A stretch of DNA of 64,000 bases from Candidatus Bipolaricaulota bacterium (GTDB lineage: Bacteria; Bipolaricaulota; Bipolaricaulia; M55B111). The notes under the pieces are model-generated. The model did not search any database. It was not told the origin of the DNA and saw only the letters and a list, made by a program, of their open reading frames with translations. The position numbers and the translations under genes were made by a program. The DNA is taken from positions 44,940 through 108,939 of the forward strand of contig JAGYME010000001.1 of assembly GCA_018400715.1 (NCBI GenBank), written 5' to 3'. Of this stretch, positions 1 through 64,000 are shown piece by piece. Every line of letters begins with the position of its first letter. Positions within the stretch are counted from its first letter, which is position 1.

Positions 1-697
1 AGACAGCAAAAAGGAAGGCCCGTGGCAGGTTCTTCTTCGCGTTTTTCGTGTCCTTGGCTGCGTTCGCCATGAGTTCAAAACCTTCGTATCCGAGGAAAAT
101 GATCATTCCTCCGGCCAGAAGGGTAGGAAATCCACTCCAGGCGGACGGCTCGAGCCGAGGCATGGATATGTTTATGGAGCCTACACCGATGAAAGCAAGG
201 AGTATCGTCAGTTTTATCCCCACGATCCACTTCTCCGCCTCCCCGACGAGCTTTGCTCCCATGCTGTTGAGGAGGGTAAACCCAACTATTACCGCGGAGA
301 TAAAGACGTGTCGCATGATCATCTGAGAGCCTTCGGGGAAGAAACTGGCCGCGTAACCACCGAAGGCGTAAGAGTATAGAGCGAGCATGACTACGTAACT
401 TACCCAGAGGAGGACGTTCAACCCACCTGTAAAGACTCCCCCGCCTAATCCTTTTACGAGAAACTTGACCGTACCTCCCTTGCTGGGAAAGGTCACGGAC
501 AAGCGTGCGTACGAGTAGCTAGTCAGTAGTGCAATTATTCCGGCAATGGCGAACGCGATCGGAGTACCGCCCCTTCCAAGTTTAACGGCAAGACCCAGTA
601 CCGCGAAGATTCCACCACCGACCATCCCACCAATTCCTATGGACACAACTTCGCCAAACCCCATCTTCCCTTCGCCCTGCTGCGACTTTTTCGACAT
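1..697 (-). CDS. APC-family amino acid permease (N-terminal part; gene continues beyond window start)
   Basis: Reverse-strand translation from ATG at 697: MSKKSQQGEGKMGFGEVVSIGIGGMVGGGIFAVLG..., Gly-rich TM1 typical of APC permeases. GGAGGT lies 3 nt upstream. No stop before position 1. Confidence 0.75.
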   Translation of the reverse strand, partial: MSKKSQQGEGKMGFGEVVSIGIGGMVGGGIFAVLGLAVKLGRGGTPIAFAIAGIIALLTSYSYARLSVTFPSKGGTVKFLVKGLGGGVFTGGLNVLLWVSYVVMLALYSYAFGGYAASFFPEGSQMIMRHVFISAVIVGFTLLNSMGAKLVGEAEKWIVGIKLTILLAFIGVGSINISMPRLEPSAWSGFPTLLAGGMIIFLGYEGFELMANAAKDTKNAKKNLPRAFLFAV

Positions 698-930
698 ATA
701 ACCTCCTTTAATGCAGTTAACGGGTTGAGGTCAAAAAGATACATTAGTAATACAAAAGCCCCGTAGGAGCCAGATAATCTCGTCTTGACCGTATCCCCAT
801 TGATGCAGGTTACTTCATTTGGGGTGGCTCCGTAAAAGATATATTTTAGTCAAAATGGGATATTTTGTATTATTATTGTTTATAACAGAAAAAAAGATAA
901 ATAACCAGAATCCGCGGTCTCGTTAACTTC

Positions 931-1560
931 TCAGAAGACCTTAACGGTGGAAAGGAGTTTTACGAAGACTTCTCTCTCCTCGGCCCGATTGAAATTGGGA
1001 GGGGGGTCGTCACCGTAAACATCCGGGTTACTGGACCTGAGGACGAAATCGAAGAGGTAGTAATAGCCCTCTGACCTGGTTAGGTATATCGTCGAGTCGT
1101 ATCTCGAACCGGCTGCGCCCTCACTCAGGCGGAATTTTTCGAATTCTTCCCCGGTTACCTCTACGAATTCGGACTCGCCTTCCTTGAGGCCCGTTAGAGG
1201 GACCTCTTCCACGAGGTCGAGGAAGGATTTTCTTACCAACAGAGAGAGGAACTTCCCAGTCAACAGGGTCCCCGATTCTTTCGGTAAGTCCAACCTTATC
1301 GACAGTTTGCCTGGCTCCATCCTCACGTCAAGAGTTCCCTGTGGAGGAAACTTGAACTCGATCCCAAACCTCTCGCTTCGGTAGGTGTTCCAGTCGGAGA
1401 AATCGTCGGAGTGAGGCCTTAAGTTCGTCTCCTCGGGGCAGGCGTTAACCGTCTTTTTTCTATCTCGGTGTGGGTGGGGGTTAGAAATGGAGGTCTGGCC
1501 CGTTAATGTTATCGCAAGCGTGGTCAAGAGCACGACAAGTAATAACTTTTTCTTTATCAT
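931..1560 (-). CDS. secreted hypothetical protein (209 aa, N-terminal signal peptide)
   Basis: ORF begins MIKKKLLLVVLLTTLAITLTGQ; no recognisable family. Confidence 0.6.
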   Translation of the reverse strand: MIKKKLLLVVLLTTLAITLTGQTSISNPHPHRDRKKTVNACPEETNLRPHSDDFSDWNTYRSERFGIEFKFPPQGTLDVRMEPGKLSIRLDLPKESGTLLTGKFLSLLVRKSFLDLVEEVPLTGLKEGESEFVEVTGEEFEKFRLSEGAAGSRYDSTIYLTRSEGYYYLFDFVLRSSNPDVYGDDPPPNFNRAEEREVFVKLLSTVKVF

Positions 1561-1592
1561 CGATTTGTGCCTCCCGCCCTTAGGTCAATTAT

Positions 1593-1937
1593 TCAATACA
1601 CAACTTCGTAAGCGGCGACGCTGTGGAGGGCCTTGATTAACCAGTAGTCCTGCCCACACGCCATATCCGTGTAAAAGCTCTGGTCAACGTTGGGCATAAC
1701 GACCGCAAGATCATAGGGTTCGACGTAACGTTCAATCGAACTCTTCCGTGACCAGGCCGATTGGTCGTTTGACAGACCGTGCAGGAGGTAGAGGGTAGAA
1801 AAGCCCCCTGTGGGGACTTTTCGTCGAGGCCCGATTTCCCCGGTTTCGTCCCGGGGAAAGGGGCGGGGTAGAATGACGTTAACGGGGTTTTCCATACCTA
1901 ACGTAGATGAACGATAGCTGAACTGAATTAGAGACAT
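1593..1937 (-). pseudogene. truncated esterase (PF00756 'putative esterase' family); N-terminal 114 aa only
   Basis: Contains LYLLHGLSNDQSAWSRKSSIERYVEPYDLAVVMPNVDQSFYTDM, conserved in the family. The ORF stops before the GxSxG nucleophile-elbow region. The next gene starts 32 bp downstream. Confidence 0.6.
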
Positions 1938-2103
1938 GTTCCTCCTGATGATTGAGCATAAGCTGGGTAGTCACTTACAGCAATTATCTTAAATCACTCT
2001 AAGTGATCAAGTTATTGATTCGAAGGCCCGATCCGTAGGTAAGGTTTGATGGGTCGTATTTGCGGAAAGAAAAAGATTTATTACAATTGAAACTAATACA
2101 GGA

Positions 2104-2568
2104 GTGATATCTTTGAGCAAGTTGAAACTCTTAGTTATTTCGACTATGGTACTTGGCTTGTTAATTTCTGGAGCGCTTGTCGTCCAGGCGAGTTACGGCG
2201 ATGAAGCGGGCAAGCTGCTCCAGGATGTCGGAAAGAAGATGCAGGATTTTAGCAAGAGCATGGAAGCGTTCAGGAAAGGCGAGGTAAAGCTGGACAAGGC
2301 AATCGAAACTGCCGAAAAGTACAAGAAAGGTGCCTTTGATGACCTGAAGAAGGCAGCCGAACTCAACGCAAAAGCGGATTCGTGGAAGCTACAGACGATA
2401 TTAATGAGTACCGCCGAAAGATGGTACTCGGCGACGGTCAAGTGGCATACCGCCCTCGCGGAAATGAGCGCGGAGCTGGAATCATTAGGGAAAGACATGA
2501 CCATCGTTGCAGAAAACATGAAAGGTATCGGAGAACTCGCCATGGAGAAGGAGGGAAGTTCCAATTAG
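2104..2568 (+). CDS. small secreted helical protein (154 aa; signal peptide). Start may be TTG at 2113.
   Basis: Hydrophobic N-terminus LKLLVISTMVLGLLISGALVVQA; AGGAG lies 8 nt before the TTG at 2113. The antisense ORF 2193..2564 is rejected. Confidence 0.6.
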   Translation: MISLSKLKLLVISTMVLGLLISGALVVQASYGDEAGKLLQDVGKKMQDFSKSMEAFRKGEVKLDKAIETAEKYKKGAFDDLKKAAELNAKADSWKLQTILMSTAERWYSATVKWHTALAEMSAELESLGKDMTIVAENMKGIGELAMEKEGSSN

Positions 2569-2614
2569 GACTTGACTCTCCTGGTTGGGGTTGGTTTAGT
2601 TTAGTTTAGCGGCA

Positions 2615-2650
2615 AGTCCCCGGGTAACGCGCCGGGGACTCCTATTTTGT
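2615..2650 (+). terminator. rho-independent terminator (9-bp GC stem AGTCCCCGG/CCGGGGACT plus CCTATTTTGT)
   Basis: Perfect inverted repeat 2615-2623 / 2632-2640 followed by a T-rich tract. It sits between convergent genes. Confidence 0.65.
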
Positions 2651-2700
2651 ATACCCTCCTGAAACAACCGCCGGTGCGGGGATCGGTCGGAAGAATATTC

Positions 2701-3600
2701 TTACGAAGTGGAAACGATAATCGCCCCGATTACTATGATCCCGGCGTTGATACCAATCCTCCAGTCAATCTCCTCGATTCCTTTTAAGAAGAGGTAGGTT
2801 AGCAGGACCGTGAATAGCGGCCCAACGCGCATGAGTGAGGCAAATACGACAGGTGATACGTACTCTATAGCAAATATCGCGAATATTGGCGACAGCGCCC
2901 ACGCAATACCCGCGAGGAAGTATCCCCAGATCCGTCTGTCAAGTTTAGACCTTACCCCGGAGCGGGATACTGCGAGGTAGGCAACGTAGAGGACGAAGCC
3001 AGTGGTGAACCTGATGAATGCCCCCTGTAGAGGGGTGGCACCCAGGTCGACGCCGAGCTTTCTCAGCACGGGATGAAAGCCGAACATAATCATACCGTAG
3101 AAGGCCAGGCCCAGGCCGAGCAGCCAGTTGATCTCCCCGGTTGCGGGTTTCTCGGGAGCCGCAGAGTCTTCCCTGTAGGCGATGAACGAGAGATAGGTTG
3201 CCCCCACTACGACTATGCCCGTCCCCACCCCAAGCTGGAAGCTGACTTGTTCTCCGAGAAACAGGACTCCGAATAGGGTGGTAACGAGGGGGCTAACCGA
3301 TGTAAAGGCGTGTGTCTTCGACGCGCCGATCTCGTTGGTCGCCCTGGTTATAGAGACCCGGGCCAGCAGTCCCCCGCCAAGCCCACCGGTAGCGAGGAAA
3401 GGAAGTGCCGCTTTAAGGGGGAGACCGCTTAAGCCGGCCCCAATTGTCCAGAGAAGCGCAGCGGAGATTGCGACGCCGATGAAGAGGCTGAGAACGATGA
3501 ATACCTTATAATCGGTCGATTCCAGCCCGTGTTTGACGGCGACGTACCCCACGGCGCTCAAAAACCCAGCGCCGAGGGAGAGAAATATTCCAATCAGCAT
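2701..3600 (-). CDS. EamA/DMT-family transporter (10 TM)
   Basis: 299 aa, two repeated 5-TM halves, Gly-rich helices typical of EamA. Confidence 0.75.
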   Translation of the reverse strand: MLIGIFLSLGAGFLSAVGYVAVKHGLESTDYKVFIVLSLFIGVAISAALLWTIGAGLSGLPLKAALPFLATGGLGGGLLARVSITRATNEIGASKTHAFTSVSPLVTTLFGVLFLGEQVSFQLGVGTGIVVVGATYLSFIAYREDSAAPEKPATGEINWLLGLGLAFYGMIMFGFHPVLRKLGVDLGATPLQGAFIRFTTGFVLYVAYLAVSRSGVRSKLDRRIWGYFLAGIAWALSPIFAIFAIEYVSPVVFASLMRVGPLFTVLLTYLFLKGIEEIDWRIGINAGIIVIGAIIVSTS

Positions 3601-3633
3601 AACGATGAACCGTATGGCACCCCTGGCTACTTT

Positions 3634-4488
3634 TCAACGATTTTTTGCTTCTCTGTTTTGTTCCAATGGAGCGGGAACGTAATCACCGGTCGGTCCCCGG
3701 TAACGAAACTTTCCCTCCGTAAATCTCGTGATTTGAATTGCTTCAACTGGACACTGGTGTAGACACCTGAGGCAGAAATAGCAGTCATCTCCAAACTCTA
3801 CCTTTCCCGCACGTACGGTGATGTTATCCGCCGGACAGATCCTCTCGCAGAGGCCACAGCCTATACAGCTGTCGTCCGCCCGAAACCTTCCCGTGAACCC
3901 CCGTTCAAATAACTTGAACAGAAACTTGGTTATCGGCGTCAGGAACCGGTAGAGTATGTGCTTTTGGGGTAGAACTGAGTCTCGTTCATCCCCGTTTTGG
4001 TTATTCCCTCCTTCGATTTGGTCCACCAGGTCCTTTACCCTCTCCACGATATCCGGCGACTCCTCGTAATCAGTGTTGAGCACCTTGTGGACCGTCTCAG
4101 AATCTTTGTCCATGATGGCGAGTCCGTCGTTTCCGGGCATCTTGAACTCCGCTGTTCCCACTACGTTAAATCCCAGGGCGGTTAATCTCTCCGCCGTCGT
4201 CCTCAGGGAGTTACCTCCGTCGTAACCCATGGTGTAGTACACGGCCGCGTTCCGACTCGAGGGGAGACTCATTTGCTCGAGGTAGTCGTTGAGAAAGTCG
4301 GGCATGTCGTAACCGTAGATAGGATACCCGAAGACGAGCAGTTCGTAGGAACCCACCTCTGTCGGTTTTAGTTTTTCAACAGAGGCCGGGGTGGCGCTGT
4401 GGCCTCTTTCTTCGAGTTCTACCCCTATCTTCCTGGCGATGAATTTAGTGTTTCCTGTACCGCTGAAGTACAAAATCAATACTTTCAT
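3634..4488 (-). CDS. flavodoxin-domain / 2x[4Fe-4S] ferredoxin fusion protein (EFR1-like)
   Basis: N-terminus MKVLILYFSGTGNTKFIARKI (flavodoxin). C-terminal CIGCGLCERICP and CYFCLRCLHQCP ferredoxin motifs. Confidence 0.8.
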   Translation of the reverse strand: MKVLILYFSGTGNTKFIARKIGVELEERGHSATPASVEKLKPTEVGSYELLVFGYPIYGYDMPDFLNDYLEQMSLPSSRNAAVYYTMGYDGGNSLRTTAERLTALGFNVVGTAEFKMPGNDGLAIMDKDSETVHKVLNTDYEESPDIVERVKDLVDQIEGGNNQNGDERDSVLPQKHILYRFLTPITKFLFKLFERGFTGRFRADDSCIGCGLCERICPADNITVRAGKVEFGDDCYFCLRCLHQCPVEAIQITRFTEGKFRYRGPTGDYVPAPLEQNREAKNR

Positions 4489-4780
4489 GTCTCACCAAAA
4501 CTTGCCGAGGAATCCCCGGATCTATCCCCGGGGAGAAATCGGACGGTTTTTGTTTATCACGTAAAAACCTACGTCAAGTTCTTTCGACGCTCAACTTAAA
4601 CCGCTGCCTCCGGGGCCGTGGTCGGGTTTCGCTGTCCCGAATACGTCAGGGGGATAAACGTGGCCGGGTACCATCTGCACTTCTTTCGTTTAACCTCCTC
4701 TGATCCGGTTTCTTGACAAAAATTCAGAACTAAGTTAACGTATGTTATGAATTATTTTCTCGCAGAGGAGGTACCTTCCA

Positions 4781-5434
4781 ATGCGAAATTCTAGGTTTGC
4801 ACTGCTCGCGATCGTCTTTCTATCGTTCATTTTTATAACAAGTTTTCCAGGCACCGGTCACGCCGCCGATGACAGGTTTTTTGACCTACGGGTTGGCGGC
4901 AAGTTTATCCCTGCTTTGTTCCAGCACGATATGTTTCTACCCAGCGTTGCCGCTAACCTGGGCCCTTTCGGTCTCGACGTGGCGGGCAACGTGACTGCCT
5001 TTTACCTGGACGAAAACTATACCCTCGGTTCAACTCAGTACACCGCTCAGGGTTCCGGATTCATTGACTACTATTCCGCGCACTTAAAGTACGTTCTCCC
5101 TTCTAATGGAGGCGTAGAACCCAGTTTCGGGGTCGGGGTTTTTGGCACCGGGACGAGTGGTGCGGTAAACATCTCTGAAGGAGGTGGGGGCGGCAACTTA
5201 ACGTCGAATCTATATACACGATTGGGCGGATTTGACTTCCTCTTTGGTGTAGATTTTTCCTTAAGAAGGTTTGGAATACCCCTTGTTCTAAGTGGTGGGT
5301 TTAATCATTACAACTACAATACTTTGATCATAAACGCCTCCGCTCAAAACGGATTCTCCGCAGAAATAGAGGAGAATATCAATTACTACCTCAGTTTCTT
5401 TCACTACTTCTTTGGAATTAGCTACGAGTTTTAA
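4781..5434 (+). CDS. outer-membrane beta-barrel protein (OmpW/OmpA-like), signal peptide, C-terminal ...SYEF
   Basis: GAGGAGGT RBS. Signal peptide MRNSRFALLAIVFLSFIFITSFPGTGHA. Alternating hydrophobic beta-strand pattern and terminal Phe. Confidence 0.65.
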   Translation: MRNSRFALLAIVFLSFIFITSFPGTGHAADDRFFDLRVGGKFIPALFQHDMFLPSVAANLGPFGLDVAGNVTAFYLDENYTLGSTQYTAQGSGFIDYYSAHLKYVLPSNGGVEPSFGVGVFGTGTSGAVNISEGGGGGNLTSNLYTRLGGFDFLFGVDFSLRRFGIPLVLSGGFNHYNYNTLIINASAQNGFSAEIEENINYYLSFFHYFFGISYEF

Positions 5435-5501
5435 GCCGTTTAACTCTCTTTAAGAGGCCCGCTCAACCCGAAAAGGTAATCCCCTGTCGGGCCTTAGAAT
5501 C

Positions 5502-6332
5502 CTAGAGAACGCTGAAAACGTTGACGAGCGAAGTGCTTCCCAGGACCGACCAGAAGGTGGCGATTTGATGAAATCCATCCGATCCGGTCCACAGGGGAAA
5601 CAGGATCCCCACGCCCAACGCCACCAGCTGGACCAGCCGTGCTCTCTTCCGTGGCGAGCGTACCTTTTCGACCGGTTTAATTGGCCTTTCGCTATATATT
5701 GCCCAGAGGTAGGTTACCGAGATCAGCGACACCAGGCCGATCTTCACCGGGTAGTTGACGAACCCGGGCCACGGTAGACCATCAAAAATAAGCAGGTAGA
5801 CAGCCCAGGAGGCGGAGAGGATGCCCGCGAGGAGATGACGGACCTTAGAGCTGTCAATAACCGCGTCCCCGATGAAGACTACCGCGCCAGCACCGGCGAT
5901 AACCCAGGAGAGTCGATGGCCGAGCCAGAGCGTCAGGGCCGTGGCGAAAACGGTGTCCACTACCCCCAGGACGTGAACCGCCGTTCTGTTCATTACCCGA
6001 AATAGGATAACGGCCCAGAGGGTCAATAACAGGTGGGGGGTCCAGAGCACCGCCACAATTATTACCTGCCCTAGTGACGCCAGGACCGGTGTCAGGCGAT
6101 GGTTCGGATCGACCTCCCTTCCCAGGACGCCAGCAAGGAATATCGAAAGAGAGGTCCGGACCCCGAAGGCGAGCGAATGGAACAGTGAGCCGGTCGAAAC
6201 GAGAAAGGCGAGGGTAAAGCCAAAAAAAGAGGCGGCAGAAATCACCAATAAGAACGTGTTCCTCGAAGAGAAGGCTAATAGTCGTCTGCCCAGGATAGAT
6301 ACTCCCCGCGAGGGCCTCGTCGTGGTCAACAT
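5502..6332 (-). CDS. polytopic membrane protein, hypothetical (276 aa; no Cys)
   Basis: About 8 predicted TM helices; no family recognised. Confidence 0.5.
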   Translation of the reverse strand: MLTTTRPSRGVSILGRRLLAFSSRNTFLLVISAASFFGFTLAFLVSTGSLFHSLAFGVRTSLSIFLAGVLGREVDPNHRLTPVLASLGQVIIVAVLWTPHLLLTLWAVILFRVMNRTAVHVLGVVDTVFATALTLWLGHRLSWVIAGAGAVVFIGDAVIDSSKVRHLLAGILSASWAVYLLIFDGLPWPGFVNYPVKIGLVSLISVTYLWAIYSERPIKPVEKVRSPRKRARLVQLVALGVGILFPLWTGSDGFHQIATFWSVLGSTSLVNVFSVL

Positions 6333-7037
6333 CTAATACCTCATGCCTGTCTGAAATTGTTCGTGAATTAAGTCGAGTCTAATTGCTTTCTCAATTGAAT
6401 TTAACGGTTTTTCCCGAGGTTTTTCAAGTTGTGAAGTAAGGGGGTGCGGCTGCCGAAATTACCCTGAACGGGCCCGTCCACGGATGAGTAAGGTCCAGTG
6501 GTAGATTAGAATGACGTGACTATCTCCGTGATTATGTCGTCACAAAACTCGTGAAACAATTCGTTGAGGCGAAGGCTGGATGAGGGAGGGAGGGATTGCT
6601 TAATTCCAAAGATATCTTCTTTGGTGTCGATCGTAATATTATCCAGGTCAATGGTCCCCGACAATTCCTGTAGATCGGCGGGACGTTGTTTGCTCCATTG
6701 GGAAACAACCTTATGGGAGACGTCTTCCCCGATCCTTTCCTGCCTGCTTTCGTTTAAATTCTTGAACCTGCTTATATTCATCGGTTCCAGGCCCTACCCT
6801 GTTGACTGGATTAATTTAGGTAACATTCGACGATTAACTTTATAAACATTTAATTATCATGCAGAAAGCCCGAAAATGCAAGGTTTCAGGGTCTCGGCAA
6901 TGGACAAAGGTGTAGTCATTTACGGCTGAATGGGAAGAAACGAGGTGGAAAAGTTTGACTTCGGTATTATATATAGAGTATACTGACGAAAGTTAACACG
7001 CCCAGGGTACTGCCAGGCAGCCCACAAGGAGGTAGCA

Positions 7038-9167
7038 ATGAAGAACAAGTTAATCAGGAGCATCTTTTTTCTATTCTTAACAATGTCCATCCTTATTGGG
7101 GGGATCAACGTCGTCCCCGCTGAGACCATAACGGTAATGGAGGAGGGGGGTTTATACGATTCAATTCAGAAGGGGATCGATGCGGCCAGTCCCGGAGATA
7201 CCCTTAGCATTAAAGGGGGAACGTACAGAGAAAACGTCAGGCTAGACAAGGACCTAACGCTGGAAGGGTCTGGAGGGGCGGAAATCGTTGCTCCGGACGA
7301 GGGTATAGGTCTGCCAGTCATCCTCCTCGGACCGTCCGACGTCTCGGTCCGAATAACTGGAATGAAGTTGATGGGGGCGTCAAAGGCGGAAAAGGGAGCC
7401 TGTCGCGATGCCGATGCCGGGCTCTGTCCCGCGGGAATCTCTGTTGTAGGTGAGGCGAGACTGACGATGTCGGATTCGGAGGTCTCGGGCAACTACCTGG
7501 CGGGAATATACGTTAGAGGTAAGGCGGGAGTCGTAGCCGGTGGTAACCGAATCTTGAACAACAATGGGTCTGGGGTCTACCTGAGGGGTTCATCTGATAG
7601 TGAGTTTTCTCAAAACGAAGTATCGGGAAACGGGAGGGGTTTCTACGTCAGGGCTGACGCACACATCGCCGCCGTAAAGAACTCCGTCGAGGGCAACGAG
7701 AGGGAAGGTTTTTTTGTGAGGGGTGACGCCGAGGTAACCGCTCGGGGAAACTCCGTCAAGGATAACGACGACGAGGGATTTCGCCTGGAGGATTCTTCCA
7801 CGGTAGCGGTCGTAGAAAACGACCTGGACGGAAACGGGGGAGGTATTTCAGTCCGTGGTTCGTCCAGCGCGCGGATCCTCGACAATAATATCCTCAACTG
7901 CGGTGCCGGAATTGGAGCCTTGGGCGAGGGGAGAATTACGGCGCAGGGCAACAGTATCTACGACCAGGGTGAGTCGGGAATAGGGATAGCCTTTCTCGAT
8001 TCTTCAGCTGGGGAGATAGATGGAAACGAGATCGAAGTCAACCTTATCGGGATTTATTCCTTTAGCCCGGAGAGCGTCACCGGAGAGGGAAACAGGGTCC
8101 TCGGTAACGGGGTCGAGCTGTTTGGAAACGTTGACGGGTCACTGCGGACGCCGCAGGCGACACAGAGAGTGAAAAAAATAACCTATCCGGACACAGATTA
8201 CCCTGACATGCAGACCGCGGTGGATTCGTTGATCCCAGGCGGAACTCTGGTTATCAACAACGGAGAATATTCCGAGAGTATCACGGTAACCAAAGATATC
8301 ACGGTAAAAGGAGAGGAACCCGGGAAAGTTATTATCCACGGGAGCTCCGTCGGGTTTTCGCTTGTCGGCCAGGCGGAGGCGATGATATCGGGTATCGAGT
8401 TTACAGAACTAATCGGAGACGCAGTCGCCCTGGGAAGGTCCTCGTCGGCAGTGATCGTAAACTGCGCAGTACAAGATGCTGGCGGCAGCGGCGTACGCCT
8501 TCTCGGCTCAGCAAATGCCTCACTCGAAAATTGCACGATTCAGGGGACAGAAGACGAAGCCCTGTGGCTGGAGGGGACTTCTAGCGTCGAAGTAACGGGT
8601 ACCAAAGTAATCGGCGCTCGCGGGGTTGGCATACGACTGTCCGACCAGGCGGAACTCGCCTTTCGGGATAGCACGATAACAGGGAGTAAGTACGAAGGTA
8701 TATCCCTCAAGGGCTCGTCCCGGGCGACGATCGTCGACAGTTACGTGATTAAGAACGGCGATGACGGGTTGAATCTCCGCGATTCCAGCATGGTAGAGCT
8801 CGAGAATGCGACTGTCAGGGGAAACGCGGGTCCGGGCCTGAAATTATCCGACTCAAGTACCCTGAAGCTGACCGGGAGCGAGATAACGGAAAACGAGGAA
8901 GAAGGTCTTTACCTGAAGGACGAAGTAACTGCTACCGTGACGGGGGGCACGATTGCCGGCAACGGTGACTCCGGGATATTCCTCATGGAAGAGGCGGGAC
9001 TTATCCTCGAGGACAATGAACTTACGGGGAATCCGATCGGACTCGAACTAAAATATCCGAACAGGTTTAAGGGTTCGGTAACCGGTTCAGGAAACGAGAT
9101 AACGGGAACGGAATCCGGCTTTGAAGGAATATCCGAAACCCTTCAGAAGGAACTTCTGAAAAATTAG
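7038..9167 (+). CDS. secreted right-handed parallel beta-helix repeat protein (NosD/CASH-like), 709 aa
   Basis: AAGGAGGT RBS and signal peptide. Many ~22-aa repeats of the form GNxxxGIyLxxSSxxxIxxNxI. Confidence 0.8.
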   Translation: MKNKLIRSIFFLFLTMSILIGGINVVPAETITVMEEGGLYDSIQKGIDAASPGDTLSIKGGTYRENVRLDKDLTLEGSGGAEIVAPDEGIGLPVILLGPSDVSVRITGMKLMGASKAEKGACRDADAGLCPAGISVVGEARLTMSDSEVSGNYLAGIYVRGKAGVVAGGNRILNNNGSGVYLRGSSDSEFSQNEVSGNGRGFYVRADAHIAAVKNSVEGNEREGFFVRGDAEVTARGNSVKDNDDEGFRLEDSSTVAVVENDLDGNGGGISVRGSSSARILDNNILNCGAGIGALGEGRITAQGNSIYDQGESGIGIAFLDSSAGEIDGNEIEVNLIGIYSFSPESVTGEGNRVLGNGVELFGNVDGSLRTPQATQRVKKITYPDTDYPDMQTAVDSLIPGGTLVINNGEYSESITVTKDITVKGEEPGKVIIHGSSVGFSLVGQAEAMISGIEFTELIGDAVALGRSSSAVIVNCAVQDAGGSGVRLLGSANASLENCTIQGTEDEALWLEGTSSVEVTGTKVIGARGVGIRLSDQAELAFRDSTITGSKYEGISLKGSSRATIVDSYVIKNGDDGLNLRDSSMVELENATVRGNAGPGLKLSDSSTLKLTGSEITENEEEGLYLKDEVTATVTGGTIAGNGDSGIFLMEEAGLILEDNELTGNPIGLELKYPNRFKGSVTGSGNEITGTESGFEGISETLQKELLKN

Positions 9168-9234
9168 ACACCGATGGATAGGCTGGGCGTGAATTCTCCC
9201 GGTTGAAAAACATGAAACCTCAAGGAGGGGCAAT

Positions 9235-11133
9235 GTGAATTCAAACTTCACCAGGAAATTCGAAACTAGACTTGTTCTCACAGCTTTAGTTGTTGTGGCT
9301 TTGTTCGTGACGGTTTATACCCCTGATATTCCTCTTTACGGTCAAGAGGAAGGTGTTTGGGTGTTAACCGAGGTAATTGACCGCGACGGAGAAGAAAGGA
9401 ACAGGAAGTTTAACGAGGAACACGAGGAACTTCACTATGAGGTAAATTACTCTCGCGGTAGTTTCACGCAAAGGAGAACCTATACGGGAAAAACAAAGAG
9501 CATGCACCCTTACTCCGACGCAGTTCACGGCGAATCTACGACACATAAAGCCGAGTGGAGCAGTCCGCCCAAAATAATGAGGCCCGGGGAGAAATACCCG
9601 CTTGACTTCTACCTCGGCATGGTCGAGGACAATTCTTCGTATTACTGGCTGACTGCGTGGGCCGCCACCTGGTTTAACGGTACCAAGCTGGAAAAATCCT
9701 ACGCAAAGTTAAACCATAAAAACAACTGGCGTCCGACGGACGAAACCCTGATATTAGATCCACCTGAAGGACGGGCAGAGGGCCAAGAGCTCGAACTGGT
9801 GCTATCCTTGGCCAACACATGGATGAAAACCATCTACGTTTACGAGTGGATGAACGCCTCGGATGCGTCCAAAGTGGAAGACCCGGCGCCCTACGAAAAA
9901 CCGGGACAAGAAAAGCCGCAACAAGATACTACCCCGGCTCAGGAACTGGACTACGAGGTACCGAAGGACGAAAACGGAAACTACATCGATTCCGGGATCA
10001 GGTTCAGTAACCTCCACGGGGAGGTAATGATAAGGCGCGGTGACGACCCAATCGGTTGGGAATTTGCCCAGCTCGACATGGTTATCTACGAGGGAGATCG
10101 CATCCGGACGGAGCATAATAGCGGTGTGGAAATGACCCTGAGCGACCTGACCACTTTCAAGATGAAGCCCGAATCCGAAATTATTGTCAATACCGGCGCA
10201 AAGAAAAAAAACAAGATGGTAATGCTCGCCGGCAAGATCTGGACCAACGTAAAGCAGATGGTCACCGAAGGGACGATGGACGTCGAGATGTCGCAGGCGG
10301 TTGCCGGGATAAAAGGGACTACCTTTATCGTGGAAGAAACCGGTTCGGAATCGGTCCTGAAGGTAATCGAAGGTGAAGTAGAGCTTAAAACCAATACGGG
10401 AGACACAGTGCTTGTAGCTGATGGAGTGATGGCTACCGTAAAAGAGGGAGACCCGGCCCGGGTCGAGTCGTTCTCAATAGAAAAGGAACTTAACTCCTGG
10501 GATCTGGAAAACCAGGCCTGGCAAAGTGCTGAAGACAACAAGAAAGTATATCAAGGCAAGGGTGACCAGGTTTATGTAACTACCGAAGGCGACCTCTACC
10601 CGCTAGCTTCCGACGACTTCAGATACAGTGTTCTTGAAGGCTGGGAGACTGTAAACGGAACCTGGAAAAACCAAAATGGAAGGTTGGTACAGACCTCAAA
10701 TTACTATAAGAAGGGTGACCTAAAAGGTGGTACCTACGCCATCACCGGTTCCCCCAACTGGACAGACTATTCAGTCTCAGCACGAATCATGTCCGAAGAT
10801 GACGATAGAATTGGTCTCGTATTTAGATACATTGACTCCGATAACTTCTACATATTAAGCTGGGGAAAAAAGTCTAAAAGAGACCTTCTTTTTACCAAGG
10901 TAGTAAATGGGGAAACAACAGAACTCGTACGTAAAGAGCTCGGCTATGAAGAAGAACAATGGTACCAACTACAAGTAGACGTAGTCGGTAACGAGATGAG
11001 TGCATATATAGACAACAAAAAGGTATTCTCCGTTACAGATGACGATCTCACTCGGGGAATGGCGGGGCTATACTGCTGGGCCAATGAAGGTAGCTACTTT
11101 GACAATTTTGAAGTCAAGGAGGTAGCGCCTTAG
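9235..11133 (+). CDS. membrane-anchored FecR-domain protein with C-terminal DUF1080 (3-keto-disaccharide hydrolase-like jelly-roll) domain
   Basis: GTG start after AAGGAGGGG. N-terminal TM, a central FecR-like segment (GIKGTTFIVEETGSESVLKVIEGEVEL) and a C-terminal GWETVNGTW...LVFRYIDSDNFY segment. Confidence 0.65.
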   Translation: MNSNFTRKFETRLVLTALVVVALFVTVYTPDIPLYGQEEGVWVLTEVIDRDGEERNRKFNEEHEELHYEVNYSRGSFTQRRTYTGKTKSMHPYSDAVHGESTTHKAEWSSPPKIMRPGEKYPLDFYLGMVEDNSSYYWLTAWAATWFNGTKLEKSYAKLNHKNNWRPTDETLILDPPEGRAEGQELELVLSLANTWMKTIYVYEWMNASDASKVEDPAPYEKPGQEKPQQDTTPAQELDYEVPKDENGNYIDSGIRFSNLHGEVMIRRGDDPIGWEFAQLDMVIYEGDRIRTEHNSGVEMTLSDLTTFKMKPESEIIVNTGAKKKNKMVMLAGKIWTNVKQMVTEGTMDVEMSQAVAGIKGTTFIVEETGSESVLKVIEGEVELKTNTGDTVLVADGVMATVKEGDPARVESFSIEKELNSWDLENQAWQSAEDNKKVYQGKGDQVYVTTEGDLYPLASDDFRYSVLEGWETVNGTWKNQNGRLVQTSNYYKKGDLKGGTYAITGSPNWTDYSVSARIMSEDDDRIGLVFRYIDSDNFYILSWGKKSKRDLLFTKVVNGETTELVRKELGYEEEQWYQLQVDVVGNEMSAYIDNKKVFSVTDDDLTRGMAGLYCWANEGSYFDNFEVKEVAP

Positions 11134-12554
11134 ACTCCTCTTGATACAGGTTCCTCGCCGGTAGTTTCCTCGATGGTGCGCTCCTTCCAGGAACCGGTGA
11201 GGAACCAGGAGAAGGCCATGATGCCGACTACGAAGTTGCTAGTAAACAGCCCGAGCCAGATACCGTCCGTGCCCAGGCTGACCCCGATTATCCCGAAAGC
11301 GAGGATGTAGGAGACGCCCACCCGGAGGGGAAGCAGGCGGATCAGAGAGAGGACCATCGGTGGGCGGGTATGTCCCGAGCCCCTAAACACGGAACTGCTT
11401 AGCCGGAAGACGCCGAAAAACGGTATCGACCAGAGGAATATGCTGAGAAACCGTGAGCCGACCTCCACGACCGCGGGGTCGTCGATAAATACCCTGAACA
11501 AGGGTTGCCTAAACAGAAAGATGAGTAACGCCAACGTCAGCAGGACCGAGAAGGACAGCCCGTAGGCCCGCTTTGCGATCGAAGAGGCCCGGTCCCTGTT
11601 CTGCGCACCGATGTTTTGCCCGATCATGGTTGTCAACGGAGCGGCCAGACCCCAAATCGCGACGTTGAGCAACCTGATTATCCTCTGTCCGATGCCGTAA
11701 GCGGATACGGGGACGACCCCCAGTCGAGAGATCAGACCCATGAGGAGGATGGACCCAACGGCTGTCCCCGCCTGGCCGATGGCTGAAGGTAACCCGATTT
11801 TTACGATCTGCCTGACCCACCTTAATTTCAGCATCAGGTCCTTCACGCCGAGGTGGATCTCGATCTTCCCCGAAAACAACAGGTAAACGGCGACGAAGGA
11901 GGCCAATCCTCTGCTCAATACCGTGGCCAGAGCGGCTCCGGCGACGCCGAGCTCGGGGAAGAACCAGGGGCCGAAGATGAGAAGCGGGTCCAGGAACATG
12001 TTGGTGGCAACCGAGACGCCGGTGACGATCATCGGCGTGATCATGTCCCCAATCCCCCTTATGAGCGCGCGAAAGGCGAAGAAGGAGAACATCAGCGGAA
12101 GACCAGAGAATATTATTCTGATGTAGGTTAACGCCTTGGGAAATACGTCCTCGGGTACTCCCATGAGGACCCGCAGAAGGCCCGGCGCGACCCCGAAACC
12201 AATCGCCGACAGGACGACCGAACTGATGAACATGAAGGATAGGACCTGCCCAGCGGCTTTGTTTGCGTTTTCCTCGCTGCCGGCGCCGGTATGCTGTGAC
12301 ACGAGAGATACGCCCGCGATCGAAAAGCCGAACCCGAGGGAGATGAGGAGGAATACGACGGGGAAGCCGACCGTGGGGGCGGCGACCGCTACCTTGCCGA
12401 TTTTGCCCAGCCAGTAGGTATCCACCAGGTTATAGAGCATCTGGAGGGCGTTGGAAATTATTACCGGCCACCCGAGTAGTAATAAGGTCTTGATTATCGG
12501 CCCGTTCAGTATGTCGTCCTTCAGGCGGTCTACCCGCGTCCCTCTTTTTCTCAT
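11130..12554 (-). CDS. MATE-family efflux transporter
   Basis: 474 aa, 12 TM, N-terminus ...IIKTLLLLGWPVIISNALQMLYNLVDTYWLGKIG typical of MATE. Overlaps the upstream convergent gene by 4 nt. Confidence 0.85.
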   Translation of the reverse strand: MRKRGTRVDRLKDDILNGPIIKTLLLLGWPVIISNALQMLYNLVDTYWLGKIGKVAVAAPTVGFPVVFLLISLGFGFSIAGVSLVSQHTGAGSEENANKAAGQVLSFMFISSVVLSAIGFGVAPGLLRVLMGVPEDVFPKALTYIRIIFSGLPLMFSFFAFRALIRGIGDMITPMIVTGVSVATNMFLDPLLIFGPWFFPELGVAGAALATVLSRGLASFVAVYLLFSGKIEIHLGVKDLMLKLRWVRQIVKIGLPSAIGQAGTAVGSILLMGLISRLGVVPVSAYGIGQRIIRLLNVAIWGLAAPLTTMIGQNIGAQNRDRASSIAKRAYGLSFSVLLTLALLIFLFRQPLFRVFIDDPAVVEVGSRFLSIFLWSIPFFGVFRLSSSVFRGSGHTRPPMVLSLIRLLPLRVGVSYILAFGIIGVSLGTDGIWLGLFTSNFVVGIMAFSWFLTGSWKERTIEETTGEEPVSRGV

Positions 12555-12781
12555 TTTTCAGCTATCGCCGGCCAGAGCGGCCGAATTTGCCCTAACATAC
12601 CCCCTCGAATAGACTGGAAGAGTTGTTCATGCTAACATAATAAACATCGGGGACAAGCCCTCGTCCTTCAACAGCTGCTAACTACTTCTTCCTGAACGTT
12701 CGTAAGGTCCCGGAACTCTTTGCATATTTCGGTAAAGAGGTATAAACTGAACCGTAAAGGGCATGGATTTGGGGGTTAAAG

Positions 12782-13402
12782 ATGGGACTCACTACCGTGA
12801 TTGCTTTTGCCGTTTATGGAGTATGCTTTATCATCTACCACCACCTTTACCTCTTTATTACAGTGCGAAGTCCCTCCCTGACGAAGAAAGGACGGATCAA
12901 CGCCTGCTCTTTTTCCTGGTTGAAGCGGTCAATTGAGGAGAGTGAGTACCTCCTCGTCGTCCATCAAATACGAAATATCATCATGAGCATTACCTTCCTC
13001 GCCTCGACGAGCGTGCTGCTTATCGGGTTCCTGCTGGCTTATGTGCTGACGGAGGTCCCTGAGACAAACGGCCTTCTTCTGGTGGAGTCGATCGATTATC
13101 CCGGTTGGCTCACGTTCTTTACGCTTACTTATTCCTTCTTAAACCTCCTTCTCGCGCTCCGACACCTCAACAACCTGACCGTCCTGATTAGAAGTGACGT
13201 TGACAAGCTGGAAGAAATCGAAGATCGGTCTGCGCTAGAGTACCTGGAGAAACTCTATATGAAGGGAAGCCAGCGCTACATGCTGGGAAGGCGGGGGTTT
13301 CTTTACGCCATAGTCGTTCTCTTCTGGTACGTGAACGTCTGGGTATTTGTAGCGTTGATAGCCTTGATGACAGTTTCTCTATCTTATCAACACGATTTCT
13401 AG
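12782..13402 (+). CDS. hypothetical membrane protein (206 aa)
   Basis: 4-5 TM segments; no family recognised. Confidence 0.45.
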   Translation: MGLTTVIAFAVYGVCFIIYHHLYLFITVRSPSLTKKGRINACSFSWLKRSIEESEYLLVVHQIRNIIMSITFLASTSVLLIGFLLAYVLTEVPETNGLLLVESIDYPGWLTFFTLTYSFLNLLLALRHLNNLTVLIRSDVDKLEEIEDRSALEYLEKLYMKGSQRYMLGRRGFLYAIVVLFWYVNVWVFVALIALMTVSLSYQHDF

Positions 13403-13427
13403 CCCCGTTAACGCCGTAGAGTCAACT

Positions 13428-13974
13428 TTATCCATCTCCGGAGGCCTTTACGATCGGGAGGATTTGTTTGAACTCGTCTGTGCCGGCTTCCCCGAGGAGT
13501 TCGTATATCGCCATTTCGGTCGACGTAATAGTGACCCCCGCGTCCCGACAGCGCTCTATCCCCAGGTCCGCGTCACGGCGTGAGCGTGAGGAGGTCGCGT
13601 CGGCAACGACCTGTGGTTTATAGTCCTCCAGTGCGGTGATCGCGGTCTGGGCGACACAGATGTGGGTTTCTATCCCAGTTAACAAAATGGTCCTTTTCCC
13701 CAGGGACTGTACTGCCTTGGCGAACGTTTCGTTCCGGAAGCAGTCGAAGCTCCTCTTCACAATCGGGTCCGGCAGGTCGGGGAGGTCCTCGACCGTGTTA
13801 CCCAGCTTCTTCTGCTCCGTCACCAGTAGGGGAACGTCGAGGATATTCGCCGTCCTGATCAACTTACGCGTATTTTCCAAAACCGAATCTCCGCCTTGAA
13901 TGGCGGGAAGTAGCCGGGACTGCATATCGATAACCAGGAGGAGGACGTCCTCTCTCTTCATAAGCCTACTTTTT
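13428..13974 (-). CDS. isochorismatase-family cysteine hydrolase
   Basis: LLLVIDMQ...ICVAQTA catalytic-triad context. Start chosen at the ATG (MDRKKSRLMKRE) with GGAGGT 6 nt upstream. The longer ORF start at 14114 is rejected. Confidence 0.8.
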
Positions 13975-14550
13975 TTACGGTCCATGTCGTTACCTCCATG
14001 ACTAAAGATTCCAGTACTTTGATTGGATCTTCTTGACTTCCTCGGGAACCTCCCCGTTTCTGATAATGACCTGGGGCGCAAATTCATCGGCAACGGGAAC
14101 AATGATTTCGCCAAAGACTACCCTGTAAGATTCATCTCCCGAGCCGGCTTGAAGGGTTACATTTACCGTGTACCCTTCTCCATATCCCTGGCCAACCTCG
14201 TCAGCAAAACCGGTGCCCGAGGCCAAAGTCGTCCTCGCTCAATTATTCCCAGTAGAAGATGGGGATTTTATCTCCGTCCGTGAATTTCCTTCTGCTGGTT
14301 ACAGCTCTCTCCATCCTGTTTAACCTCAGTATATATTTTAGAATTATCGTTTATAAGGAATTTCACCTATTAGGGATTACAAATTAATTAGGTAAATGAT
14401 AACCGCTATAGCCTAGATTAGAAAGTAACGTCAATTGGGCTCGCTAAAGGGAACTACGAGGTGAGGGTCCTCCCGGGTATAAGCTAAGGACCCTCGCTCG
14501 TTCCTTTCTCCCTCGCGCAAAAATCTGTATCATATAGAAGACAGGAGGTC

Positions 14551-14646
14551 ATGATGAGTTTAACAGTCCGTCATTTACGCGTAAATTTAAGAGACACTTA
14601 TACCTTATTGTTAAAGGGGACAACCGGGCAGGGTGGTCTCAGCTAG
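14551..14646 (+). CDS. 31-aa upstream ORF / leader peptide (MMSLTVRHLRVNLRDTYTLLLKGTTGQGGLS) abutting the FGGY kinase start
   Basis: Strong AGGAGGT 4 nt before the ATG. Its stop lies 3 nt before the kinase ATG at 14649. Confidence 0.3.
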   Translation: MMSLTVRHLRVNLRDTYTLLLKGTTGQGGLS

Positions 14647-14648
14647 CA

Positions 14649-16133
14649 ATGGATAAACAGCTATTATTAGGGATTGACGTGGGCACGACGAACATCAAGG
14701 TCGCCCTGTTTACAGCCGAGGGCGGGGAACTGGTCAACAGGGTCGCGGCCCCGACGCCGTGGTACCACCCGCAGGAATCACGGACCGAATGCAGGACGGA
14801 GGACCTATGGGAGAGGCTTAGCGAATTGATCAGAGAATGCTTAGAGCCAGTGGACCCGGGAGACTTGAAGGCCCTCTCCGTAACGGGCGTAGGGGAATCC
14901 GGAGTCCCGCTTAACTCCTCTGGAGAACCGTTGTACAACGTAATCTATTGGAGGGACCCCCGCTCCGTCCCGCAGTACGAAGAAATCGTCCGAGGCGTGG
15001 GAAGGGAGAAGTTGCGGAAGGTTACCGGTCTTAACCCCGCCCACATATTCACGTTAAACAAGTTCAAGTGGTTTCAGGAGGAAAGGCCGAAGCTCTTCTC
15101 CCAGCTGGATACCTGGCTTGACATCCCCGGCTGGGTCGTCTACAAGCTGACCGGAGAAAAGGTCATGGACTACTCGGAGGCGAGCCGGACGATGTGCCTT
15201 GATATCTGGAAGAAGGACTGGTCTGAAGAAATTGCGGACGAGTTGGGACTCTCCTTCGACTTCTTGCCCGACCTCGCCCCCGCAGGAACGCCCGTCGGAG
15301 GACCGCGTCCGGAGGTGGCTAGGGAAACTGGCCTGCCGGATGGAGTAACGGTTACCGTGGGAGCCCACGACCACATAGCGGCGGCCTACGGCCTGGGAAT
15401 TACCGGCGGTGAGGAGGTCCTTGGTTCCATGGGGACGACCGATTCCTTGCTTCTGGTGGGGTCAGGAGAGGACTTTTCTGGGCACCTGGATTGCCAGAGC
15501 ATGAACGTTGGCTGTCACATCACGTCGGAAGAGTACTACGGCCTTCTGGCGATACCCCAGGCGGGGGGACTGCTGGACTGGCTGATAAAGGACGTCCGGG
15601 GGTACCGGCTGGATAAAGGGTCACTCGAAGCTAGGGACGATGTCTATTCGTCGATACTGGATGAAGCTGCCACTCTTCCGCCACAGCTGGATAGGGGGCT
15701 TCTCGTTTCACCTACTGACGGCGCAAACGGAAACTCGGTCTTCACCGGAATATCGGCCGAGGTCACCCTACCACAGTTGACGCGTTCGCTGCTCGAAGGT
15801 CTCGCCTGTGAGTTAAGGTGGTTGCTGGACGGTTACCGCGGGGACCTATGGGACCGCGCCGACCGGTTAGTAGCCGTCGGTGGGGGCGCGAGAAACGACC
15901 TGTGGTTAAAGATCAAGTCCTGCGTACTCGACAAGCCGATTTCCGTTCCCAACACGCTCGACCTGACTACGTTTGGGGCCGCCATTCGGGCGGGAACGGG
16001 GACCGGGATCTGTCAGGACCCACGAGAAGTCGGGTACGGAGTCGTGGAAGAGGAACGCAGGGTCGAGCCCGACCCCGAGTGCGTTGCTGACTATATGAAG
16101 CAGTACGAGGTTTACGTTGAGCGGTTTAAGTGA
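14649..16133 (+). CDS. FGGY-family carbohydrate kinase (xylulokinase/glycerol-kinase-like)
   Basis: N-terminal LLGIDVGTTNIKVALF; 494 aa. Confidence 0.85.
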   Translation: MDKQLLLGIDVGTTNIKVALFTAEGGELVNRVAAPTPWYHPQESRTECRTEDLWERLSELIRECLEPVDPGDLKALSVTGVGESGVPLNSSGEPLYNVIYWRDPRSVPQYEEIVRGVGREKLRKVTGLNPAHIFTLNKFKWFQEERPKLFSQLDTWLDIPGWVVYKLTGEKVMDYSEASRTMCLDIWKKDWSEEIADELGLSFDFLPDLAPAGTPVGGPRPEVARETGLPDGVTVTVGAHDHIAAAYGLGITGGEEVLGSMGTTDSLLLVGSGEDFSGHLDCQSMNVGCHITSEEYYGLLAIPQAGGLLDWLIKDVRGYRLDKGSLEARDDVYSSILDEAATLPPQLDRGLLVSPTDGANGNSVFTGISAEVTLPQLTRSLLEGLACELRWLLDGYRGDLWDRADRLVAVGGGARNDLWLKIKSCVLDKPISVPNTLDLTTFGAAIRAGTGTGICQDPREVGYGVVEEERRVEPDPECVADYMKQYEVYVERFK

Positions 16134-16177
16134 GTTGCAATAAAATTTCACAGGGCAGCTGACGTAATGGAGGCCTG

Positions 16178-16558
16178 ATGAAGAAAACAGCGTATTTGGT
16201 TACCGTTACCCTTCTACTTGTCATCCTGATAGGTGGTCTATATTTGCAAAGGCGGGCGCCGGACGTGGTCCGTGATTCTGACCTGTGTGGTTACGACGAG
16301 CCGAATCAGGAGATTACGGAAGAGATACACCGGTTTGGCGACTTCCGCCTTGAAACCGGCGAGGTCTTCTCCCTGGTCAGGGCAGGCGACCCCGACAGGA
16401 CGGTGTTTAGGTTTAACCCCGGAAACTTCATCGGCGCCGCTCGGGCTGGCCACTTAGTAAGTGATAACGCCGGGTCCTTCAAGATCGACCAGAAAATTAC
16501 CCAGTCCTACCGGATCGAGGAGTGGCGGTTGTCGACTTTCTCGTCAGGCCGGTGGTGA
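16178..16558 (+). CDS. hypothetical membrane-anchored protein (126 aa); may be a non-functional ORF in a decayed region
   Basis: N-terminal TM; overlaps the GH31 remnant in another frame. Confidence 0.3.
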   Translation: MKKTAYLVTVTLLLVILIGGLYLQRRAPDVVRDSDLCGYDEPNQEITEEIHRFGDFRLETGEVFSLVRAGDPDRTVFRFNPGNFIGAARAGHLVSDNAGSFKIDQKITQSYRIEEWRLSTFSSGRW

Positions 16559-16752
16559 GCAAGGGCGTAGAAAGTGTCTCCTTATACCTGCCAAGTGGGT
16601 ACTGGGTCCACCTCTGGTCGGGAGAGGAGTTCTCCGGGGGGAGATCCGTTCGGGTTGATGCGCCGGTGGGGGAACCTCCCGTCTTCTACCGGGCGGACTC
16701 GGAAGTCGCCAGGAGCGTCGTTGAGAATCTCAAAGCGGAGGACCTAGTCTAG
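16465..16752 (+). pseudogene. remnant of a GH31 alpha-glucosidase/alpha-xylosidase gene (about 90 codons)
   Basis: VDFLVRPVVSKGVESVSLYLPSGYWVHLWSGEEFSGGRSVRVDAPVGEPPVFYRADSEV matches the conserved GH31 block LLVAPV...VYLPxGxWxDxWTGE...GGxxxxVDAPLxxIPLFVRxGS. The catalytic domain is absent upstream, where the FGGY kinase ends at 16133. Confidence 0.6.
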
Positions 16753-16898
16753 ACAAGCTGGTGTCATGATTTGTGGGTCCCCCGTTCACAATATATAATA
16801 AAGTTGGTTAGTAAACCCCTTTAAGCCTAGCGTACAACCGGTGAAAGGTCTTAGCCAGTGGGGATTAGGGGTACCGTCAACAAACCGGAGGTGTAGAT

Positions 16899-17918
16899 AT
16901 GAAGGACACCACAGGAGTACAGACGGCAAGGTGGGGAATCATGGGCACGGGGAACATCGCTCGGAAAGCTATGGTCCCCGCGATCAAAGAGTCGAGGGAA
17001 TGCGAGCTTCACGCGATCGCTTCGAGAAACATCGATCGGGCGAGGGCTTTTGCTGATGAGCACAAAATTCCCAGAGTCTACGGTTCATATCGCGACCTGC
17101 TGAAGGACCCCGACGTCGAGTTCGTGTATCTTCCCCTGCCCAACCACATCCATCACAAGTGGGTCGTCGACTGCGCGAAAAAAGGGAAGAACGTCCTCTG
17201 TGAAAAACCGATCGCGGTTAAGCCCGAGCAGGTAGAGGACATAATCGAGGTGGCCGGGGATTACGGCGTGACCGTGATGGAAGGGTTTATGTACAGGTTT
17301 CACCCGCAGACTCTGAGGGTAAAGGAGATGCTCGAGGAGGGGGAGATCGGCGACCCGGCTCTCTTCCGCGGCTGGTTTTCTTTTCCTTTAGCCTACCAGG
17401 ACAGGGAGGACGACATCAGGTGGAAGGAAGAAATGGGCGGAGGGAGTCTATTCGACCTGGGCACCTATCTGGTCAATACCGCCCGTTACACACTGGGTGA
17501 CGAGCCGACTGAGGTCTGGGCTGAACAGAGTTTTCATCCCGACCACAGCGCCGAGGCCGAGACGCGGGCGGTCCTTAAATTTCCCGGTGGCAGGACGGCA
17601 ATCATCGATTCCAGCTTCCGCCTCAACTACCAAGCGGCCTACGAGCTGGCGAGCGGTCGGGGGCGAATACGGGCCGAGAACGCATACAACCCTGGAAGGG
17701 GAACGGACGTGACGGTAGAGCTGACGAGCGACGGGGTCAGGAGGATGGAATCCTTCGGCAGGGTAAACGAGTACAGGAGGGAGGCCGAACATCTGGTTTC
17801 ATGTGCGAGAGACGGATCGACCCCGATGGTATCCCTGCAAGATAGTCTGAATAATACCCGGGTCCTAAAAGCTATTCGCCTGTCCGCCCGCCACGACAAG
17901 TGGATAAGCGTAAAGTAA
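16899..17918 (+). CDS. Gfo/Idh/MocA-family NAD(P)-dependent oxidoreductase
   Basis: WGIMGTGNIARKAMVPAI...EKP Rossmann motif with a GGAGGTG RBS. Confidence 0.85.
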   Translation: MKDTTGVQTARWGIMGTGNIARKAMVPAIKESRECELHAIASRNIDRARAFADEHKIPRVYGSYRDLLKDPDVEFVYLPLPNHIHHKWVVDCAKKGKNVLCEKPIAVKPEQVEDIIEVAGDYGVTVMEGFMYRFHPQTLRVKEMLEEGEIGDPALFRGWFSFPLAYQDREDDIRWKEEMGGGSLFDLGTYLVNTARYTLGDEPTEVWAEQSFHPDHSAEAETRAVLKFPGGRTAIIDSSFRLNYQAAYELASGRGRIRAENAYNPGRGTDVTVELTSDGVRRMESFGRVNEYRREAEHLVSCARDGSTPMVSLQDSLNNTRVLKAIRLSARHDKWISVK

Positions 17919-18021
17919 GATCCCCACGTTCCGTAGATGGCTCACGGGGTCGGGATTGACGTTGGTGTTCTGTCAGTTAAAATTTGAAATAACCTATCAC
18001 TCGCGCACGAGGTGAGCCGAA

Positions 18022-18504
18022 TTGGTTGAACTGAATACTAACTTGCCCCTACTAACCGAAGAGGGCCACGAAAGGATCTCAAAGAAAATGGAGAGGGTGC
18101 AGGAAAAGATTAAGAAGGCCAGGGAAGATATGAGCAGGACGGCAGAGAATGGAGATTTTAGCGAAAACGCCGGCTACATGGCGGCAAAGGAGTCGTATCA
18201 GTCGAACCGCAACCGACTTAACAAACTTGAGGATATCCTGGGAGGGGCGAGAGTGGTAAGCCCCGACGAGATAGATGCTGACAGGGTAGGATTTGGGACT
18301 ACGGTTACCGTAAAAAACCTGGACAGGGATAAGGAGTTTACGTACAGGATAGTCGGCAAGCACGAAGCGAGGTTCGAGAAGGGAGAGATCTCTGTCGAAT
18401 CGCCTGTAGCCAAGGGGTTGATGGACAGTAAGCCGGGAGACGTTGTTGAAATAGATACCCCAAGAGGAAAGACGAAGTACGAAGTCGTGGAAGTCACCAC
18501 ATAG
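18022..18504 (+). CDS. greA: transcription elongation factor GreA
   Basis: GDFSENAGYMAAKESYQSNRNRLNKLEDIL coiled-coil region plus an FKBP-like C-terminal domain. TTG start 6 nt after GAGGTGA. Confidence 0.8.
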   Translation: MVELNTNLPLLTEEGHERISKKMERVQEKIKKAREDMSRTAENGDFSENAGYMAAKESYQSNRNRLNKLEDILGGARVVSPDEIDADRVGFGTTVTVKNLDRDKEFTYRIVGKHEARFEKGEISVESPVAKGLMDSKPGDVVEIDTPRGKTKYEVVEVTT

Positions 18505-18562
18505 CAAGGAATTGTCATCCTAGTGGGATAAATCGTTAACTCTTGATTGTGGACGTTTGTCG

Positions 18563-18598
18563 GGGCTGGGCGGTTAACCCGGCCCCAGTTTACTGGAG
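18563..18598 (+). terminator. putative terminator hairpin GGGGCTGGGCGG-TTAA-CCCGGCCCC after greA
   Basis: GC-rich inverted repeat, but the downstream U-tract is weak. Confidence 0.35.
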
Positions 18599-18759
18599 AT
18601 GTTTCGGAAATAGTCTATCTTCCCACCGATTACCTTATTTGCCATTTGCCCGGCTTTTCAGTTTTTCATAATTTTGGTCAATAAGAAAAAGACATCCTTA
18701 GTTGGAATTAGTTGAAGTAGAGGTATCGTAGTGGCTTATAGACTTTTAAGGTGATAATC

Positions 18760-19071
18760 GTGGCGAATGAATCCGACTTAAACGATTTTGACGATTTAAG
18801 AAAAAAGGTACAGAACGTGAACGTCCCCGGGGAGGTTAACCTGGAGAAACTTTTTCCGGTGGGGTTCATGGCCGAGTATACCGATTACGAGATTATCGAG
18901 GATTTCCTGAAGGAGGGCAATTTGGACTCGGGCGAGGAAGACCTGTCCGAAAGACTCCTCAGGGACGACTGGGACGAGTTCGTCAGAGAAAATTCCGTGT
19001 TTAGCTCCTGGAAGGAGATGCTCGCCAAGGGTGGAGAGATCTGGATGGAGAGAAAGCTTTCCGACGGTTGA
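18760..19071 (+). CDS. small acidic hypothetical protein (about 104 aa)
   Basis: AAGGTGA RBS then GTG; very acidic (many D/E); no family recognised. Confidence 0.45.
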   Translation: MANESDLNDFDDLRKKVQNVNVPGEVNLEKLFPVGFMAEYTDYEIIEDFLKEGNLDSGEEDLSERLLRDDWDEFVRENSVFSSWKEMLAKGGEIWMERKLSDG

Positions 19072-19119
19072 ATTGGAGATTGAAACCCACTAATAAAGGT
19101 TGTAGGTTATAATTTTAAC

Positions 19120-19614
19120 TCAGGACTCGCAGCTCTCGCTTTCCCCGGTGGAGTAGTATTCCAGTTCCGCCGCCCGTTTGATCCTTCCGTATCTCCGGTA
19201 CGCCTTTGCCTCGTAACTTAGATCGAGTACCGGCACCTCTATTCCCTTGAAGTTAACGAACTTCTTGTAGCAGTCGATGTCTATGGGGTCTTCCCACTTT
19301 CCCTCGTAATACTTTTGAATCCCGCCCATTATCTCCACGGTCACGCCTTCCAGTTCAAACGCGCCAAAATGGGACTTAATCCTGTCGGTCGAGGAGAACT
19401 TTACCTCCCTGATCACCCTATCGGAGAAGGCCTCCTCTATCTCGTACGCCCCCGTCTCGTCCGTCTGGATGTCTATGTCGTTTGGGGTCAGGGGTACTCC
19501 CTGGAGGCAAAAGGAGACGCTGCCGGTCACCGCCCAATTCACATCCGAGCCGGACAGTCTGGCGTGGACCTTCTTTAGCGCCCTCTTGTGCTTTTCCGGA
19601 AGCATTTTCTCCAC
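19120..19614 (-). CDS. minimal nucleotidyltransferase (Pol-beta superfamily; ANT/Lnu-like)
   Basis: WAVTGSVSFCLQGVPLTPNDIDIQTD fits the GS-x(9-13)-DxD NTase signature; 164 aa. Confidence 0.6.
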   Translation of the reverse strand: MEKMLPEKHKRALKKVHARLSGSDVNWAVTGSVSFCLQGVPLTPNDIDIQTDETGAYEIEEAFSDRVIREVKFSSTDRIKSHFGAFELEGVTVEIMGGIQKYYEGKWEDPIDIDCYKKFVNFKGIEVPVLDLSYEAKAYRRYGRIKRAAELEYYSTGESESCES

Positions 19615-19792
19615 CTCATAATAAAAGTTGCCTTAAAGAACCTTCGACGAACTCAGCCCGCCAGGGAGGTTAATCTTAGAGTTAAATAACCTGACCGGCA
19701 TGACTTACCAAAGTAATTTTACCCTATTTTGTCAGCAAGTTTGAGTCTCGTTTCGTTTCGGCAAGACGAAGGGTGGAGAAAACAGGCGCTAG

Positions 19793-22165
19793 CTATCCGA
19801 GTGCCCCCAGGAAGCTTTCGTAATCGCCGCGGGATTCTCTGAAAGCCAGCCTTACGTCGTAGTTTCCATACTCGTCGAGAATATCTTCCGCCTCCCCCGG
19901 CTTTACTCCGAAGGAAACTATCATCCTCGAGACGAGCTTCTCGGAGCTGGAACCGGACTCGATGAGACGGCCAGCTATCGCTGCTCGTGGACTCTCCAGG
20001 CCGTTCTCCTCCATGTAGCCTAGGACCTTCTCCGGTTCCTCCGGGAGGAAAGGGCGATAATCTACGTCTCCGGTAATCTGGTCGGAGGGGTCGAGGTCTC
20101 CCCACCAGTTGAACTCGGCGTCCAACCGGCCATCACCGTCGTTGTGGACGGGACTTTGGAGGTCGTTCCAGTTGAGCGCTATGGTGGACGCGTCCACGCC
20201 CGTCCTTACGGTGACCTCTTCTCCGATCGTGAACCCTCTGGGAACGTAACCGCTTCTTGTGCCGATTGTCACGTTGGGGCCAGCAATGGTTATCTCAGAT
20301 CCCGAGGATTCATTGTTGATAAAGGTGTTTGGCGTCGAACCGGTCTCGCTGACCAGAGTGATTTCGCCCTGGAGCTCTTCGGTGAGTTCGTAAGTCCCGT
20401 GTTTCACGAGGACTTTAGCGGGGACGTCCACGTAGTTCGTCCCGGCGATAGCTCTGTTCAAGTAACCGGGGTCCCAGGTGCCGAGAGAGGGCTTGGGACC
20501 TATGTCGTCGACCACGACCGTAACCGGCGATGTCAACTGGACGCCGGGTTCGTCCAGGTCCCCGTCGGGGTCGGACCCCAGCCAGGGAGAGAAGGGTACC
20601 GACGCCTCTCCTTCGACGACGATCTCCTGTCCGTCTCCATGATAACCATACGCCGAAACGTTCGGACCTGATGCATCTCCCCACCAGTTTAACGTGGCGT
20701 CGACGTTCCTGGAATCGCCAGTTACCTTCAGGCCGGGGCCTCCGTTTCCCGTAACCCTGTTTCCGAGAATTTCTATATATTCGACGTCATCTAGGTCGAT
20801 GCCAGTACTCGCATTTCCTGTGACATTGTTGAATGTAATTTCAAGTTTTTCTACGTAGTCACTTTCAATACCCTCGTCCTCGTTGTCCACGATGTCGTTT
20901 CTCGTGATAACGTTATCGCTTGCTGCAGAGCCGAAGAGGTCGATACCGTCGTTGCGGTTTTCTTTGAATACGTTTCCAGAAATGTAATTTTTCGCAGAAT
21001 AACTAATGTGCATTCCGTCGAGGTTGTCGTAGATGACGTTGGAGGTTACCTCGTGGCCGGCTGAGTCGAGCAGGTATATTCCGTGTTCCTCGTTTCCGTA
21101 AATATTGTTGTCGAGAAGTTTATTGTAGTTCGACCAGAGGTTAATTATAACCCCGTCCTCTTCGTTGTCTTTAACCGTATTTCCGGAGATCGTGTTATAA
21201 TTATTCGAAGAAGCGAGGTTTATTCCCTTGGCATTTCCCGCGACCGTATTATTCTTGATTTTGTTGTCGTCTGAATACTTGAGGTAAACCCCGTCGCTTG
21301 TATTGTCGAAAATCTCGTTGTTATCCAGCGTGTTGTATGAGGATTCGTAGATGTAAATTCCGTGCTCAGAGTTCTCGTAGATCGTGTTTCCCTGTATCTT
21401 GTTTTCCGAGGACTCGTCTACACCGATACCGTTTTTATCGTTATTACTGACCGTATTTTTCAAAATAGCGTTACCTTCCGATTCTTTTATCCCCACCCCG
21501 TCCTCTCCGTTGTTTGAGATAATGCTGTCCCCGATCCCGGTTTTCCAGGAATTTAACAGGTGTATACCGTCTTTAGTATTGTCCTTAAGTTTTACGCCTG
21601 CTATGTAGTTCCTCTCTGACAACGCGAGTTTAATTCCGTGTTCTCCGCTGTCTTGGACCATTACTCCGTAGATTATGTTTCTATTGGAATAATCCAGGAA
21701 AATTCCGTTCTCCGCGCTCGAGTTGATCTCGGTATCCTGGACCGTGACGTACTCCGTCGAATAGAACTCTATTCCGTCTCCGTCTGACGAGTCGAGGAGT
21801 AAATCGACAACTACCCCTTCCTCTACTGAGTTATAGTAGATTAAATCGTCATGGATTGAGGAGGGTTCAACGTCAGAGGTTATCTTGGGGATCTCCTCGC
21901 CTTCTGTAATCCCAGCAATATGTAAGTCGCCCGACTCGACCTCGAACCTCCCGTAACCAGCGGAAGAAGGGTAGACGTCGATTTCGTCACCTGGACCTGC
22001 ATCGACGAGAGCGGCGGCAATCGTGCAGTAAGGGCCACCGGAAGTGTCGTTACAGTCCTCTGAATCTCCTTTGACCATTAATTCATCGGATAAGCCTAAG
22101 TTGGAAATCAATACAATTAATACCAGACCAATAAGGGCCACCTTAAATAGGAAAGTATACTTCAT
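19793..22165 (-). CDS. secreted right-handed parallel beta-helix repeat protein (NosD/CASH-like), about 790 aa
   Basis: Start taken at MKYTFLFKVALIGLVLIVLISN (signal/anchor). Long arrays of N-rich repeats such as NNxISxNxxDGIxLxxSxxN. The longer start at 22216 is possible. Confidence 0.75.
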   Translation of the reverse strand: MKYTFLFKVALIGLVLIVLISNLGLSDELMVKGDSEDCNDTSGGPYCTIAAALVDAGPGDEIDVYPSSAGYGRFEVESGDLHIAGITEGEEIPKITSDVEPSSIHDDLIYYNSVEEGVVVDLLLDSSDGDGIEFYSTEYVTVQDTEINSSAENGIFLDYSNRNIIYGVMVQDSGEHGIKLALSERNYIAGVKLKDNTKDGIHLLNSWKTGIGDSIISNNGEDGVGIKESEGNAILKNTVSNNDKNGIGVDESSENKIQGNTIYENSEHGIYIYESSYNTLDNNEIFDNTSDGVYLKYSDDNKIKNNTVAGNAKGINLASSNNYNTISGNTVKDNEEDGVIINLWSNYNKLLDNNIYGNEEHGIYLLDSAGHEVTSNVIYDNLDGMHISYSAKNYISGNVFKENRNDGIDLFGSAASDNVITRNDIVDNEDEGIESDYVEKLEITFNNVTGNASTGIDLDDVEYIEILGNRVTGNGGPGLKVTGDSRNVDATLNWWGDASGPNVSAYGYHGDGQEIVVEGEASVPFSPWLGSDPDGDLDEPGVQLTSPVTVVVDDIGPKPSLGTWDPGYLNRAIAGTNYVDVPAKVLVKHGTYELTEELQGEITLVSETGSTPNTFINNESSGSEITIAGPNVTIGTRSGYVPRGFTIGEEVTVRTGVDASTIALNWNDLQSPVHNDGDGRLDAEFNWWGDLDPSDQITGDVDYRPFLPEEPEKVLGYMEENGLESPRAAIAGRLIESGSSSEKLVSRMIVSFGVKPGEAEDILDEYGNYDVRLAFRESRGDYESFLGALG

Positions 22166-22446
22166 CTCACCCACCAACTTGTGTAGTTTGTTTAGTTTGT
22201 TTGGCCTTAGGACCAAATAAGAGATATAAAGCGGGTGTTGACTTCAGGTATCCTAGGTAGCTGCCCCCTTTATATCAAGTATAACGAAAACTATCATATT
22301 ATATTTGTGAATGTTTTTACGCGCAAGAATTCGCAGTTAGACCATCAGCTGATTAGGATAGTCCTGCCAACTCCACTGTGTTTTTTATCTCCCCTTCCAT
22401 ATACTTTCTGCAAGTTTGAAATTACCTATTCGCAGGAGAGGTTATA

Positions 22447-22622
22447 TGGCCGAAGAGAAAAAAGTTATCCTCGACGTCGACCTGAACTCTGGAATAGACT
22501 ACGGACGGACGGTCTGCGATTACTACGGGAGGAGCGGCAGGAAGGTCAACGCGGAGGTCGGTATCGACCTGAACGGTGAGCTATTCTGGGAAATCCTCCT
22601 CAGCAATCTGGAGAAGTACTAG
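22447..22622 (+). CDS. small hypothetical protein (58 aa)
   Basis: AGGAGAGGT RBS then ATG (MAEEKKVILDVDLNSGIDYGRTV...). Confidence 0.35.
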
Positions 22623-22624
22623 GC

Positions 22625-23680
22625 CTAACTTGCCGGCAGGACCTCACGGTAGACTCTCAGGATGTTTCCTCCGAGGATACCCTCCACCTCCGACGTCGAG
22701 TAGCCCCGGTCGATTAGACTCTTCGTTAGCCGGGGAAACTTGCTTATATCCGACAAGTCGGCCAGTCGGCCCCCGCCGTCGAAGTCGGACCCGATACCGA
22801 TATGGTCCGTTCCGACCAGGTCCTTGAGGTAATCTACGTGCTCGATTAGGTCGTCGATCGTAGCTCCCGCATCTTCCTCATCGGATCGCTCCCGGATGAA
22901 GTCTGATACGAAGCTTAAGCCGAGGACTCCACCCTTGTCGGCCAGCTCTCTTATCTGTTTGTCGGTCAGGTTCCTGTGGAATTCCACGAGGCCGTAGACG
23001 TTGGCGTGTGATACGATCACCGGGTCCTCGCTTGCCTCCAGCGCATCGAAGAATCCGTTACGGTTAATGTGCGCCAGATCTACTACCATACCCAAATCGT
23101 TCATCTCGGCAATGACCTCCCGCCCGAAGTCGGTCAGGCCGGACCCATAGTCCGCCCCGGACCCGTCTCCGAGAGCGTTTCTTCCGAAGTGGGTGAGGAT
23201 AAGGGAGGTGACGCCGAGCCGGTTTAGCGTCCGCAGGACCTCGACGCTTTCCTTCAGCGGGGACCCGCCCTCGATTGAGATGAGCGCCGCGATTTCCGAT
23301 TTCTCCAGAGCGTCCTCGATATCACGGTAACTCTTGGCAAGACTTATACCCTCCGCACCTTCTACTTCGCCCAGCAGGACGTCAAGGTATTGAATGAGCC
23401 TCCGGAGGGGGTCGGCGTAGCCGGGGGAGACGAAACAGGAAAAGACCAGACAGTTAACCTCGCCCTCAATTGCCCTCGGGAGGTCGATCCGGGCCTCATC
23501 CGAGCGTCTGGCAAGCGTCACCGGAGGGTTGAGTATTTCCTTTTTCCTGCCCATTACGTTCAGTTTGCCCCTCGTCGGGGTAACGAACGGCCCCTCCTCA
23601 ATCATCCGGAGGACGGTATCGTTGTGAGCGTCGAATACGACGGCGTTCTCGTGGATCTGTTTATAGTCCATTTGCTCCAT
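22625..23680 (-). CDS. membrane dipeptidase (peptidase family M19)
   Basis: VVFDAHNDT...HVDYLKDLVGTDHIGIGSDFDG motifs of renal-dipeptidase-like enzymes. Confidence 0.85.
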   Translation of the reverse strand: MEQMDYKQIHENAVVFDAHNDTVLRMIEEGPFVTPTRGKLNVMGRKKEILNPPVTLARRSDEARIDLPRAIEGEVNCLVFSCFVSPGYADPLRRLIQYLDVLLGEVEGAEGISLAKSYRDIEDALEKSEIAALISIEGGSPLKESVEVLRTLNRLGVTSLILTHFGRNALGDGSGADYGSGLTDFGREVIAEMNDLGMVVDLAHINRNGFFDALEASEDPVIVSHANVYGLVEFHRNLTDKQIRELADKGGVLGLSFVSDFIRERSDEEDAGATIDDLIEHVDYLKDLVGTDHIGIGSDFDGGGRLADLSDISKFPRLTKSLIDRGYSTSEVEGILGGNILRVYREVLPAS

Positions 23681-23753
23681 CTTAATTAAGGGGTCACGAC
23701 GAGGATCTAGTTTTGCCTGTACTCAGGATAATAAAGTTTAGTAGGCGGCTTTG

Positions 23754-24320
23754 CTAGTAAAATATCAGGTTCCTGACCTCCCGTGGTTTGACGACTACCT
23801 CCTGCACTCTGGAGTCAAAGAAGTTCTTGCTGTTGGCGGAGTGGATTAGCAGCGCGGTGTCGGCCCCGTCGCCCGTTCCCGCGATTGATAGCACGCTCTT
23901 GCCGGCCTCTACAAGGCCTGCATCAGCCGCCATGAGTACGCATTCCAGGGCGACCTTCGTCCCCTGGCCGAAGAGCCTCAACGTGTCCGCAACGAGGTCA
24001 CCACTGGAATACCCTTCCTTCTCTCCGATGGCGGAATTGATGTTATGGAAGATCATCGGCCCCACGAACACCTTTCCTCCCGCTTTCTCGATTTTTGCAA
24101 CTGCTGCCTCGGACAGTTCCTGTTCGTTAGTCCTGCCAAACCCGGTCGAATGGCCGACGACCACGACGTTGAATTTCTTTGGGTCGAAATGGTCAATGGT
24201 TTTTTCTCCAGTTTCTCCCCCGGTAGAGGCCACCACCACGTCATCGATACCGTGTTCTTCAGCGTATTTTTTTGATATTCCTAAGACTTCTGTAGTACTC
24301 AGTCCTTCGCTATTCTGCAT
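23754..24320 (-). CDS. pyruvate-kinase C-terminal alpha/beta-domain-like protein (COG1751-type), 188 aa
   Basis: Weak recall-based similarity (VVVASTGGETGEK...ALLIHSAN). Confidence 0.4.
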   Translation of the reverse strand: MQNSEGLSTTEVLGISKKYAEEHGIDDVVVASTGGETGEKTIDHFDPKKFNVVVVGHSTGFGRTNEQELSEAAVAKIEKAGGKVFVGPMIFHNINSAIGEKEGYSSGDLVADTLRLFGQGTKVALECVLMAADAGLVEAGKSVLSIAGTGDGADTALLIHSANSKNFFDSRVQEVVVKPREVRNLIFY

Positions 24321-24408
24321 GAAAACCCTCCATCGTCTGAGAAAAGTTTTGGTGAAACACCTACAACGATTATAGAATATCTTACCGGTATGGCAAAAAC
24401 CGGGGTTT

Positions 24409-24600
24409 TTATTGGAGTCCCCTTGTTAGACCGAGGTCCCGTGCTAATCTCAGAGCGTCTTCGTATTCCCTGAAGGTAATTGAGCGGCTCAATTTTTCAT
24501 ATTCCGCTGCCCTCCAGCAGGGCCGATACTGGTCTATTACTCTTTCTTCTACCTTCGATTCCGGAAACGGTAGATATGCTGGATCCGTTACGTTAGACCT
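24409..24600 (-). pseudogene. C-terminal remnant of a PflX/YjjW-type radical-SAM (PFL-activase-related) gene
   Basis: The ORF tail DQYRPCWRAAEYEKLSRSITFREYEDALRLARDLGLTRGLQ matches the conserved C-terminus (QYRPxxKAxxYPEINRRLTxEEYEEALEIAxELGL) of COG1313 proteins. No radical-SAM core lies upstream. Confidence 0.45.
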
Positions 24601-25027
24601 GAGATAAAGGGTAAAGAGAAAATGTAAGTCGAGAAAAGCGTTCAATGTTGTTTGACCAAGCATACATATATGTGATAACATAAGATGCTTTTAATGACCG
24701 TTCACCCAGGTCGGGGGTGTCTCGGGCGCCAGTTGGGAGGAAAAAGACTGGGGAAGGAGGCTAAACCCAGTCAAAAAACCCCCCAACTATCTTCCCCTTT
24801 CCTGGGTGAAATTGGTATTTCTCCGAGGGCAAAATTAACTTGAAACCTATCAGGCATAAAACGCTTGAAAACGGAGATGAACCTAACGTTGTTCCACTCG
24901 TCAAATAATTATAATAATCGGTTCTTACTCTTTCTAGGGTAAGCGTGAGAGACGTAACTCTCCTTTGATCGGGCATTCGGCCGGGTAAAAGGGGTGAGAT
25001 TAAGCGTCCGTTAGGTAGGACGACTTG

Positions 25028-25420
25028 TTATTTCCCTGATTCTTCCTGATTCATTTCCTCCTCTGCTTTCTCCATAACGGCCTTCACTCCCTCCATTCCC
25101 TCGTCGGTAAACAGCATCATCTCCCGTGCAAGTTTCTCCGTCGTCTGCTTGTATTCGAACAAAAGCTCGTACCAGATAGTAGCGATTTTGTTGTACCGTA
25201 CGGCCACGTCCACGGCCATCGACTGGAAGGTCTGAGCGAAACTCGACGAATCGATTCCGGCAATTTTTGCCTGAAGTGCCTTGCTCAATATCTCCATAGA
25301 GCTGTCCTCGTAACCCTCGGCCCTGTCCAGAAGTTTTTCTATTTGCTCGTTGCTTTTGGAAAAGGATTTCTCGCTATTCGCCTCGGAAAAAGCCTTCATG
25401 TCCTTTTGGATATTCTGCAT
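25028..25420 (-). CDS. small helical protein, hypothetical. Apparent N-terminal signal peptide is displaced by frameshift(s) at 25421-25567.
   Basis: ATG MQNIQKD... is the only in-frame start. An upstream MKRKFSLVIF / LLVLSLALLVSAAALA signal peptide is encoded in other frames across an A5 run. Paralogous in length and character to the 2104..2568 protein. Confidence 0.45.
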   Translation of the reverse strand: MQNIQKDMKAFSEANSEKSFSKSNEQIEKLLDRAEGYEDSSMEILSKALQAKIAGIDSSSFAQTFQSMAVDVAVRYNKIATIWYELLFEYKQTTEKLAREMMLFTDEGMEGVKAVMEKAEEEMNQEESGK

Positions 25421-25831
25421 TCCGGTCTGGAGTTCCTTGATGTATTTGTAGGTTTTTCTACGCCCGCCGGCGTAGAACTCTCGTCTTCAGCCTCAGCTAG
25501 GGCAGCCGCCGAAACCAGTAAAGCGAGAGACAACACTAGAAGATAACAAGTGAGAACTTCCGTTTCATGGTAATAAAACCTCCAAAATATTTGAGAACAT
25601 TATATATAATTATTTTCGCATGCAATTACCAGTTTAATCTTTTTCACCCCTCTCTCCATTAGAGTAAAATTGGTTATTGGCCCCGATAGAGATCACCTTT
25701 CGGCCAGTTTGCTTGCATTAGTATGGGGGCGGGTGGGAAAATGGACAAAAGGTCTGGTCCCAGACGTGACTGCCCGCCAGAAAGATCCAGTCGGGCAAAT
25801 TTCACTGCAAATAACTGGAGGAATATTATCA

Positions 25832-27022
25832 ATGAATATTACGGCTACGAAGCTGAAGACGGTTATGTTGCTGGGGATGTTCTTTTTTTTGCTCGCTTGC
25901 TCCGCTACGGTTTTTGGTCAGTCCTCCGATGACGGTTGGGGGCCATACCTCACTGTCGGGAAGGGTCCTGCAATAGTGGTCAACTGGAAGACCGATAAAC
26001 AATGGGCGGGAGAGGTCTCCTACTCGGCCGCATCCCCGGGTCCGGATGAGGAGAGTTTCACGAAATTGGAGAGAGAAACCGGGCCGGTCCAATTTCATCA
26101 CGTGCTGTTAGACGACCTGAAGGGAGGGACCGAATACGAATACGAGGTAAAGGGAAGTGAGGGTCCGTCTTCATATTACTTCAGAAGCCTCTCGGATGAC
26201 CCTCAAGAATTTGCGTTCTTCGTCTACGGCGATAATCGGACTTGCGTACAGAGACACCGGATGCTCTCCATCTGGATGGCGATGGATAGCTGGGACCCGA
26301 CCTTCATATTTCATACGGGAGACCTGGTAGAGCGGCCCACTCCCTCACGCTGGGCGGACTTCTTTTGGGCGATTGAACCGTTTAGCCGGTCTACCCCGCT
26401 GGTGCCCGTGCTGGGAAATCACGAAATGTATCACGGGAGCTATTTTGATGCCTTCTCTCTACCGACCGAAGACGGCGTCTATAAGAGAGGGTGGTATTCG
26501 TTCGAATACGGCCCGGTAAACTTCGTAATCCTAGACTCGAACGTAAATGAAATTGGATTATCCAAGTTCCTAGAGCAGACGGAATGGCTTAAGCGGGAGC
26601 TGGAAGGTCAGACGAGGGAGTACACCGTAGTCTTCTTTCATCACCCGATTTACTCCTCCGGATACTCGTCAGGTGTGGATTCCGGGCTGGCCGAGAGTTG
26701 GGGGAGCCTGTTTGAGAAACACGACGTCGACCTCGTCTTCAACGGACACGTGCACGCCTACGAGCGGCTCGTCAAGGACGGGGTAACCTACGTCGTCACC
26801 GGGGGCGGGGGCGCCCCCACGGACAACATATCTTCCAGGCTTGATATCTCCAAGGCGGCCCAGGGAGACTCCCTCCATTACGTCAGGGTCTCCGTTACGG
26901 AAACGGGGTTGGAACTTGAGACGGTGGAGGTCGCCCGGGTAAATCGCGAAGGAGAGTCCGGTAGAGTTGGGTGCGACGCCGAACTGTCTGAAGGTAGGGC
27001 GATAATCGACGATAATTATTAG
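25832..27022 (+). CDS. secreted metallophosphoesterase (purple-acid-phosphatase-like)
   Basis: GGAGGAA RBS and signal peptide MNITATKLKTVMLLGMFFFLLACSA. GDNR, HTGDLVE, GNHE, GHVHAYER metallophosphatase motifs. The TAG stop is completed by the first bases of the MITE. Confidence 0.85.
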   Translation: MNITATKLKTVMLLGMFFFLLACSATVFGQSSDDGWGPYLTVGKGPAIVVNWKTDKQWAGEVSYSAASPGPDEESFTKLERETGPVQFHHVLLDDLKGGTEYEYEVKGSEGPSSYYFRSLSDDPQEFAFFVYGDNRTCVQRHRMLSIWMAMDSWDPTFIFHTGDLVERPTPSRWADFFWAIEPFSRSTPLVPVLGNHEMYHGSYFDAFSLPTEDGVYKRGWYSFEYGPVNFVILDSNVNEIGLSKFLEQTEWLKRELEGQTREYTVVFFHHPIYSSGYSSGVDSGLAESWGSLFEKHDVDLVFNGHVHAYERLVKDGVTYVVTGGGGAPTDNISSRLDISKAAQGDSLHYVRVSVTETGLELETVEVARVNREGESGRVGCDAELSEGRAIIDDNY

Positions 27023-27125
27023 GGACGGTGCTTGACATTTTGACAATTTGGGCAAGTCCCTTTGCTAATTAATTCCCAATAGACCGGCTGTTTAGAATAA
27101 TGTCAAAATGTCAAGCACCGTCCCT
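27021..27125. mobile_element. MITE/REPIN-like element copy 1 (105 bp; 25-bp perfect TIRs AGGGACGGTGCTTGACATTTTGACA)
   Basis: Left end 27021-27045 equals the reverse complement of 27101-27125. The core is about 80% identical to copy 2. Confidence 0.9.
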
Positions 27126-27133
27126 CGATTTCA

Positions 27134-27544
27134 TCAATCGCAGATGTTTAACCTCTCGTCTTCGTCCACCGGTACCCCACAGGACTGGAGGAACTCCGGT
27201 TTGCGCTGGATTACTCTGCAGATCTCACATATCCTGCTGGGCAAGTCGTCAACCCGTCCTTCGACGAGGTCCCTGGCGAGCTTCTCTACCCTGCTGTATA
27301 CCTCCTCGTGTCTCGTGTAACTTCTTCCCCGTTTTTCCCTAACGTACTGGGAGACGCCGGCCTGACTTATGCCGAGTAGGTCGCCGACTTCCTGCTGGGT
27401 TATATCCATTCTTACCATCTCCCTGGCAAGACAGCCACGGATGCAGGGCACAATGTACCAAACGGCAACCTCGCAGGGTTGCTTGTGAACAAGTTTTTTT
27501 TCTTCTTCCTCCTGAGCCTTCTGTTCGTCGTTTGTTCCTGCCAT
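27134..27544 (-). CDS. XRE-type HTH transcriptional regulator with N- and C-terminal Cys pairs (putative metal/redox-binding)
   Basis: QQEVGDLLGISQAGVSQYVREKRG helix-turn-helix; CEVAVWYIVPCIRGC and CEICRVIQRKPEFLQSC motifs. Confidence 0.6.
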   Translation of the reverse strand: MAGTNDEQKAQEEEEKKLVHKQPCEVAVWYIVPCIRGCLAREMVRMDITQQEVGDLLGISQAGVSQYVREKRGRSYTRHEEVYSRVEKLARDLVEGRVDDLPSRICEICRVIQRKPEFLQSCGVPVDEDERLNICD

Positions 27545-27667
27545 ATATTGTTTTCTCCTTGTGAACGATGAATTAACCTATATCAAATGTTACGGCATAA
27601 CGTCAAAGCCTGACAAGAAAGGCTGAGTTCTCGGGGACAGAGTCTCCAGCCACCTAATCTCGCCAAG

Positions 27668-27695
27668 TTGACATTATTATTACAATTGTTATAAT
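27668..27695 (+). promoter_or_regulatory. sigma70-type promoter TTGACA-16-TATAAT with embedded palindrome ACAATTGT, upstream of 27823
   Basis: Consensus hexamers read directly. Followed by perfect palindromes ATTGCGATCGCAAT (27697-27710) and AATTTGCAAATT (27708-27719). Confidence 0.55.
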
Positions 27696-27822
27696 GATTG
27701 CGATCGCAATTTGCAAATTAACCCCGGGCCATTGTCTCGGGTGTTTCAGCCGAGCGCAGAGGGAAAACCGAAAACACTCAATCTGAGGAGATTGAACCAC
27801 TCAGGGTAGCTCGAATGAAAGG

Positions 27823-28407
27823 ATGAAAACTATACTAGATTTACAGACAACCGAAGAGGCAGCGAATAAGAGCGGGGGTGCCGAGGATGAGAAGATAGTC
27901 CGGTCGTTGACCCCCGTTATCATCGTCGGCCGCGAGGACCTCGCTGAAGAGTACGGTGAAGAGATAGAACTACCGGAAGTTAGACTAGAAGACCAAACCG
28001 GGGGAAATGGGAGGAGTAGAAACTCCCAGAAACCAGTGGAAGTTGACGTCGCCCGGGCGTGGAAGGCCGCAAACGAATGGATACAGGAACTCGTAGTGTA
28101 TCGGGACGAACGTGTACGGAAGAAAATCCACGAAAACCGGGTTAAGGACGAGACAAACCACTACCGAGGCGTAAAGACCGAAGAAAAGTTCAGATGGCAG
28201 TACGATGAAGAGACCATGAAGGACCTCAGGCCGATTTACCGACCGGTAAAGGAAAAGTTGATTGAGGATCTGGGCAATCCTAAGCGGTCAGCGTTTGCTT
28301 CCCTTTTCCCGCACGAGTTCGACGATTTGGGGCTCAGTGGCCGGGCCAGAAGAGCTGTCCGTGACCTGAAGGCAGTCTTTGGCGAGGATATTTTGTTGAA
28401 ATCTTAA
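27823..28407 (+). CDS. hypothetical protein (194 aa, charged, no signal peptide)
   Basis: ORF with AAGGA then ATG; no family recognised. Confidence 0.5.
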   Translation: MKTILDLQTTEEAANKSGGAEDEKIVRSLTPVIIVGREDLAEEYGEEIELPEVRLEDQTGGNGRSRNSQKPVEVDVARAWKAANEWIQELVVYRDERVRKKIHENRVKDETNHYRGVKTEEKFRWQYDEETMKDLRPIYRPVKEKLIEDLGNPKRSAFASLFPHEFDDLGLSGRARRAVRDLKAVFGEDILLKS

Positions 28408-28501
28408 TCTTTTTCAACGAGGGGTGATCCCATAGACCAACTCCCGACCCGGAGCATTATTTTGATTCATTCTTATACCAGAAACTTGGAGGTATTTTAA
28501 C

Positions 28502-29074
28502 ATGACAGAGAAGAAAGACGTAGAAACAGAAGGCGGCGTACTCGAAAACCTAAATCGCCGGGACTTTATTAAGGGTGCTGCCGCAGCAGTCGGCGGTCTG
28601 GCGTTTAGCTCGCTTGCGATTACGAACTTTGAGGCCGCTGCGGCGAACGGACAGGACTACGTTATAGTCACCGAGGTCGTTAAGGGAAGTGCGGGCGCCG
28701 TTGGCGCTCCCTGTGAGCTAACGAGCGTCTTCAAGAAGGGCGAGCAGGTCGTGTGGCACGCTGTCCTATTTAGCGGCAAGACGGGCGAAAAGCTAAACGA
28801 CCACGGGGAGATGCAAAAGCGCGGCGTAAAGGTCCAGGTAGAGCTGGAAAACGGAAAGACGATTGATATGCACCACGGGGAGCACCCGCCAAGCGGAAGC
28901 CCCAAGATCTACTACTGGGCTGGTGCCTGGAAGATCTCACCTGGTGCACCGACAGGCAAGATGACTTATAAGATTACGGCCAAGGACAAGGAAGGGCGGA
29001 CGGGGACCCTTAACATGTTTGGGAAAAAGGACGTAGACACCTTCCCAAGGGCGCTGACGATAGAGAATCGATAA
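28502..29074 (+). CDS. Tat-secreted hypothetical protein (190 aa)
   Basis: Twin-arginine signal NRRDFIKGAAAAVGGLAFSSLA. Confidence 0.6.
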   Translation: MTEKKDVETEGGVLENLNRRDFIKGAAAAVGGLAFSSLAITNFEAAAANGQDYVIVTEVVKGSAGAVGAPCELTSVFKKGEQVVWHAVLFSGKTGEKLNDHGEMQKRGVKVQVELENGKTIDMHHGEHPPSGSPKIYYWAGAWKISPGAPTGKMTYKITAKDKEGRTGTLNMFGKKDVDTFPRALTIENR

Positions 29075-29098
29075 AACGGCCAACAGGAACTCCTCGGT

Positions 29099-29140
29099 AA
29101 AGGGGGCCAGGTCTGGTCCTGGCCCCCTTTACCCTTTTAC
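29099..29140 (+). terminator. rho-independent terminator (13-bp stem AAAGGGGGCCAGG / CCTGGCCCCCTTT plus ACCCTTTTAC)
   Basis: Perfect inverted repeat with a 6-nt loop and a T-rich tail, directly after the stop of 28502..29074. Confidence 0.7.
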
Positions 29141-29154
29141 AAGGACGATATAAT

Positions 29155-30621
29155 ATGGACGAGAAGGACACAAACAGTGGAATAATTCGGGACTTGAACG
29201 AGATGCCCACTCCGGAGACCGGGTTTCAGGGACAGCTCAAGTGCAGTACGGACGAAGCGGAAGTAGGGGATACCGTTGAAATCACCGGTCTGGATCTGCC
29301 CGAGGAGGGTGAATTTCAGCTCCTGTGGAGGTCTTACAGCGTTGACTGGGATATGGAGAGACGGTCGGACGGAATTATCTGGAGGCGGTTCTTCGGGTTT
29401 GCGCACAGAGAAGTCCAGAGGTCCCTGGCTGAGGTGAGGACGGACCCGAACGGACGCTTTTCCCGGGAGTTTGCGGTACCGGAGGACTTCGGCGGACTTC
29501 ACGACATATATCTCATTGACGAAACGCGGCGGATCAACAAGGTCGGCCTCCGGATAGCCCCCAGTTTCGACGTCACTCCGGATTCAGTACCTTTGGGCCA
29601 ACCGATTACAATTACCGCCAAGGGGCTGCCACTTCCAGTTGCCGACTCCGTGGACAACCCCCCATATCACGTCTACTACGACAACAAGTACACGGGACTT
29701 ATAAGTCCCGTAACGCCGGACGGGACGACAAGTTTTACAATCCCTGCGACGGGGGAGAAGGGAACGCACGTGATCGACGTGGAGAGGTGCCCGTTTGGCA
29801 ACGCCCATTCCTACCGGCAGACCCATATAGGGTTGATATCCCTACCCGGGACCCCGGACCTGTCCTGGACATTTGAGTTGACGGGTGGCGAGCCGAACCT
29901 CCCCCCGCCGATCGAAGAGCAGACTCCCGCTCCGGTGATGAGACAGGGAGAAGAGGCGCCCGCAGAGAAGAATCCATCTCTGTGGACTGAGGAACGGGCG
30001 ATACCGGTAACCGGTACGGTGAACCTTAGCGGGGTTGGGTTCCCGCAGGACGCGGACGTAAAGATCGCCTGGTCACAGCTCGAGGGTAGTAACCTGCGCG
30101 AGGAGAGGTTTTCCGAGCGAGAAGCGGTCGTAGTCTGGGCGGAGGCCGACGGTGAGGGAAGATTTTCAGCGCAGATGGCCCCCATGCCGGCGACCGTCCA
30201 GGGTGGCCCCCATCCGATAAGCGCTTACGTTGAAGGAGAGAAGGTAGCAACTGCTTCAGTTATCGTCCTCCCCCAATTCAAGGAACTTGACCCCGATAGT
30301 GGACCCCCCGGGACGCAGATTACGGTAAACGGGGAGGGCGTGGGCTGGAACGAGATGTGGAATCAGGTGACGATCCTCTACGACAACTCCTACATAGGTT
30401 ACGTCTGTGGTGGGGATATCCCGGGGGTGGTAGAGGGAAAGCTCAGAGCGACGGGCCAGCCCGGCTGGCACATCATCGACCTCTACCCGACCATCCAGAA
30501 ACAGAGAAATTTCGCCGACGAGGCGTTTGAGATCCCGTTTATCTATCGGTTGCCGTTTTTAAACTGGGACTCCCACCCACAGGGTTATCATTTTAGGTAC
30601 GCGTTTCGGGTTGAAGAGTGA
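29155..30621 (+). CDS. hypothetical protein with Ig-like/IPT-like repeats (488 aa)
   Basis: Repeated ...GxPITITAKGLP... and GPPGTQITVNGEG segments; no signal peptide. Confidence 0.5.
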   Translation: MDEKDTNSGIIRDLNEMPTPETGFQGQLKCSTDEAEVGDTVEITGLDLPEEGEFQLLWRSYSVDWDMERRSDGIIWRRFFGFAHREVQRSLAEVRTDPNGRFSREFAVPEDFGGLHDIYLIDETRRINKVGLRIAPSFDVTPDSVPLGQPITITAKGLPLPVADSVDNPPYHVYYDNKYTGLISPVTPDGTTSFTIPATGEKGTHVIDVERCPFGNAHSYRQTHIGLISLPGTPDLSWTFELTGGEPNLPPPIEEQTPAPVMRQGEEAPAEKNPSLWTEERAIPVTGTVNLSGVGFPQDADVKIAWSQLEGSNLREERFSEREAVVVWAEADGEGRFSAQMAPMPATVQGGPHPISAYVEGEKVATASVIVLPQFKELDPDSGPPGTQITVNGEGVGWNEMWNQVTILYDNSYIGYVCGGDIPGVVEGKLRATGQPGWHIIDLYPTIQKQRNFADEAFEIPFIYRLPFLNWDSHPQGYHFRYAFRVEE

Positions 30622-31973
30622 GGTGGCTGACTTTGTGTGAAGACGACAAGAACACTGGAAAGAAATCCCTGACCAGACGGAGTTTGCTGAGGATAGCCGG
30701 CGGTAGCTTGCTCTCGCTATCCCTCCCATTTTACGCGGGTGAATTCGTCTCGGGTGCTGAGAACACGTTGAAGGTGGGGGGAATATTTTCCCTGACCGGG
30801 CCCAACTCTCCGGTGGGCAGGACTATACGGGATGGTGCGAAGTTGGCCATCCGGAGAGTAAATTCTTCCGGTGGAATATCCGGAACGATACCGCTGAAAC
30901 TGGACGTCAGGGATGGGGAGACGAGCCAAACCGGCGCCTCGGACGCGGCGCGGAAGCTAGCGAACCGGAAGGAGGTCAGCTTTGTCTTGGGCCCTCTAAT
31001 CGGCACTCATGGGGCAGCCAGCCAGCCGATCCTGGCCGCCGCCGGGATACCGCAAATCTTCTTCGGGACCGCGGTGGGGTTTACCGAGCGCCACGGGGAA
31101 TATCCGCTCTCGGTCCGGTTTGGAACACAGACTGCACTCCAGACCGCTCCCGTGTTGAAGTACGCCCTCAACGAACGAGGGGATGGAGATTTATTTTTGC
31201 TGGCCCCGAACAACCAGCAGGGCCGGGACTTCGACAGAGTTATCTCCGCCCAGACAGGGAGGTTGCAGGGTGCTGATCTTGTCGGTTCCGAGTACTACCC
31301 ACCGTTCAACCGAGACTTTTCTTCACTATTTGCGAAGGCAGTCAACTCCGGCGCTGATGGACTGATAGTCGGTACGGGCATTCCTGCGGACCTGGTCTCT
31401 CTCGCCAGGGAGTACCGTCGTCAGGGGGTAAGCTTCGATGACTTCGGTTATTACACTGGCCAGACGCCCAATGGATCGGTCGGTTTCTTCGAACAGGTCG
31501 TGGAGCGGGGACTTGGAGACGGGATAATTTTCTCCTGGCACTACGAGAGCGCGAATTACGCACGGGAGTTCGACCGCGATAATCCGCCCGAAGGAGTGGA
31601 GCTCATGGAGCGGGCGTTCCTGGAGGAATTTGGTTCTTACCCCGACTCCCCTCCTGCTGCCAGCTGGGGCTGGGGGAGTATAATGATTCTCAAGCAGGCG
31701 ATCGAAAGACTCGTCGAGGCCCGAGGAGAGGATTCGGTAGTTTCCTCCTTGAAAACTGGGAAACTCCCCCAAGATACTATCAACTACATCCTGCCCGAGC
31801 CCGGTACTGAAGTGACGGGACCGGTGTTTTACACGCCATTTGGCAACGCAGGATTTCTTAGCTGCGGTCAGTTTGACGTAAGGTTGGGGGTTGCCACGTT
31901 TAAAGACAGAGAGATATTGCTGCTCAAGGATCGGGGCTACGGTGAAGATATCATGGTGCCACTGTGTCCGTAG
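30618..31973 (+). CDS. ABC transporter substrate-binding protein, branched-chain amino acid (LivJ/LivK, cluster 4) family. Start may be TTG at 30633.
   Basis: Tat-like leader TRRSLLRIAGGSLLSLSLPFYAG; periplasmic-binding fold I motifs; GAGGTGG RBS before 30633. Confidence 0.75.
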   Translation: MRWLTLCEDDKNTGKKSLTRRSLLRIAGGSLLSLSLPFYAGEFVSGAENTLKVGGIFSLTGPNSPVGRTIRDGAKLAIRRVNSSGGISGTIPLKLDVRDGETSQTGASDAARKLANRKEVSFVLGPLIGTHGAASQPILAAAGIPQIFFGTAVGFTERHGEYPLSVRFGTQTALQTAPVLKYALNERGDGDLFLLAPNNQQGRDFDRVISAQTGRLQGADLVGSEYYPPFNRDFSSLFAKAVNSGADGLIVGTGIPADLVSLAREYRRQGVSFDDFGYYTGQTPNGSVGFFEQVVERGLGDGIIFSWHYESANYAREFDRDNPPEGVELMERAFLEEFGSYPDSPPAASWGWGSIMILKQAIERLVEARGEDSVVSSLKTGKLPQDTINYILPEPGTEVTGPVFYTPFGNAGFLSCGQFDVRLGVATFKDREILLLKDRGYGEDIMVPLCP

Positions 31974-31989
31974 ACGGAGAGGCCGACCG

Positions 31990-33903
31990 ATGAACCCAGC
32001 CCTTTTGCTGCCGAAGTTTTTGTTCGACGGTCTGTTTCTGGGTAGCTACTACGGCCTTATCGCCCTGGGTATTGCGATAATCTTTGGAATACTTAAAGTG
32101 GGAGACGTCGCTCAAGGTGGTCTGTTCGCTCTCGGTGCATATCTCACCTATACGACCGTGGAAACTCTAGGTCTGAACTACTTCTGGGCGCCGGCGGTAG
32201 TCCTGCCGGCCACGGCCGGATTAAGCGTCCTGTATGGAACGACAATTTATCGGAAGCTACGCAAAAACGGTATCGCGGCGACCTTCCTCGGGGCAGTTAG
32301 CCTCCTCTTAATTATTCAGAGCCTCCTTGCGGTCGGCTACGGCGAGAGGGTCAAGACGATTGAGTCCCCTCTCGTTCCCGCCAGCGTAAACGTCGGGGGC
32401 GCGTCGATCTACTCCCACAAAATTCTTGTAATCCTTGTTACCGCGGCGGTCGCCAGTCTCGTCTGGTACGGCGTGAGGAAGACAACCTGGGGCAGGTCAC
32501 TCCGTGCCCTGTCTCAAAACTACGAGATTGCCGTAATGTCGGGAATAAATCCAACGGTTACGGTCGGTGTCGCCTTTGCTCTTGCCGGCGGACTAGCGGG
32601 GTTTTCCGGGTTTTTGACCGCGCCCGTCTACTCGATTACACCGTTTACGGGAAGGTTGACGGTCCTAAAGGCATTCGTGGTCTCCCGAATCGGAGGCGGT
32701 TCGGTCCCCGCGGTACTCGGGCTGGCGCTGGCTCTGGGCCTGTCGGAATCGCTGACCTCCGCGTACTTTCTTGGTGAGTTGAGTAACCTCATTCCGTTTC
32801 TCCTCTTGATCGGGGTCGCGCTGTTCAGGCCGGGCGTCCTTGGTCCCGAGGAAAGAACGTGGATCGAAAGTTCGAAGGTTGAAGGCGAGAGTTCCGCCTT
32901 TCCTACCTTCGACGGATACCTGACCCTCTTGTTACCTGCGGTATTCCTGATACCGGTACTGGTTGACCTGCCCGCCTACTTTACCGACCTGGGGATCACC
33001 GTCGCGGCGTTATCGAGCGGGGTAATGAGCGTGGACCTTTTGTACGGCTACGTCGGGTTGCCCTCGCTCGTCCAGGGGGCCTTCTTCGGGGTCGGGGCCT
33101 ATGCGGCGACGACGGTAATCGTGGAAACGGGCGGTGGCCTGGCCTTAGCTCTCCTTGTCGCCGTTGTGTCCGCCTCCGTCCTCGGAGCCGTGGTGGGGGT
33201 TATGGGCCTGCGGGCGGGACGGCACTGGACCTCGTTTACGTTCATCATGACGATCGTCTTCACGGTCGTTGCCACGAATTTAGTCTCACTTACCGGTGGT
33301 CCCGGCGGGATCCCGGGGATAACGGAGGTTTTTATTCGGCTCCCTGTTCTGGGACGTGTCGACTTAAATCCGTTTACGAGCAGGTGGAGCTTCTATTTAA
33401 TCGTCGCCTCCGTCTTCGCGATTCTCTTCTGGCTGAAGGGCCTGATCGTGAGGTCACGGTTCGGCCACTCGCTCGAGGCGATACGGGAGGACGAGAGGCT
33501 GGCGGAATCGATAGGAATACCGGTCGGAAGGTACAAGCTAGTTGCCTTCACGATAAGCGCTGCCGTTGCCGGGATCGGGGGAGCGCTTTACGCCGGTTAC
33601 ACGACCTATATTAACCCGGAAATGTTTAACTTCGTTACCTCGTTCAGGTTCCTGATGATGGATAGGATAGGCGGGGTGGGGACCCCGCTCGGCCCCGTGG
33701 TGGGCCCTTTATTAATTACCCTGCTCGAGGACCTGACCGAACCCCTCAACTCCTATTTGGGTCAGATTATCTTTAGCGGAGCGCTGATCGTCACCCTCGC
33801 CTGGCTCCCGGGCGGGATTGTTGGTCTCGCCGGGCGGGTCCTGAGTAAGTTTTTCCCCGGCGGTAACGCGGGCGGTACGGCAGAAGAACGAGGGGGTGAG
33901 TAA
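31990..33903 (+). CDS. ABC transporter permease, fused LivH-LivM type (two BPD domains)
   Basis: MNPALLLPKFLFDGLFLGSYYGLIALGIAIIFG is a LivH-like start and a second LivM-like half follows. The longer ORF start at 31891 overlapping the SBP is rejected. Confidence 0.8.
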   Translation: MNPALLLPKFLFDGLFLGSYYGLIALGIAIIFGILKVGDVAQGGLFALGAYLTYTTVETLGLNYFWAPAVVLPATAGLSVLYGTTIYRKLRKNGIAATFLGAVSLLLIIQSLLAVGYGERVKTIESPLVPASVNVGGASIYSHKILVILVTAAVASLVWYGVRKTTWGRSLRALSQNYEIAVMSGINPTVTVGVAFALAGGLAGFSGFLTAPVYSITPFTGRLTVLKAFVVSRIGGGSVPAVLGLALALGLSESLTSAYFLGELSNLIPFLLLIGVALFRPGVLGPEERTWIESSKVEGESSAFPTFDGYLTLLLPAVFLIPVLVDLPAYFTDLGITVAALSSGVMSVDLLYGYVGLPSLVQGAFFGVGAYAATTVIVETGGGLALALLVAVVSASVLGAVVGVMGLRAGRHWTSFTFIMTIVFTVVATNLVSLTGGPGGIPGITEVFIRLPVLGRVDLNPFTSRWSFYLIVASVFAILFWLKGLIVRSRFGHSLEAIREDERLAESIGIPVGRYKLVAFTISAAVAGIGGALYAGYTTYINPEMFNFVTSFRFLMMDRIGGVGTPLGPVVGPLLITLLEDLTEPLNSYLGQIIFSGALIVTLAWLPGGIVGLAGRVLSKFFPGGNAGGTAEERGGE

Positions 33904-33924
33904 TCGTCTCGAGGGACAAAGCCT

Positions 33925-34596
33925 ATGTCTGAAATTCTGCGGGTGGAAGGGCTGAGCAAAGAGTTTGGAGGTCTAACGGCGGTGGACGGAGTTAACCTGA
34001 CCGTCAACGGTGGAAAGATCGTTGGTCTGGTGGGTCCAAATGGAGCGGGAAAGACGACATTGTTCAACCTGATCAGCGGGTTTCTCGCCCCTTCCTCCGG
34101 GGACATGTACTTTCGCGGGAAGAGAATTAACCGCTGGAGCGTCCGCAGGCGTGTTTTGGCGGGGATCACGAGGACGTTTCAGAAGAGCAGAGTATTTCCC
34201 GGTTTTTCCGTTAGGGAAAACGTACTCACCGCGGCCCACGGTTCCGGCGGCGGCGGCGAGTTCTACGATGAAAAGGACGACTTCCTTGACTGGCTGCTGG
34301 GAACGACGAAGCTTGCCGGTTACGGGGACCGGCACGCCCGGGACCTTTCCTTCAGTTACAGGCGGAGGCTGGAACTGACTATCGCGGTCGCCACCCGCCC
34401 TGAACTGCTCCTGCTCGACGAGCCCTTCGGCGGGACGGGGGTGGGAGACTTAAGCGATTTGTCCCGGCTCCTCCAGCTCCTCCGGGACGAGGGGATGACG
34501 TTACTTCTTGTTGAGCACAACATCTCCGCCGTGGCGGGGATCGCAGACAGGTTGATTTACATGGAGAAGGGGAGGTTGAGGATACCGAATGGATAG
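33925..34596 (+). CDS. ABC transporter ATP-binding protein (LivG-like) with degenerate signature motif
   Basis: Walker A GPNGAGKTT, Walker B LLLLDEP, H-loop VEHN. The signature region reads LSFSYRRRLE instead of LxYGQQRRLE. Confidence 0.8.
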   Translation: MSEILRVEGLSKEFGGLTAVDGVNLTVNGGKIVGLVGPNGAGKTTLFNLISGFLAPSSGDMYFRGKRINRWSVRRRVLAGITRTFQKSRVFPGFSVRENVLTAAHGSGGGGEFYDEKDDFLDWLLGTTKLAGYGDRHARDLSFSYRRRLELTIAVATRPELLLLDEPFGGTGVGDLSDLSRLLQLLRDEGMTLLLVEHNISAVAGIADRLIYMEKGRLRIPNG

Positions 34597-35254
34597 GGCT
34601 CTGGGCGTAACTGACGTGACTCTGGAATCGCCGGCCGGGAGGATACTTGACGGCGTGAACCTGGCGGTATCCTCTGGAGAGATCGTGGCACTGGTGGGGG
34701 AGAACGGCTCCGGGAAGACGATGACGCTGAGGTCGGTAGCCGGACTGGAGCCTCGAGCGTCTGGAAGGATCCGATTTATGAGCGAAGATATCACTGACCT
34801 TAGCCCTGAACGTAGGGTGAGGCGGGGAATAAGTTACTGTCCGTCGGAGGGGAACGTATTCCCGCGGATGAGCGTGAGGGAGAACCTGGCCACGGGAGCA
34901 GCCCTTCTCCCAGGAGACCTGGATGAGGGTATACGAGACGTTTATGAGATGTTTCCCTCTCTCGAGCGGTTAAGCACTCGTCGAGCTAGCTCCCTGAGCG
35001 GTGGCGAGCAGCAGGTCCTCGCGCTGGCCAGGGCGATAACGGTCAGCCCGGAGTTGCTCCTGCTTGACGAGTTCTCCCTCGGACTCTCACAGGTGGTCTT
35101 AAGTAGGATGGCGGGGGTGGTAAGGGAAATTAACGCATCAGGCGTTACGGTCCTCTTCGTGGAACAGAACCTACGCCTGGCTGCGGATTTGTCGGACCGA
35201 GACTACTACATGTACGAAGGTAGAGTTGTGGATGAAGACGTTCTGAGACCTTGA
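34589..35254 (+). CDS. ABC transporter ATP-binding protein (LivF-like)
   Basis: GENGSGKTM Walker A, LSGGEQQ signature, LLLLDEFS Walker B. Confidence 0.8.
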
Positions 35255-35270
35255 CGGTAAAAGGAGAAAT

Positions 35271-37001
35271 ATGGAGATATTCGAGCACGACTTGCTAATT
35301 GTTGGTGGCGGTGCGGCCGGGTTGAGGGCCGCGATTGCGGCTCGCGAGCACGTTGACGACGTCGGGATAATCTCGAAGGTCAACGTCTTACGGTCGCACT
35401 CGGTGACGGCCCAGGGAGGGATCTCTGCGCCACTGGGCAACACCGGCGAGGGCGTTGACGACAGTTGGAGGGTCCACTTTGAGGACACGGTCCGTGGTGG
35501 AGATGGACTCGTGGACCACGATGCCTGTGAGATTCTGACGAAGGGCGCGAGCGGAACGGTTTTAGAGCTGGATAACATGGGCGTGCCGTTCAATCGGACG
35601 GAGGACGGGAGGCTTGACCAGCGTCCCTTTGGTGGTCACAGCTTGCCGAGATCCCTGTATGCCGCGGACCGGACCGGCCACGGGATTACCTACGCTCTGT
35701 ACGGGGAAAACGTCCGGCTTGACAACGCCGTTTACAACGAGTTCTTCCTGCTTGACCTCGTGGCGGACGGGGCGAGAGTCAATGGGTTGACGGCTTATAA
35801 CATGAAGTCCGGGGAAGTGGTCGGTTTCAGGGGGAAGTCGGTCGTCCTTGCCACAGGTGGGTGCACTCAGGCGTTCGCGCATACCACAAGCGGGGCGGCT
35901 AGTACGGGAGACGGCCTAGGTATCGCGATGAGAAACGGGATACCGCTTGAGGATATGGAGTTCATCCAGTTTCATCCCACCGGACTTCCCGGAAGCGGGA
36001 TACTGATCTCGGAGGCCGCACGGGGTGAGGGCGGCTATCTGATTAACGACGACGGGGAAAGGTTCATGAAACGCTACGACCCCGAGAAGATGGAACTCTC
36101 ATCGCGGGACCGGGTCGTGCGGGGAATGCAGCGGGAAATCGAACGTGGTAAAGGGATCGACGGGGAGGACTACCTCCACCTTGACCTGACTCACCTATCC
36201 CGGCGTACTCTGGAAGAGAAGCTACCGACGATCAGCCAGATAGCTGAGGACTTTGCCAAGGTCGACCCTTCGGAGAGGCCGATTCCCGTGCGGCCGACCG
36301 CCCACTACTGCATGGGAGGAATACCCGTAACACTAAACGGCCGCGTCAAGGGGTCAAGTTGGGGAAACACCTGGGATAACCTGTTTGCGGCCGGAGAAGC
36401 TGCTTGTTTGAGCGTCCACGGGGCCAACCGGCTGGGGACTAACTCCCTGCTGGAGGCTGTGGTTTTCGGAAAGAGGATCGGGGCGGTGGCTGGAAGGACC
36501 GCGGAGGAGGGCAGTTTTGGTAAGTTGCCACGAGAGACGCTGAACCAGCAAGAAAAATATCTCACGGAGCTGAGGGAAAAAGATGGCACGGTCCGATTGG
36601 GAGAGATAAAGTCACGCCTGCGGGAGTTAACCTGGAATAAGTGCGGGGTGTTCAGAAATCAATCGGATCTGGAAGAAGCGAATGATGAGATTTATGAACT
36701 CAGGCGTACCTTCTCAGAAGAGCTTACCCTGGACGACCGGGGTTGTAAGTTCAACACCGAACTGCGCTCTGCTCTGGAGCTCCGTAATCTCCTGGAATTC
36801 GTCCCAGCAGTTCTTCTGGGCGCTTACAAGAGGACTGAAAGCCGGGGAGCCCATTACAGGGAGGACTATCCCGAGAAGGACGATGGAAACTGGGCGGTCC
36901 ATTCTTATGTTGTCAGGACAAACGAGGGACGCTACGGTGTGGACTATAGACCGGTCCGAAATGATACGGGCCGCGGAACAACAGACGAGGGAGGTGAGTG
37001 A
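35271..37001 (+). CDS. sdhA: succinate dehydrogenase / fumarate reductase flavoprotein subunit
   Basis: [17 protein letters not shown] fold, [10 protein letters not shown] covalent-FAD His region, HPTG and RLGTNSL catalytic motifs. AAGGAG RBS; 17 bp after the end of livF. Confidence 0.85.
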
Positions 37002-37002
37002 A

Positions 37003-37725
37003 GTGAAGGTTACGTTTAGGATAAGCCGCTACGACCCGGAAACGAACGAGGGCAGTTATGTTGAAGATTTTTTACTGGAGGTAGAGGAGTATGAACTCAC
37101 TGAGGTCACCGTACTTGACGCCTTAGTGGAGATAAAGGAGGACCAGGACGGAAGCCTTACGTTCAGGCACGGGTGCGGGCACGGTTCGTGTGGGTCATGC
37201 GCGGTCTTGATAAACGAAAAGAACCGCCTGGCCTGTGAGACGCATCTCGACGATCTGGAGTTGGATGAGAAAACCGTAGTGGAGGTGTCATCCCTGCCCG
37301 GGTTCCCGACGATAAAGGACCTGGTGGTGGACATGGATAACTTCTTTCGCAACGACAGGTTGGCCCGACCGTTCATCTCCGGCGAGGATGAGAGATCGGG
37401 ACCGACCGAGACTGAGCAGACTCCGGGCGAGCTAAGGAGGATATTGGAGGCGACCGAGTGCATTAACTGCGGAGCCTGCACCGCCTCTTGTCCGACTTAC
37501 TGGGAAAACGAGGGCTACCTGGGGCCGGCTGCGCTCGTCAGGGCCTATCGGTGGATGGAGGATAGCAGAAACTCCGAGATCGAGGAGCGGCTGGCCGCCC
37601 TCGATGACGAGAAGGACGGGGTCTGGGGGTGCAACAAGTTTTTCAACTGTCTCGAGGCCTGCCCCAAGGAGATAGATACGGTGGGAATTATCGAGGCGTT
37701 GAAGCGCTCGGTCATCACCTCTTAG
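37003..37725 (+). CDS. sdhB: succinate dehydrogenase / fumarate reductase iron-sulfur subunit
   Basis: CGHGSCGSCAV ([2Fe-2S]), CINCGACTASCP ([4Fe-4S]), CNKFFNCLEACP ([3Fe-4S]). GTG start after GGAGGTGA; the ORF-track N-terminal extension is rejected. Confidence 0.8.
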   Translation: MKVTFRISRYDPETNEGSYVEDFLLEVEEYELTEVTVLDALVEIKEDQDGSLTFRHGCGHGSCGSCAVLINEKNRLACETHLDDLELDEKTVVEVSSLPGFPTIKDLVVDMDNFFRNDRLARPFISGEDERSGPTETEQTPGELRRILEATECINCGACTASCPTYWENEGYLGPAALVRAYRWMEDSRNSEIEERLAALDDEKDGVWGCNKFFNCLEACPKEIDTVGIIEALKRSVITS

Positions 37726-37744
37726 GTTGGTAATAGCATGCTGA

Positions 37745-37764
37745 TATATTACAATTGTTATAAT
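37745..37764 (+). promoter_or_regulatory. extended -10 promoter TATATTACAATTGT-TATAAT (TGn-TATAAT), sharing an 18-bp motif with 27677-27695
   Basis: TATTACAATTGTTATAAT is identical at both loci; it lies 39 bp upstream of the 37803 start. Confidence 0.45.
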
Positions 37765-37802
37765 ATTGGTAAAGAATATGAGATGACTCGAGGAGGTTAA
37801 AA

Positions 37803-38300
37803 ATGGAAACGCGGACTGTGAACGCTGAAAGTTATTCCCTGGGGATGAGGTTTACCATGCTCCTGGCCAGGATCGGTACGGGGGCGAGTTTGATCGGAGT
37901 TGGTCTCAGGTTGCTCGTTGGGGGCGGTTGGGACGCCTGGAATGTGGTGGGCGTCTTCCTGCCGACTACGTACCCCCGCGGACCAGTCGGGAAGATACTT
38001 CTTAACTTCTGGGGCAACCCGGCCGTAATCCAGCTGTTGCTATGGGCTCTAGTCCTCGTTGGGCTGGCACTGGTCTTCGGGCTCGCGCTCAGACTGGCAA
38101 GCTACGGAGGGATGCTGATAATGCTGTTGATGTATCTGGCGGTCGTCCCCCCGGGATCGGCAATTATAAGCCAGCAGATCATTTACCTGTTTTTATTGAT
38201 GGTACTTGCGGTAGGGGAAGCTGGGACGGTATTAGGATTCGACTCGTTTCTCCTTCCACTGGAGGAAAAGTATCCATGGGTAAGGTACTTCCTCCGTTAA
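37803..38300 (+). CDS. DoxX-like small integral membrane protein (4 TM)
   Basis: 165 aa, four hydrophobic helices with a Gly-rich pattern resembling the DoxX/DoxD family; GAGGAGGT RBS. Confidence 0.45.
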   Translation: METRTVNAESYSLGMRFTMLLARIGTGASLIGVGLRLLVGGGWDAWNVVGVFLPTTYPRGPVGKILLNFWGNPAVIQLLLWALVLVGLALVFGLALRLASYGGMLIMLLMYLAVVPPGSAIISQQIIYLFLLMVLAVGEAGTVLGFDSFLLPLEEKYPWVRYFLR

Positions 38301-38364
38301 CTTGATATGGCCTTTATTATGCCAACGAAGTCAGAAAATCTGAATTTCTTTAGGAGCGTTGAAC

Positions 38365-39171
38365 ATGGAGAATAAAGGAAAGAAGACAGCCCTGATCACC
38401 GGGGCGTCACGGGGAATTGGTTACGAGATAGCGAAGCTCGCTGCTCAGAACGGCTACAATTTGGCCATCGTGAGTCGCTCTCTGGAAAACCTCGTCTCCG
38501 TTAAAAAGAAAATCGAGAGGGAGTACGGCGTCAACGTTGAGCCAATCGCGGGTGACTTAAGTTACACCGAGACGGCAGAGAGGATATTTGACCGCTTGAG
38601 CGGTGCGGATATGTGGGTTGATCTACTCGTAAACAACGCGGGTAGGGGTCAAATGGGGGAGTTCATCGAGACGGACTGGGAAGTAGACCGGGAGATGATG
38701 CGGTTAAACATGGACGCGGTGGTTTACCTGACCGACCTGTTCCTGCCACAGATGATAGAGAGGGGACAGGGAAAGATCTTAAACGTTTCATCGCTGGCCG
38801 CATTTGCTCCGGGTCCCCTCATGGCCCTCTATTACGCGACAAAGGCCTTCGTTCAGAATTTTTCCGAAGGACTGGCCGAGGAGGTCGCAGATAAGGGGGC
38901 GACCGTGACCGCCCTTTCTCCTGGACCGGTGGACACGGGGTTCGAGATAAAAGGAGTAAAGCCATCTGAGAACGGAAACAAATCTGTCAGGGTGTCCCCT
39001 GAGTTGGCCGCAAAAGTCGGATACAACGGCGTCATGAGCGGCAAGCGAGTCGTCGTCCCCGGCGGGGCGGTCTCAGTTGCCCCACAGCTGGCCCGCCTCT
39101 TACCGCGGAGGACAGTAAGCAGCTTCATCAGTTGGCTAAACAACCGCCTATTGTACAGGGACGGTGCTTGA
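38365..39171 (+). CDS. SDR-family oxidoreductase; last four codons and stop lie inside MITE copy 2
   Basis: TGASRGIG and NNAG motifs, S...YxxxK. AGGAG 8 nt before the ATG at 38365. The stop TGA at 39169-39171 is inside the TIR. Confidence 0.8.
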   Translation: MENKGKKTALITGASRGIGYEIAKLAAQNGYNLAIVSRSLENLVSVKKKIEREYGVNVEPIAGDLSYTETAERIFDRLSGADMWVDLLVNNAGRGQMGEFIETDWEVDREMMRLNMDAVVYLTDLFLPQMIERGQGKILNVSSLAAFAPGPLMALYYATKAFVQNFSEGLAEEVADKGATVTALSPGPVDTGFEIKGVKPSENGNKSVRVSPELAAKVGYNGVMSGKRVVVPGGAVSVAPQLARLLPRRTVSSFISWLNNRLLYRDGA

Positions 39172-39261
39172 CATTTTGACAATTTTGTCAAGTTCATTTG
39201 CTATGTAATTCCCTATAGGCCGTCTGTTTCGGATAATGTCAAAATGTCAAGCACCGTCCCT
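39157..39261. mobile_element. MITE/REPIN-like element copy 2 (105 bp)
   Basis: TIRs 39157-39181 and 39237-39261 are perfect inverted copies; same orientation and a similar core to copy 1. Confidence 0.9.
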
Positions 39262-39322
39262 CCATTAACTAGTTAATGGACTGTCGACTTAGCATGTCAC
39301 ATAGTGTTATTTGTGATATGAC

Positions 39323-40195
39323 ATGCGGACGGCAAGAAGAACATATAAGGGTGCCTTCCATCACGTAATGAACCGTGGTCACGAAGGCAAGATGATATTT
39401 TCTTCCAGAGGCCTCAAACGAAAGTTCCTAAAGTTCCTGGTCGATCAGGCCGACAAGACGAAGATTAGGGTATTTGCTTATTGCCTTATGAACAATCATT
39501 ATCATTTGGTCCTACAGAATAGTTCCGGGAAACTTTCTAACTTTATGCGCAATCTAAACGGATCCTTTGGGACGACGTATAGGAATAGGGAGGGAGGCAA
39601 AGGTTATGTCTTTCAGAACCGCTTCAAATCCACGCTTATCACGACAGATCATTATCTCTCGGCTGTAATAGCATATACGTTGTTGAATCCTCTTCGAGCT
39701 GGTCTGGTAGAAGATCCGTATAATTACGAATGGTCGAGTATCAATGAATACTTCTCTAACGACAAGAAGACCGTCACCGATAGGGAATTTGTTGAAAATC
39801 TCTTCATGTCCCAGGACGGGCTGAGAAGACATCTATCACATTGGGTTGGGAGAGAACTACCCGTGAAAGACACCGATCAAGGCGAAGTGATCGGCGAAGA
39901 GAAGGGGCCGATCAGAAGGACGGGGATCATTGACAGGGCAAAAGAGGATGTGCAAAGATTTCCCAAGGTACAGGTTGTTATCGCCAGATTCGAAATGGAG
40001 AAAGGTGTCGAGTTGAGCGATATAGATCTCTCCAGCCACAATGGAAAGCGATTGAGGGCGGAGCTATTGGTTCGCCTCAAGGACGATGCCGGACTAACTT
40101 ATAGAGAGATCAGTGAAATGTCGATATTTGAAACTCTGAGTTATTCTTCTCTTGGGAAAATATATCAGCGAACGAAGAGAAGACTGGCAACGTAG
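39323..40195 (+). CDS. IS200/IS605-family HuH Y1 transposase (TnpA), REP-associated tyrosine transposase (RAYT)-like, 290 aa with C-terminal HTH-like extension
   Basis: YHVMNRGHEG...AYCLMNNHYHLVLQ (HuH motif)...YVFQNRFKS...YTLLNPLRAGLV...YEWSS (catalytic Tyr region). Flanked by MITE copies 2 and 3. Confidence 0.8.
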   Translation: MRTARRTYKGAFHHVMNRGHEGKMIFSSRGLKRKFLKFLVDQADKTKIRVFAYCLMNNHYHLVLQNSSGKLSNFMRNLNGSFGTTYRNREGGKGYVFQNRFKSTLITTDHYLSAVIAYTLLNPLRAGLVEDPYNYEWSSINEYFSNDKKTVTDREFVENLFMSQDGLRRHLSHWVGRELPVKDTDQGEVIGEEKGPIRRTGIIDRAKEDVQRFPKVQVVIARFEMEKGVELSDIDLSSHNGKRLRAELLVRLKDDAGLTYREISEMSIFETLSYSSLGKIYQRTKRRLAT

Positions 40196-40331
40196 AATGG
40201 GTTAGGTAAAACAAAAAGCTCGTCCTCCTCCACATATCCAATTTGTTTTTTCCTTTGATTTATTCCGCGGTCACCCATATAAAATATCGTTAACTAGATA
40301 TGAAAATTACAATCCTAAAGGGTGAAAAATA

Positions 40332-40625
40332 ATGAAGAATAATGTTGAAGATAATGACCAGGGCTTACAGCTGGCCTCCCCCGTGGTAGTTTCCTGTCGT
40401 GATGAAAACGGAATGACAATGCGCTGGTAGTTGCATACGCGTCCAACTGTAGTTTTGACCCCCCCAATGTTAATTGTTGGCATCGTCCCTTCTAGATATT
40501 CATATCATATGGTAAAAGAAACTGGTGCCTACGTGGTTAACCTGGTATCTGAAGACCTCAAGGAAGAATTTGATTATCTCGGGCACAATAGCGGCCGAGA
40601 TGTGTTTAGTAGGGACGGGGCTTGA
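40332..40625 (+). pseudogene. flavin-reductase-like (FMN-binding split-barrel) gene remnant; in-frame TAG at 40428 and truncated by MITE copy 3
   Basis: SPVVVSCRDENGMTMRW-stop-LHTRPTVVLTPPMLIVGIVPSRYSYHMVKETGAYVVNLVSEDLKEEFDYLG resembles the N-terminal half of flavin reductases. The reading frame terminates ...RDGA* inside the TIR. Confidence 0.5.
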
Positions 40626-40715
40626 CAGTTTGACATTTCTAGCAACTCCCGTTGCTGTAAGCGTTTCGCTGTAATTCGACCGTAAAATATTGTCAAAATG
40701 TCAAGCCCCGTCCCT
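40611..40715. mobile_element. MITE/REPIN-like element copy 3 (105 bp; TIR variant GGGG on both arms)
   Basis: AGGGACGGGGCTTGACA...TGTCAAGCCCCGTCCCT; core unrelated to copies 1 and 2. Confidence 0.9.
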
Positions 40716-40723
40716 ACTTTTTC

Positions 40724-40751
40724 TTGACATTCTTCTAATCTGTGATATACT
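40724..40751 (+). promoter_or_regulatory. sigma70-type promoter TTGACA-16-TATACT upstream of the GntR-family gene
   Basis: Consensus -35 at 40724-40729 and -10 at 40746-40751, 9 bp past the MITE end. Confidence 0.55.
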
Positions 40752-40806
40752 ACAGTTGAAATGTAATATATCAACTCACCATTTTTCTTACATTTGCGTG
40801 ATACAT

Positions 40807-41451
40807 ATGGTACTTAACAAGCAGAGCCTGGCGGACCAAATATACCACGAAATTAGGGACCTGATAATTAACGTGGAGGTCGAGCCGGGCGAAAAAATCG
40901 ATGTCTCCGTTCTGGAGGAAAAATACGAAGTAAGTAGGGCACCGATCCGCGAAGCCTTAAACCGCCTGGCAAATCAGGGACTGGTTGAGGTACGTCCGAG
41001 GGTTGGTTATTTCGCCGTGGAACTCTTACCTAATCAAGTACGGGATATTTGTGAGCTGAGGAAACTCTTTGAGACGTACGCTCTCCAGCAGTCGGTCGAG
41101 GAGGTAGACAAGGACGACCTGAAAGAACTCCTTGAGGAGTCTCTTGAATTAAAACACGATGGACTGGACCCAAAGGAGCTTAGGTTCCGTTTTGACCAGA
41201 CGGATGAAAGGCTGCATAAGTTGATAATCACTCACGCCGACAACGAGCTGCTCGAGGAGTTTACCGAGCGGATCCATAACCTGATCGGCCTCACTAGACA
41301 CCTTAACGAGAGAATTCAGGAAGCGATTGACGAGCACGTTATCCTACTACGGGCGATGATCAATCGAAACAGTGAAAGGGCGAAAAAGGCGTTAAGCAAG
41401 CATCTAGATAACGTCGAGGAAGAAATTTTGAGGTCAATTAATTCCGGCTAG
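40807..41451 (+). CDS. GntR-family transcriptional regulator (FadR/FCD subfamily)
   Basis: N-terminal wHTH QIYHEIRDLIINVEVEPGEKIDVSVLEEKYEVSRAPIREALNRLANQGLVEVRPRVGYFV plus a helical FCD-type C-terminal domain. The ORF-track N-terminal extension is translated MITE sequence. Confidence 0.8.
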   Translation: MVLNKQSLADQIYHEIRDLIINVEVEPGEKIDVSVLEEKYEVSRAPIREALNRLANQGLVEVRPRVGYFAVELLPNQVRDICELRKLFETYALQQSVEEVDKDDLKELLEESLELKHDGLDPKELRFRFDQTDERLHKLIITHADNELLEEFTERIHNLIGLTRHLNERIQEAIDEHVILLRAMINRNSERAKKALSKHLDNVEEEILRSINSG

Positions 41452-41624
41452 ATATGTCATATGGAGAATTACTCGTTACTTTTTCAAATATTTTTGTGTA
41501 ATTGTGAATCACACTTTTTCTTAACTACGAAGAAGTTATAAGAAGGGGGTGTTAACCCGCAAATAAGAACGAAGAATAGGCCGGAGGAAATTTAACTAAA
41601 TCAAATCCACTAAAGGGTGATATC

Positions 41625-42968
41625 ATGACAAAAAATAGCCTAAAGTTGATTATTGGTTTAACGCTGGTAACGCTGCTAGCGATGCCGTTTGCAGCGTCAG
41701 GCGAGGATGTTGACTGGAATGCGCCGAATTCTATCGAAGAGAGAATTATCGGGCCGAATTATCAGCTTCCGGAGAACTGGGAATCTTTGGTAGAGGGAAC
41801 CGACGAGATAAGCCACTTTAACTACGGTGCTATGGAGTACGATCCAGCGACGGAGAGAAACGGAGACATCTTCGAGGCACTAACGGGAGTCAAGGTTATT
41901 CACCAGGTAGTCTCCTTTAACGACATGGCACAGAAGATTGCGACCACGCTACTCGGAAGGTCACCAAACCCCGACCTCTTTCAGATTGAGAGGAACTACG
42001 TGAGAAACGCCCGAGCCGGCAACCTGGTAAACGTCGACGAGCTTTGGTCTGAAGAAGCATGGACTCACTATCCTGACTGGGTTAAAAACGACATCGAGGT
42101 TGACGGTCACTACTACGCGGTCCCTCAGTTGGGTCAACAGTCAGGCTTTTACTATCGACCGAGCTTACTGGAGGAGGCCGGATACGACGAACCTCCTAAG
42201 ACCAAGGAGGAGCTAGTTGAGATAGCGCAAGCGGTAACGACGGATGACGTCTACGGTTACGGATTCGCCGCCGGTGACAACTTTGCCGCATACGAGAGCT
42301 TCCTTTCCGCCCTCTACATGCAGGATGGACGACTCGTCCACGACGAAAAGCCCGACGTAACTACCGACAAAGCCAAGGCCGCCCTGCAGTTTCTAGTTGA
42401 CCTCGTTCACGAGTACGAGGTGGCTCCGCCAGCGGCTGGTCAGATGAAGGAAGCGGAACTCGGCGACATGTTCGTCGGAGGCAGCGTGGCGATGATGATT
42501 CAATGGGATTATCACTTTGCTCGCGCAACTGACCCGGAACAGTCAACGATTGCTGACGACGTGGAATTCACCGTCGTCCCGAGTTGGGACGAGGACACGA
42601 AAGGTAAAGCACTCGCTGATTTCCAGATATTAGCAATCAATAGCTACAGCAACAACATTCCAGCTGCAAAACTGTTCTTGGACTACATGAGGTCCGAGCA
42701 GGCACTGGCGAACGAAATGATTCTCGAAGGAAACAACAGCTTGGTGTTGGATGTCTTCGATTCCCCGGCTGCGGAAACCGAGATGGACCCGGGTTTCCTC
42801 GAGGCGAAGAAAAAGCTCGCAGGAAGTTCGATGAGGGAGAACTACCCGCACATGGCAGAGGTAGTTGACACCCTCGGTAGTCAGGTAAGGGCTGCAGTAA
42901 CGCAGGCAAAGAGCGTGGACAAGGCGCTAGAGGCTGCACAGAATAACATTGACAAAGTCATGGACTAA
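41625..42968 (+). CDS. ABC transporter sugar-binding protein (SBP family 1)
   Basis: Signal peptide; 447 aa, typical size and composition of CUT1 sugar-binding proteins. Confidence 0.8.
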   Translation: MTKNSLKLIIGLTLVTLLAMPFAASGEDVDWNAPNSIEERIIGPNYQLPENWESLVEGTDEISHFNYGAMEYDPATERNGDIFEALTGVKVIHQVVSFNDMAQKIATTLLGRSPNPDLFQIERNYVRNARAGNLVNVDELWSEEAWTHYPDWVKNDIEVDGHYYAVPQLGQQSGFYYRPSLLEEAGYDEPPKTKEELVEIAQAVTTDDVYGYGFAAGDNFAAYESFLSALYMQDGRLVHDEKPDVTTDKAKAALQFLVDLVHEYEVAPPAAGQMKEAELGDMFVGGSVAMMIQWDYHFARATDPEQSTIADDVEFTVVPSWDEDTKGKALADFQILAINSYSNNIPAAKLFLDYMRSEQALANEMILEGNNSLVLDVFDSPAAETEMDPGFLEAKKKLAGSSMRENYPHMAEVVDTLGSQVRAAVTQAKSVDKALEAAQNNIDKVMD

Positions 42969-42994
42969 TCAGTCAACCTAAACCTTTATGTACC

Positions 42995-43030
42995 GCAAGG
43001 GGGGCAGAATTTCGCCCCCCCTTGCTTTTC
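42995..43030 (+). terminator. rho-independent terminator/attenuator (GCAAGGGGGGC-8 nt-GCCCCCCTTGC-TTTTC) between the SBP and permease genes
   Basis: Perfect 11-bp GC stem and U-tract read directly. Confidence 0.75.
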
Positions 43031-43048
43031 TAAATAAAAAATTGGGAT

Positions 43049-43942
43049 GTGATCGTTTTGCTCTTAGATTGGCTGAATCGACTCTCGCCCGTTCAATTTG
43101 CGCTGATACTGGTTATGCCGAGTATTATTCTGCTGTTTGCCATAATTGGATACCCGTTCGTTAACCTAATATACAGCAGTCTTTCCGCCTACGATATGCA
43201 GCTAACGCCTCACTTTACCGGCGTGAGTAACTATGTCACAGTATTCTCTGATCCCGCCTTCTGGGGAGATTTGGCAAACTCGTTTATTTATACCATTGGC
43301 TCGGTGATTACCTTCTTTCTCGTCGGGTTTGCCGTGGCCCTATCGCTGAACAAAATAAATATTTTTCAAACTCCACTCCGGGGAATTAGTCTTATCCCCT
43401 GGGCCATTCCACCAGTCACCGCAGCGATGATGTGGAGGTGGGCGTTAAATACGCAGTACGGCGTGGTCAACGACCTGCTAATGCGCGTTGGCTTGGTCTC
43501 TCAACCAATTCAGTGGCTGTCAAGCGGAAAACTGGCAATGGGGGTCCTCATATTCGTCGATGCCTGGATCAGGATACCTTTTGTCGCGTTGCTTCTGCTG
43601 GCAGGTCTGAAGGCTATACCGGGGGAGCTCTACGAGAGTGCTTCTATTGATGGGGCTGGCGTATATCAGCGGTTTCGCTATATTACCCTCCCGAACCTGC
43701 GTTACCCGATATCAATCGTCCTCAGCCTGCAGACGATGTTCGCGTTCCGGACATACGCGATTATGTCGGTGTTGACCGGTGGTGGTCCGGGGACGTCGAC
43801 CGAGTTATTGGTCAAGTATATCTACGACTCGGCATTTCAAGCCTACAACTTCGGGATTGCTGCCGCAGTATCCGTGATAATGTTTATATTCTGTCTGATT
43901 TTCGTCGCATTCTACTGGAATGCGCTGAGGATTGAGGTGTAA
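43049..43942 (+). CDS. ABC transporter permease (CUT1, MalF/UgpA-like)
   Basis: 6 TM, EAA-like loop region (ASIDGAGVYQRFRYITLP); GTG start. Confidence 0.8.
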   Translation: MIVLLLDWLNRLSPVQFALILVMPSIILLFAIIGYPFVNLIYSSLSAYDMQLTPHFTGVSNYVTVFSDPAFWGDLANSFIYTIGSVITFFLVGFAVALSLNKINIFQTPLRGISLIPWAIPPVTAAMMWRWALNTQYGVVNDLLMRVGLVSQPIQWLSSGKLAMGVLIFVDAWIRIPFVALLLLAGLKAIPGELYESASIDGAGVYQRFRYITLPNLRYPISIVLSLQTMFAFRTYAIMSVLTGGGPGTSTELLVKYIYDSAFQAYNFGIAAAVSVIMFIFCLIFVAFYWNALRIEV

Positions 43943-43944
43943 CT

Positions 43945-44808
43945 ATGGCTGAGAAAAGAAGTGGACTGTTATCGTGGTGGCGGAACCGTGACAAGTCGGT
44001 CTATTTGGCCTACTTTGTCATTGCCGTTTACCTCTTTTTTGTCCTGTTGCCGTTTTTCTTTACCTTCATTACTTCGATCAAGACGAGCAAGGAACTGACT
44101 ACGACCCCGGTAACCTACATCGTAAAGACGCCGACGTGGCAGCCATATTATTCGGTCCTGTTCGAGAGGGCGTACGGAAAGTACCTTCTAAATACCTTAG
44201 TGGTCTCGCTTTCCGTGGTTGCATTGTGTGCACTTTTTGGTGTCCCGGCTGCCTATGCTTTGGCAAAATACCGGTTGCCGTTCAAGACGGGAATGCTCAT
44301 ATCGACGATTTCGGTGCGGTTAATCCCGCCCATAAGCCTTATAGTTCCGTTCTTTCTGCTGATAAGGGCTATAAATGCGCTAGATTCGCTGCAGTCTCTG
44401 ATTATCGTTAATTTCCTCATGAACCTACCCTTCTTCATCTGGATAGCGTGGGGATTCCTCAAGGAACTTCCCGCCGAACTCGAGGAGGCGGCGTTGATAG
44501 ATGGCTGTACGAGGATTGAGGCGCTGTGGAAGGTCGTTATCCCCATTGCATCGCCGGGGCTAGGAGCGGCAGCGATTGTGAGTTTCTTGTTTACCTGGAA
44601 CGAATATCTCTTTGCTCTGACGTTTACGCAGACGGCTGCGTCCAAGACAATATCCGTGGGAATATCTGACTTCGTTGGCGACGTTTTCGTCCGCTGGAAC
44701 ATGATTTCCGCCGCGGGAATTCTTACTACGATTCCCGCTCTCATATTCGTATTTGCTTTCCAGAAATATATCGTAGAAGGTCTGACGGCCGGAAGCGTGA
44801 AAGGTTAA
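43945..44808 (+). CDS. ABC transporter permease (CUT1, MalG/UgpE-like)
   Basis: 6 TM, EAALIDGCTRIEALWKVVIP EAA motif. Confidence 0.8.
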   Translation: MAEKRSGLLSWWRNRDKSVYLAYFVIAVYLFFVLLPFFFTFITSIKTSKELTTTPVTYIVKTPTWQPYYSVLFERAYGKYLLNTLVVSLSVVALCALFGVPAAYALAKYRLPFKTGMLISTISVRLIPPISLIVPFFLLIRAINALDSLQSLIIVNFLMNLPFFIWIAWGFLKELPAELEEAALIDGCTRIEALWKVVIPIASPGLGAAAIVSFLFTWNEYLFALTFTQTAASKTISVGISDFVGDVFVRWNMISAAGILTTIPALIFVFAFQKYIVEGLTAGSVKG

Positions 44809-44828
44809 TTATAGGTAGGTGTTATTTA

Positions 44829-45842
44829 ATGAAGAGCGTCGTGTTTGAAGAAACCGAGAAGATAAAGTTAGTGGACAGGCCCGTCCCCGAGAGGTCGGAC
44901 GGTGAGGTACTGGTCAAGATCAAGTACGTTGGTATCTGTGGCTCCGACTATCATTCCTACAAGGGGTCCAACCCCTTCGTCAGCTATCCATATACGCCGG
45001 GACACGAGAGCTCGGCGGAGGTCGTCGAAGCTGACACCGACAGCGTTCTCGAAGCTGGAGACACGGTGGTAATCGATCCCGTCCTCTCCTGCGGGGCGTG
45101 CTATCCCTGTTCGGTCGGCAGACCTAACGTTTGCGAGAACCTGCGTGTAATCGGTGCCTCCGCTGAAGGGCTAATGCAGGAATACGCGGTGCTGCCCGAG
45201 AAAAATGTCCATAAGGCTCCGGAAGGGCTAACGTCGCTCGATCTGGTGTTTACCGAACCGTTGAGTATAGGCGCGCAGGCAAACTTTCGTGCAGGTGTCG
45301 AAAAAAATGAGCTAGTGACGGTTATCGGTGCGGGCACCATTGGTATAGCAGGTCTGCTTATAGCTCGCTGGACGAGTGACGTAAAGTCGCTCGTCGTCGA
45401 ACCAAACATCACGAGAAGGGAGATCGTCGAGGACATGGGCGCGGACGTGACGGTGGACCCAACGGAAGATTCTGTGACTGAAGTCCTAGAACGGGAGTTT
45501 TCCCGAAAGAGTTCACCGGTTGTAATCGAAGCGGTAGGCACGGAGGGTACGATAAACCTAGCGCTCGATACCGTCTCTTCAGCCGGAAGGGTCGTCGTTC
45601 AGGGTATTGTCGGAGAGAAGATAACGATAGACTCCGATGTCCTAATAGAGAAAGAAATCGACCTGTTGGGATCGAGGTTGAGCACGAACCAGTTTCCTAA
45701 CGTGGTTAAACTGATGGGAGAGAACGTCGAGGAGCTGCGCCGGATTCCCAAAAAGGGCTTCCCCGTTGACGACATCGAGGACGCCTTTGCTTGCTATGAG
45801 TCACGAAAGGACCTGATGAAGGTTTATTTGGAGTTTGATTGA
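44829..45842 (+). CDS. zinc-dependent alcohol/polyol dehydrogenase (MDR family)
   Basis: GICGSDYHSY...GHESSAEVVE catalytic Zn, C..C..C structural Zn, GAGTIG Rossmann motif. Confidence 0.85.
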   Translation: MKSVVFEETEKIKLVDRPVPERSDGEVLVKIKYVGICGSDYHSYKGSNPFVSYPYTPGHESSAEVVEADTDSVLEAGDTVVIDPVLSCGACYPCSVGRPNVCENLRVIGASAEGLMQEYAVLPEKNVHKAPEGLTSLDLVFTEPLSIGAQANFRAGVEKNELVTVIGAGTIGIAGLLIARWTSDVKSLVVEPNITRREIVEDMGADVTVDPTEDSVTEVLEREFSRKSSPVVIEAVGTEGTINLALDTVSSAGRVVVQGIVGEKITIDSDVLIEKEIDLLGSRLSTNQFPNVVKLMGENVEELRRIPKKGFPVDDIEDAFACYESRKDLMKVYLEFD

Positions 45843-45918
45843 TAAGTAGGAACATTTGCCATTACTAAATGAATAGCGCTAACCTGCATTCCAGAGAGCC
45901 AATCCGAGGAGGAGTTTG

Positions 45919-46719
45919 ATGACGGAGAGAGTGAGTCAATATTCGTATAACGGTATCGGTTTAACCGATAAAGTGATAATCGTTACTGGAGGGCCGACAG
46001 GAATAGGACGTGGAATTACCCTGGCTCTTGCCCACGAAGGGGGTATTCCTGTACCGACAAATCCCTATCGTGATGATGTGGAAGACGTCCTTAGGGTGCT
46101 GGGTGAAAAAGGAGTAACCGGAGTCCCGGAGGTAACGGTTGATGTGACTAGTTCTGAGTCGATCGAGAAACTGAGGGACGCGGTCATGGATGAGTACGGA
46201 AGGATAGACGGCTTGGTCAATTGTGCTGGTGTCCACCTAAAGAAGCCGACCGTGGATACGACGACTGATGAGTTCAACCGGGTTCTGGACGTGCACCTCG
46301 GAGGGACCTTTAGGACATGTAAGGTCGTCGGAGAGGCGATGATAGAACAGGGGTCCGGGAGCATCGTCAACATCGGGTCGATTACCTCGTTTATGGGGAT
46401 GTACCAGGTGTCAGCCTACGGGGCCGCAAAAGGTGGTGTGGTAACAATGACGAAGTCGCTTGCAGGGGAATGGGCCGAGTACGGGATAAACGTGAACGCG
46501 ATCGCTCCCGGATTCATACTGACCGACATGAACAGGACCCTGCTCGACGAGAACGAAGACAGGCTAAACATGATACTAAATAACACACCGATGGGTACAC
46601 TGGGTAACCCCGACGACGTGGCCGGGGCGGCGGTTTTCCTGTTGTCGGACGCGTCGAATTTTATCACCGGCACTTCTATATTAGTCGACGGAGGTTTTCT
46701 CAATTGTTCTTCGCGATAA
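45919..46719 (+). CDS. SDR-family oxidoreductase
   Basis: TGGPTGIGRG, NCAG, YxxxK motifs; GAGGAGGAG RBS. Confidence 0.8.
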   Translation: MTERVSQYSYNGIGLTDKVIIVTGGPTGIGRGITLALAHEGGIPVPTNPYRDDVEDVLRVLGEKGVTGVPEVTVDVTSSESIEKLRDAVMDEYGRIDGLVNCAGVHLKKPTVDTTTDEFNRVLDVHLGGTFRTCKVVGEAMIEQGSGSIVNIGSITSFMGMYQVSAYGAAKGGVVTMTKSLAGEWAEYGINVNAIAPGFILTDMNRTLLDENEDRLNMILNNTPMGTLGNPDDVAGAAVFLLSDASNFITGTSILVDGGFLNCSSR

Positions 46720-46735
46720 CTACAGGTAGTAACCG

Positions 46736-47767
46736 ATGAAGGTCGAGCAGTGGAAAAGCCTCTCACGGGCGGCAAGACACGAAAATGAATCACCGATCCT
46801 TGCCCTCATAGTTGATAGCCCGTGGATACCGGATTATTACGGGATAGATCACCTGGACTACTATGTATACCCGGAGATTTGGACGGAGTCGAATCTAGAG
46901 CTGTACGAGCGGTTTGAGGAGATAATCTTTGTGCCCGGCTTCTGGGTGGAATATGGGATGGCTGCCGAGCCGTCAGGTTTCGGTTCCAGGGTCACCTGGC
47001 CATCTGACAGCACGCCCGTACCACACGCGGTGGATGCGGACTTAGAAGTATTGATAGATAACGGACCCCCCAACCCGGAAAAGGACGGTCTAATGGCCTG
47101 GGTCCTTAAGCGCTACGAAGACCTGGAAGAGGAGTTAGCGGGGACTTCCCACCGGGTAAAGATGGTCGCGACCAGAGGTCCGCTGGCGATTGCCTCCTGG
47201 ATACGGGGCGTCGAGGGACTGCTGCTTGACATAAAGAAGACTCCGGATCAAGCCAAGGACCTAATTGAGATCACCACGCGCACGGCCATATCCAGGCTGG
47301 AGGCGCAGATAAACGTTCTCAGCGAGGTGGACGGGATCCTCCTCCTGGACGACATAGTGGGGTTCTTTTCACCTGAGGATTACCGGGAATTCTGTGAGCC
47401 GTATCTTCAGAGGATATTTACGCGTTTTGACGATAAACTGCGGATATATCACAACGACTCCGAGGTAGGAGGCATACTGGGCGAAATGGCTGAACTTGAC
47501 ATGGACGTATTTAACTTCTCTCACAAGCTTGATTTCAACGCGGTGAGAGAGGCCTCGTCCGGGCGCTGGGCGTTAATGGGGAATATTCCCCCCGTGGAAG
47601 TGCTGACCAGGGGGTCCCGTGAGGAAGTGATATCCGCGGTAGACGATCTACTGGAGAGTCTCCAGGATACGTCAGGCGTAATCCTCTCTGCCGGTGGTGG
47701 GGTTGCACCCGACACTCCGGTGGAGAACGTTGAAGCCATGCTGGAAGGGTTCAGGAAGTATGCATGA
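46736..47767 (+). CDS. uroporphyrinogen-decarboxylase (URO-D)/MtaA-like family protein, paralogue 1
   Basis: 343 aa TIM-barrel family protein with URO-D-like length and composition; tandem with two paralogues. Confidence 0.65.
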   Translation: MKVEQWKSLSRAARHENESPILALIVDSPWIPDYYGIDHLDYYVYPEIWTESNLELYERFEEIIFVPGFWVEYGMAAEPSGFGSRVTWPSDSTPVPHAVDADLEVLIDNGPPNPEKDGLMAWVLKRYEDLEEELAGTSHRVKMVATRGPLAIASWIRGVEGLLLDIKKTPDQAKDLIEITTRTAISRLEAQINVLSEVDGILLLDDIVGFFSPEDYREFCEPYLQRIFTRFDDKLRIYHNDSEVGGILGEMAELDMDVFNFSHKLDFNAVREASSGRWALMGNIPPVEVLTRGSREEVISAVDDLLESLQDTSGVILSAGGGVAPDTPVENVEAMLEGFRKYA

Positions 47768-47798
47768 ACCTATTTTGACCTATTGACAGAGGAGAACG

Positions 47799-48950
47799 AT
47801 GAACTCCAGACAGAGAGTGCTAACTGCAATTAATCACAGAGAGCCGGACAGGGTCCCCTTCGACTTTGGAGCGGCCAGTACGTCGGGAATAATCAGGGAC
47901 GCATATCAACAGCTCGCCGACCACCTTAATTACGGGCGAGAAGATATTGAACTTATCGATAAAAAGTATCAGACCGTCCAGCTCGATTACAGCTTTTCTC
48001 AGTTGGCCGGGTCCGACGCGTTTGGTCTGTACCCGTCGTATACCGACGACTGGCAGATTTCGGTGGAAGAGAATGAGCAGGGCGGTACCTTCTTAATCGA
48101 TGAGTGGGGAATCAGGTACAAGAAGATGAAGGACGGTTCGTTTATCAACTATCGAGGACCGCTTGAGGATACCTGGCTTGACGATGGTATAGAGACTCTC
48201 AAATGGCCGGAGCCCGTCGATCCCAGGCGTTTAACGCGGGTCCACGAAAGGTTGGAAGGTCTCCCCGAGGATGAAGGCACGACGAAGGTGATGAACTTCT
48301 TTACGCAGGGACTTTTTGAACTCTCCACCTGGCTTGTCGGCTACGAGGAGTTTCTCACGGGGCTCATCCGTCAGCCCGAGAAAGCCTGCTCGTTGCTGGA
48401 CCGGCTGGTGGAGATCAAGAAAGTTTTCTGGGGATGGGCCCTTGATGAGCTTGGCGGCTCCATCGACGTGATAAAACAGAACGATGACCTCGGAGAAAAG
48501 CAGAAACCGTTGATCTCACCCGACCTCTATAGAAAGTATCTCAAGCCGAGACATAAGGAACTTCATCGGTTCATAAAGAAGCACGCTGAAGGGGATGTAT
48601 ACATCCTGTTTCATTCGGACGGCTCGATTCTGGATTTGATAGAGGATTTCATCGAGACCGGGGTAGACATACTCAACCCCATTCAGTTGAGTGCGAACAA
48701 GATGGACCCTAAGGTGTTGAAGAAGAGGTTTGGCGACTCCGTCGTTTTCTGGGGCGGGGGGATAGACGTTTCAACAGAACTTCCCGCAAAGACTCCGTCC
48801 GAGATCAAGGATATCATCAAGAGACGGCTAGATATCTTTGCTCCTGATGGTGGTTTCGTTTTCGCCCCGACCCAGTCGATTCAAAGCGACGTACCTCCCG
48901 AGAACGTTGTAGCGACCTGGGAAGCGGTAAAGGAATATGGCAAATATTAG
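47799..48950 (+). CDS. URO-D/MtaA-like family protein, paralogue 2
   Basis: 383 aa; ...FWGGGIDVSTELP... block shared with paralogue 3 (FWGGGCDTQGTLP). Confidence 0.65.
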   Translation: MNSRQRVLTAINHREPDRVPFDFGAASTSGIIRDAYQQLADHLNYGREDIELIDKKYQTVQLDYSFSQLAGSDAFGLYPSYTDDWQISVEENEQGGTFLIDEWGIRYKKMKDGSFINYRGPLEDTWLDDGIETLKWPEPVDPRRLTRVHERLEGLPEDEGTTKVMNFFTQGLFELSTWLVGYEEFLTGLIRQPEKACSLLDRLVEIKKVFWGWALDELGGSIDVIKQNDDLGEKQKPLISPDLYRKYLKPRHKELHRFIKKHAEGDVYILFHSDGSILDLIEDFIETGVDILNPIQLSANKMDPKVLKKRFGDSVVFWGGGIDVSTELPAKTPSEIKDIIKRRLDIFAPDGGFVFAPTQSIQSDVPPENVVATWEAVKEYGKY

Positions 48951-48974
48951 AACCTTGGAGGATAGATTTCGTTC

Positions 48975-50105
48975 ATGAATTCAAGAGAAAAGACTCGCGC
49001 TACACTTAACCACGAAAAGACCGACTGCTTCCCGATTGACCTGGGAAGCATAGCCACTACGTTCGAACTGGATGCATACTTTGACCTGCTGGAATATTTG
49101 GAACCGGAAGACTGCAGAGTAAAAATATTTAGGTCCGACCATGTCGACCTAAACCCCTGCGAATATCTGCTGGAGAGGTTTCACGTAGACACGAGATACG
49201 TCCACTTTAAACGCCCTCAGGACCCTCTTGAAGGAAACACTTTCGTTGACGAATGGGGGATAACCTGGACGAAGACTGGATTTTATTTCGACGCAAAGAA
49301 ACCCACCTTCGATGCTCCCGACCTTCATCTCCTGGAGGAGTTCGACTGGCCACACGACATGTGCAGGGACAACGTGGATTACTGGACGGACCGCGCCAAA
49401 GACCTTTACGAAAATACGGATAAGGCGGTAGTGGCAAACGCGATCGGCCTTGGAATTTTTGAGCAGGCGACCTGGATGAGGGGAATAGAGGAGTTCTACA
49501 AGGACCTGTACATCAATGAGAGGTTCGCTGAAAAACTTTTGGAAAAGGTGCTGGAGACTCACATGGAGGTATTCGATCGGTTCCTCGGGGCGGTCGGTAA
49601 ATACGTGGACGCCGTGTGGGTCCTTGATGATCTCGGACACCAGGAGGGCTTGATCGTCTCCCCGGAAAAATACAGGAGGTTGATAAAGCCGAGGCAGAAG
49701 AGGCTATTTGACTTCATTAAAGAACGGGTCGACGCTAGTTTGATCCTGCATTCGGACGGAGCGATAAGGCCGGTGATCGAGGATTTAATTGATATCGGTG
49801 TCGATGCGTTAAACCCGGTCCAGTTCACGGCTAAAGGGATGGACATAAGGGAACTTAAACGGGAATACGGTAACCGTCTTGTCTTCTGGGGAGGGGGTTG
49901 TGACACGCAGGGAACGCTGCCCTTTGGGGGTGAACAGGAGATAAGAAAAGAGGTTAGAGAACAGGTAAAAATGCTTAACGACGGGGGAGGTTTCGTCTTT
50001 GCCCCCGTCCACAACGTTCAGCCGAACACGCCCGCCGCCAACGTCGTCGCGATGATGGAAGAGGCTGTTAAGTGTAGCGAAGAAGGTTCGGGTATGGAAA
50101 TCTAA
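48975..50105 (+). CDS. URO-D/MtaA-like family protein, paralogue 3
   Basis: 376 aa; clear paralogy with 47799..48950 (LNPIQLSA / LNPVQFTA, DGGFVFAP blocks). Confidence 0.65.
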   Translation: MNSREKTRATLNHEKTDCFPIDLGSIATTFELDAYFDLLEYLEPEDCRVKIFRSDHVDLNPCEYLLERFHVDTRYVHFKRPQDPLEGNTFVDEWGITWTKTGFYFDAKKPTFDAPDLHLLEEFDWPHDMCRDNVDYWTDRAKDLYENTDKAVVANAIGLGIFEQATWMRGIEEFYKDLYINERFAEKLLEKVLETHMEVFDRFLGAVGKYVDAVWVLDDLGHQEGLIVSPEKYRRLIKPRQKRLFDFIKERVDASLILHSDGAIRPVIEDLIDIGVDALNPVQFTAKGMDIRELKREYGNRLVFWGGGCDTQGTLPFGGEQEIRKEVREQVKMLNDGGGFVFAPVHNVQPNTPAANVVAMMEEAVKCSEEGSGMEI

Positions 50106-50163
50106 CCGTGTAGGTGGTCATAATTGTTGAGAGGAGATAGAGAGACATGGAGGAATTATCCAT

Positions 50164-50991
50164 ATGAGCGAGAGGATTAATAGTTACGATTTGACGGACA
50201 GAGTTGTCGTAATTACTGGCGGTGCTGGAGTGCTGTGTTCTAAAATAACGAAGGAGCTGGGGAATTCTGGAGCAAGGGTAGCGGCCCTCGATATTGACCG
50301 GGATGGTCTAGACGAGTTAAGTGGCGAGTTAACACAGGCAAGTGTTAAGCACCTGGCGCTCGAGACCGACGTGCTCGACAGAAAAAGTCTGACAGATGCC
50401 GCGGACGTCGTAAAGCAGAGGTTTGGTAAGGTCGACGTCTTAATCAACGGAGCGGGTGGAAACAGCCCGGAGGCCACGACGGGACCGGAGCAGTCGTTTT
50501 TTGACCTCCCCGCGGAGGGCGTGCAGAAGGTCTTCAACCTCAACTTCCTCGGTACCTTCCTCGCCTCACAGGTATTCGGCGAAGTTTTTGCCGAGCAGGG
50601 AGAGGGCGTGATCCTGAACGTCTCGTCGATGAACGCATTCACTCCGCTGACAAAGATCCCTGCGTACTCGGCTGCGAAGGCCGCCGTGAGCAACTTCACC
50701 AGGTGGCTCGCCGTCCACATGTCGCAGAACTATTCCACAGACATCCGGGTAAACGCCATCGCCCCTGGATTTCTCCTCACAGAGCAGAACAGGTACCTGC
50801 TCCTCGATGAGGAGACGGGTGAATTAACCCCCAGGGGAAAGACGATCATCGAGCATACACCGATGGACAGGTTCGGGGACCCGAAAGATCTGGTCTCAAC
50901 GGTCCTCTGGCTGATCGCGCCCGGTTCGGAGTTCGTCCACGGCACGGTTATACCCATTGACGGCGGATTCTCTGCGTTTAGTGGCGTATAG
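50164..50991 (+). CDS. SDR-family oxidoreductase (mannonate/polyol oxidoreductase-like)
   Basis: ITGGAGVLC, NGAG, S...YSAAK motifs. Confidence 0.8.
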   Translation: MSERINSYDLTDRVVVITGGAGVLCSKITKELGNSGARVAALDIDRDGLDELSGELTQASVKHLALETDVLDRKSLTDAADVVKQRFGKVDVLINGAGGNSPEATTGPEQSFFDLPAEGVQKVFNLNFLGTFLASQVFGEVFAEQGEGVILNVSSMNAFTPLTKIPAYSAAKAAVSNFTRWLAVHMSQNYSTDIRVNAIAPGFLLTEQNRYLLLDEETGELTPRGKTIIEHTPMDRFGDPKDLVSTVLWLIAPGSEFVHGTVIPIDGGFSAFSGV

Positions 50992-51004
50992 ACCTGGAGG
51001 TAAT

Positions 51005-52408
51005 ATGAAACGCAATAACGACATCGGGCTGATAGGCATGGCCGTCATGGGCCAGAACCTGGCGTTGAACTTGGAAGCGAAAGGTTACAGCGTCTCGGTA
51101 TACAACCGGACTTCCTCGAGAACGGAGGAGTTCGTGGAGTCACTCGAGGAAGTCCGGGAGATCAACCCTACCTATTCGATCGAGGAGCTAGTCGCGTCGC
51201 TGGCGAGACCCCGCAAGGTAATGATGATGGTCAAGGCTGGTGACCCCGTGGACGCCGTAATAGATGATTTACTTCCCCACCTGGACCCCGGTGACGTCGT
51301 CATCGACGGGGGAAACTCTCACTTTCCTGACACAGACAGGAGGTTATCTGACCTTGAAGATAAGGGGATAAATTATCTGGGGACGGGGGTAAGCGGCGGC
51401 GAATACGGGGCCCTGCACGGCCCCTCGATCATGCCCGGTGGCCACCGCAAGGCCTATGACGAGGTCGGAGGGCTGCTAGAGGACGCCGCGGCGGAGACGG
51501 AGCTCGGCCCCTGCTGTACATACCTCGGCCCGGGTTCCGCCGGCCACTACGTAAAGATGGTCCACAACGGGATCGAGTACGGCGTGATGGAGGCCATTGC
51601 CGAAGCGTACTGGTTTATGCGCGAACTCCTCGAGATGGGTCCTGAAGAGATGGCAGGCGCCTTTGCGGACTGGAACGAGGGCCTAAATTCTTACCTGATG
51701 GAGATAACCGTCGACATCCTCTGTAAAGACGACGAGGAGACCGGTAAACCTCTGATAGATATGATCCTGGACAAGGCGAAACAGAAGGGGACCGGCAAGT
51801 GGAGCGTCCAGTCCTCACTCGACCTTGGAATCCCGATCCCGACGATCACGGCTGGCGTGCAGGGCCGAATCCTCTCCGCCCATAAACGGGAGCGCGAAAA
51901 ACTTGCCGATAGAATCGATTGGAAACTATCCCGGCCGAAAGCTTTTGACCTGGAGTTACTTGGACGAAGCCTTGATCTCGTCACAATCTCTGCCTATGCG
52001 CAGGGAATGAAGCTCCTCTCTGAGGCCTCTGAAGAATTCGATTACGGTCTGGAGTTGGACGAGGTCGCCAGGATATGGATGGACGGGTGTATTATCAGGT
52101 CCCACCTCCTTAAGGAAATAAGGAGGGCTTACTCCGAAGAAGCCGCCCAGGACAATTTGTTTCTGGATGAATCATTTGAAGGGGACCTCAAGAAGGAGAT
52201 TAGGCCGTTGAGGAAGACCGTCCGCGAAGCGAAGAAATGGGGACTTCCCTTCGTCGCCTTCAACAGCACCCTCGACTACCTGGATTCAATGGTCTCGGAG
52301 AAGCTTCCCGCGAACATGATTCAGGCACAGCGAGACTACTTTGGCGCGCACACCTACGAGAGGGTAGACAGGAATGGCCGATTTCACACGGACTGGCTGG
52401 ACGGGTGA
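51005..52408 (+). CDS. gnd: 6-phosphogluconate dehydrogenase (decarboxylating)
   Basis: IGLIGMAVMGQNLALN NADP fold, GxSGGE, HNGIEYG motifs; GGAGGT RBS at the ATG at 51005. Confidence 0.9.
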   Translation: MKRNNDIGLIGMAVMGQNLALNLEAKGYSVSVYNRTSSRTEEFVESLEEVREINPTYSIEELVASLARPRKVMMMVKAGDPVDAVIDDLLPHLDPGDVVIDGGNSHFPDTDRRLSDLEDKGINYLGTGVSGGEYGALHGPSIMPGGHRKAYDEVGGLLEDAAAETELGPCCTYLGPGSAGHYVKMVHNGIEYGVMEAIAEAYWFMRELLEMGPEEMAGAFADWNEGLNSYLMEITVDILCKDDEETGKPLIDMILDKAKQKGTGKWSVQSSLDLGIPIPTITAGVQGRILSAHKREREKLADRIDWKLSRPKAFDLELLGRSLDLVTISAYAQGMKLLSEASEEFDYGLELDEVARIWMDGCIIRSHLLKEIRRAYSEEAAQDNLFLDESFEGDLKKEIRPLRKTVREAKKWGLPFVAFNSTLDYLDSMVSEKLPANMIQAQRDYFGAHTYERVDRNGRFHTDWLDG

Positions 52409-52459
52409 AGGGTATGAGAGAATTTATGCTTCTCAATCACCTACGAGGTGAAGGTCTTT

Positions 52460-53488
52460 ATGTCTACCGATGACGGCAACGCGAGGATCACGGTTGTAAA
52501 CTCCAGCAGCTTCGGGGTGCATTTCCCCTACTGCCTCGACGAGCTGGAGTCGATCGGGGAGGTAAACAGAATAAACGTGCCCCCGGGAATATCCGGCGAA
52601 AGACTCGCCCGCAAGCTCCAGGGGGCGGAATACGTGATCGCCAGCGTGACCCCAGACTTTCCCAGGTCTTTCTTCGAACGGATCGACGACCTCAAGCTGA
52701 TCGCAAGGCATGGAATTGGCTGCGACAACGTCGACCTCGACGCCGCCACGGAGGCAGGCGTTCTGGTTACCAGGGTGTCCGGAGACAGCGAAAGGGACGC
52801 GGTGGCAGAGCTGGCGGTAGCACTGATGACAAGCTGCGTCAGGGACGTCGTCCCCGCGGGGAAGGCTGTCGAGTACGGCCGCTGGGAGAAGAGGTCGGAG
52901 TTCGTCGGACTGGAGATATCCGGCAGCACGGTTGGAGTCGTGGGGTATGGCAACATCGGCAGCCGCGTAGGAGAAATAGCGAAGTGGGGGTTTGGAGCGG
53001 AGGTCTTAGCCTACGACCCGAATATTGCGGACCCCGTAATCCAAAATTGTGGCGTCGAACCCGTGTCATTTGTTGAGGTCCTCTCCAGATCGGACATCAT
53101 CTCGTTTAACGCCTCGCACAACCGGGATAATTACCACTTCATCGGAAAAGAGGAGTTCGGGATGATGAAGGATGGGGTGGTAATCGTCAATACCGCCCGC
53201 GGAGAATTGATCGAAGAGGACCCATTTGCGGAAGCGCTTAAGTCGGGCAAGGTGCGAGCTGCCGGGATAGACGTGATGGAAGAGGAACCGTTGAACGAGG
53301 AGAGTCCCCTGGTCGGCCTGGACAATTTGATTATCCTTCCGCACGTCGGCAGTTACACGGAGAGGTCGCTACGTGAGATGGACGAGAAGATGGTTGAGGA
53401 CGTTAAGCGGGTCAGGGAAGGGCTGAGGCCGGACGAGGTCGTCAACGGTAAGGTATTGAATAGGTCCAACAGGGCGGGAATAGAATGA
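52460..53488 (+). CDS. D-isomer-specific 2-hydroxyacid dehydrogenase (PGDH/glyoxylate-reductase-like)
   Basis: GVVGYGNIGSRVG Rossmann motif and catalytic R/E/H context. Confidence 0.8.
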   Translation: MSTDDGNARITVVNSSSFGVHFPYCLDELESIGEVNRINVPPGISGERLARKLQGAEYVIASVTPDFPRSFFERIDDLKLIARHGIGCDNVDLDAATEAGVLVTRVSGDSERDAVAELAVALMTSCVRDVVPAGKAVEYGRWEKRSEFVGLEISGSTVGVVGYGNIGSRVGEIAKWGFGAEVLAYDPNIADPVIQNCGVEPVSFVEVLSRSDIISFNASHNRDNYHFIGKEEFGMMKDGVVIVNTARGELIEEDPFAEALKSGKVRAAGIDVMEEEPLNEESPLVGLDNLIILPHVGSYTERSLREMDEKMVEDVKRVREGLRPDEVVNGKVLNRSNRAGIE

Positions 53489-54987
53489 GTTCTGTAGTGG
53501 TGGTCGACGTCGGCACGAGTAACGTCAAGGTGGGAGTGGTGAACCAGAAGGGAGAACTGCTGGCTCACGGCAGCAGGGAGCTGCCCGTAGAGCGCCCGGA
53601 GAAGGGAGCGGCCGAACACGACCCCGAAACCATGTTCGAGGGGCTCCTGTCGCTCCTGAAAGAGATAATAGGGGAGAGCAGGAAAGCGGTGGAGGGTTTA
53701 GTACTATCTGGTTATCACGGTGGTTTTCTCCCCCTTGATTCCGAGATGGTGCCGCTCACCGGGTTGATCACCCTCCTTGATACGCGGACGAAGGTCGTCA
53801 TGGACGAATTCGAGCGGGAGTTTCCTATGGAGGAGATATACAGAAAGACGGGCTGTCCTTCGCTCTTCATCTACTCCCTGCCCAGGATTTACTGGCTGCG
53901 GCGGGAAAAGCCGGAGCTGTTTGGAAAAAGCGCCTACTTCAGTGACGTCAAGGGCTACCTGCTCTACCGCCTCGCCGGTAGCTTCTGCACGGAGCCGAGC
54001 GTGGCATCCGCGACCCAGCTATTGAATATAAGGGAGAACGACTGGGACGAAGCCGTCCTGGAAATGGTCGGAATTGATAAAGGGGCTCTTCCCGAGGTCG
54101 TCGACGGAGACAGCGTAGTAGGAGAAGTTAGTCCGGAGTTGGCAAGCGCAACTGGCATGTCTGAGGGGACTCCGGTAATTTCCGGGGTCTACGACGGCGG
54201 TTCGATGATACTCGGAATGGGAGGGTTCTCCGGCGACGTGGGGATATGCAATATCGGAACGACCGCTATGATCAGGACGTCGGCCTCGGAGCCGGTGCTC
54301 GACTCAGACCGGCCCCCCAGACTGCAGACCTACTCCCTCTTACCGGGGAAATGGGCAATAGGCGGGGCCGTAAACAACGCGGGAGTCTCGCTGAAGTGGT
54401 TCCGCGACACACTTTCCATCGACGACGGCTACAAGAGCATAATTGACCGCGCTGAGACCGTGGGGCCTGGCGCCGACGGCGTTTTCTGTCTACCGTTTTT
54501 GACGGGCGAAAGGGACCCACGGGTGGGCAACATGGCGTCCGGCGTATTCTTTGGAATCAAGGATTATCATTCATCGGGTCATCTGAGCAGGTCTATACTG
54601 GAGGGAGTCGCATACAGCCTGCGCATGGTGCTGGAGTCCCTCCGGGATAACGGAATTGACGTCGATTCACTCCGGATCGGCGGTTCCGGGGCCAAGTCTG
54701 ACCTCTGGCCTTCCATCGTTGCCGACGTCTTGAACGTACCAGTAACGAAGTCAATGACTCCGGACGCCACCCTTATAGGTAGCGCGATGGTCGCCTTCAC
54801 CCGACTTGGTGAGTTTTCTTCGCTCGACGAGGCAACCGATAGTATGGTAAGGACGGGTGACGTCTTCACCCCTGAGCATGCTAGACGGAAACGCTACGAG
54901 GAGGCCTACGACTTCTTCGTCGAGTTGATATCGACCATCAGGAACCTCTATCCCACCCACGCGGCGAAGTTTTTGGGAACAGAGTGA
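53485..54987 (+). CDS. FGGY-family carbohydrate kinase
   Basis: VVVDVGTSNVKVGVV N-terminus; 500 aa; 4-nt overlap with the upstream gene. Confidence 0.85.
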   Translation: MSSVVVVDVGTSNVKVGVVNQKGELLAHGSRELPVERPEKGAAEHDPETMFEGLLSLLKEIIGESRKAVEGLVLSGYHGGFLPLDSEMVPLTGLITLLDTRTKVVMDEFEREFPMEEIYRKTGCPSLFIYSLPRIYWLRREKPELFGKSAYFSDVKGYLLYRLAGSFCTEPSVASATQLLNIRENDWDEAVLEMVGIDKGALPEVVDGDSVVGEVSPELASATGMSEGTPVISGVYDGGSMILGMGGFSGDVGICNIGTTAMIRTSASEPVLDSDRPPRLQTYSLLPGKWAIGGAVNNAGVSLKWFRDTLSIDDGYKSIIDRAETVGPGADGVFCLPFLTGERDPRVGNMASGVFFGIKDYHSSGHLSRSILEGVAYSLRMVLESLRDNGIDVDSLRIGGSGAKSDLWPSIVADVLNVPVTKSMTPDATLIGSAMVAFTRLGEFSSLDEATDSMVRTGDVFTPEHARRKRYEEAYDFFVELISTIRNLYPTHAAKFLGTE

Positions 54988-55171
54988 ACTATTTGTAATT
55001 TATCCCCTGGAAACCTGCGACGTTCATTTCTCAAAGTAGATAAACCATGATTCATAGTCATATCCAGCCCTTGTACGTCGGACCAAATGATTTTATACTA
55101 GGTGGAAGAACGGGTGGACGGCGACTACCACGGTTAACATAAAGAAGACTGGAGGTAAACAGCTGATAGAC

Positions 55172-56092
55172 ATGGGGAATAACAATACTCTCCCGGGTTC
55201 AATTGGAAATACCCCTCTCATTAGACTGAAGAGCATAGAGGGTGATAACGGGGGAAAGATCTACGGCAAGTACGAGGGGGGAAACCCCGGTGGGTCGGTC
55301 AAGGACAGGCCAGCCTACTACATGATAGCTAAGGCGGAAGAGTCAGGCAAACTGACCCCGGACAAGGAAATCATCGAACCGACTTCCGGCAACACCGGCA
55401 TCGGTCTCGCCATGATCGGGACCGCCAAGGGTTACCGGGTTACGCTGGTCATGCCCGAGTGTGCCAGCCTGGAGAGAAGGCGGATCCTGGAGGCGTTTGG
55501 GGCAAACCTCGTTTTGACCCCTGGCGAGAAGAAGACGGACGGGGCTATAGAGGAAGCTCTCAGGCGCGTGGAGGAGGACCCGGGCAGGTACTTCATGCCC
55601 AATCAGTTCGTCAACGGAGCCAACCCCCTGGCGCATTACGAGACGACCGGTCCGGAAATTCTTGACCAGACGGACGGTGAAATAGACGTGCTCGTGGCGG
55701 GGCTGGGAACGTCGGGAACGATCATGGGGCTGGCCAGGTATTTTAAAGAACATAAACCAACCGTTACCATCACGGCCGTCGAACCACAGGTGGGCCACGG
55801 GGTTCAGGGATTAAAGAACATGGAGGAGGCGATCACCCCTGAAATATATGACCCCGAGATGCTTGATGACAAGATCACGGTCGCCGACGAGGACGCCTTC
55901 GAGATGGCCCGAAGGATTGCCAGCCAGGAGGGTTTGCTCGTGGGGGCCTCCAGCGGAGCTGCCGTCGCCGGAGCCGTCCGGGTGCTGGAGGAAATGGACT
56001 CCCCAACAGTAGTCGCTATCCTCCCGGACAGGGGCGACCGCTACCTGAGCACCAACCTGTTCAAGTCCGTCTGCACCGAGTGTCCTCCATAA
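55172..56092 (+). CDS. cysK: cysteine synthase / O-acetylserine sulfhydrylase (PLP fold type II)
   Basis: GNTPLIRL...GGSVKDRPA (PLP lysine)...GNTGIGLA...GTSGT motifs. Confidence 0.8.
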   Translation: MGNNNTLPGSIGNTPLIRLKSIEGDNGGKIYGKYEGGNPGGSVKDRPAYYMIAKAEESGKLTPDKEIIEPTSGNTGIGLAMIGTAKGYRVTLVMPECASLERRRILEAFGANLVLTPGEKKTDGAIEEALRRVEEDPGRYFMPNQFVNGANPLAHYETTGPEILDQTDGEIDVLVAGLGTSGTIMGLARYFKEHKPTVTITAVEPQVGHGVQGLKNMEEAITPEIYDPEMLDDKITVADEDAFEMARRIASQEGLLVGASSGAAVAGAVRVLEEMDSPTVVAILPDRGDRYLSTNLFKSVCTECPP

Positions 56093-56101
56093 CCTCAATT
56101 A

Positions 56102-56752
56102 TCAAGTGGAGTGAGCTTTTTCACTAATTTCCTTTACCTTACCACATACCGCCATACCCAGTTTCTCATGCTCTTCCCTTTCCAGGTGGATGCCGTCCAC
56201 CTCGCTCGATCTAACGTGGTCACCAGCGTCGAGGAGATACGTACCCCTCTCGCCAGCAACTCGCTTAAATTGTTCGGAGAAGCCCAGGGATTTATCCCTG
56301 GCACCGGAGAAGACCTGCTCGTACTCGGTCAGCTTTGCAATTGGGGGTGGCGCGATGAGAAGAATCTCCGGAGTCCCGTCTTCTCTACCGGTCTCGCTTT
56401 TTTTGATTATATCAACCAGGGTCCCTGCCCCCTCGGCCACGTCGTAAGCGGTGACGGAAAAGCGAGTCTTCAGGTCGTTTGTCCCCAGCATGAGGACGAC
56501 GAGATCCAGCGGCTTGTGCGTCTCCAGGCAGGGTACAAGGTAGTTCTTTCCCGATTTGAACCCCTCTATGGGGTCCTCCCATACGGTCGTCCGCCCGTTT
56601 AGGCCCTCTTCGATGACCAGGAACCCGTCTCCGAGTTCCTTCCGTAGCACCCCCGTCCAGCGGCTGTCCCTGTCGTAGCGGCCTTCGGAGCCGGGGACTG
56701 CCCCCCAGGTATTTGAATCGCCGTAACAGAGTATCTTGTACAAGTAGATCAC
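56102..56752 (-). CDS. SGNH/GDSL-family hydrolase
   Basis: ILCYGDSNTWG (block I Ser), LMLGTNDL (block III); 216 aa. Confidence 0.8.
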   Translation of the reverse strand: MIYLYKILCYGDSNTWGAVPGSEGRYDRDSRWTGVLRKELGDGFLVIEEGLNGRTTVWEDPIEGFKSGKNYLVPCLETHKPLDLVVLMLGTNDLKTRFSVTAYDVAEGAGTLVDIIKKSETGREDGTPEILLIAPPPIAKLTEYEQVFSGARDKSLGFSEQFKRVAGERGTYLLDAGDHVRSSEVDGIHLEREEHEKLGMAVCGKVKEISEKAHST

Positions 56753-56988
56753 CTCATCCCCTTATCTTACGGAAAAAGATGAATCCAGGAAAGAAATGCA
56801 GCTGATATTCCCGTTAAATGCTTTACCGAAGATAAATGTCTTTTGGTTAGTTCTGTAAATATTACTTGTATAACAATTTAAATATATTAATATGATTAGT
56901 AACTGTAGTATCTTCAACTAGCCCTCATAATTGAGGGATACGTATTATCCTACCAGAGAACAATCTTAATAAATGGGAGTTGAGAACA

Positions 56989-57171
56989 ATGACTAGACGC
57001 GTAAGTCTGGCTGTAGTAGTCGGTCTGGTCGTTGGATTAATAGTTGGTGGAGTAGTGGGCCTTGCTCAAGAGGAAAACGAAGCAACCGACATGGACCCAT
57101 CGGTCTTCGTGATAGAGAACGAAAGCAAATATGATTTCGACGAGACAGTCGAGATGATCCACGTATTATAA
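56989..57171 (+). CDS. small membrane protein (60 aa), hypothetical
   Basis: Single TM (LAVVVGLVVGLIVGGVVGL) followed by an acidic tail. Confidence 0.35.
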   Translation: MTRRVSLAVVVGLVVGLIVGGVVGLAQEENEATDMDPSVFVIENESKYDFDETVEMIHVL

Positions 57172-57187
57172 CAGGGACGATTATAAC

Positions 57188-57291
57188 AGGGACGGGGCTT
57201 GACATTTTGACAATATATCCAGGTTAATTTTACGGTAAGGGCGGCTGGTTGGCCTTCACAAAAAAATGTCAAAATGTCAAGCTCCGTCCCT
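57188..57291. mobile_element. MITE/REPIN-like element copy 4 (104 bp; one TIR mismatch)
   Basis: AGGGACGGGGCTTGACATTTTGACA ... TGTCAAAATGTCAAGCTCCGTCCCT. Preceded by a 15-bp tandem duplication ATTATAACAGGGACG. Confidence 0.85.
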
Positions 57292-57434
57292 CTATTGTTC
57301 TTGCCATGTGACCAGATTCCAGTATATTTTGTATCGAAAAACTACCAGCATCCTCCGGGGTGATTAACCGAGCTTTTCCACCGTAGAGGGTAGCGTGGTA
57401 GGCTAAAGATAATATTTAAAGGTGATAATCAACT

Positions 57435-58541
57435 ATGAAGAGATCGTGGATATTTTTATTCATTCTGCTGTTTGTGTTTATGTCCTTTGCGGCTTCTGCT
57501 GAAGGGGGAGAGGAGGGCGTCCCGCTCGAGGAGAAGATCGGCCAGATGCTGATGGTCGGCTTTCGTGGTCTGACCGTTGACGAGGATTCACAGATCGCCA
57601 GGGATATATCGGCCGGACGGGTCGGAGGCGTAATTCTGTTCGACTACGACGTGGCACTCGACTCTTCCGTAAGAAACATATCATCTCCGGAGCAGGTCCG
57701 GGAGTTAGTCTCTACTTTAAAGAGCTTTTCCGACGACCCCCTGTTCGTCGCCGTCGACCAGGAAGGCGGAAAGGTCAGCCGTCTGAAGGAGAAATATGGC
57801 TTTCCGGCGACTGTATCGCAGGAGTACCTCGGCGAGGAGGACGACCCGGAGCTAACCCGATACTACGCCGCCCGCACGGCGAATGCCCTGGCTGATATGG
57901 GGTTCAACTTAAACTTCGCCCCCGTAGTAGACTTGAACGTCAACCCAGACAACCCGGCGATAGGTAAACTGGAAAGGAGTTTCTCCGCTGAACCCGATGT
58001 CGTGTTGAGAAACGCGGAGATAGTTATAGAGGAGCTTTACAAGAAGGGAATAAAGTCATGCCTGAAGCACTTTCCCGGTCATGGGAGCTCAGCCGGGGAC
58101 AGCCACGAGGGCATAACGGACGTCACCGAGACGTGGAGCGAGGTAGAACTGGAACCCTACCGGCAGATCATCTCAGGCGGGAAAGCCGACTTCATCATGA
58201 CGGCACACATCTTCAACCGGAACTGGGACCCAAAATATCCCGCTACGCTGTCCAGGGACGTGATCACGGGGATATTGCGGGACGAGCTCGGCTTCGACGG
58301 GGTTGTCTTCTCAGACGATTTGAACATGGGGGCTATACGAGAGCAGTACTCCCTCGAGGAGACTATCCGCCTGGCAATTAATGCAGGAGTTGATGTGCTA
58401 ATCTTCGCCAACAACCTTACCTACGACGAGATGATCGCCGTCAAGGCGGTAGATATTATTCAGAAATTGGTAGAAGAAGGTGAAATACCGGAATCAAGGA
58501 TTGACGAGTCCTACAGCAGGATCATGGAGGCCAAGAATTAG
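57435..58541 (+). CDS. nagZ: secreted glycoside hydrolase family 3 beta-N-acetylhexosaminidase (NagZ-like)
   Basis: Signal peptide; VAVDQEGGKVSRL and KHFPGHG catalytic motifs. Confidence 0.75.
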   Translation: MKRSWIFLFILLFVFMSFAASAEGGEEGVPLEEKIGQMLMVGFRGLTVDEDSQIARDISAGRVGGVILFDYDVALDSSVRNISSPEQVRELVSTLKSFSDDPLFVAVDQEGGKVSRLKEKYGFPATVSQEYLGEEDDPELTRYYAARTANALADMGFNLNFAPVVDLNVNPDNPAIGKLERSFSAEPDVVLRNAEIVIEELYKKGIKSCLKHFPGHGSSAGDSHEGITDVTETWSEVELEPYRQIISGGKADFIMTAHIFNRNWDPKYPATLSRDVITGILRDELGFDGVVFSDDLNMGAIREQYSLEETIRLAINAGVDVLIFANNLTYDEMIAVKAVDIIQKLVEEGEIPESRIDESYSRIMEAKN

Positions 58542-58600
58542 TCAAAGCTCGCCTTATAGACCTCAGCTTTGGAGGGTGGGAAAGGACTTAGTATTCCCCG

Positions 58601-59635
58601 TCATTCCGCCTTTACCTGCTCGTAGAACTGGTCCGGTTTTAGCTCGCGGAAATCCCCGTGCTCGTGCAGGTGGGTCCTGAGGTCCGTGCACAGGTGGCAC
58701 TTCGAGTAATAGCCGTCCCTGGCGCGGTATCCGTATCCCCTCGCCAGGTCGTACAGGCCGGCCATGTCGTCTTCGATGAGGAGGGAGAGTACGGGGTACT
58801 CTTCTGCCGGTAAGCCTTCGTCCATTAGGCGGGGAAGGTCTTCTATCTTGCCGAACGATAGGCCACCGCAGTATCCCGGGACGTAGTTTCCGTAGTTGTC
58901 GACGTGGTCGTGCCATTCGCGCAGGAGGGACGTCGGGCAACTTTTGTCAAACCAGTACTCGGCTGGCCGGGTCTCCAGGCCGGAGACTCCGTAGTCCGGG
59001 ACCTCGTAAGGGGCCCTGCCGGAGAGGAAGAACTCGGCTCCGCGCAGCAGTTTACCCTCCCTGCCTTTCACGTAATCGGACAGGTCGAGCGTACCTTCGA
59101 GACCTGCCCTCTCGAACTCCTGCAGGTAGGACTCCTGGTAGACGATCGCGTCATCTCCGTAGACCTCCCGACCAAATTTGACTGCCCGCTTGGTGTTCTC
59201 GAAAGGAACGTATTCGGCGTAGAAGGGGTTGACCGAAACCATTATCCCGTCCAATCCGGCCTCCGAAAGCTCGATTAACTTCTGACGCGTCGTTTCGGGG
59301 TCGACGGCCCAGAAGGAGTTGGTCTCGACGAACAGAGACGGTATCTCGTATTCCCTTGCAAGCCTCGTTGCATCCAGGAGCCTATCGTAGTGGAGAAAGG
59401 GCTCACCACCGGTCAGATGGAGGCCGTGATTTAGGCCGATGGACCTCCGCCCCCGGGGACTGGGGACGATGTGGTCCGAGAGGATCGAAAGCGTTTCTCT
59501 TAATTCATCCTGGCTCATGAGGTCGGCGTCCCAATCGGGACTGCAGAAGTAAATGCAGTGGGCGCAGTGGGCTGTACAGCGGTAACTCAGGATAAGCCCT
59601 ACTGACTTAGGCTCTGGGACTGGTATTCTATTCAT
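58601..59635 (-). CDS. radical SAM protein, unassigned subfamily (344 aa)
   Basis: CTAHCAHC (Cx3Cx2C) and LTGGEPFL SAM-binding motif. The C-terminus has extra Cys (GYCGG, KCHLC) but no clear SPASM domain. Confidence 0.7.
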   Translation of the reverse strand: MNRIPVPEPKSVGLILSYRCTAHCAHCIYFCSPDWDADLMSQDELRETLSILSDHIVPSPRGRRSIGLNHGLHLTGGEPFLHYDRLLDATRLAREYEIPSLFVETNSFWAVDPETTRQKLIELSEAGLDGIMVSVNPFYAEYVPFENTKRAVKFGREVYGDDAIVYQESYLQEFERAGLEGTLDLSDYVKGREGKLLRGAEFFLSGRAPYEVPDYGVSGLETRPAEYWFDKSCPTSLLREWHDHVDNYGNYVPGYCGGLSFGKIEDLPRLMDEGLPAEEYPVLSLLIEDDMAGLYDLARGYGYRARDGYYSKCHLCTDLRTHLHEHGDFRELKPDQFYEQVKAE

Positions 59636-59709
59636 AATAATGGGTTTCGAAAAGTACCCCCTCCCGGCTTACCAGGAGGGGGTACAAAATTGTACTTCCT
59701 CAAGCCTCC

Positions 59710-61812
59710 CTATTCGATTATAACCCTATCTTCTGCGACGTTTTCGCCGATCACGTCAACCCCATCCAGGTATTCGAACAGCATCTCCTGCTCTGTTAAC
59801 TCGGTCTCGCCGTCCTTGGTGAAGCCCGGCACCGGAGCGTAGTCTCCGCCGTAGGCGTAGGAATTGAAGGAGACAGAATAGGTCTTGTCACGCTTGAGGT
59901 CGGTCTCTATTCCCGTTACCTTACCGTCTTCCGCCTGATAGGTAACGTTGACTCCCGAGACCTGCAGGTCCACGTTATCGTAGGCCTGTCCTCGCTCCAG
60001 CAGGAACTCTTCTAAGTGTTTGCCCGAGATTTCTCCCCATACTGCCTTGTTCTCGTTGATGTAATTTCCGTAAAGCGTAAGCAGCTGCGGCTGTCTAACT
60101 TCGCTCCCGGCGCTGATCGAGTCTGCACCAGCGTTTAGGCCGGAGTAACTGGGGAACGTTGCCACGTCAACACCCGTTACCGCCTTTATGGCGTCGGCCA
60201 TGAGGTTTCCGGCAGAAGTAGATCCCTCCGTCTTGCCCTCAGAGCTGAGTTTGACTTCGGTCTCGGCAAGGGGCACACCTTCGCCGACAAAAGACTTGGA
60301 AGTCCTGTCGAGGTTCCCGTAGGTGTGGTTTAGTTCGAACTCACCTATCACGTCCTCGAGGAAGGTCACTATGGCGTCGTTGACCCTGACGTGCGCGTTC
60401 TCTCCCTCGTTCCTGGCGGAAAAGTCGTAGGAGCTGGCGATGTATTCGTTCATCGCCACCGTGTACGTCTCCTCCTCCGGTAGGTCCTCCCCGTAGTAGT
60501 TGTAGAGCTTAACTTCCTCCACCTCGTTTTCCGGGCTTATCAGGACCTTGTAAGTCATGCCGGAGACCTTGAGGTCCGTCGGGCCGTGGTCGTCGAAGTC
60601 GTTTCTGATTACAGACTTGATATCGTCCGTCGTCATCTCGTAGACGATTATGTCGTTGCCGAACGGCTCCAGGTCGAATACGTCCCCTACGGTCACGTCA
60701 CCGGGCCCCAGGGCACCGATCCTGATGCCGCCGCTGTTCTGGAAGGCTATATCCACGTCGTATCCCATTTCCTCGAGTTTGGGTGACCTGACTACCGCGT
60801 CGGTCATCAGGCACCCGAGGTTCTCCGTCCCGTCGATTGGCTCGTCTAAGTGGTTTATCTTCCGGGAGAAGATCTTATCGAGTTCGGCCCTGTATCCCTC
60901 GATGACTTCCTTAACTTCATCGTCCGAGCCCTCAATCTCCGTTACCTTAACCAGCTTGCCGGACCTTTCTACGATCTCGTTTTCCTCGTTGAACTCGATC
61001 GTCACCTGCCCGAGGAACTCGAGGTCCTCGCCCGCCTGGACGATCAGGACGTCGTTTGTGAGTCCGGGCTCGGCGATGGCGGTGGCAGAGTTTCCCCCGA
61101 TGATAACGTCGAACCCGCCGACTTCCTCGGCCAGTTCGCGGTCCCATTCGTAACCGAGGTGGGTGAGGCCGATGTAGGCGTCGAACTCATCCGTGAGATA
61201 AGAATACTCCTTTGCCGTCGCCACGGGGTCGTTGAACGTCAGCCCGTACAGGTTCGTGGGCAAGGTAGCGGGGTATTTGTCCCTGACCTCTACCAGGCCG
61301 AGGAACGCCAGCTCCGCACCGAAGCTGGTCTCCATTTTTACGTAGGCGGGAGGTAATTCCACCTCCGCAACTTCCTCGTCGACCTCGAGGTTGGCGAGGA
61401 TGAACTCGAAGTCCGCGTTTTCTGCGTTCGCCTGCAACCGTTTCTGACCGTAATCGAACTCGTGATTTCCTATGACCGATAGGTCTACTCCGACCTCATT
61501 CAAAACGTCGACCATCGGTTTTCCCCTGAGGTTTTCTCCATCAATTACGTACTCGTCCACTATCGCGTTGCCGGTGAAGATATCTCCGGCGGTCACGGTC
61601 AATACTTCATCGTACTCTTCTTCGAGCTTCTGTTTGTACCAGCTTACCCTGTCCAAGTTCTCCAATACTCCGTGGACGTCGTTTACGTGGAGTATGGCGA
61701 GGCTGTGCCCGCCGTCGGCGTGACCTGCGGACAGGGAAGTAACCCCCAACAAAAAGACCGCCATCAGTACTGCGACTCCAGCGACTTTGGCGTTAAATTT
61801 TGACGTTTTCAT
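59710..61812 (-). CDS. secreted bifunctional metallophosphatase / 5'-nucleotidase (UshA-like)
   Basis: Signal peptide; ILHVNDVHG, GNHEFD metallophosphatase motifs; C-terminal 5'-nucleotidase domain; 700 aa. Confidence 0.85.
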   Translation of the reverse strand: MKTSKFNAKVAGVAVLMAVFLLGVTSLSAGHADGGHSLAILHVNDVHGVLENLDRVSWYKQKLEEEYDEVLTVTAGDIFTGNAIVDEYVIDGENLRGKPMVDVLNEVGVDLSVIGNHEFDYGQKRLQANAENADFEFILANLEVDEEVAEVELPPAYVKMETSFGAELAFLGLVEVRDKYPATLPTNLYGLTFNDPVATAKEYSYLTDEFDAYIGLTHLGYEWDRELAEEVGGFDVIIGGNSATAIAEPGLTNDVLIVQAGEDLEFLGQVTIEFNEENEIVERSGKLVKVTEIEGSDDEVKEVIEGYRAELDKIFSRKINHLDEPIDGTENLGCLMTDAVVRSPKLEEMGYDVDIAFQNSGGIRIGALGPGDVTVGDVFDLEPFGNDIIVYEMTTDDIKSVIRNDFDDHGPTDLKVSGMTYKVLISPENEVEEVKLYNYYGEDLPEEETYTVAMNEYIASSYDFSARNEGENAHVRVNDAIVTFLEDVIGEFELNHTYGNLDRTSKSFVGEGVPLAETEVKLSSEGKTEGSTSAGNLMADAIKAVTGVDVATFPSYSGLNAGADSISAGSEVRQPQLLTLYGNYINENKAVWGEISGKHLEEFLLERGQAYDNVDLQVSGVNVTYQAEDGKVTGIETDLKRDKTYSVSFNSYAYGGDYAPVPGFTKDGETELTEQEMLFEYLDGVDVIGENVAEDRVIIE

Positions 61813-61857
61813 TGCTCGTACCCCCCTGTTAGTGTTGTTTGTCCAAAGGATTTACCG

Positions 61858-62094
61858 CTAACCCTGACTCCCATCTTGAAGGTCCTCCCGACCCCCACTT
61901 GCTTCGACGATCGTCAGTTTCTCCCGCCCCGTGAGTTCTCCGCCTAATTGAACCTCGTTGCCGGCCTCGTCCACCACCAGTCTTTTCCCTGCGTTGATTA
62001 ACCGGTAGTCTTCCAGTGAATAACTCATGATTGCATGGCGTACGCGGGCCCCGGAAAACACCTTGACCGGTTCGCCGTTGACCTCAACTTCCAT
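61858..62094 (-). CDS. ThiS/MoaD-like beta-grasp sulfur-carrier-type protein with C-terminal extension after Gly-Gly
   Basis: MEVEVNGEPVKV...LTIVEASGG-REDLQDGSQG. The GG lies 10 residues before the C-terminus. Confidence 0.45.
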   Translation of the reverse strand: MEVEVNGEPVKVFSGARVRHAIMSYSLEDYRLINAGKRLVVDEAGNEVQLGGELTGREKLTIVEASGGREDLQDGSQG

Positions 62095-62415
62095 CTTCTT
62101 CTCCAGTCACGTTTTCGTCTTTCAAGCTTCAAGCCGGAAATCGCTTAACCCCCGGTAAATTTATTATACAAAAACGAGGGGTGTTTGAAAAATCCCGGCT
62201 TTTGCCTGTTTTCGTGATCTGGCTCCACAACCACCGGAGGTCACCTGTTTTCGTCGTTTTGAAGTAACCACAAGTTGCACTAACTGGCTCAATCGATATG
62301 CTTATTATCGTTGTCTTTTTCTTATAATTGATAAGGATCTTTGTGTTTCTTGGCAAGTCTACCCGGTTGTTACGGTTGAAAAATTAAAAAACGTCTGACG
62401 TTTGGAGGTAACGTT

Positions 62416-63312
62416 ATGTCAGTCCCGGCCGTATTTAATGATATATGGCAGACTTTGCAGCAGCCCCTGTTCAAAATAGGTGGGCACGGGATATCCCTGA
62501 TATCCTTCATCTACTTTGCCATCCCCATTGTCGTCTCATTGCTCGTCTCCAGGCTGGTCATAGGTATTCTCAAGCGAAAAGTTTATTCGAAGACGGAACT
62601 GGCGGAGGGTGCGCAGTACACCCTCTCCCGGCTGATTAAGTACATAATCGTGGGGCTGGGTCTACTAACCGGCCTCCAGATGATCGGGTTTAACCTGACG
62701 ACCATCCACATCTTCGGCGGTCTGTTCGGGGTCGGGGTGGGGTTTGGCCTGCAGAACATCTTTTCAAATTTTTTCTCTGGGGTCATCCTGCTGTTGGAGC
62801 GACCGATTCAGGTGGGAGATATCATTGAAATTGACGGTGAGTTCTGCCACGTGCGGGAGATCAAGTTCCGGGTGACCGCCGTGACCACGTTTGACAACGA
62901 GACGGTCCTGGTGCCGAACACGAAGTTGGCCAGCGAAGAGGTGACGAACTGGTCCTACGGCGGGGACACGACCCTTAGGCTGCACATACCCATCGGCGTC
63001 GGTTACGACTCCGACGTAAAGCAGGTAAAGAAGTTTTTGACCGAAATCGCCGACTCCGAAGATAACGTGGTCGACCACCCGAAGCCGAGGGCGTATTTCA
63101 AGGAGCACGGCGATTCCTCCCTGAACTTTGAGCTACTGGCATGGGTCAATAACCCGGTCAACGTCATTCCTGTCAGGGACTCCATCAGGGAGAAGATTGA
63201 CGAGAAGTTCAGAAAGGAAAACATAGAGATCCCGTACCCCAAGCGGGACAACAACCTATTTCCTCAGGGAAAGTTCGAAGGGCTGGCGCCGGATTCCCCC
63301 TCAGAAAATTAA
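62416..63312 (+). CDS. mechanosensitive ion channel (MscS family)
   Basis: 3 TM plus the conserved ...GDIIEIDGEFCHVREIKFRVTAVTTFDNETVLVPNTKL beta-domain. Confidence 0.85.
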   Translation: MSVPAVFNDIWQTLQQPLFKIGGHGISLISFIYFAIPIVVSLLVSRLVIGILKRKVYSKTELAEGAQYTLSRLIKYIIVGLGLLTGLQMIGFNLTTIHIFGGLFGVGVGFGLQNIFSNFFSGVILLLERPIQVGDIIEIDGEFCHVREIKFRVTAVTTFDNETVLVPNTKLASEEVTNWSYGGDTTLRLHIPIGVGYDSDVKQVKKFLTEIADSEDNVVDHPKPRAYFKEHGDSSLNFELLAWVNNPVNVIPVRDSIREKIDEKFRKENIEIPYPKRDNNLFPQGKFEGLAPDSPSEN

Positions 63313-63409
63313 AGTACGCTACAAAACTTGACTAAATTACCGTAAATATGATATAAAGAACTATTATGCATCGATAGAAAATCGAAAAACCTACGGGATG
63401 TGAATATAC

Positions 63410-64000
63410 ATGACCGACGAGTTCCTCTCCGAGTTCAAATCTCTCAAGACATTTGTAATCTTGTTCGGCAGCCTGTTCGTGCTCGCCATGATACTAAACA
63501 TAATTCAGCCGGTTTTCCAAATCTTTCTTATGCTCTTCATGGGTATACTCGTTTCTGTCTTACTCAGCGGACTCGGATTTCTGGTCAAATCAAGGATAAA
63601 CGTTTCCTATCGAACGGGGGTAACGATAGTTATCCTGGCCCTGTTCGTCCTGTCGCTTTTGGGTGGCTGGTTCATGGGAAGGCAGGCGATAAAGGAGTTC
63701 TCGGAGATGATAAAGAAGCTTCCCAAGGCGGAACAGACGATTCAGGACGAGCTGAACAAGCACGAATGGGGGAAGTCTCTGCTCCACCTATCCTCTGAGA
63801 GGGATAAGATCCTCTCGTTGCGGGGTGGTATGCTTAAGAACCTGACCGGGCTCTTCTCGGAGACTATAGGACAGGCCGTTTCCGTGGCAATCATTCTGGT
63901 AATAGGTATTTACATGGCACTTAACCCGACCCTGTATTTGAAAGGTGCGATCAAGTTGTTCCCCATGGAAAAGCGGGACAGGGCCAGGGACACGCTGAGT
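63410..64000 (+). CDS. AI-2E/PerM-family transporter (N-terminal part; continues beyond window end)
   Basis: Open frame from ATG at 63410 to the window end; TM-rich with ...FPMEKRDRARD... characteristic of AI-2E permeases. The ORF-track 63400..63798 frame is rejected. Confidence 0.6.
   Translation, partial: MTDEFLSEFKSLKTFVILFGSLFVLAMILNIIQPVFQIFLMLFMGILVSVLLSGLGFLVKSRINVSYRTGVTIVILALFVLSLLGGWFMGRQAIKEFSEMIKKLPKAEQTIQDELNKHEWGKSLLHLSSERDKILSLRGGMLKNLTGLFSETIGQAVSVAIILVIGIYMALNPTLYLKGAIKLFPMEKRDRARDTLS

Follow-up and report, generated by a model that had tools for sequence, protein, structure and literature searches.

A TIRYT-type RAYT-like transposase and its probable population of inverted-repeat dimers in a Candidatus Bipolaricaulota genome

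Results

Four inverted dimers and a transposase gene in the window

The window, the whole 64-kb stretch of Candidatus Bipolaricaulota DNA that we analyzed, contains four inverted dimers of 104-105 bp and, between two of them, an intact transposase gene (Table 1). The 25-mer AGGGACGGTGCTTGACATTTTGACA matched the window eight times at two or fewer mismatches, as four plus/minus pairs, while none of 100 shuffles contained any match (chance expectation, 0 arms); a profile search of the 64 kb found no further solo or degenerate arms. All four elements listed in the initial annotation of this DNA were thus recovered at their coordinates. Its description of the 25-bp terminal inverted repeats (TIRs) as perfect holds for copies 1 and 2; copy 3 has one G/A mismatch at arm position 17, with an unmatched G in the left arm, and copy 4 has the single odd pair ascribed to it, although as a G.T wobble on the top strand rather than a plain mismatch. 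The A and T said to precede and follow every copy are the elements' own first and last bases, and the bases just outside copies 1-4 are t/c, c/c, t/a, and c/c.

Table 1. Features of the window and gene-bearing units of other genomes (locus handles, L)
Feature	Position or locus	Strand	Remarks
TIR dimer copy 1	27021..27125	.	arms 27021-27045 and 27101-27125, core 55 nt
TIR dimer copy 2	39157..39261	.	perfect arms; left boundary of transposase locus
Transposase gene	39323..40195	+	intact RAYT-like Y1/HUH tyrosine transposase (TIRYT type), 290 aa; between copies 2 and 3
Flavin-reductase gene remnant	40431..40610	+	Pfam Flavin_Reduct, profile positions 30-81 of 153
TIR dimer copy 3	40611..40715	.	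right boundary of transposase locus
15-nt tandem duplication	57165..57194	+	TTATAACAGGGACGA followed by TTATAACAGGGACGG; straddles copy 4 left end
TIR dimer copy 4	57188..57291	.	104 bp; one G.T pair in stem
Gene-bearing units	L010, L015, L050, L051, L054, L057, L071, L077		981-992 bp; found via arm pattern

The cores of copies 1 and 2 are identical at 44 of 55 positions, in line with the roughly 80% first estimated. Those of copies 3 and 4 had both been called unrelated to the others, which is correct for copy 4; the core of copy 3 matches that of copy 1 at 25 of 55 positions, where shuffles average 14.3 (sd 3.2). Copies 1, 2, and 3 also have in common a small internal hairpin with a compensatory change (GGCAAG..TTTGCT versus AGCAAC..GTTGCT). 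Folded as single-stranded DNA, each element forms a long hairpin, as had been suspected (dG -25 to -34 kcal/mol, z -6.7 to -10), whereas an arm on its own stays unfolded (dG -0.6, z -0.27). The T-to-G change reported on both arms of copy 3 is present and places a G:C at position 9 of the 25-mer in each. Such matching changes were initially read as evidence of maintained arm pairing or of gene conversion between arms; they are equally expected if one protein recognizes both ends, so that they do not prove base pairing. Every arm contains GCTTGACAtTTTGACA, with two perfect sigma-70 -35 hexamers (TTGACA) per arm.

Several of the elements meet their neighboring genes directly. Copy 1 lies between convergent genes, the TAG stop of the upstream gene being formed by a T and the AG that begins the element, and the stop of the downstream, minus-strand gene lies 9 nt from it. 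The SDR gene at 38359-39171 extends 15 nt into the arm of copy 2, which encodes its last four codons (RDGA) and its TGA stop. Each unit of the tandem duplication at copy 4 consists of 7 nt of flank and the first 8 nt of the arm, and the flank part includes the TAA stop of the ORF at 56980-57171; similar duplications straddle element ends at loci L022, L016, L071, and L114.

The window has one copy of the transposase gene; in place of single arms directly at its ends, the gene has a full dimer on either side, at distances of 61 and 415 nt. Its product matches Pfam Y1_Tnp (E 5.8e-7) and scores 64.2 bits against NCBIfam REP_Tyr_transpos (NF047646), below the RAYT equivalog cut-off of 80. It contains the motifs NNHYH, FQ, YTLLNP, and WSS; H59, H61, Y118, and N122 do not vary among 44 homologues, at least 90% of which have P123, and YVFQNRF and EWSSINEY occur in the window protein and all nine aligned units. 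The best PDB match to the predicted structure (pLDDT 85) is 4er8_A (TM 0.71), the E. coli RAYT (REP-associated tyrosine transposase) in complex with a REP hairpin, followed by 2xma, 2vic, and 2a6m. The predicted C-terminal domain (pLDDT 94.5) models onto a DnaA-domain-IV-like helix-turn-helix (HTH), its best matches being DnaA domain IV structures (3pvp_A, 1j1v_A, 8btg; TM 0.69-0.73, rmsd 2.2-2.4); this match is structural only, since Pfam detects no HTH family in the 44 members. The interval between copies 2 and 3 also holds the flavin-reductase remnant, which is truncated precisely where copy 3 starts, no other part of the gene being present. The transposase gene in this interval did not appear in the initial annotation.

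The same arms in other genomes

In 21 other genomes the arms occur at 79 loci, where neither cores nor flanks are related. These metagenome-assembled genomes (MAGs), assigned to WOR-3, Stahlbacteria, TA06, Omnitrophota, and others, carry dimers of 71-217 bp, solo arms, and clusters, from 2-3 loci per genome up to at least 28 in one MAG. Two complete WOR-3 chromosomes have only 2-3 exact-arm loci each, so proliferation is not general, and viral contigs contain no arms. Related cores recur in dimers at different loci and in either orientation, which shows that the dimer is copied whole.

In eight other genomes, orthologous genes of about 300 aa are directly bracketed by arms, forming units of about 990 bp. 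Starting from the protein instead, we found arms on both sides of the gene, with one mismatch, at an Elusimicrobia locus (L111), and recognizable arm variants on both sides at L113, L114, and L116; the conserved arm core is CGGTGCTTGACAnTnTGACA. Between L010 and L057, which lie in different contexts, homology of the unit ends exactly at the arm ends, and all long units with these ends encode the Y1/HUH protein and nothing else. The arms are shown to be the ends of a discrete gene-bearing unit of about 990 bp in these relatives. Several contigs of about 980-1000 bp consist of this unit alone; the elements break metagenome assemblies. A second gene-bearing unit in one MAG is suggested by L033, and the 217-nt element at L027 still has the transposase C-terminus, which shows it to have arisen from the gene-bearing unit by internal deletion.

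The gene-bearing unit is syntenic in five WOR-3 genomes. At these loci the first 24 nt of the arms are 100% identical, as compared with 67-71% for the flanks, 69.5% for the ORF (52% at third codon positions), and 44-55% for the spacers between arm and ORF; arms differ by at most one mismatch where the proteins are only 45-64% identical. These identities show a constraint on the arms far stronger than that on the gene or the flanks. The selection on the termini proposed in the initial annotation is therefore upheld, the arms being kept while cores and flanks are unrelated, as would be expected if only the termini serve as transposase or hairpin substrate. The proposal of a mobile MITE/REPIN-like family likewise gains from the 79 loci and from arms that bracket a Y1/HUH gene, and the alternative offered with it, four copies with conserved cores inside a longer regulatory motif, does not describe what we found.

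Insertion sites and gene ends

All 47 short elements are intergenic. As first noted for the window, there is no direct target-site duplication in any of 51 elements; the flanks extend the complementarity by only 1-3 bases, in inverted and not in direct orientation. With gene calls that are crude ORF picks, 27 of 41 distances between an element and a gene's 3' end fall within -22 to +9 nt; in 13 of these 27 the ORF enters the arm, 11 of them ending with the TGA within GCTTGACA (-14) and the other 2 with the in-frame TGA that follows (-22). The elements thereby rewrite the C-termini of adjacent proteins, which matters for annotation. On the same crude calls, the spacer between convergent genes minus the element has a median of -0.5 nt, versus 49 nt for element-free spacers (Mann-Whitney p 0.0009), so that the element seems to replace the normal spacer. 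Fifteen of the 42 classifiable elements lie between divergent genes. No clean pair of filled and empty orthologous sites was found, including between L002 and L039; orthologues of the SDR gene (63-65% identity) are without the element, although their synteny is not conserved.

Discussion

Relationship to known systems

Among the RAYTs, Group 1, or TnpA-Y1 subclass 2.1, has the most members and the widest distribution. The TIRYTs correspond to this group (Quentin et al. 2018, PMC6006769; Bertels et al. 2017, PMC5581495) and were named in 2013 together with the TIRtrons, RAYT-like genes flanked by TIRs that occur as singles, dimers, and clusters and in many cases begin GGGGWSAS (Di Nocera et al. 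2013, PMC3733652), so that the word “novel” in the initial annotation was too strong. The subclass 2.1 signature comprises NH[YF]H, FQ, Y..LNP, SS, and a DnaA_C-like HTH (PMC6006769, Table 1), with FQ replacing the W motif, SS in the proximal tail, and C-terminal HTHs of Bac_DnaA_C, HTH_23, or HTH_28-like type (PMC6006769). Quentin et al. did not find repeats for this subclass (PMC6006769), and Bertels et al. reported a weak repeat association for Group 1, with about 12 flanking 16-mers per replicon (PMC5581495).

The window system is most likely a member of this little-studied TIRtron/REPIN-like kind, and not a new kind of element. Its protein has the catalytic core NH[YF]H with a single Tyr in Y...NP, the FQ and SS signature (matched at the level of motifs), and, in the predicted structure, the C-terminal HTH. 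The gene is bracketed by TIRs at eight pattern-led and four protein-led loci, and dispersed TIR copies are present as the four window dimers and as dimers, solo arms, and clusters in the 21 genomes; the gene copy number is low, as in TIRtrons. The arms have a GGGGWSAS-like start, to which GGGGACGG of the relatives fits at 7 of 8 positions and AGGGACGG of the window at 6 of 8. Unlike what is described for TIRtrons, however, the protein has about 290-300 aa rather than the subclass 2.1 median of 238, and its HTH is seen in predicted structure only, not by Pfam. The 24-nt arm, above all its core CGGTGCTTGACAnTnTGACA, is conserved over several candidate phyla and between proteins that share only 45-50% identity. 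Some hosts carry the dimers densely, with 4 in the 64 kb studied here and at least 28 loci in one MAG, and the host lineages are uncultured (WOR-3, Stahlbacteria, Elusimicrobia, and the Bipolaricaulota of the window).

Several features are shared with REPIN-RAYT systems (Bertels & Rainey 2011, PMC3116915; E. coli REPtron, 4ER8): two inverted units and a spacer form a long hairpin (z -6.7 to -10), the dimers are copied as units (related cores at different loci), lie in intergenic DNA, and lack target-site duplications, and a Y1/HUH gene, single in the window and apparently inherited vertically in relatives, is flanked by repeats, the two dimers in the window resembling the REPIN-flanked E. coli gene. 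In contrast to the palindromic REP unit with a 5' GT[AG]G foot of groups 2 and 3, the arm here is no palindrome, has neither GTAG nor GTGG, and is unfolded alone (dG -0.6). Other differences are the long spacers, unrelated between subfamilies, the extra C-terminal HTH domain, the score under the RAYT equivalog cut-off (NF047646; 64.2 versus 80 bits), and a repeat conserved between distant hosts rather than lineage-specific.

With IS200/IS605 elements (IS608, ISDra2) the system has in common the Y1/HUH catalytic fold (2xma, 2vic, 2a6m), the lack of target duplication and, presumably, single-stranded DNA chemistry. Those elements, however, are multi-copy and autonomous, often with tnpB, have sub-terminal hairpins and no TIRs, and encode proteins of about 150 aa without an HTH and with a Y...Q motif; the Y...NP motif, the 290-aa length with an extra domain, and the 25-bp TIRs set the present system apart from IS200/IS605.

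Classical bacterial MITEs (Correia, RUP-type) are about 100 bp long, intergenic, and non-autonomous, have TIRs, and can derive from a parent by internal deletion. In size, TIRs, intergenic site, non-autonomy, and an internal-deletion origin as in L027, the present elements are similar, but their parent enzyme is a tyrosine HUH protein rather than a DDE transposase, and they lack direct target-site duplications.

Origin of the dimers and alternative explanations

We consider it probable that the four elements are non-autonomous inverted dimers of a 24-25-nt terminal repeat belonging to the TIRYT-type RAYT-like Y1/HUH transposase encoded at 39323-40195, and that repeats and gene together form a TIRtron with a REPIN-like satellite population. 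Mobilization instead by the DDE transposase of an ordinary insertion sequence with the same TIRs, as in classical MITEs, would fit the perfect TIRs, small size, variable cores, and intergenic position, but is scarcely credible: none of the 51 elements has a target-site duplication, the 1-3 extra complementary flank bases are inverted, all long units encode only the Y1/HUH protein, and viral contigs are without arms. It is only slightly less improbable that the arms are cis-regulatory promoters or operators whose -35 hexamers drive transcription or bind a regulator. GCTTGACAtTTTGACA is indeed in every arm, and at L051, L054, L071, L010, and L015 a TACAAT/TACAGT/TAGACT box stands directly before the transposase start, 16 nt downstream of the first hexamer; yet around window copies 2 and 3 the arm hexamers lack a -10 box 16-18 nt downstream, and the only strong promoter in that scan, at 40724-40751, is outside copy 3. 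The hexamers point inward to a geneless core of 55 nt, many copies are at 3' ends or between convergent genes, and the outer GGGACGGTGC is conserved equally, without a promoter role.

More serious, though still unlikely, is the idea that the dimers now mainly serve the host at gene ends, as bidirectional terminators, mRNA-stabilizing 3' hairpins, or insulators kept by host selection, as proposed for REPs, with the transposase as historical source or maintainer. The closeness to stop codons and the apparent replacement of convergent-gene spacers agree with this, as do the very stable hairpins with their G+C-rich foot, T-rich right flanks at several copies, the conservation of the arms across phyla, and the apparent vertical inheritance of the gene-bearing unit at one locus in five WOR-3 genomes. 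On the other hand, a terminator would have no role at the 15 of 42 elements between divergent genes, the loops of 23-170 nt lack the conserved U-tract of intrinsic terminators, and a terminator scan was negative at window copies 2 and 3; cores are unrelated, the number of loci per genome varies from 2-3 to at least 28, and the distance statistics rest on crude ORF picks.

Proposed mechanism

For the probable TIRtron origin of the dimers, we infer the following course. At a single-stranded stage, as might occur on the lagging-strand template, the arms of an element would fold back on each other into a stem of about 25 bp, which a lone arm cannot do; the DnaA-domain-IV-like HTH would bind this stem, probably at the two 8-nt TTGACAnT repeats, and the HUH/Tyr domain would cleave at the G+C-rich foot, (A/G)GGGACGG...CCGTCCC(T/C). 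The element would then be moved or copied without target duplication and be kept mostly in intergenic DNA directly at gene ends. Dimers of 71-217 nt should fold far more readily than the 1-kb unit, which would explain why many dimers accompany one gene copy. We know of no biochemical study of any TIRYT, nor of any observation of TIRYT transposition, binding, or cleavage.

A broader proposal, to which we give perhaps one chance in five, is that the 24-nt arm is an ancient cross-phyla recognition module for an HUH nuclease with a DnaA-domain-IV-like HTH, and that its hairpin dimers have been co-opted at gene ends, where they would act as insulators or as terminators in both directions, the whole being a REPIN-like symbiont that is domesticated and benefits its host. 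If so, the system would not be just a parasite, the dimers would insert at or replace stop-proximal spacers, especially between convergent genes, and the tandem duplications across arm ends would be footprints of cleavage and ligation chemistry.

Significance

This locus and its relatives offer a clean, sequence-defined substrate for TIRYT biochemistry: a 24-nt arm that has a G+C-rich foot and contains two 8-nt repeats, natural short dimers, and, alongside, the cognate enzyme with a separable HTH domain. Together these allow a direct test of a tyrosine HUH transposase that acts on TIRs instead of sub-terminal hairpins. Despite its size and spread, Group 1 or subclass 2.1 had been described as being without REP-type repeats (PMC6006769) or weakly repeat-associated (PMC5581495). 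In the present system, unusually, conservation of the repeat far exceeds that of the enzyme. With this system, REPIN-like intragenomic sequence populations are extended to uncultured candidate phyla.

The elements and their arms

The initial annotation had proposed four inverted-repeat elements, and on re-reading of the sequence all four lie exactly at the positions that it gave; the reported absence of a target-site duplication also stood, as none was found at the elements. The arm 25-mer AGGGACGGTGCTTGACATTTTGACA, searched at up to two mismatches, has eight matches in the window, which form four facing pairs 54-55 nt apart. The same search gave zero matches in all 100 dinucleotide-preserving shuffles of the window, and a profile search (profile from 140 arms) detected no further solo or degenerate arms there. 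The arms of copies 1 and 2 are perfect. The cores between the arms had been described as similar in copies 1 and 2 and unrelated in copies 3 and 4; copies 1 and 2 are indeed alike (44/55 positions identical) and the core of copy 4 is unrelated, but the core of copy 3 is identical to that of copy 1 at 25 of 55 positions (shuffle mean 14.3, sd 3.2). Because this identity lies above that of the shuffles, and because a small internal hairpin with a compensatory change is common to the cores of copies 1, 2, and 3, the core of copy 3 is a diverged relative of the other two.

Folded as single-stranded DNA, each element gives an extended hairpin with a dG of -25 to -34 kcal/mol and a z-score of -6.7 to -10, and a single arm folded alone gave no fold. 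The matching changes in the two arms had also been offered as a sign of base pairing; this covariation is uninformative on pairing, since one protein must fit both ends as well and most of the variation is between genomes. No known RNA family matches the elements, as an Rfam scan at gathering thresholds returned no match and yielded, at E<=1, only sub-threshold hairpin look-alikes of mir-203 (23 bits vs. a gathering score of 65).

Features of the window discussed in the text (window positions)
Feature	Position	Remarks
Beta-helix/NosD-like protein	7038-9167	large
Beta-helix/NosD-like protein	19793-22216	large
Phosphoesterase gene	25670-27022	two bases of the TAG stop are the first two of copy 1
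Copy 1	27021-27125	
SdhA/FrdA-like flavoprotein	35271-37001	
SDR gene	38359-39171	last four codons and stop supplied by copy 2
Copy 2	39157-39261	
Palindrome	39262-39279	18 nt, perfect, directly after copy 2
Transposase gene	39323-40195 (+)	290 aa
Flavin-reductase fragment	40431-40610	
Copy 3	40611-40715	
Sigma-70 promoter, near-consensus	40724-40751	TTGACA, 16 nt, TG-TATACT; 9 nt after copy 3, outside the element
GntR/FCD regulator gene	start ~40807	
Tandem duplication, copy 4 end	57165-57194	15-nt unit: 7 nt of flank and first 8 nt of copy 4
Copy 4	57188-57291	

A transposase between copies 2 and 3

The ORF between copies 2 and 3, absent from the initial annotation, encodes a Y1/HUH transposase. 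It matches Pfam Y1_Tnp (E 5.8e-7) and scores 64 bits against the NCBIfam model 'REP-associated tyrosine transposase', under the 80-bit cut-off. Across 44 homologues there is no variation at either HUH histidine (NNHYH), at the Y..LNP tyrosine, or at N122, and almost none at P123 (conserved in at least 90%). A PDB sequence search with this protein returned nothing, and its structural match came by fold search only: the best hit of the AlphaFold model (pLDDT 85) was the E. coli REP-associated tyrosine transposase with a REP hairpin (4er8_A, TM 0.71 on target), followed by the TnpA proteins of IS608 and ISDra2. Modelled alone, the C-terminal 80 residues (pLDDT 94.5) superimpose on DnaA domain IV (3pvp_A, 1j1v_A, and 8btg chains; TM 0.69-0.73, rmsd 2.2-2.4, ~76 columns), with Foldseek E-values that are weak, as is usual at so small a size; Pfam recognized an HTH family in none of the 44 members.

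A HMMER scan covering 1.84 billion representatives (clusters at 50% identity) returned ~85 clusters at E<=1e-30, mostly full-length matches, and ~9,900 at E<=1e-10, mostly matching the catalytic domain only. The set of NH[YF]H, FQ, Y..LNP, and SS motifs together with a DnaA_C-like HTH is the one published for TnpA-Y1 subclass 2.1, to which published motif signatures and the predicted structure assign the window transposase. The perfect palindrome that follows copy 2 (CCATTAACTAGTTAATGG) precedes the start of the transposase gene by 44 nt, and could be an operator of this gene.

Arms and gene in other genomes

Scanning the arm pattern across 185,579 species genomes identified 79 loci in 21 MAGs, which include candidate division WOR-3, Stahlbacteria, TA06, Omnitrophota, and unclassified bins, as well as MAGs labelled Aminicenantes and Clostridia. 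Facing arms lie 71-217 nt apart in 47 cases (four being the window's own copies), with cores that are mostly unrelated. At eight loci the spacing is 981-992 nt, and each of these long units encloses one ~300-aa gene that shares 46-50% identity with the ORF of the window. Solo arms and small clusters of arms are also present among the relatives' loci. The arm pattern had no match in viral contigs, and on plasmids only distant transposases (<=36% identity) were matched. Many homologous database proteins (P0005, P0006, P0011, P0049, P0099, and P0104) are encoded on contigs of ~977-1006 bp, the arm-to-arm unit length, and several database contigs of ~980-1000 bp are the long unit alone, suggesting that repeated arms break assembly in those metagenomes and hence yield unit-sized contigs.

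Loci that were fetched by protein, and not by arm pattern, have the same or related arms flanking the gene on both sides, which removes the ascertainment bias of the arm-pattern search. The arms of one such locus from Elusimicrobia (L111) have one mismatch, those of another from a Spirochaetes-labelled MAG (L113) have four to six, and in two more the arms read GGTGACGGTGCTTGTA... (L114) and ATCTCGGTGCTTGACAGTaTGACA (L116); the core kept across arms, these loci included, is CGGTGCTTGACAnTnTGACA. When two long units in different contexts (L010 and L057) were compared, homology started and stopped exactly at the arm ends.

The long unit is syntenic in five WOR-3 genomes (loci L010, L015, L051, L054, and L071), which indicates long vertical residence. 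At this locus the arms do not differ in their first 24 nt, as was also seen for the left arm in an alignment of four of the five units, a near-duplicate having been dropped. Identity in this alignment is 67-71% for the flanks, 69.5% for the ORF (52% at third codon positions), and 44-55% for the short spacers between arm and ORF. Arms differ by at most one mismatch where the proteins are just 45-64% identical. In L051 and L054 the syntenic locus adjoins an MBL-fold/RNase-J-like gene.

Dimers with related cores recur at different loci within one genome, in either orientation, as do window copies 1-3; the whole dimer is therefore the copied unit. One 217-nt element (L027) derives from the long unit by internal deletion and retains the coding sequence for the final ~45 transposase residues. 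A clean empty site was not found among SDR orthologues from metagenomes or in the locus pair L002/L039. The closest of these orthologues are 63-65% identical, have different downstream genes, and are informative on the C-terminus only; L002 and L039 were rejected as a filled/empty pair, since the flanking genes are orthologous but the gene between them differs.

Position relative to genes, and alternative readings

Every one of the 47 short elements falls in intergenic DNA, 12 lying between convergent, 15 between tandem, and 15 between divergent genes, with gene positions and distances taken from crude ORF-based calls. For 27 of 41 distances, the element lies within -22 to +9 nt of a gene 3' end, and 11 ORFs in relatives read into the arm and stop at the TGA of GCTTGACA. 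The SDR protein of the window ends ...WLNNRLLY+RDGA*, of which RDGA* is element-encoded, vs. ...KLNEYQL[KD]* in its orthologues. Once the element is subtracted, the median spacer between convergent genes is -0.5 nt, as compared with 49 nt where there is no element (p 0.0009). Flank complementarity extends beyond the 24-mer by a mean of 1.31, against 0.61 in permuted pairs (p<1e-4). We read these extra bases (GG/CC and TG/CA, and in the window A/T) as belonging to the TIR itself, whose real tip varies slightly, and rejected insertion into pre-existing palindromes because the extra complementarity is mostly just 1-3 bases. The flavin-reductase fragment (positions 30-81 of the 153 in Pfam Flavin_Reduct, E 1.4e-8) abuts the left end of copy 3 without a gap, and nothing else of this gene remains, implying a deletion or rearrangement associated with the element.

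The closeness to stop codons, and the loss of normal convergent spacers around the elements, are what one would expect of a terminator or stabiliser that serves the host at gene ends. This is the strongest rival reading, and it is compatible with mobility; as the primary explanation, however, it is disfavoured by the 15 elements between divergent genes, by loops that are long and unrelated, by the lack of any conserved T-tract, and by a terminator scan that was negative at the copy 2 and copy 3 elements. A second possibility, that the TTGACA boxes in the arms are promoters, holds only for some relatives, and there only for the transposase gene: in the five syntenic WOR-3 loci a TACAAT-like box immediately in front of the GTG start follows the first TTGACA of the arm at 16 nt, a layout that would, from its sequence, produce a (nearly) leaderless transposase mRNA. 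At the window copies this reading fails, and was rejected. The near-consensus promoter beyond copy 3 precedes the GntR/FCD regulator gene. Finally, a DDE-type MITE is excluded, both by the absence of a target-site duplication and by the Y1 protein that the parent unit encodes.

Proposed mechanism

Y1/HUH enzymes, such as those of IS608 and ISDra2 and the E. coli RAYT, act on single-stranded DNA substrates and recognize hairpins. As a lone arm is unstructured here, only the two arms together can make the hairpin. By analogy with these enzymes, and guided by the structural model, we infer that (i) two arms would pair on single-stranded DNA, (ii) the DnaA-IV-like HTH would read the duplex stem, where two 8-nt direct repeats, TTGACAnT, are candidate sites, and (iii) the HUH/Tyr centre would cut at the G+C-rich foot. 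A 100-nt dimer should fold back far more easily than a 1-kb unit, which fits the occurrence of many dimers beside a single, positionally stable gene.

Like the end of copy 4, arm ends in four other loci are straddled by tandem duplications: L022 (5624-5731), L016 (~2040-2140), L071 (left of the unit), and L114 (upstream of the gene). The units in these relatives are 51-54 nt, or repeated GGGGACG(GTGCTTG) pieces. Such duplications are consistent with stalling or slippage at the hairpin foot, or may reflect aberrant cleavage and ligation there.

Relation to described systems

TIRtrons, in which RAYT-like genes (TIRYTs) lie between TIRs often starting GGGGWSAS (Di Nocera et al. 2013, PMC3733652), and whose TIR copies occur as singles, dimers, or groups (PMC3733652), are the closest described system, and every defining feature tested here was present. 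TnpA-Y1 subclass 2.1 has been equated with both Di Nocera's TIRYTs and Bertels' RAYT Group 1 (Quentin et al., PMC6006769). The window system also works like REPIN-RAYT, but differs in that a single repeat unit does not form a palindrome with a GT[AG]G foot and its protein falls under the curated RAYT score.

In its gene content the window resembles an ordinary stretch of chromosome from an uncultured bacterium; the nearest named relatives of its SdhA/FrdA-like flavoprotein are from Candidatus Bipolaricaulota MAGs (59-70% identity). Two beta-helix/NosD-like proteins are encoded in it as well.

Subclass 2.1 was reported without repeats (PMC6006769) and RAYT Group 1 with few (PMC5581495), and clear REPIN-like dimer populations are new for this subclass. 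New too is a 24-nt arm that is kept across candidate phyla while the enzyme falls below 50% identity, as are the hosts, which are uncultured lineages.

Follow-up and report, generated by a model that had tools for sequence, protein, structure and literature searches.

Organization of the locus

The window analyzed here, i.e., the whole stretch of 64,000 nucleotides (64 kb), carries on its plus strand an operon (27823-37725) that extends from a hypothetical gene, hyp194, to sdhB. As the first operon gene, hyp194 (27823-28407) is followed by genes encoding a TAT-signal protein (28502-29074), a 488-aa TIG-domain protein (29155-30621), a Peripla_BP_6 binding protein (30618-31973), a fused LivHM-type permease (31891-33903), two ABC ATPases (33925-34596 and 34589-35254), SdhA/FrdA (35271-37001) and SdhB/FrdB, all in the same orientation; the ORF of the latter spans 36682-37725, and its true start is probably near 37000. 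Because these genes are separated by short gaps or overlap, and because convincing terminators are absent, the operon is predicted to be cotranscribed, and its promoter, P1, probably serves ten genes, beyond gene 27823 alone. Informative PDB or Pfam relatives of the TAT and TIG proteins were not found. Downstream of sdhB, and likewise on the plus strand, lie the genes for a 165-aa DoxX-like membrane protein (37803-38300), the conserved target of a second promoter, P2, and for an SDR oxidoreductase (38359-39171). The DoxX-like protein has no Pfam match of its own, and its homologue is named DoxX/SURF4 family in one source. Divergent from the operon is the gene for a 136-aa XRE/Cys regulator (27134-27544, minus strand).

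The same gene order is found in Bipolaricaulota orthologues, where a 181-195-aa hypothetical protein, the TAT protein and the 488-aa TIG protein precede an HAAT-type ABC transporter (binding protein, fused permease and two ATPases), sdhA and sdhB, and at most orthologous loci a 165-aa DoxX-like gene lies next to sdhB. The SDR gene accompanies the DoxX-like gene in the window only, so that the single regulon envisaged in the initial annotation for gene 27823 and the DoxX/SDR genes stands for gene 27823 and the DoxX-like gene, which are conserved, and not for the SDR gene. Wherever an orthologous locus includes the upstream DNA, the regulator gene is divergent from the operon. Its other neighbor is a phosphoesterase gene in the window, and ArsR-type, HSP20 and glycosyltransferase genes are among its neighbors in orthologues; the ArsR-type neighbor is absent in the window and in one orthologous locus (L008). 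Additionally, an ArsP_1 permease gene adjoins the DoxX-like gene in several orthologues. No recognizable sulfur-metabolism gene lies within the Bipolaricaulota operon.

In the window and in several orthologous loci (L009, L011, L013, L017 and L019-L021), canonical sdhC/D anchor genes are found neither between sdhA and sdhB nor immediately next to the pair. Instead, sdhB is followed by a gene with its own promoter that encodes a conserved four-helix membrane protein of the DoxX-like type, and this protein may be an unusual membrane partner of the flavoprotein/Fe-S pair.

P1 (27668-27695, plus strand) consists of a -35 element TTGACA (27668-27673), a 16-nt spacer and a -10 element TATAAT (27690-27695). 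It was already described in the initial annotation as a consensus promoter, a description borne out by a 12/12 match and by the TG ahead of the -10 element, which gives the TG-extended -10 TGTTATAAT (27687-27695). In a promoter scan, P1 was the top promoter-like site across 22-42 kb of the window, and transcription from it would start near 27702. P2 (37727-37764, plus strand) lies within the 77-bp gap between sdhB and the DoxX-like gene and has a conserved -35-like TTGGTA (37727-37732), a 17-nt spacer and TACAAT (37750-37755); in the window genome, an additional TGTTATAAT is present at 37756-37764.

A 14-bp site shared by the two promoters

P1 and P2 share the 18-mer TATTACAATTGTTATAAT, exact copies of which are found at 27678-27695 and 37747-37764 of the 64-kb window, against an expectation of 0.04 in shuffles; a count of three was reached in none of 100 shuffles. 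The presence of this 18-mer at two loci thus agrees with what had been claimed, except that the second copy, said to start at 37745, begins at 37747, since the copies disagree at the two additional 5' positions. Comparison with orthologues (see below) places the function in the 14-bp near-palindrome ATTACAATTGTTAT rather than in the 18-mer, the TATAAT tail of which is specific to the window genome. The candidate operator at P1 (27679-27692) covers the spacer and the first -10 bases, and that at P2 (37748-37761) contains the TACAAT -10. Both have 0 mismatches to the W-consensus ATWACAATTGTWAT, and theirs are the only two promoter regions in the window that bear the motif. A HIP1-like or restriction-site meaning of GCGATCGC, of which the window holds 3 copies, was rejected.

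The site was followed across Bipolaricaulota by aligning both intergenic regions and by scanning 242 kb of DNA (the window plus the Bipolaricaulota loci). At <=1 mismatch, it occurs in these 242 kb only at the two orthologous promoter positions. At the P1 position, between the divergent regulator gene and the hyp194 operon, an identical 14-mer is present in 13 Bipolaricaulota loci, and at the P2 position, between sdhB and the DoxX-like gene, the site is found in 6 species and is invariant save for position 12 (T or G). The conserved unit across orthologues is the 14-mer ATTACAATT(G/a)T(T/g)AT, which is near-invariant over 19 instances within unconserved flanking DNA. Two loci that lack the DoxX-like gene (L023 and L024) also lack the P2 site. 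Collectively, this pattern of conservation argues for a genuine operator that selection has kept at two promoters of a single gene cluster.

The position of the site relative to the promoter differs among genomes. P1 in 11 orthologues reads TTGAAA/TTGACA-16-TATAAT-R-ATTACAATTGTTAT, so that the site spans about -5 to +9, and a degenerate in-phase copy (…ATTGTTAT) lies over the -10 element, 18 bp upstream of the site. The architecture of P2 is yTGGTAAT-N13-ATTACAATTGTkAT, in which the inner TACAAT is the -10 element behind a 17-nt spacer. Relative to the orthologues, P1 of the window has been remodeled, with the strong site in the spacer and -10 element and a further palindrome, ATTGCGATCGCAAT, 18 bp downstream (see below). 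At another locus (L016, 8360-8420), 14 extra nt separate the -10 element from the operator, which lies 18 nt downstream of it, and the insert, ATATGATTGTTAAT, resembles the motif; this suggests that operator copy number and phase shift through small duplications. The source genome of this locus also carries a second, paralogous TIG-protein cluster without a regulator. Because 80-270 bp separate the P1 operator from the likely promoter of the regulator itself, autoregulation is not evident in Bipolaricaulota.

The 18/18 identity of the window copies, which includes the TATAAT and the non-palindromic T at positions 3 and 12, could also mean that one duplicated or mobile promoter cassette was copied recently and that a shared regulator is absent. 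The window also hosts an active family of mobile 105-bp repeats, and 11 nt of the P1 -35 region match the repeat arm (see below). However, each site is independently conserved at the corresponding promoter of species whose proteins are only about 60% identical, the identity between the copies ends at the edges of the 18-mer, and the 14-mer recurs in unrelated lineages next to homologues of the regulator. The orthologue comparison largely refutes such copying, which we regard as hardly credible.

Two weaker matches were considered and not accepted, given that about 0.8 such sites are expected by chance in the scanned DNA. One is a weak candidate third site in the window, ATTACAATTGAAAC (2080-2093; 2 mismatches, left half-site perfect), located 10 nt ahead of the GTG listed as the start codon of a 154-aa ORF (2104-2568) whose N-terminus resembles a signal peptide, with a possible promoter TTGCGG-16-TACAAT. 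The other, also with 2 mismatches, comes from the paralogous TIG-protein cluster of the genome that holds L016 (L025, 16499-16512). There, a gene resembling peptidase_C39 and an unknown 404-aa gene are separated by DNA with the perfect palindrome ATAACAATTGTTAT, which may mark an additional regulon member or have arisen by chance.

Palindromes and repeat elements near P1

The initial annotation had also drawn attention to two overlapping perfect palindromes beyond P1. Both are present and each is unique in the window: ATTGCGATCGCAAT (27697-27710) begins 4 nt past the P1 operator (18 bp centre to centre), and the 12-bp AATTTGCAAATT (27708-27719) lies in AT-rich leader DNA. Nevertheless, the stack is not significant by itself, since palindromes of these lengths are common in the window, which holds 7 perfect palindromes with a length of 14 bp or more, where shuffles give 4.0 +/- 2.0, and 23 with a length of 12 bp or more, where shuffles give 14.3 +/- 4.3. 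Neither has a counterpart as a perfect palindrome in the Bipolaricaulota orthologues. ATTGCGATCGCAAT retains the outer ATT/AAT and the central AT of the operator and is spaced in phase, like the degenerate second site of the orthologues, with positions 4, 6, 9 and 11 changed. Among 59 sites of the wider regulator family (see below), 56 have A at position 4 and every one has T at position 11, while positions 6 and 9 vary. Because it deviates at these two (near-)invariant positions, ATTGCGATCGCAAT would be at best a weak auxiliary operator, and AATTTGCAAATT is probably a chance feature of the leader DNA. A riboswitch or other leader RNA in the P1 leader (27702-27825) was rejected (folding z = -0.95 versus shuffles; leader unconserved), and Rfam and tRNA scans of the whole window detected no RNA families or tRNAs.

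Repeat elements form a separate feature of this DNA. A 105-bp element is present in four copies (27021-27125, 39157-39261, 40611-40715 and 57188-57291) with 25-nt terminal inverted repeats, AGGGACGGTGCTTGACATTTTGACA, that are perfect in two copies and have 1-2 mismatches in the others. Two copies flank an IS200-like / REP-associated tyrosine transposase gene (39323-40195), and another lies just downstream of the regulator gene, where orthologues have the ArsR-type gene. Together, the element and the transposase gene look like a REPIN/RAYT system. The -35 region of P1, TTGACATTATT (27668-27678), is identical over 11 nt to the inner arm edge of the repeat (27096-27115); the remodeled P1 might come from a repeat-element remnant, or the match may be due to chance. 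In addition, a unique 20-bp perfect palindrome, TCCATTAACTAGTTAATGGA (39261-39280), directly adjoins one repeat copy, some 40 bp ahead of the transposase-like gene, and a 20-bp perfect palindrome within the TIG-domain gene, ACGGGACTTATAAGTCCCGT (29692-29711), was recorded in the terminator scan as a minus-strand terminator-like hairpin.

The XRE/Cys regulator and its family

The divergent gene had been annotated as encoding an XRE-HTH protein with two Cys clusters, and its product contains seven cysteines. The match of this protein to Pfam HTH_3 is weak (22.2 bits, just below the cut-off of 23), and relatives score above the cut-off (P0036, 30.3; P0099, 32.6; P0043, 27.4 bits). The AF2 model of the protein is all-helical (pLDDT 79.8). 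Its best Foldseek matches, to P22 c2, C.BclI and ClgR, are weak (E > 2, TM about 0.2-0.35), as is that to C.EcoT38IS, and NsrR is non-significant (E 5.7). Sequence and Foldseek searches retrieved no PDB relatives beyond generic HTH proteins. The regulator is probably a divergent member of the XRE superfamily.

A profile built on the regulator recovered 1814 cluster representatives at E <= 1e-3. The family shares the signature PCE...P-IR...(T/S)QxAVSQY...KRG...CxxC, every element of which is found in the window protein. Across 140 representatives, the recognition helix (SQAGVSQY in the window regulator) is almost invariant, with Y67 in 100%, S65 in 96% and A63 in 93%. Likewise, C24 is conserved in 91% and the CxxC (106/109) in about 85% of these representatives, and a C-terminal Cys is also part of the conserved set. 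Of the seven cysteines in the window protein, C24, C106 and C109 are conserved in the family and the others are at 34, 38, 122 and 135, with C34 and C38 restricted to Bipolaricaulota. Homologues with 51-61% identity come from Candidatus Bipolaricaulota MAGs, several of which originate from hypersaline settings, e.g., the Great Salt Lake. The family as a whole is large, mostly archaeal and apparently uncharacterized; a literature search of partial coverage, so that earlier work is possible, found no description of the family or its site.

Sites and target genes across the family

A metagenome scan with the family alignment yielded 432 relatives, the best 80 of which (32-65% identity, GC 20-58%) were analyzed. 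ATWACAATTGTWAT is present exactly at 26 sites in 25 of these loci (0.1 in local shuffles) and at <=1 mismatch at 59 sites in 47/80 loci (1.8 in local shuffles), and it is absent at this threshold from the remaining 33/80. All but two of the 59 sites lie upstream of the regulator gene (57 upstream, 2 downstream), although the flanks were of equal length. The half-site of ATWACAATTGTWAT is ATWACAA, and the consensus taken over the family, ATAACAATTGTTAT, is perfectly palindromic.

The genes directly downstream of these sites point to a common theme of sulfur, cysteine and Fe-S metabolism. Their Pfam families include PALP (cysteine synthase-like) and Hexapep (serine acetyltransferase-like), with 10 cases each, followed by NifU (4), rhodanese (3), ArsP_1 permease (3), radical-SAM/ThiS fusion (2), Nitro_FeMo-Co (2) and ThiF, thioredoxin and CysS (1 each). 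One example is a 43%-identical homologue from a 28%-GC organism, which is encoded within a cysK-cysE-regulator-cysS operon; the exact 14-mer ATTACAATTGTTAT is present in the 80-bp region upstream of cysK, and degenerate tandem copies lie ahead of a gene for a Cys/Met-metabolism PLP enzyme. Gene groups of the cysK-cysE-regulator type are those of Methanobacterium and Methanobacteriaceae, for which the sources name the protein just 'transcriptional regulator', and another family member is found in Methanonatronarchaeum. Many sites are on Methanobacterium-type contigs, and many continue into a TATA-like TTATATAAA, 20-35 nt ahead of the start codon, in a context that looks like an archaeal promoter.

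Tandem arrangements were also observed. On Methanobacterium-type contigs, two abutting 14-mers, ATAACAATTGTTAT and ATAACGATAGTTAT, lie directly 5' of cysK-cysE-regulator (L081, 872-899; abutting 14-mers also in L069, L075, L080, L082, L096, L097 and L099), and the site period is 14 bp, compared with 18 bp in Bipolaricaulota. Another locus (L109, 425-455), from the same metagenome as several Bipolaricaulota loci, encodes a 43%-identical regulator, some 200 bp ahead of which lies a pair of full sites with a spacing of 17 bp, ATTACAATCGTTAT-aat-ATAACAATTGTAAT; the sole other gene visible on this contig is a convergent one for a PAS-domain protein just downstream of the regulator.

The overlap of the site with promoter elements raises the question of whether the motif is itself part of the core promoter, for instance an extended -10, a TATA-like box or an alternative sigma site. 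Its right half, TTGTTATAAT, provides the TG-extended -10 of P1 in the window, TACAAT serves as the -10 element of P2, and sites in archaeal relatives run into TTATATAAA. Yet the position of the motif varies from spacer/-10 in the window to directly past TTGAAA-16-TATAAT in 11 orthologues and 18 nt past the -10 element in L016, it has dyad symmetry, it is kept in both bacteria and archaea despite their different basal transcription machineries, and it marks only two promoter regions of the 64-kb window. Such a role is very improbable in our judgment, and a protein-binding site remains the preferred reading of the motif.

Comparison with known regulators

The divergent XRE/Cys protein, already proposed as the binder of the motif in the initial annotation, remains by far the best candidate: it adjoins the site in every Bipolaricaulota orthologue, and the 14-mer accompanies its distant homologues, the neighboring genes of which are quite different. 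The family loci have just one shared element, the regulator gene, so that the motif follows the regulator, and a near-invariant recognition helix is matched by a near-invariant operator. The most familiar parallel is the Cro/C1 group (XRE, HTH_3), which includes the phage 434 and P22 repressors and ClgR. The likeness lies in the probable HTH_3-type helix-turn-helix and in a dyad-symmetric ACAA...TTGT site placed over the core promoter, in tandem in some promoters. In contrast to Cro/C1, the window family has extra helices with the conserved Cys set (C24, CxxC and the C-terminal Cys), its half-sites abut (ACAATTGT) rather than being separated, and it is mainly archaeal with metabolic targets.

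Sulfur and Fe-S status are sensed by regulators such as IscR, CymR (Rrf2 family) and SufR, and persulfides by CstR, SqrR and BigR. The analogy with these proteins is that of a small dimeric HTH repressor with Cys-based sensing, proposed here from sequence, and of similar targets, namely genes for cysteine synthesis, the NifU Fe-S scaffold and rhodanese sulfurtransferase. However, there is no homology, and both the DNA-binding fold and the operator sequence differ from those of IscR/CymR/SufR/CstR-type regulators. In agreement with this, domain searches with the window protein and 10 relatives gave no match to Rrf2, ArsR or CsoR domains, the Rrf2 group (IscR/CymR/NsrR) being defined by a winged-helix domain that carries a three-Cys ligand set for its cluster at the C-terminus.

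Restriction-modification controller (C) proteins are likewise small XRE-type proteins with tandem palindromic boxes at a divergent or their own promoter, but the regulator described here has an extra Cys-bearing C-terminal region, its targets are the transporter/sdh operon and, in relatives, cys genes, and no restriction endonuclease or methyltransferase genes lie next to the regulator in the window or among its orthologue neighbors. Zinc-finger HTH_3 antitoxins of the MqsA/YgiT type carry an N-terminal CxxC...CxxC zinc ribbon and a C-terminal HTH and have a partner toxin gene, whereas here a single conserved N-terminal Cys precedes the HTH and the CxxC is C-terminal, and there is no small toxin gene next to the window regulator.

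CopY/BlaI/MecI proteins deserve particular attention, since a cysteine-rich repressor of this type binds the cop box TACAnnTGTA (PMC7253601), and the operator core found here is similar (TACAATTGT). If a different transcription factor encoded elsewhere, such as a winged-helix repressor of this type, bound the motif, the XRE/Cys gene would be a mere neighbor. The Bipolaricaulota core TACAATTGTT resembles the cop box with 1 mismatch, TTACAATTGTAA occurs in the paper on the CopR-CopY operator (PMC7253601), and the proposed pairing of the XRE/Cys protein with the site comes from sequence comparison. However, the family consensus AACAATTGTT deviates from TACAnnTGTA at both outer positions, and the motif tracks the XRE/Cys gene over bacteria and archaea though the neighboring genes change completely. 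A second transcription factor that recurs next to the site was not seen, and the ArsR-type neighbor is missing from the window and L008. Furthermore, the Cys pattern is CxxC here and CxCx4CxC in CopY, copper-export genes are absent nearby, and the window protein and 10 relatives have no Pfam/NCBIfam match to the Penicillinase_R winged-helix domain. Binding by a different transcription factor is therefore a very unlikely explanation, and the CopY/BlaI, Rrf2, MqsA and R-M controller identities were all rejected, as the defining feature failed for each.

Proposed control circuit

Taken together, we consider it likely that ATTACAATTGTTAT is the operator of the regulator encoded at 27134-27544, and that this protein represses a local regulon with two promoters, probably in response to a sulfur-type signal. 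The regulator would most likely bind the 14-mer as a dimer through its HTH_3-type helix-turn-helix. Depending on the promoter, it would occupy the spacer and -10 element (P1 of the window), about -5 to +9 (P1 of the orthologues) or the TACAAT -10 (P2). Repression is proposed because the site overlaps core promoter elements in every instance; bound regulator should thus block RNA polymerase at P1, which would drive hyp194, the genes of the TAT protein, the TIG protein and the HAAT ABC transporter, and sdhAB, and at P2, which would drive the DoxX-like membrane protein.

The XRE/Cys protein might alternatively bind the same site and activate transcription, or play a dual role. In front of Methanobacterium-type cysK, the tandem sites precede the TATA-like box and overlap it only in part, a position used by some archaeal activators, and the -35 element of P2 is poor. 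At the bacterial promoters, however, the site lies over the -10 element or the start of transcription, a placement that does not fit class I or class II activation, and P1 is already a consensus promoter for which an activator is unneeded. Activation therefore appears unlikely, and repression is retained in the proposed circuit.

With regard to the signal, the initial annotation suggested a redox- or metal-responsive regulon. The family-wide cysteines make this plausible, but the targets of the family concern sulfur, cysteine and Fe-S instead of a generic response. A sulfur, thiol or Fe-S signal is likely because the family operator fronts genes for cysteine synthesis and for sulfur and Fe-S trafficking. 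The regulator may accordingly sense sulfur, cysteine, thiol-redox or Fe-S status at its Cys site, a step that we propose with lower confidence and that draws on the family target genes and on the analogy with IscR, CymR and SufR. For the Bipolaricaulota cluster, the link to sulfur would hold by family association.

Implications

A palindromic operator beside a repressor gene is ordinary, and the interest of this locus lies in the family to which its regulator belongs. With more than 1,800 sequence clusters and no solved structure, this family keeps one operator in bacteria and archaea. Tentatively, and with slightly less than even confidence, we propose that the window is an instance of an undescribed, mainly archaeal family of Cys-ligand XRE proteins that regulates cysteine biosynthesis (cysK-cysE), sulfur carriers (ThiS, ThiF and rhodanese) and Fe-S scaffolds in Methanobacteriales and other archaea through one near-universal 14-bp operator, ATAACAATTGTTAT, and that a halophilic Bipolaricaulota offshoot was re-wired to the transporter/succinate-dehydrogenase/DoxX cluster. 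To our knowledge, the regulation of sulfur assimilation in methanogens is poorly understood. If the proposal is true, the family would be a candidate for the long-sought transcriptional regulator of this pathway. The regulator-operator pair also allows regulon prediction across hundreds of uncultured genomes and, in Bipolaricaulota, would tie an uncharacterized cluster of secreted-protein, ABC-transporter, sdhAB and DoxX-like genes to a single control circuit.

Follow-up and report, generated by a model that had tools for sequence, protein, structure and literature searches.

In complex II enzymes, the 3Fe-4S cluster of an SdhB-type subunit normally feeds a quinone site, and the anchor of E. 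coli FrdABCD, made up of the two three-helix subunits FrdC and FrdD, binds quinone without haem. A review of complex II counts six classes, does not mention DoxX, and also covers soluble complex II homologues (PMC10238741). The DoxX family includes a quinone enzyme of its own, thiosulfate:quinone oxidoreductase (TQO) DoxDA, in which a membrane subunit and a small subunit pass electrons to quinone (PMC6335251).

The locus described here lies in a 64-kb window (the whole stretch of DNA analysed) from a Bipolaricaulota genome. An earlier note had listed genes on one strand for LivJ, a fused LivHM, LivG, LivF, SdhA, SdhB, a DoxX-like membrane protein and an SDR oxidoreductase, and this inventory was confirmed, head to tail on the + strand and at the coordinates given there. 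Following the gene order into other genomes, as the note had proposed, revealed a wider unit of ten genes (27823-38300), namely unk194, unk190, TIG488, livJ, livHM, livG, livF, sdhA, sdhB and the DoxX-like gene, together with a consensus promoter and an HTH regulator in divergent orientation. The ten-gene order is kept in 11 of the 12 assessable Bipolaricaulota species genomes and on two metagenome contigs, with both flanks variable. The SDR gene (38359-39171, +; adh_short, 2.8e-47), which had been counted as a member, belongs to the variable flank: it adjoins the cluster in no related locus, and ArsP, TatA or other genes lie downstream of DoxX instead. A homologue of IS200-like Y1 transposases (39323-40195, +; Y1_Tnp, 5.8e-7) is likewise missing from the related loci.

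Upstream of the first gene, a sigma-70 promoter matching the consensus at 12 of 12 positions (27668-27710 with its palindrome, +) comprises TTGACA at 27668-27673, a 16-nt spacer, a TG and TATAAT at 27690-27695, followed by the perfect palindrome ATTGCGATCGCAAT at 27697-27710, a likely operator. Divergently oriented to it is a candidate regulator, a small XRE-like HTH protein (27134-27544, - strand) with a weak match to Pfam HTH_3 (1.5e-4, under the cut-off). In the two clade members that include the upstream flank (L032 and L033), regulator homologues of 59-61% identity occupy the same divergent position, and a TTGACA/TTGAAA-N17-TATAAT promoter is kept upstream of unk194, with an imperfect palindrome overlapping the -10 element. 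Since a single conserved consensus promoter lies upstream of 27823, the genes are closely spaced and none of the intergenic gaps in the cluster contains a terminator-like site, a co-operonic organisation, as previously claimed, is plausible. The claim does not extend to one sub-lineage (L004 and L005), where a gene on the opposite strand separates livF from sdhA, so that the ABC and sdh genes there are not on one transcript; the DoxX gene stays with sdhAB. Across loci, the DoxX-like gene lies 77-91 nt downstream of sdhB.

All parts of an HAAT importer are encoded, namely a Peripla_BP_6 protein, two BPD_transp_2 domains and two ATPases. The LivJ/UrtA-like binding protein (30618-31973, +; Peripla_BP_6, 7.5e-43) has a twin-arginine signal (TRRSLL), and RR signals are also present on its homologues in L032, L033 and L035. 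The fused LivH-LivM type permease (31990-33903, +) contains two BPD_transp_2 stretches, a UrtB/LivH-like N-terminal half and a UrtC/LivM-like C-terminal half. Fused permeases and a Tat-signalled binding protein set this importer apart from the HAAT systems LivJHMGF and UrtABCDE. Two ABC_tran ATPases complete it, one LivG-like (33925-34596, +; LivG as best NCBIfam model, 165 bits, below the cut-off) and one LivF/UrtE-like (34589-35254, +; UrtE 187 bits for a cut-off of 286 and LivF 160 bits, also below its cut-off). The binding protein reaches 46 bits against UrtA (cut-off 493) and 32 against the LivJ-type model (cut-off 477), and the solved structures closest to it, those of HAAT amino acid/amide binding proteins, reach just 1e-14. 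With NCBIfam scores this far below the equivalog cut-offs, no Liv or Urt equivalog assignment was reached and the substrate of the importer is not assignable.

The two genes that follow encode a cytoplasmic SdhA/FrdA flavoprotein of the covalent-FAD type (35271-37001, +) and an SdhB iron-sulfur subunit (37003-37725, +). SdhA scores 689 bits against TIGR01812 (cut-off 567) and contains both domains required of a complex II flavoprotein, FAD_binding_2 and Succ_DH_flav_C. Its closest solved structure is the SdhA of M. smegmatis Sdh2 (6LUM_A, 494 bits), compared with 457 bits for E. coli SQR, 385 for E. coli QFR and 217 for E. coli NadB. Alignment with 6LUM_A places the motifs RSHS, FHPTG, SRD, HYCMGG (HYxMGG) and GANRLG, and the covalent-FAD His, the catalytic His of HPT, the proton-shuttle Arg and the substrate His and Arg are all present, with fumarate/succinate catalytic roles that we take to be those of E. 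coli SdhA. No signal peptide was found at the SdhA N-terminus. SdhB (240 aa) scores 262 bits against PRK05950 (cut-off 228), aligns to 6LUM_B (168 bits) and 1NEK_B, and has all three Cys motifs in their classical form, for 2Fe-2S, 4Fe-4S and 3Fe-4S clusters.

By these sequence criteria, SdhAB is a genuine catalytic pair of classical complex II, nearest to 6LUM and then to mitochondrial and E. coli SQR, with full-length subunits and the cofactor and catalytic residues. Other assignments were rejected: TfrA of thiol:fumarate reductase for SdhA (437 bits for a cut-off of 718), its partner TfrB, which ends in a CCG/HdrB-like extension, for SdhB (129 bits for 385, with only positions 4-213 of the 488 of the model matched), L-aspartate oxidase NadB for SdhA (TIGR00551, 378 bits for 453), and the periplasmic methylmenaquinol:fumarate reductase MfrABE (MFR_Fp, 449 bits for 1100, and no Tat signal). 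NadB has no Fe-S partner, whereas here the SdhB gene directly follows sdhA. The pair departs from E. coli complex II next to the 3Fe-4S cluster, where the clade-invariant sequences CPTYW[D/E] and CNKxFNC replace CPSFWWN and CHSIMNC, giving W-D/E for W-W and N-K for H-S at the Q-site positions. This stretch is thus invariant within the clade and unlike the classical Q-site signature.

These results bear on the proposal of the earlier note that the Liv-type importer supplies some substrate which the SdhAB-like enzyme reduces or oxidises, the SDR taking part. The single strand, the tight spacing with 16 nt between livF and sdhA, and a binding protein whose ligand cannot be assigned from its best solved relatives would fit such a pathway. 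However, SdhA retains the fumarate/succinate residues and scores as SQR/QFR far above TfrA or NadB, the SDR is missing from all related loci, and livF and sdhA are separated in the sub-lineage mentioned above. In addition, a marine-sediment contig (L035) carries unk194, unk190, TIG488, the importer and DoxX, that is, all eight other genes, without SdhAB, which indicates that the conserved partners of the importer are unk194, unk190, TIG488 and DoxX. We therefore consider a coupling of import to SdhAB very improbable, and this claim is not supported.

The absence of a cytochrome-b anchor, also claimed previously, was verified: the operon and the remaining membrane ORFs in the 64-kb window yielded neither an Sdh_cyt nor a CCG anchor, and within 10 kb in about 15 related loci there is none of any recognised class (one- or two-subunit Sdh_cyt, CCG-type SdhE/F or class F). 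In this respect the window differs from complex II loci. The only membrane protein encoded next to sdhB in every clade locus is the DoxX-like protein. A conventional anchor (SdhC/D or SdhE/F) could be encoded elsewhere in the genome, making this an ordinary complex II of class A-E with split genes. The portion of the genome inspected is the 64 kb of the window, and anchor genes do exist in the phylum, as seen in another genome of the Bipolaricaulia (L029) with an SdhABEF-like cluster of type E, whose SdhA is 54% identical and among the nearest outside the clade. In that cluster, unlike the window, the gene for a 346-aa SdhB precedes those for a CCG protein and a protein of 143 aa; a further locus (L030) has an SdhA identical to that of L029 followed by an SdhB with CxxCxxC as its third motif, while the SdhB of the window is of the 3Fe-4S type and has no CCG protein beside it. 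However, both this cluster and another outside-clade relative, L031, with SdhC and SdhD genes, have their anchors adjoining sdhAB, and the search of the window and the related loci yielded no candidate. Split genes are, in our view, improbable.

The membrane protein itself (37803-38300, +) has 165 residues and four helices, with no His and no Cys. Its direct match to Pfam DoxX has an E-value of 4.6, and its 23 close homologues are all from Bipolaricaulota. A profile search gathered 325 relatives; among the 48 aligned, 40 match Pfam DoxX (best 2.5e-12), 18 match MauE and 17 match DoxD. In its AF2 model (pLDDT 88.4), the protein has the four-helix membrane fold of a solved DoxX-family protein, with NACHO/TMEM35A as the top match of a fold search and no SdhC/D or FrdC/D among the matches. 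The earlier description as DoxX-like is thus borne out, and by profile and predicted fold the protein is a divergent member of the DoxX superfamily. Lacking His and Cys, it could serve only as a haem-free anchor, as in E. coli FrdABCD, with the difference that a single four-helix protein of DoxX fold would replace two subunits. A quinone-linked role, including quinone binding, is suggested by analogy with TQO DoxDA (PMC6335251) and by the DsrO/DsrP-like alternative partners described below. A DoxX-anchored SdhAB is possible.

The first three genes of the unit provide the older context of this protein. The first encodes a charged cytoplasmic protein, unk194 (27823-28407, +), with no match in Pfam or NCBIfam; the clade loci have homologues of it, and the L035 operon has one at its 3' end. 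The second product, unk190 (28502-29074, +), is an exported protein with a Tat signal (NRRDFIK; Pfam TAT_signal, TIGR01409) and a mature part of about 150 residues, probably a beta-sandwich, in whose family the positions C71, H128 and W139 vary little or not at all. Pfam searches with unk190 and its homologues returned nothing beyond the Tat signal, and hence no DoxA-family match. The third, TIG488 (29155-30621, +), is a multi-Ig (IPT/TIG-like) protein with only a weak TIG match and 235 homologues each annotated "hypothetical"; sequence and profile searches of the PDB gave no relative, and comparison of N-termini shows that in this clade it lacks its own signal peptide. Neither unk190 nor TIG488 has an evident redox cofactor motif. 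Of 80 metagenome loci, 73 have the two genes side by side and the remaining seven end at a contig edge. We regard unk190-TIG488 as an older, widespread, previously undescribed exported two-protein module.

A DoxX-like protein accompanies this module in 10 of the 80 loci. In 8 to 11 of the 80 its place is held by a quinol module resembling DsrO/DsrP (NrfC/NrfD-type), made up of a DsrO-like Fe-S protein and a DsrP-like membrane protein, nearly always on one strand in the order DsrO-DsrP-Ig protein-unk190-TIG488, so that about a quarter of the loci have one or the other partner. The scores of the DsrO/DsrP-like proteins are below the NCBIfam cut-offs (181 for 200 and 100 for 350), which makes them family relatives rather than Dsr proteins, and none is encoded in the window. 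The closest DoxX relatives outside the clade with a readable context, three in all (L022, L023 and L024), directly follow a TIG488 homologue, and other DoxX-like genes follow unk190 with gaps down to 4 nt (L039, L042-L044 and L054). This very close pairing of unk190 with DoxX resembles doxD-doxA of TQO, from which the locus differs in that no DoxA subunit was found and that nothing in TQO corresponds to TIG488, the importer or SdhAB. The older partnership with unk190 and TIG488 thus explains the presence of the DoxX gene without recourse to SdhAB.

Because the eight genes occur without SdhAB on the marine-sediment contig and the unk190-TIG488 pair is constant elsewhere, we infer that SdhAB was inserted in this lineage only, beside a membrane subunit of quinone type. 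The locus would be a composite operon, in which sdhA-sdhB, bringing no anchor of their own, entered between livF and the DoxX gene of an older system of unk194, the exported unk190 and TIG488, the LivJ/LivHM/LivG/LivF importer and the DoxX-type protein. SdhAB might then be a co-regulated passenger, a soluble or loosely membrane-associated fumarate reductase/succinate dehydrogenase with another redox partner, placed beside DoxX simply where the insertion landed, with DoxX serving only unk190/TIG488. DoxX has partnerships without SdhAB in many lineages, and in one related genome (L003/L016) unk190-DoxX is kept with SdhAB not nearby. By eye, the alignments of the DoxX protein show no clade-specific cytoplasmic motif and no SdhAB-specific cytoplasmic feature; conservation is highest in the predicted periplasmic loop, and relatives that have no link to SdhAB share the motif of its C-terminal tail. 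Some SdhA relatives of 46-49% identity carry the JGI name NADH-dependent fumarate reductase subunit A, which, with the existence of soluble complex II homologues (PMC10238741), is also compatible with a passenger. Against this, SdhB is of the classical 3Fe-4S type with a clade-invariant surface near the cluster, the operon encodes no alternative partner of the CCG/HdrB-like or NADH-binding kind, and SdhAB, wherever it occurs in the clade loci, adjoins DoxX, split clusters included, although these adjacencies, all from one clade, amount to a single evolutionary event. We regard a passenger SdhAB as a possible but rather unlikely outcome.

The reading that we tentatively prefer, at somewhat short of an even chance, is a short quinone-linked chain joining the exported module to SdhAB through DoxX. 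As only unk190 carries a signal in this clade, TIG488 would be co-exported with it, the two forming a complex exported by Tat. This complex would exchange electrons with the membrane quinone via the haem-free DoxX protein, by analogy with DoxD in TQO, and SdhAB would use the same quinone, most simply through contact with the same DoxX subunit. Electrons would run from the periplasmic module through quinone/DoxX to SdhAB, probably toward fumarate reduction in an anaerobe with a low-potential quinone. More doubtfully, the assembly might represent a seventh kind of complex II, with SdhAB on a single haem-free DoxX subunit shared with the Tat-exported unk190-TIG488 module. If true, the three parts would form a self-contained electron chain, all encoded in a single operon that also has an ABC importer of its own.

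Scanning species-representative genomes with the membrane protein encoded behind sdhB yielded 15 loci in 13 assemblies, all of them Bipolaricaulota or so labelled. When these loci were labelled with the proteins of the window, the order unk194-unk190-TIG488-LivJ-LivHM-LivG-LivF-SdhA-SdhB-DoxX was found in every long-enough contig, and 11 of the 12 species with a visible upstream side have SdhB immediately before DoxX. The MAGs of the clade include GCA_018334915.1, GCA_018335255.1 and GCA_036625395.1. The earlier note had described the importer, sdhAB, the DoxX-like gene and an SDR gene as one operon. The importer-sdhAB-DoxX order is indeed kept in this clade, but three upstream genes belong to the set, namely unk194 (27823-28407), unk190 (28502-29074, exported) and TIG488 (29155-30621, a multi-Ig protein), while the SDR is absent beside the cluster in all related loci. 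The note's gene inventory itself was recovered in full on the + strand: Pfam and NCBIfam identify the Peripla_BP_6 binding protein LivJ (30618-31973), the fused LivHM permease with two BPD_transp_2 domains, whose true start at 31990 lies past the LivJ stop, LivG-like and then LivF/UrtE-like ATPases after the permease, and the SDR (38359-39171), alongside SdhA, SdhB and the DoxX-like protein. The importer belongs to the HAAT family, with no Liv/Urt substrate assignable from the scores. The gap between livF and sdhA measures 16 nt and includes AAAGGAG.

Upstream of unk194, unk190 and TIG488, a sigma-70 promoter (27668-27695) matches at 12 of 12 positions and carries a TG extension. A perfect 14-bp palindrome, ATTGCGATCGCAAT (27697-27710), stands right behind its -10 box, and a divergent HTH gene adjoins. 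Two JGI metagenome contigs of the clade (L032 and L033) combine a divergent HTH gene with the same promoter/operator layout, a related imperfect palindrome overlapping their -10 box. Rfam searches of the window and the operon leader detected neither a riboswitch nor any other element. At the other end, ArsP or TatA follows DoxX in related loci, where no counterparts of the upstream metallophosphatase, the SDR or the IS200-like gene were found; the latter two were thus rejected as members of the unit, no related locus having either. The segment carrying the SDR and the IS200-like Y1 transposase homologue (38359-40195) appears as a variable flank, possibly recently rearranged. In one sub-lineage (L004 and L005), livF and sdhA are separated by an opposite-strand gene of 320 aa that matches no Pfam family (6030-6992, -, in L004; likewise in L005), so that sdhA-sdhB-DoxX must form a separate transcript there; tatA comes after the DoxX gene (10579-10812 in L004). 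Two contigs of one MAG (JAIPHN01; L010 and L012) each hold the SdhB-DoxX end of the cluster, suggesting that the cluster is present twice or that the MAG mixes strains.

SdhA (35271-37001, +) scores above the NCBIfam cut-off of the SdhA/FrdA subfamily, as SdhB (37003-37725, +) does for PRK05950, and all FAD and Fe-S motifs were found, confirming a complete pair; the sequence reads a GTG start for sdhB, one base past the sdhA stop codon. Among solved structures, the best match of SdhA is M. smegmatis Sdh2 (6LUM_A, 494 bits), followed by mitochondrial and E. coli SQR (457-459 bits), E. coli QFR (385) and L-aspartate oxidase (about 217). Identification of the pair as TfrA(B), periplasmic Mfr or NadB was rejected, all of these models scoring far under their NCBIfam cut-offs; by structure and model scores, SQR comes first and TfrA and NadB far lower. 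The alignment retains RSHS (the covalent-FAD His context), the HPT His, the SRD Arg, the HYxMGG His and the GANRLG Arg, whose roles we take to be those of the E. coli SdhA residues. Owing to these SQR/QFR-like scores and catalytic motifs, the substrate of SdhA is, judging from sequence, almost certainly fumarate/succinate, contrary to the proposal in the earlier note that SdhAB acts on an unidentified compound. As SdhA is made without a signal peptide, the enzyme is cytoplasm-facing. SdhB aligns with all three classical motifs, including the 3Fe-4S-type CxxxxxCxxxCP. Near the latter, its residues are invariant in the clade but unusual, with CPTYW[D/E] and CNKxFNC compared to CPSFWWN and CHSIMNC in E. 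coli, an acidic residue and a Lys occupying the positions of E. coli Trp164 and Ser208.

As the earlier note had observed, no SdhC/D anchor accompanies this pair: the operon encodes neither an Sdh_cyt nor a CCG protein, and the remaining membrane ORFs of the 64-kb window yielded none either. Anchors do adjoin sdhAB in both non-clade relatives whose context was read. A Methanofastidiosia contig (L031) has the order SdhC-SdhD-SdhA-SdhB, and another Bipolaricaulia contig (L029, 4374-8531) encodes SdhA, a 346-aa SdhB, a CCG protein and a 143-aa protein in a type E-like complex II arrangement, so that complex II is organised in at least two ways within the phylum. The DNA read comprises 64 kb of the source genome and 10-kb flanks in relatives, and we consider it quite unlikely that a conventional anchor is encoded elsewhere in the genome.

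The membrane protein behind sdhB (37803-38300, 165 aa) gave no significant match in direct Pfam and NCBIfam scans (DoxX E = 4.6), and its close homologues number only 23, each about 165 aa long and without exception from Bipolaricaulota MAGs. Searching 1.8 billion representative proteins with a profile turned up 325 relatives. In an alignment of 48 proteins (the query, four close homologues and 43 of the 325 profile relatives), Pfam matches were to DoxX in 40, MauE in 18 and DoxD in 17. Because 40 of the 48 match DoxX, the label "DoxX-like" is, at the level of sequence profiles, right. A first AF2 model from the 23 close homologues was too poor (pLDDT 60.6) and was redone from the 48-sequence alignment. 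Since the protein contains no His and no Cys, haem binding of the usual kind is excluded; its reading as an SdhC/D or FrdC/D in disguise was discarded, with no such fold match and no His for haem. A contig look-up by the exact sequence of the window's membrane protein gave no match, and one relative (P0148) lies on a 1.2-kb contig without context.

When metagenomes were scanned with an alignment of TIG488, at least 542 stretches matched; 80 loci were retained and labelled with HMMs. In 73 of them unk190 adjoins TIG488, the other seven ending at the contig edge; this constant pair occurs in soil, sediment and other metagenomes (L024-L111) and is always annotated as hypothetical, just as none of the 235 clusters of TIG488 homologues is named. 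Neither protein has PDB relatives, by sequence or profile, or an informative Pfam/NCBIfam family. Ten of the 80 loci have a neighbouring DoxX-like gene, placed behind TIG488 or inside the pair (with a gap down to 4 nt), and in 8 to 11 the pair is preceded on the same strand by genes for DsrO-like Fe-S and DsrP-like membrane proteins and for an anchored Ig-like protein. A quinone-type membrane partner is seen in about a quarter of the 80 loci, and one of the two types (DoxX-like or DsrO/DsrP-like) in 9 of the 23 with sufficient flank. Since the pair repeatedly lies beside these quinone-interacting membrane modules, unk190-TIG488 is probably a previously unrecognised extracytoplasmic redox module. 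By eye, the TIG488 consensus apparently has two homologous repeats (GP.GT..T...KG.GW....N....YDN...G ... ATG.PG.H.[IL][DE]), with an invariant His in each and a single invariant Cys in GY.CG. Conserved Cys and His residues are C418, H205 and H439 in TIG488 and C71 and H128 in unk190. Two-component regulator genes occur near the pair in roughly 8-10 loci, mostly upstream. A copy on a Deinococcus sp. D7000 plasmid (L113, CP058536.1, 7224-10359), also annotated hypothetical, lies directly behind azlC-azlD, a branched-chain amino acid transporter pair and hence a second, unrelated type of amino-acid transporter adjoining the module; this single case is too thin to interpret.

Export signals differ between lineages. 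In this clade (L032, L033 and the window) and in a marine-sediment contig (L035), twin-arginine signals are found on unk190 and the binding protein, and TIG488 is signal-free; other lineages have Sec or lipoprotein signals on both unk190 and TIG488. As only unk190 of the two has a signal in the clade and L035, the pattern fits co-export of TIG488 with unk190 via Tat, hence a putative physical complex.

Outside the clade, the closest DoxX-like relatives with readable context are encoded away from SdhAB. One lies directly behind a full-length TIG488 homologue with 34% identity (L022), another behind the C-terminus of a further TIG488 homologue (L023), and a Limnochordaceae genome has the order unk190-like, TIG488-like, DoxX-like. 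A related Bipolaricaulia genome (GCA_042218715.1; JBDGQU010000056, 9268-10507; L003/L016) encodes unk190 and, as the next gene after 142 nt, a DoxX homologue that is intact; within 10 kb there is neither TIG488 nor the importer nor SdhAB. L035 is a tight operon of DoxX, unk190, TIG488, LivJ, LivHM, LivG, LivF and unk194 without SdhAB. SdhAB accompanies these genes in this Bipolaricaulota clade only (2 of the 80 metagenome loci, both clade members). Insertion of sdhAB into an older eight-gene system would be the parsimonious reading. The earlier note had the importer's substrate handled by an SdhAB pathway; L035, where the importer occurs with unk190, TIG488 and DoxX but lacks SdhAB, argues against this, and we regard it as very improbable.

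The operon would then unite two quinone-reactive elements with a single quinone-type membrane protein: the exported unk190-TIG488 module, paired elsewhere with DoxX or DsrO/DsrP-like proteins, and SdhAB with its 3Fe-4S cluster. Both may use a common quinone, perhaps also a common DoxX subunit, in a short chain between a periplasmic reaction and cytoplasmic fumarate/succinate, which we tentatively favour as the best explanation. Contact between SdhAB and DoxX is suggested by DoxX being the sole membrane protein kept beside sdhB, by its remaining with sdhAB where the opposite-strand gene splits the cluster, and by the invariant SdhB surface near the cluster. Against contact, ancestry explains the DoxX gene, DoxX persists without SdhAB, and all SdhAB-DoxX adjacencies represent one evolutionary event; moreover, conservation in the DoxX-like protein is highest in the predicted periplasmic loop, and relatives without an SdhAB link share the motif of its cytoplasmic tail. 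That SdhAB is an independent passenger appears somewhat unlikely.

Six classes of complex II are defined by their membrane parts, and the word DoxX is absent from the review describing them (PMC10238741). Literature searches for DoxX in connection with succinate dehydrogenase anchors gave a single paper, on an unrelated matter, those on Bipolaricaulota with complex II or menaquinone nothing relevant, and the Great Salt Lake paper is silent on these genes. TQO (DoxDA) is a known DoxX-family quinone enzyme (PMC6335251); it has DoxA, whereas unk190 has no DoxA-family match. The analysis brings to light a widespread pair whose annotation never goes beyond hypothetical (over 540 metagenome stretches, 235 protein clusters and one Deinococcus plasmid copy), and with unk190-TIG488 there is a defined partner with which to study DoxX proteins, a family of little-understood function. 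A classical SdhAB long kept without a known anchor, with a DoxX-fold protein always behind it, is a testable candidate for another class of complex II or, alternatively, may be a naturally anchor-free classical SdhAB.
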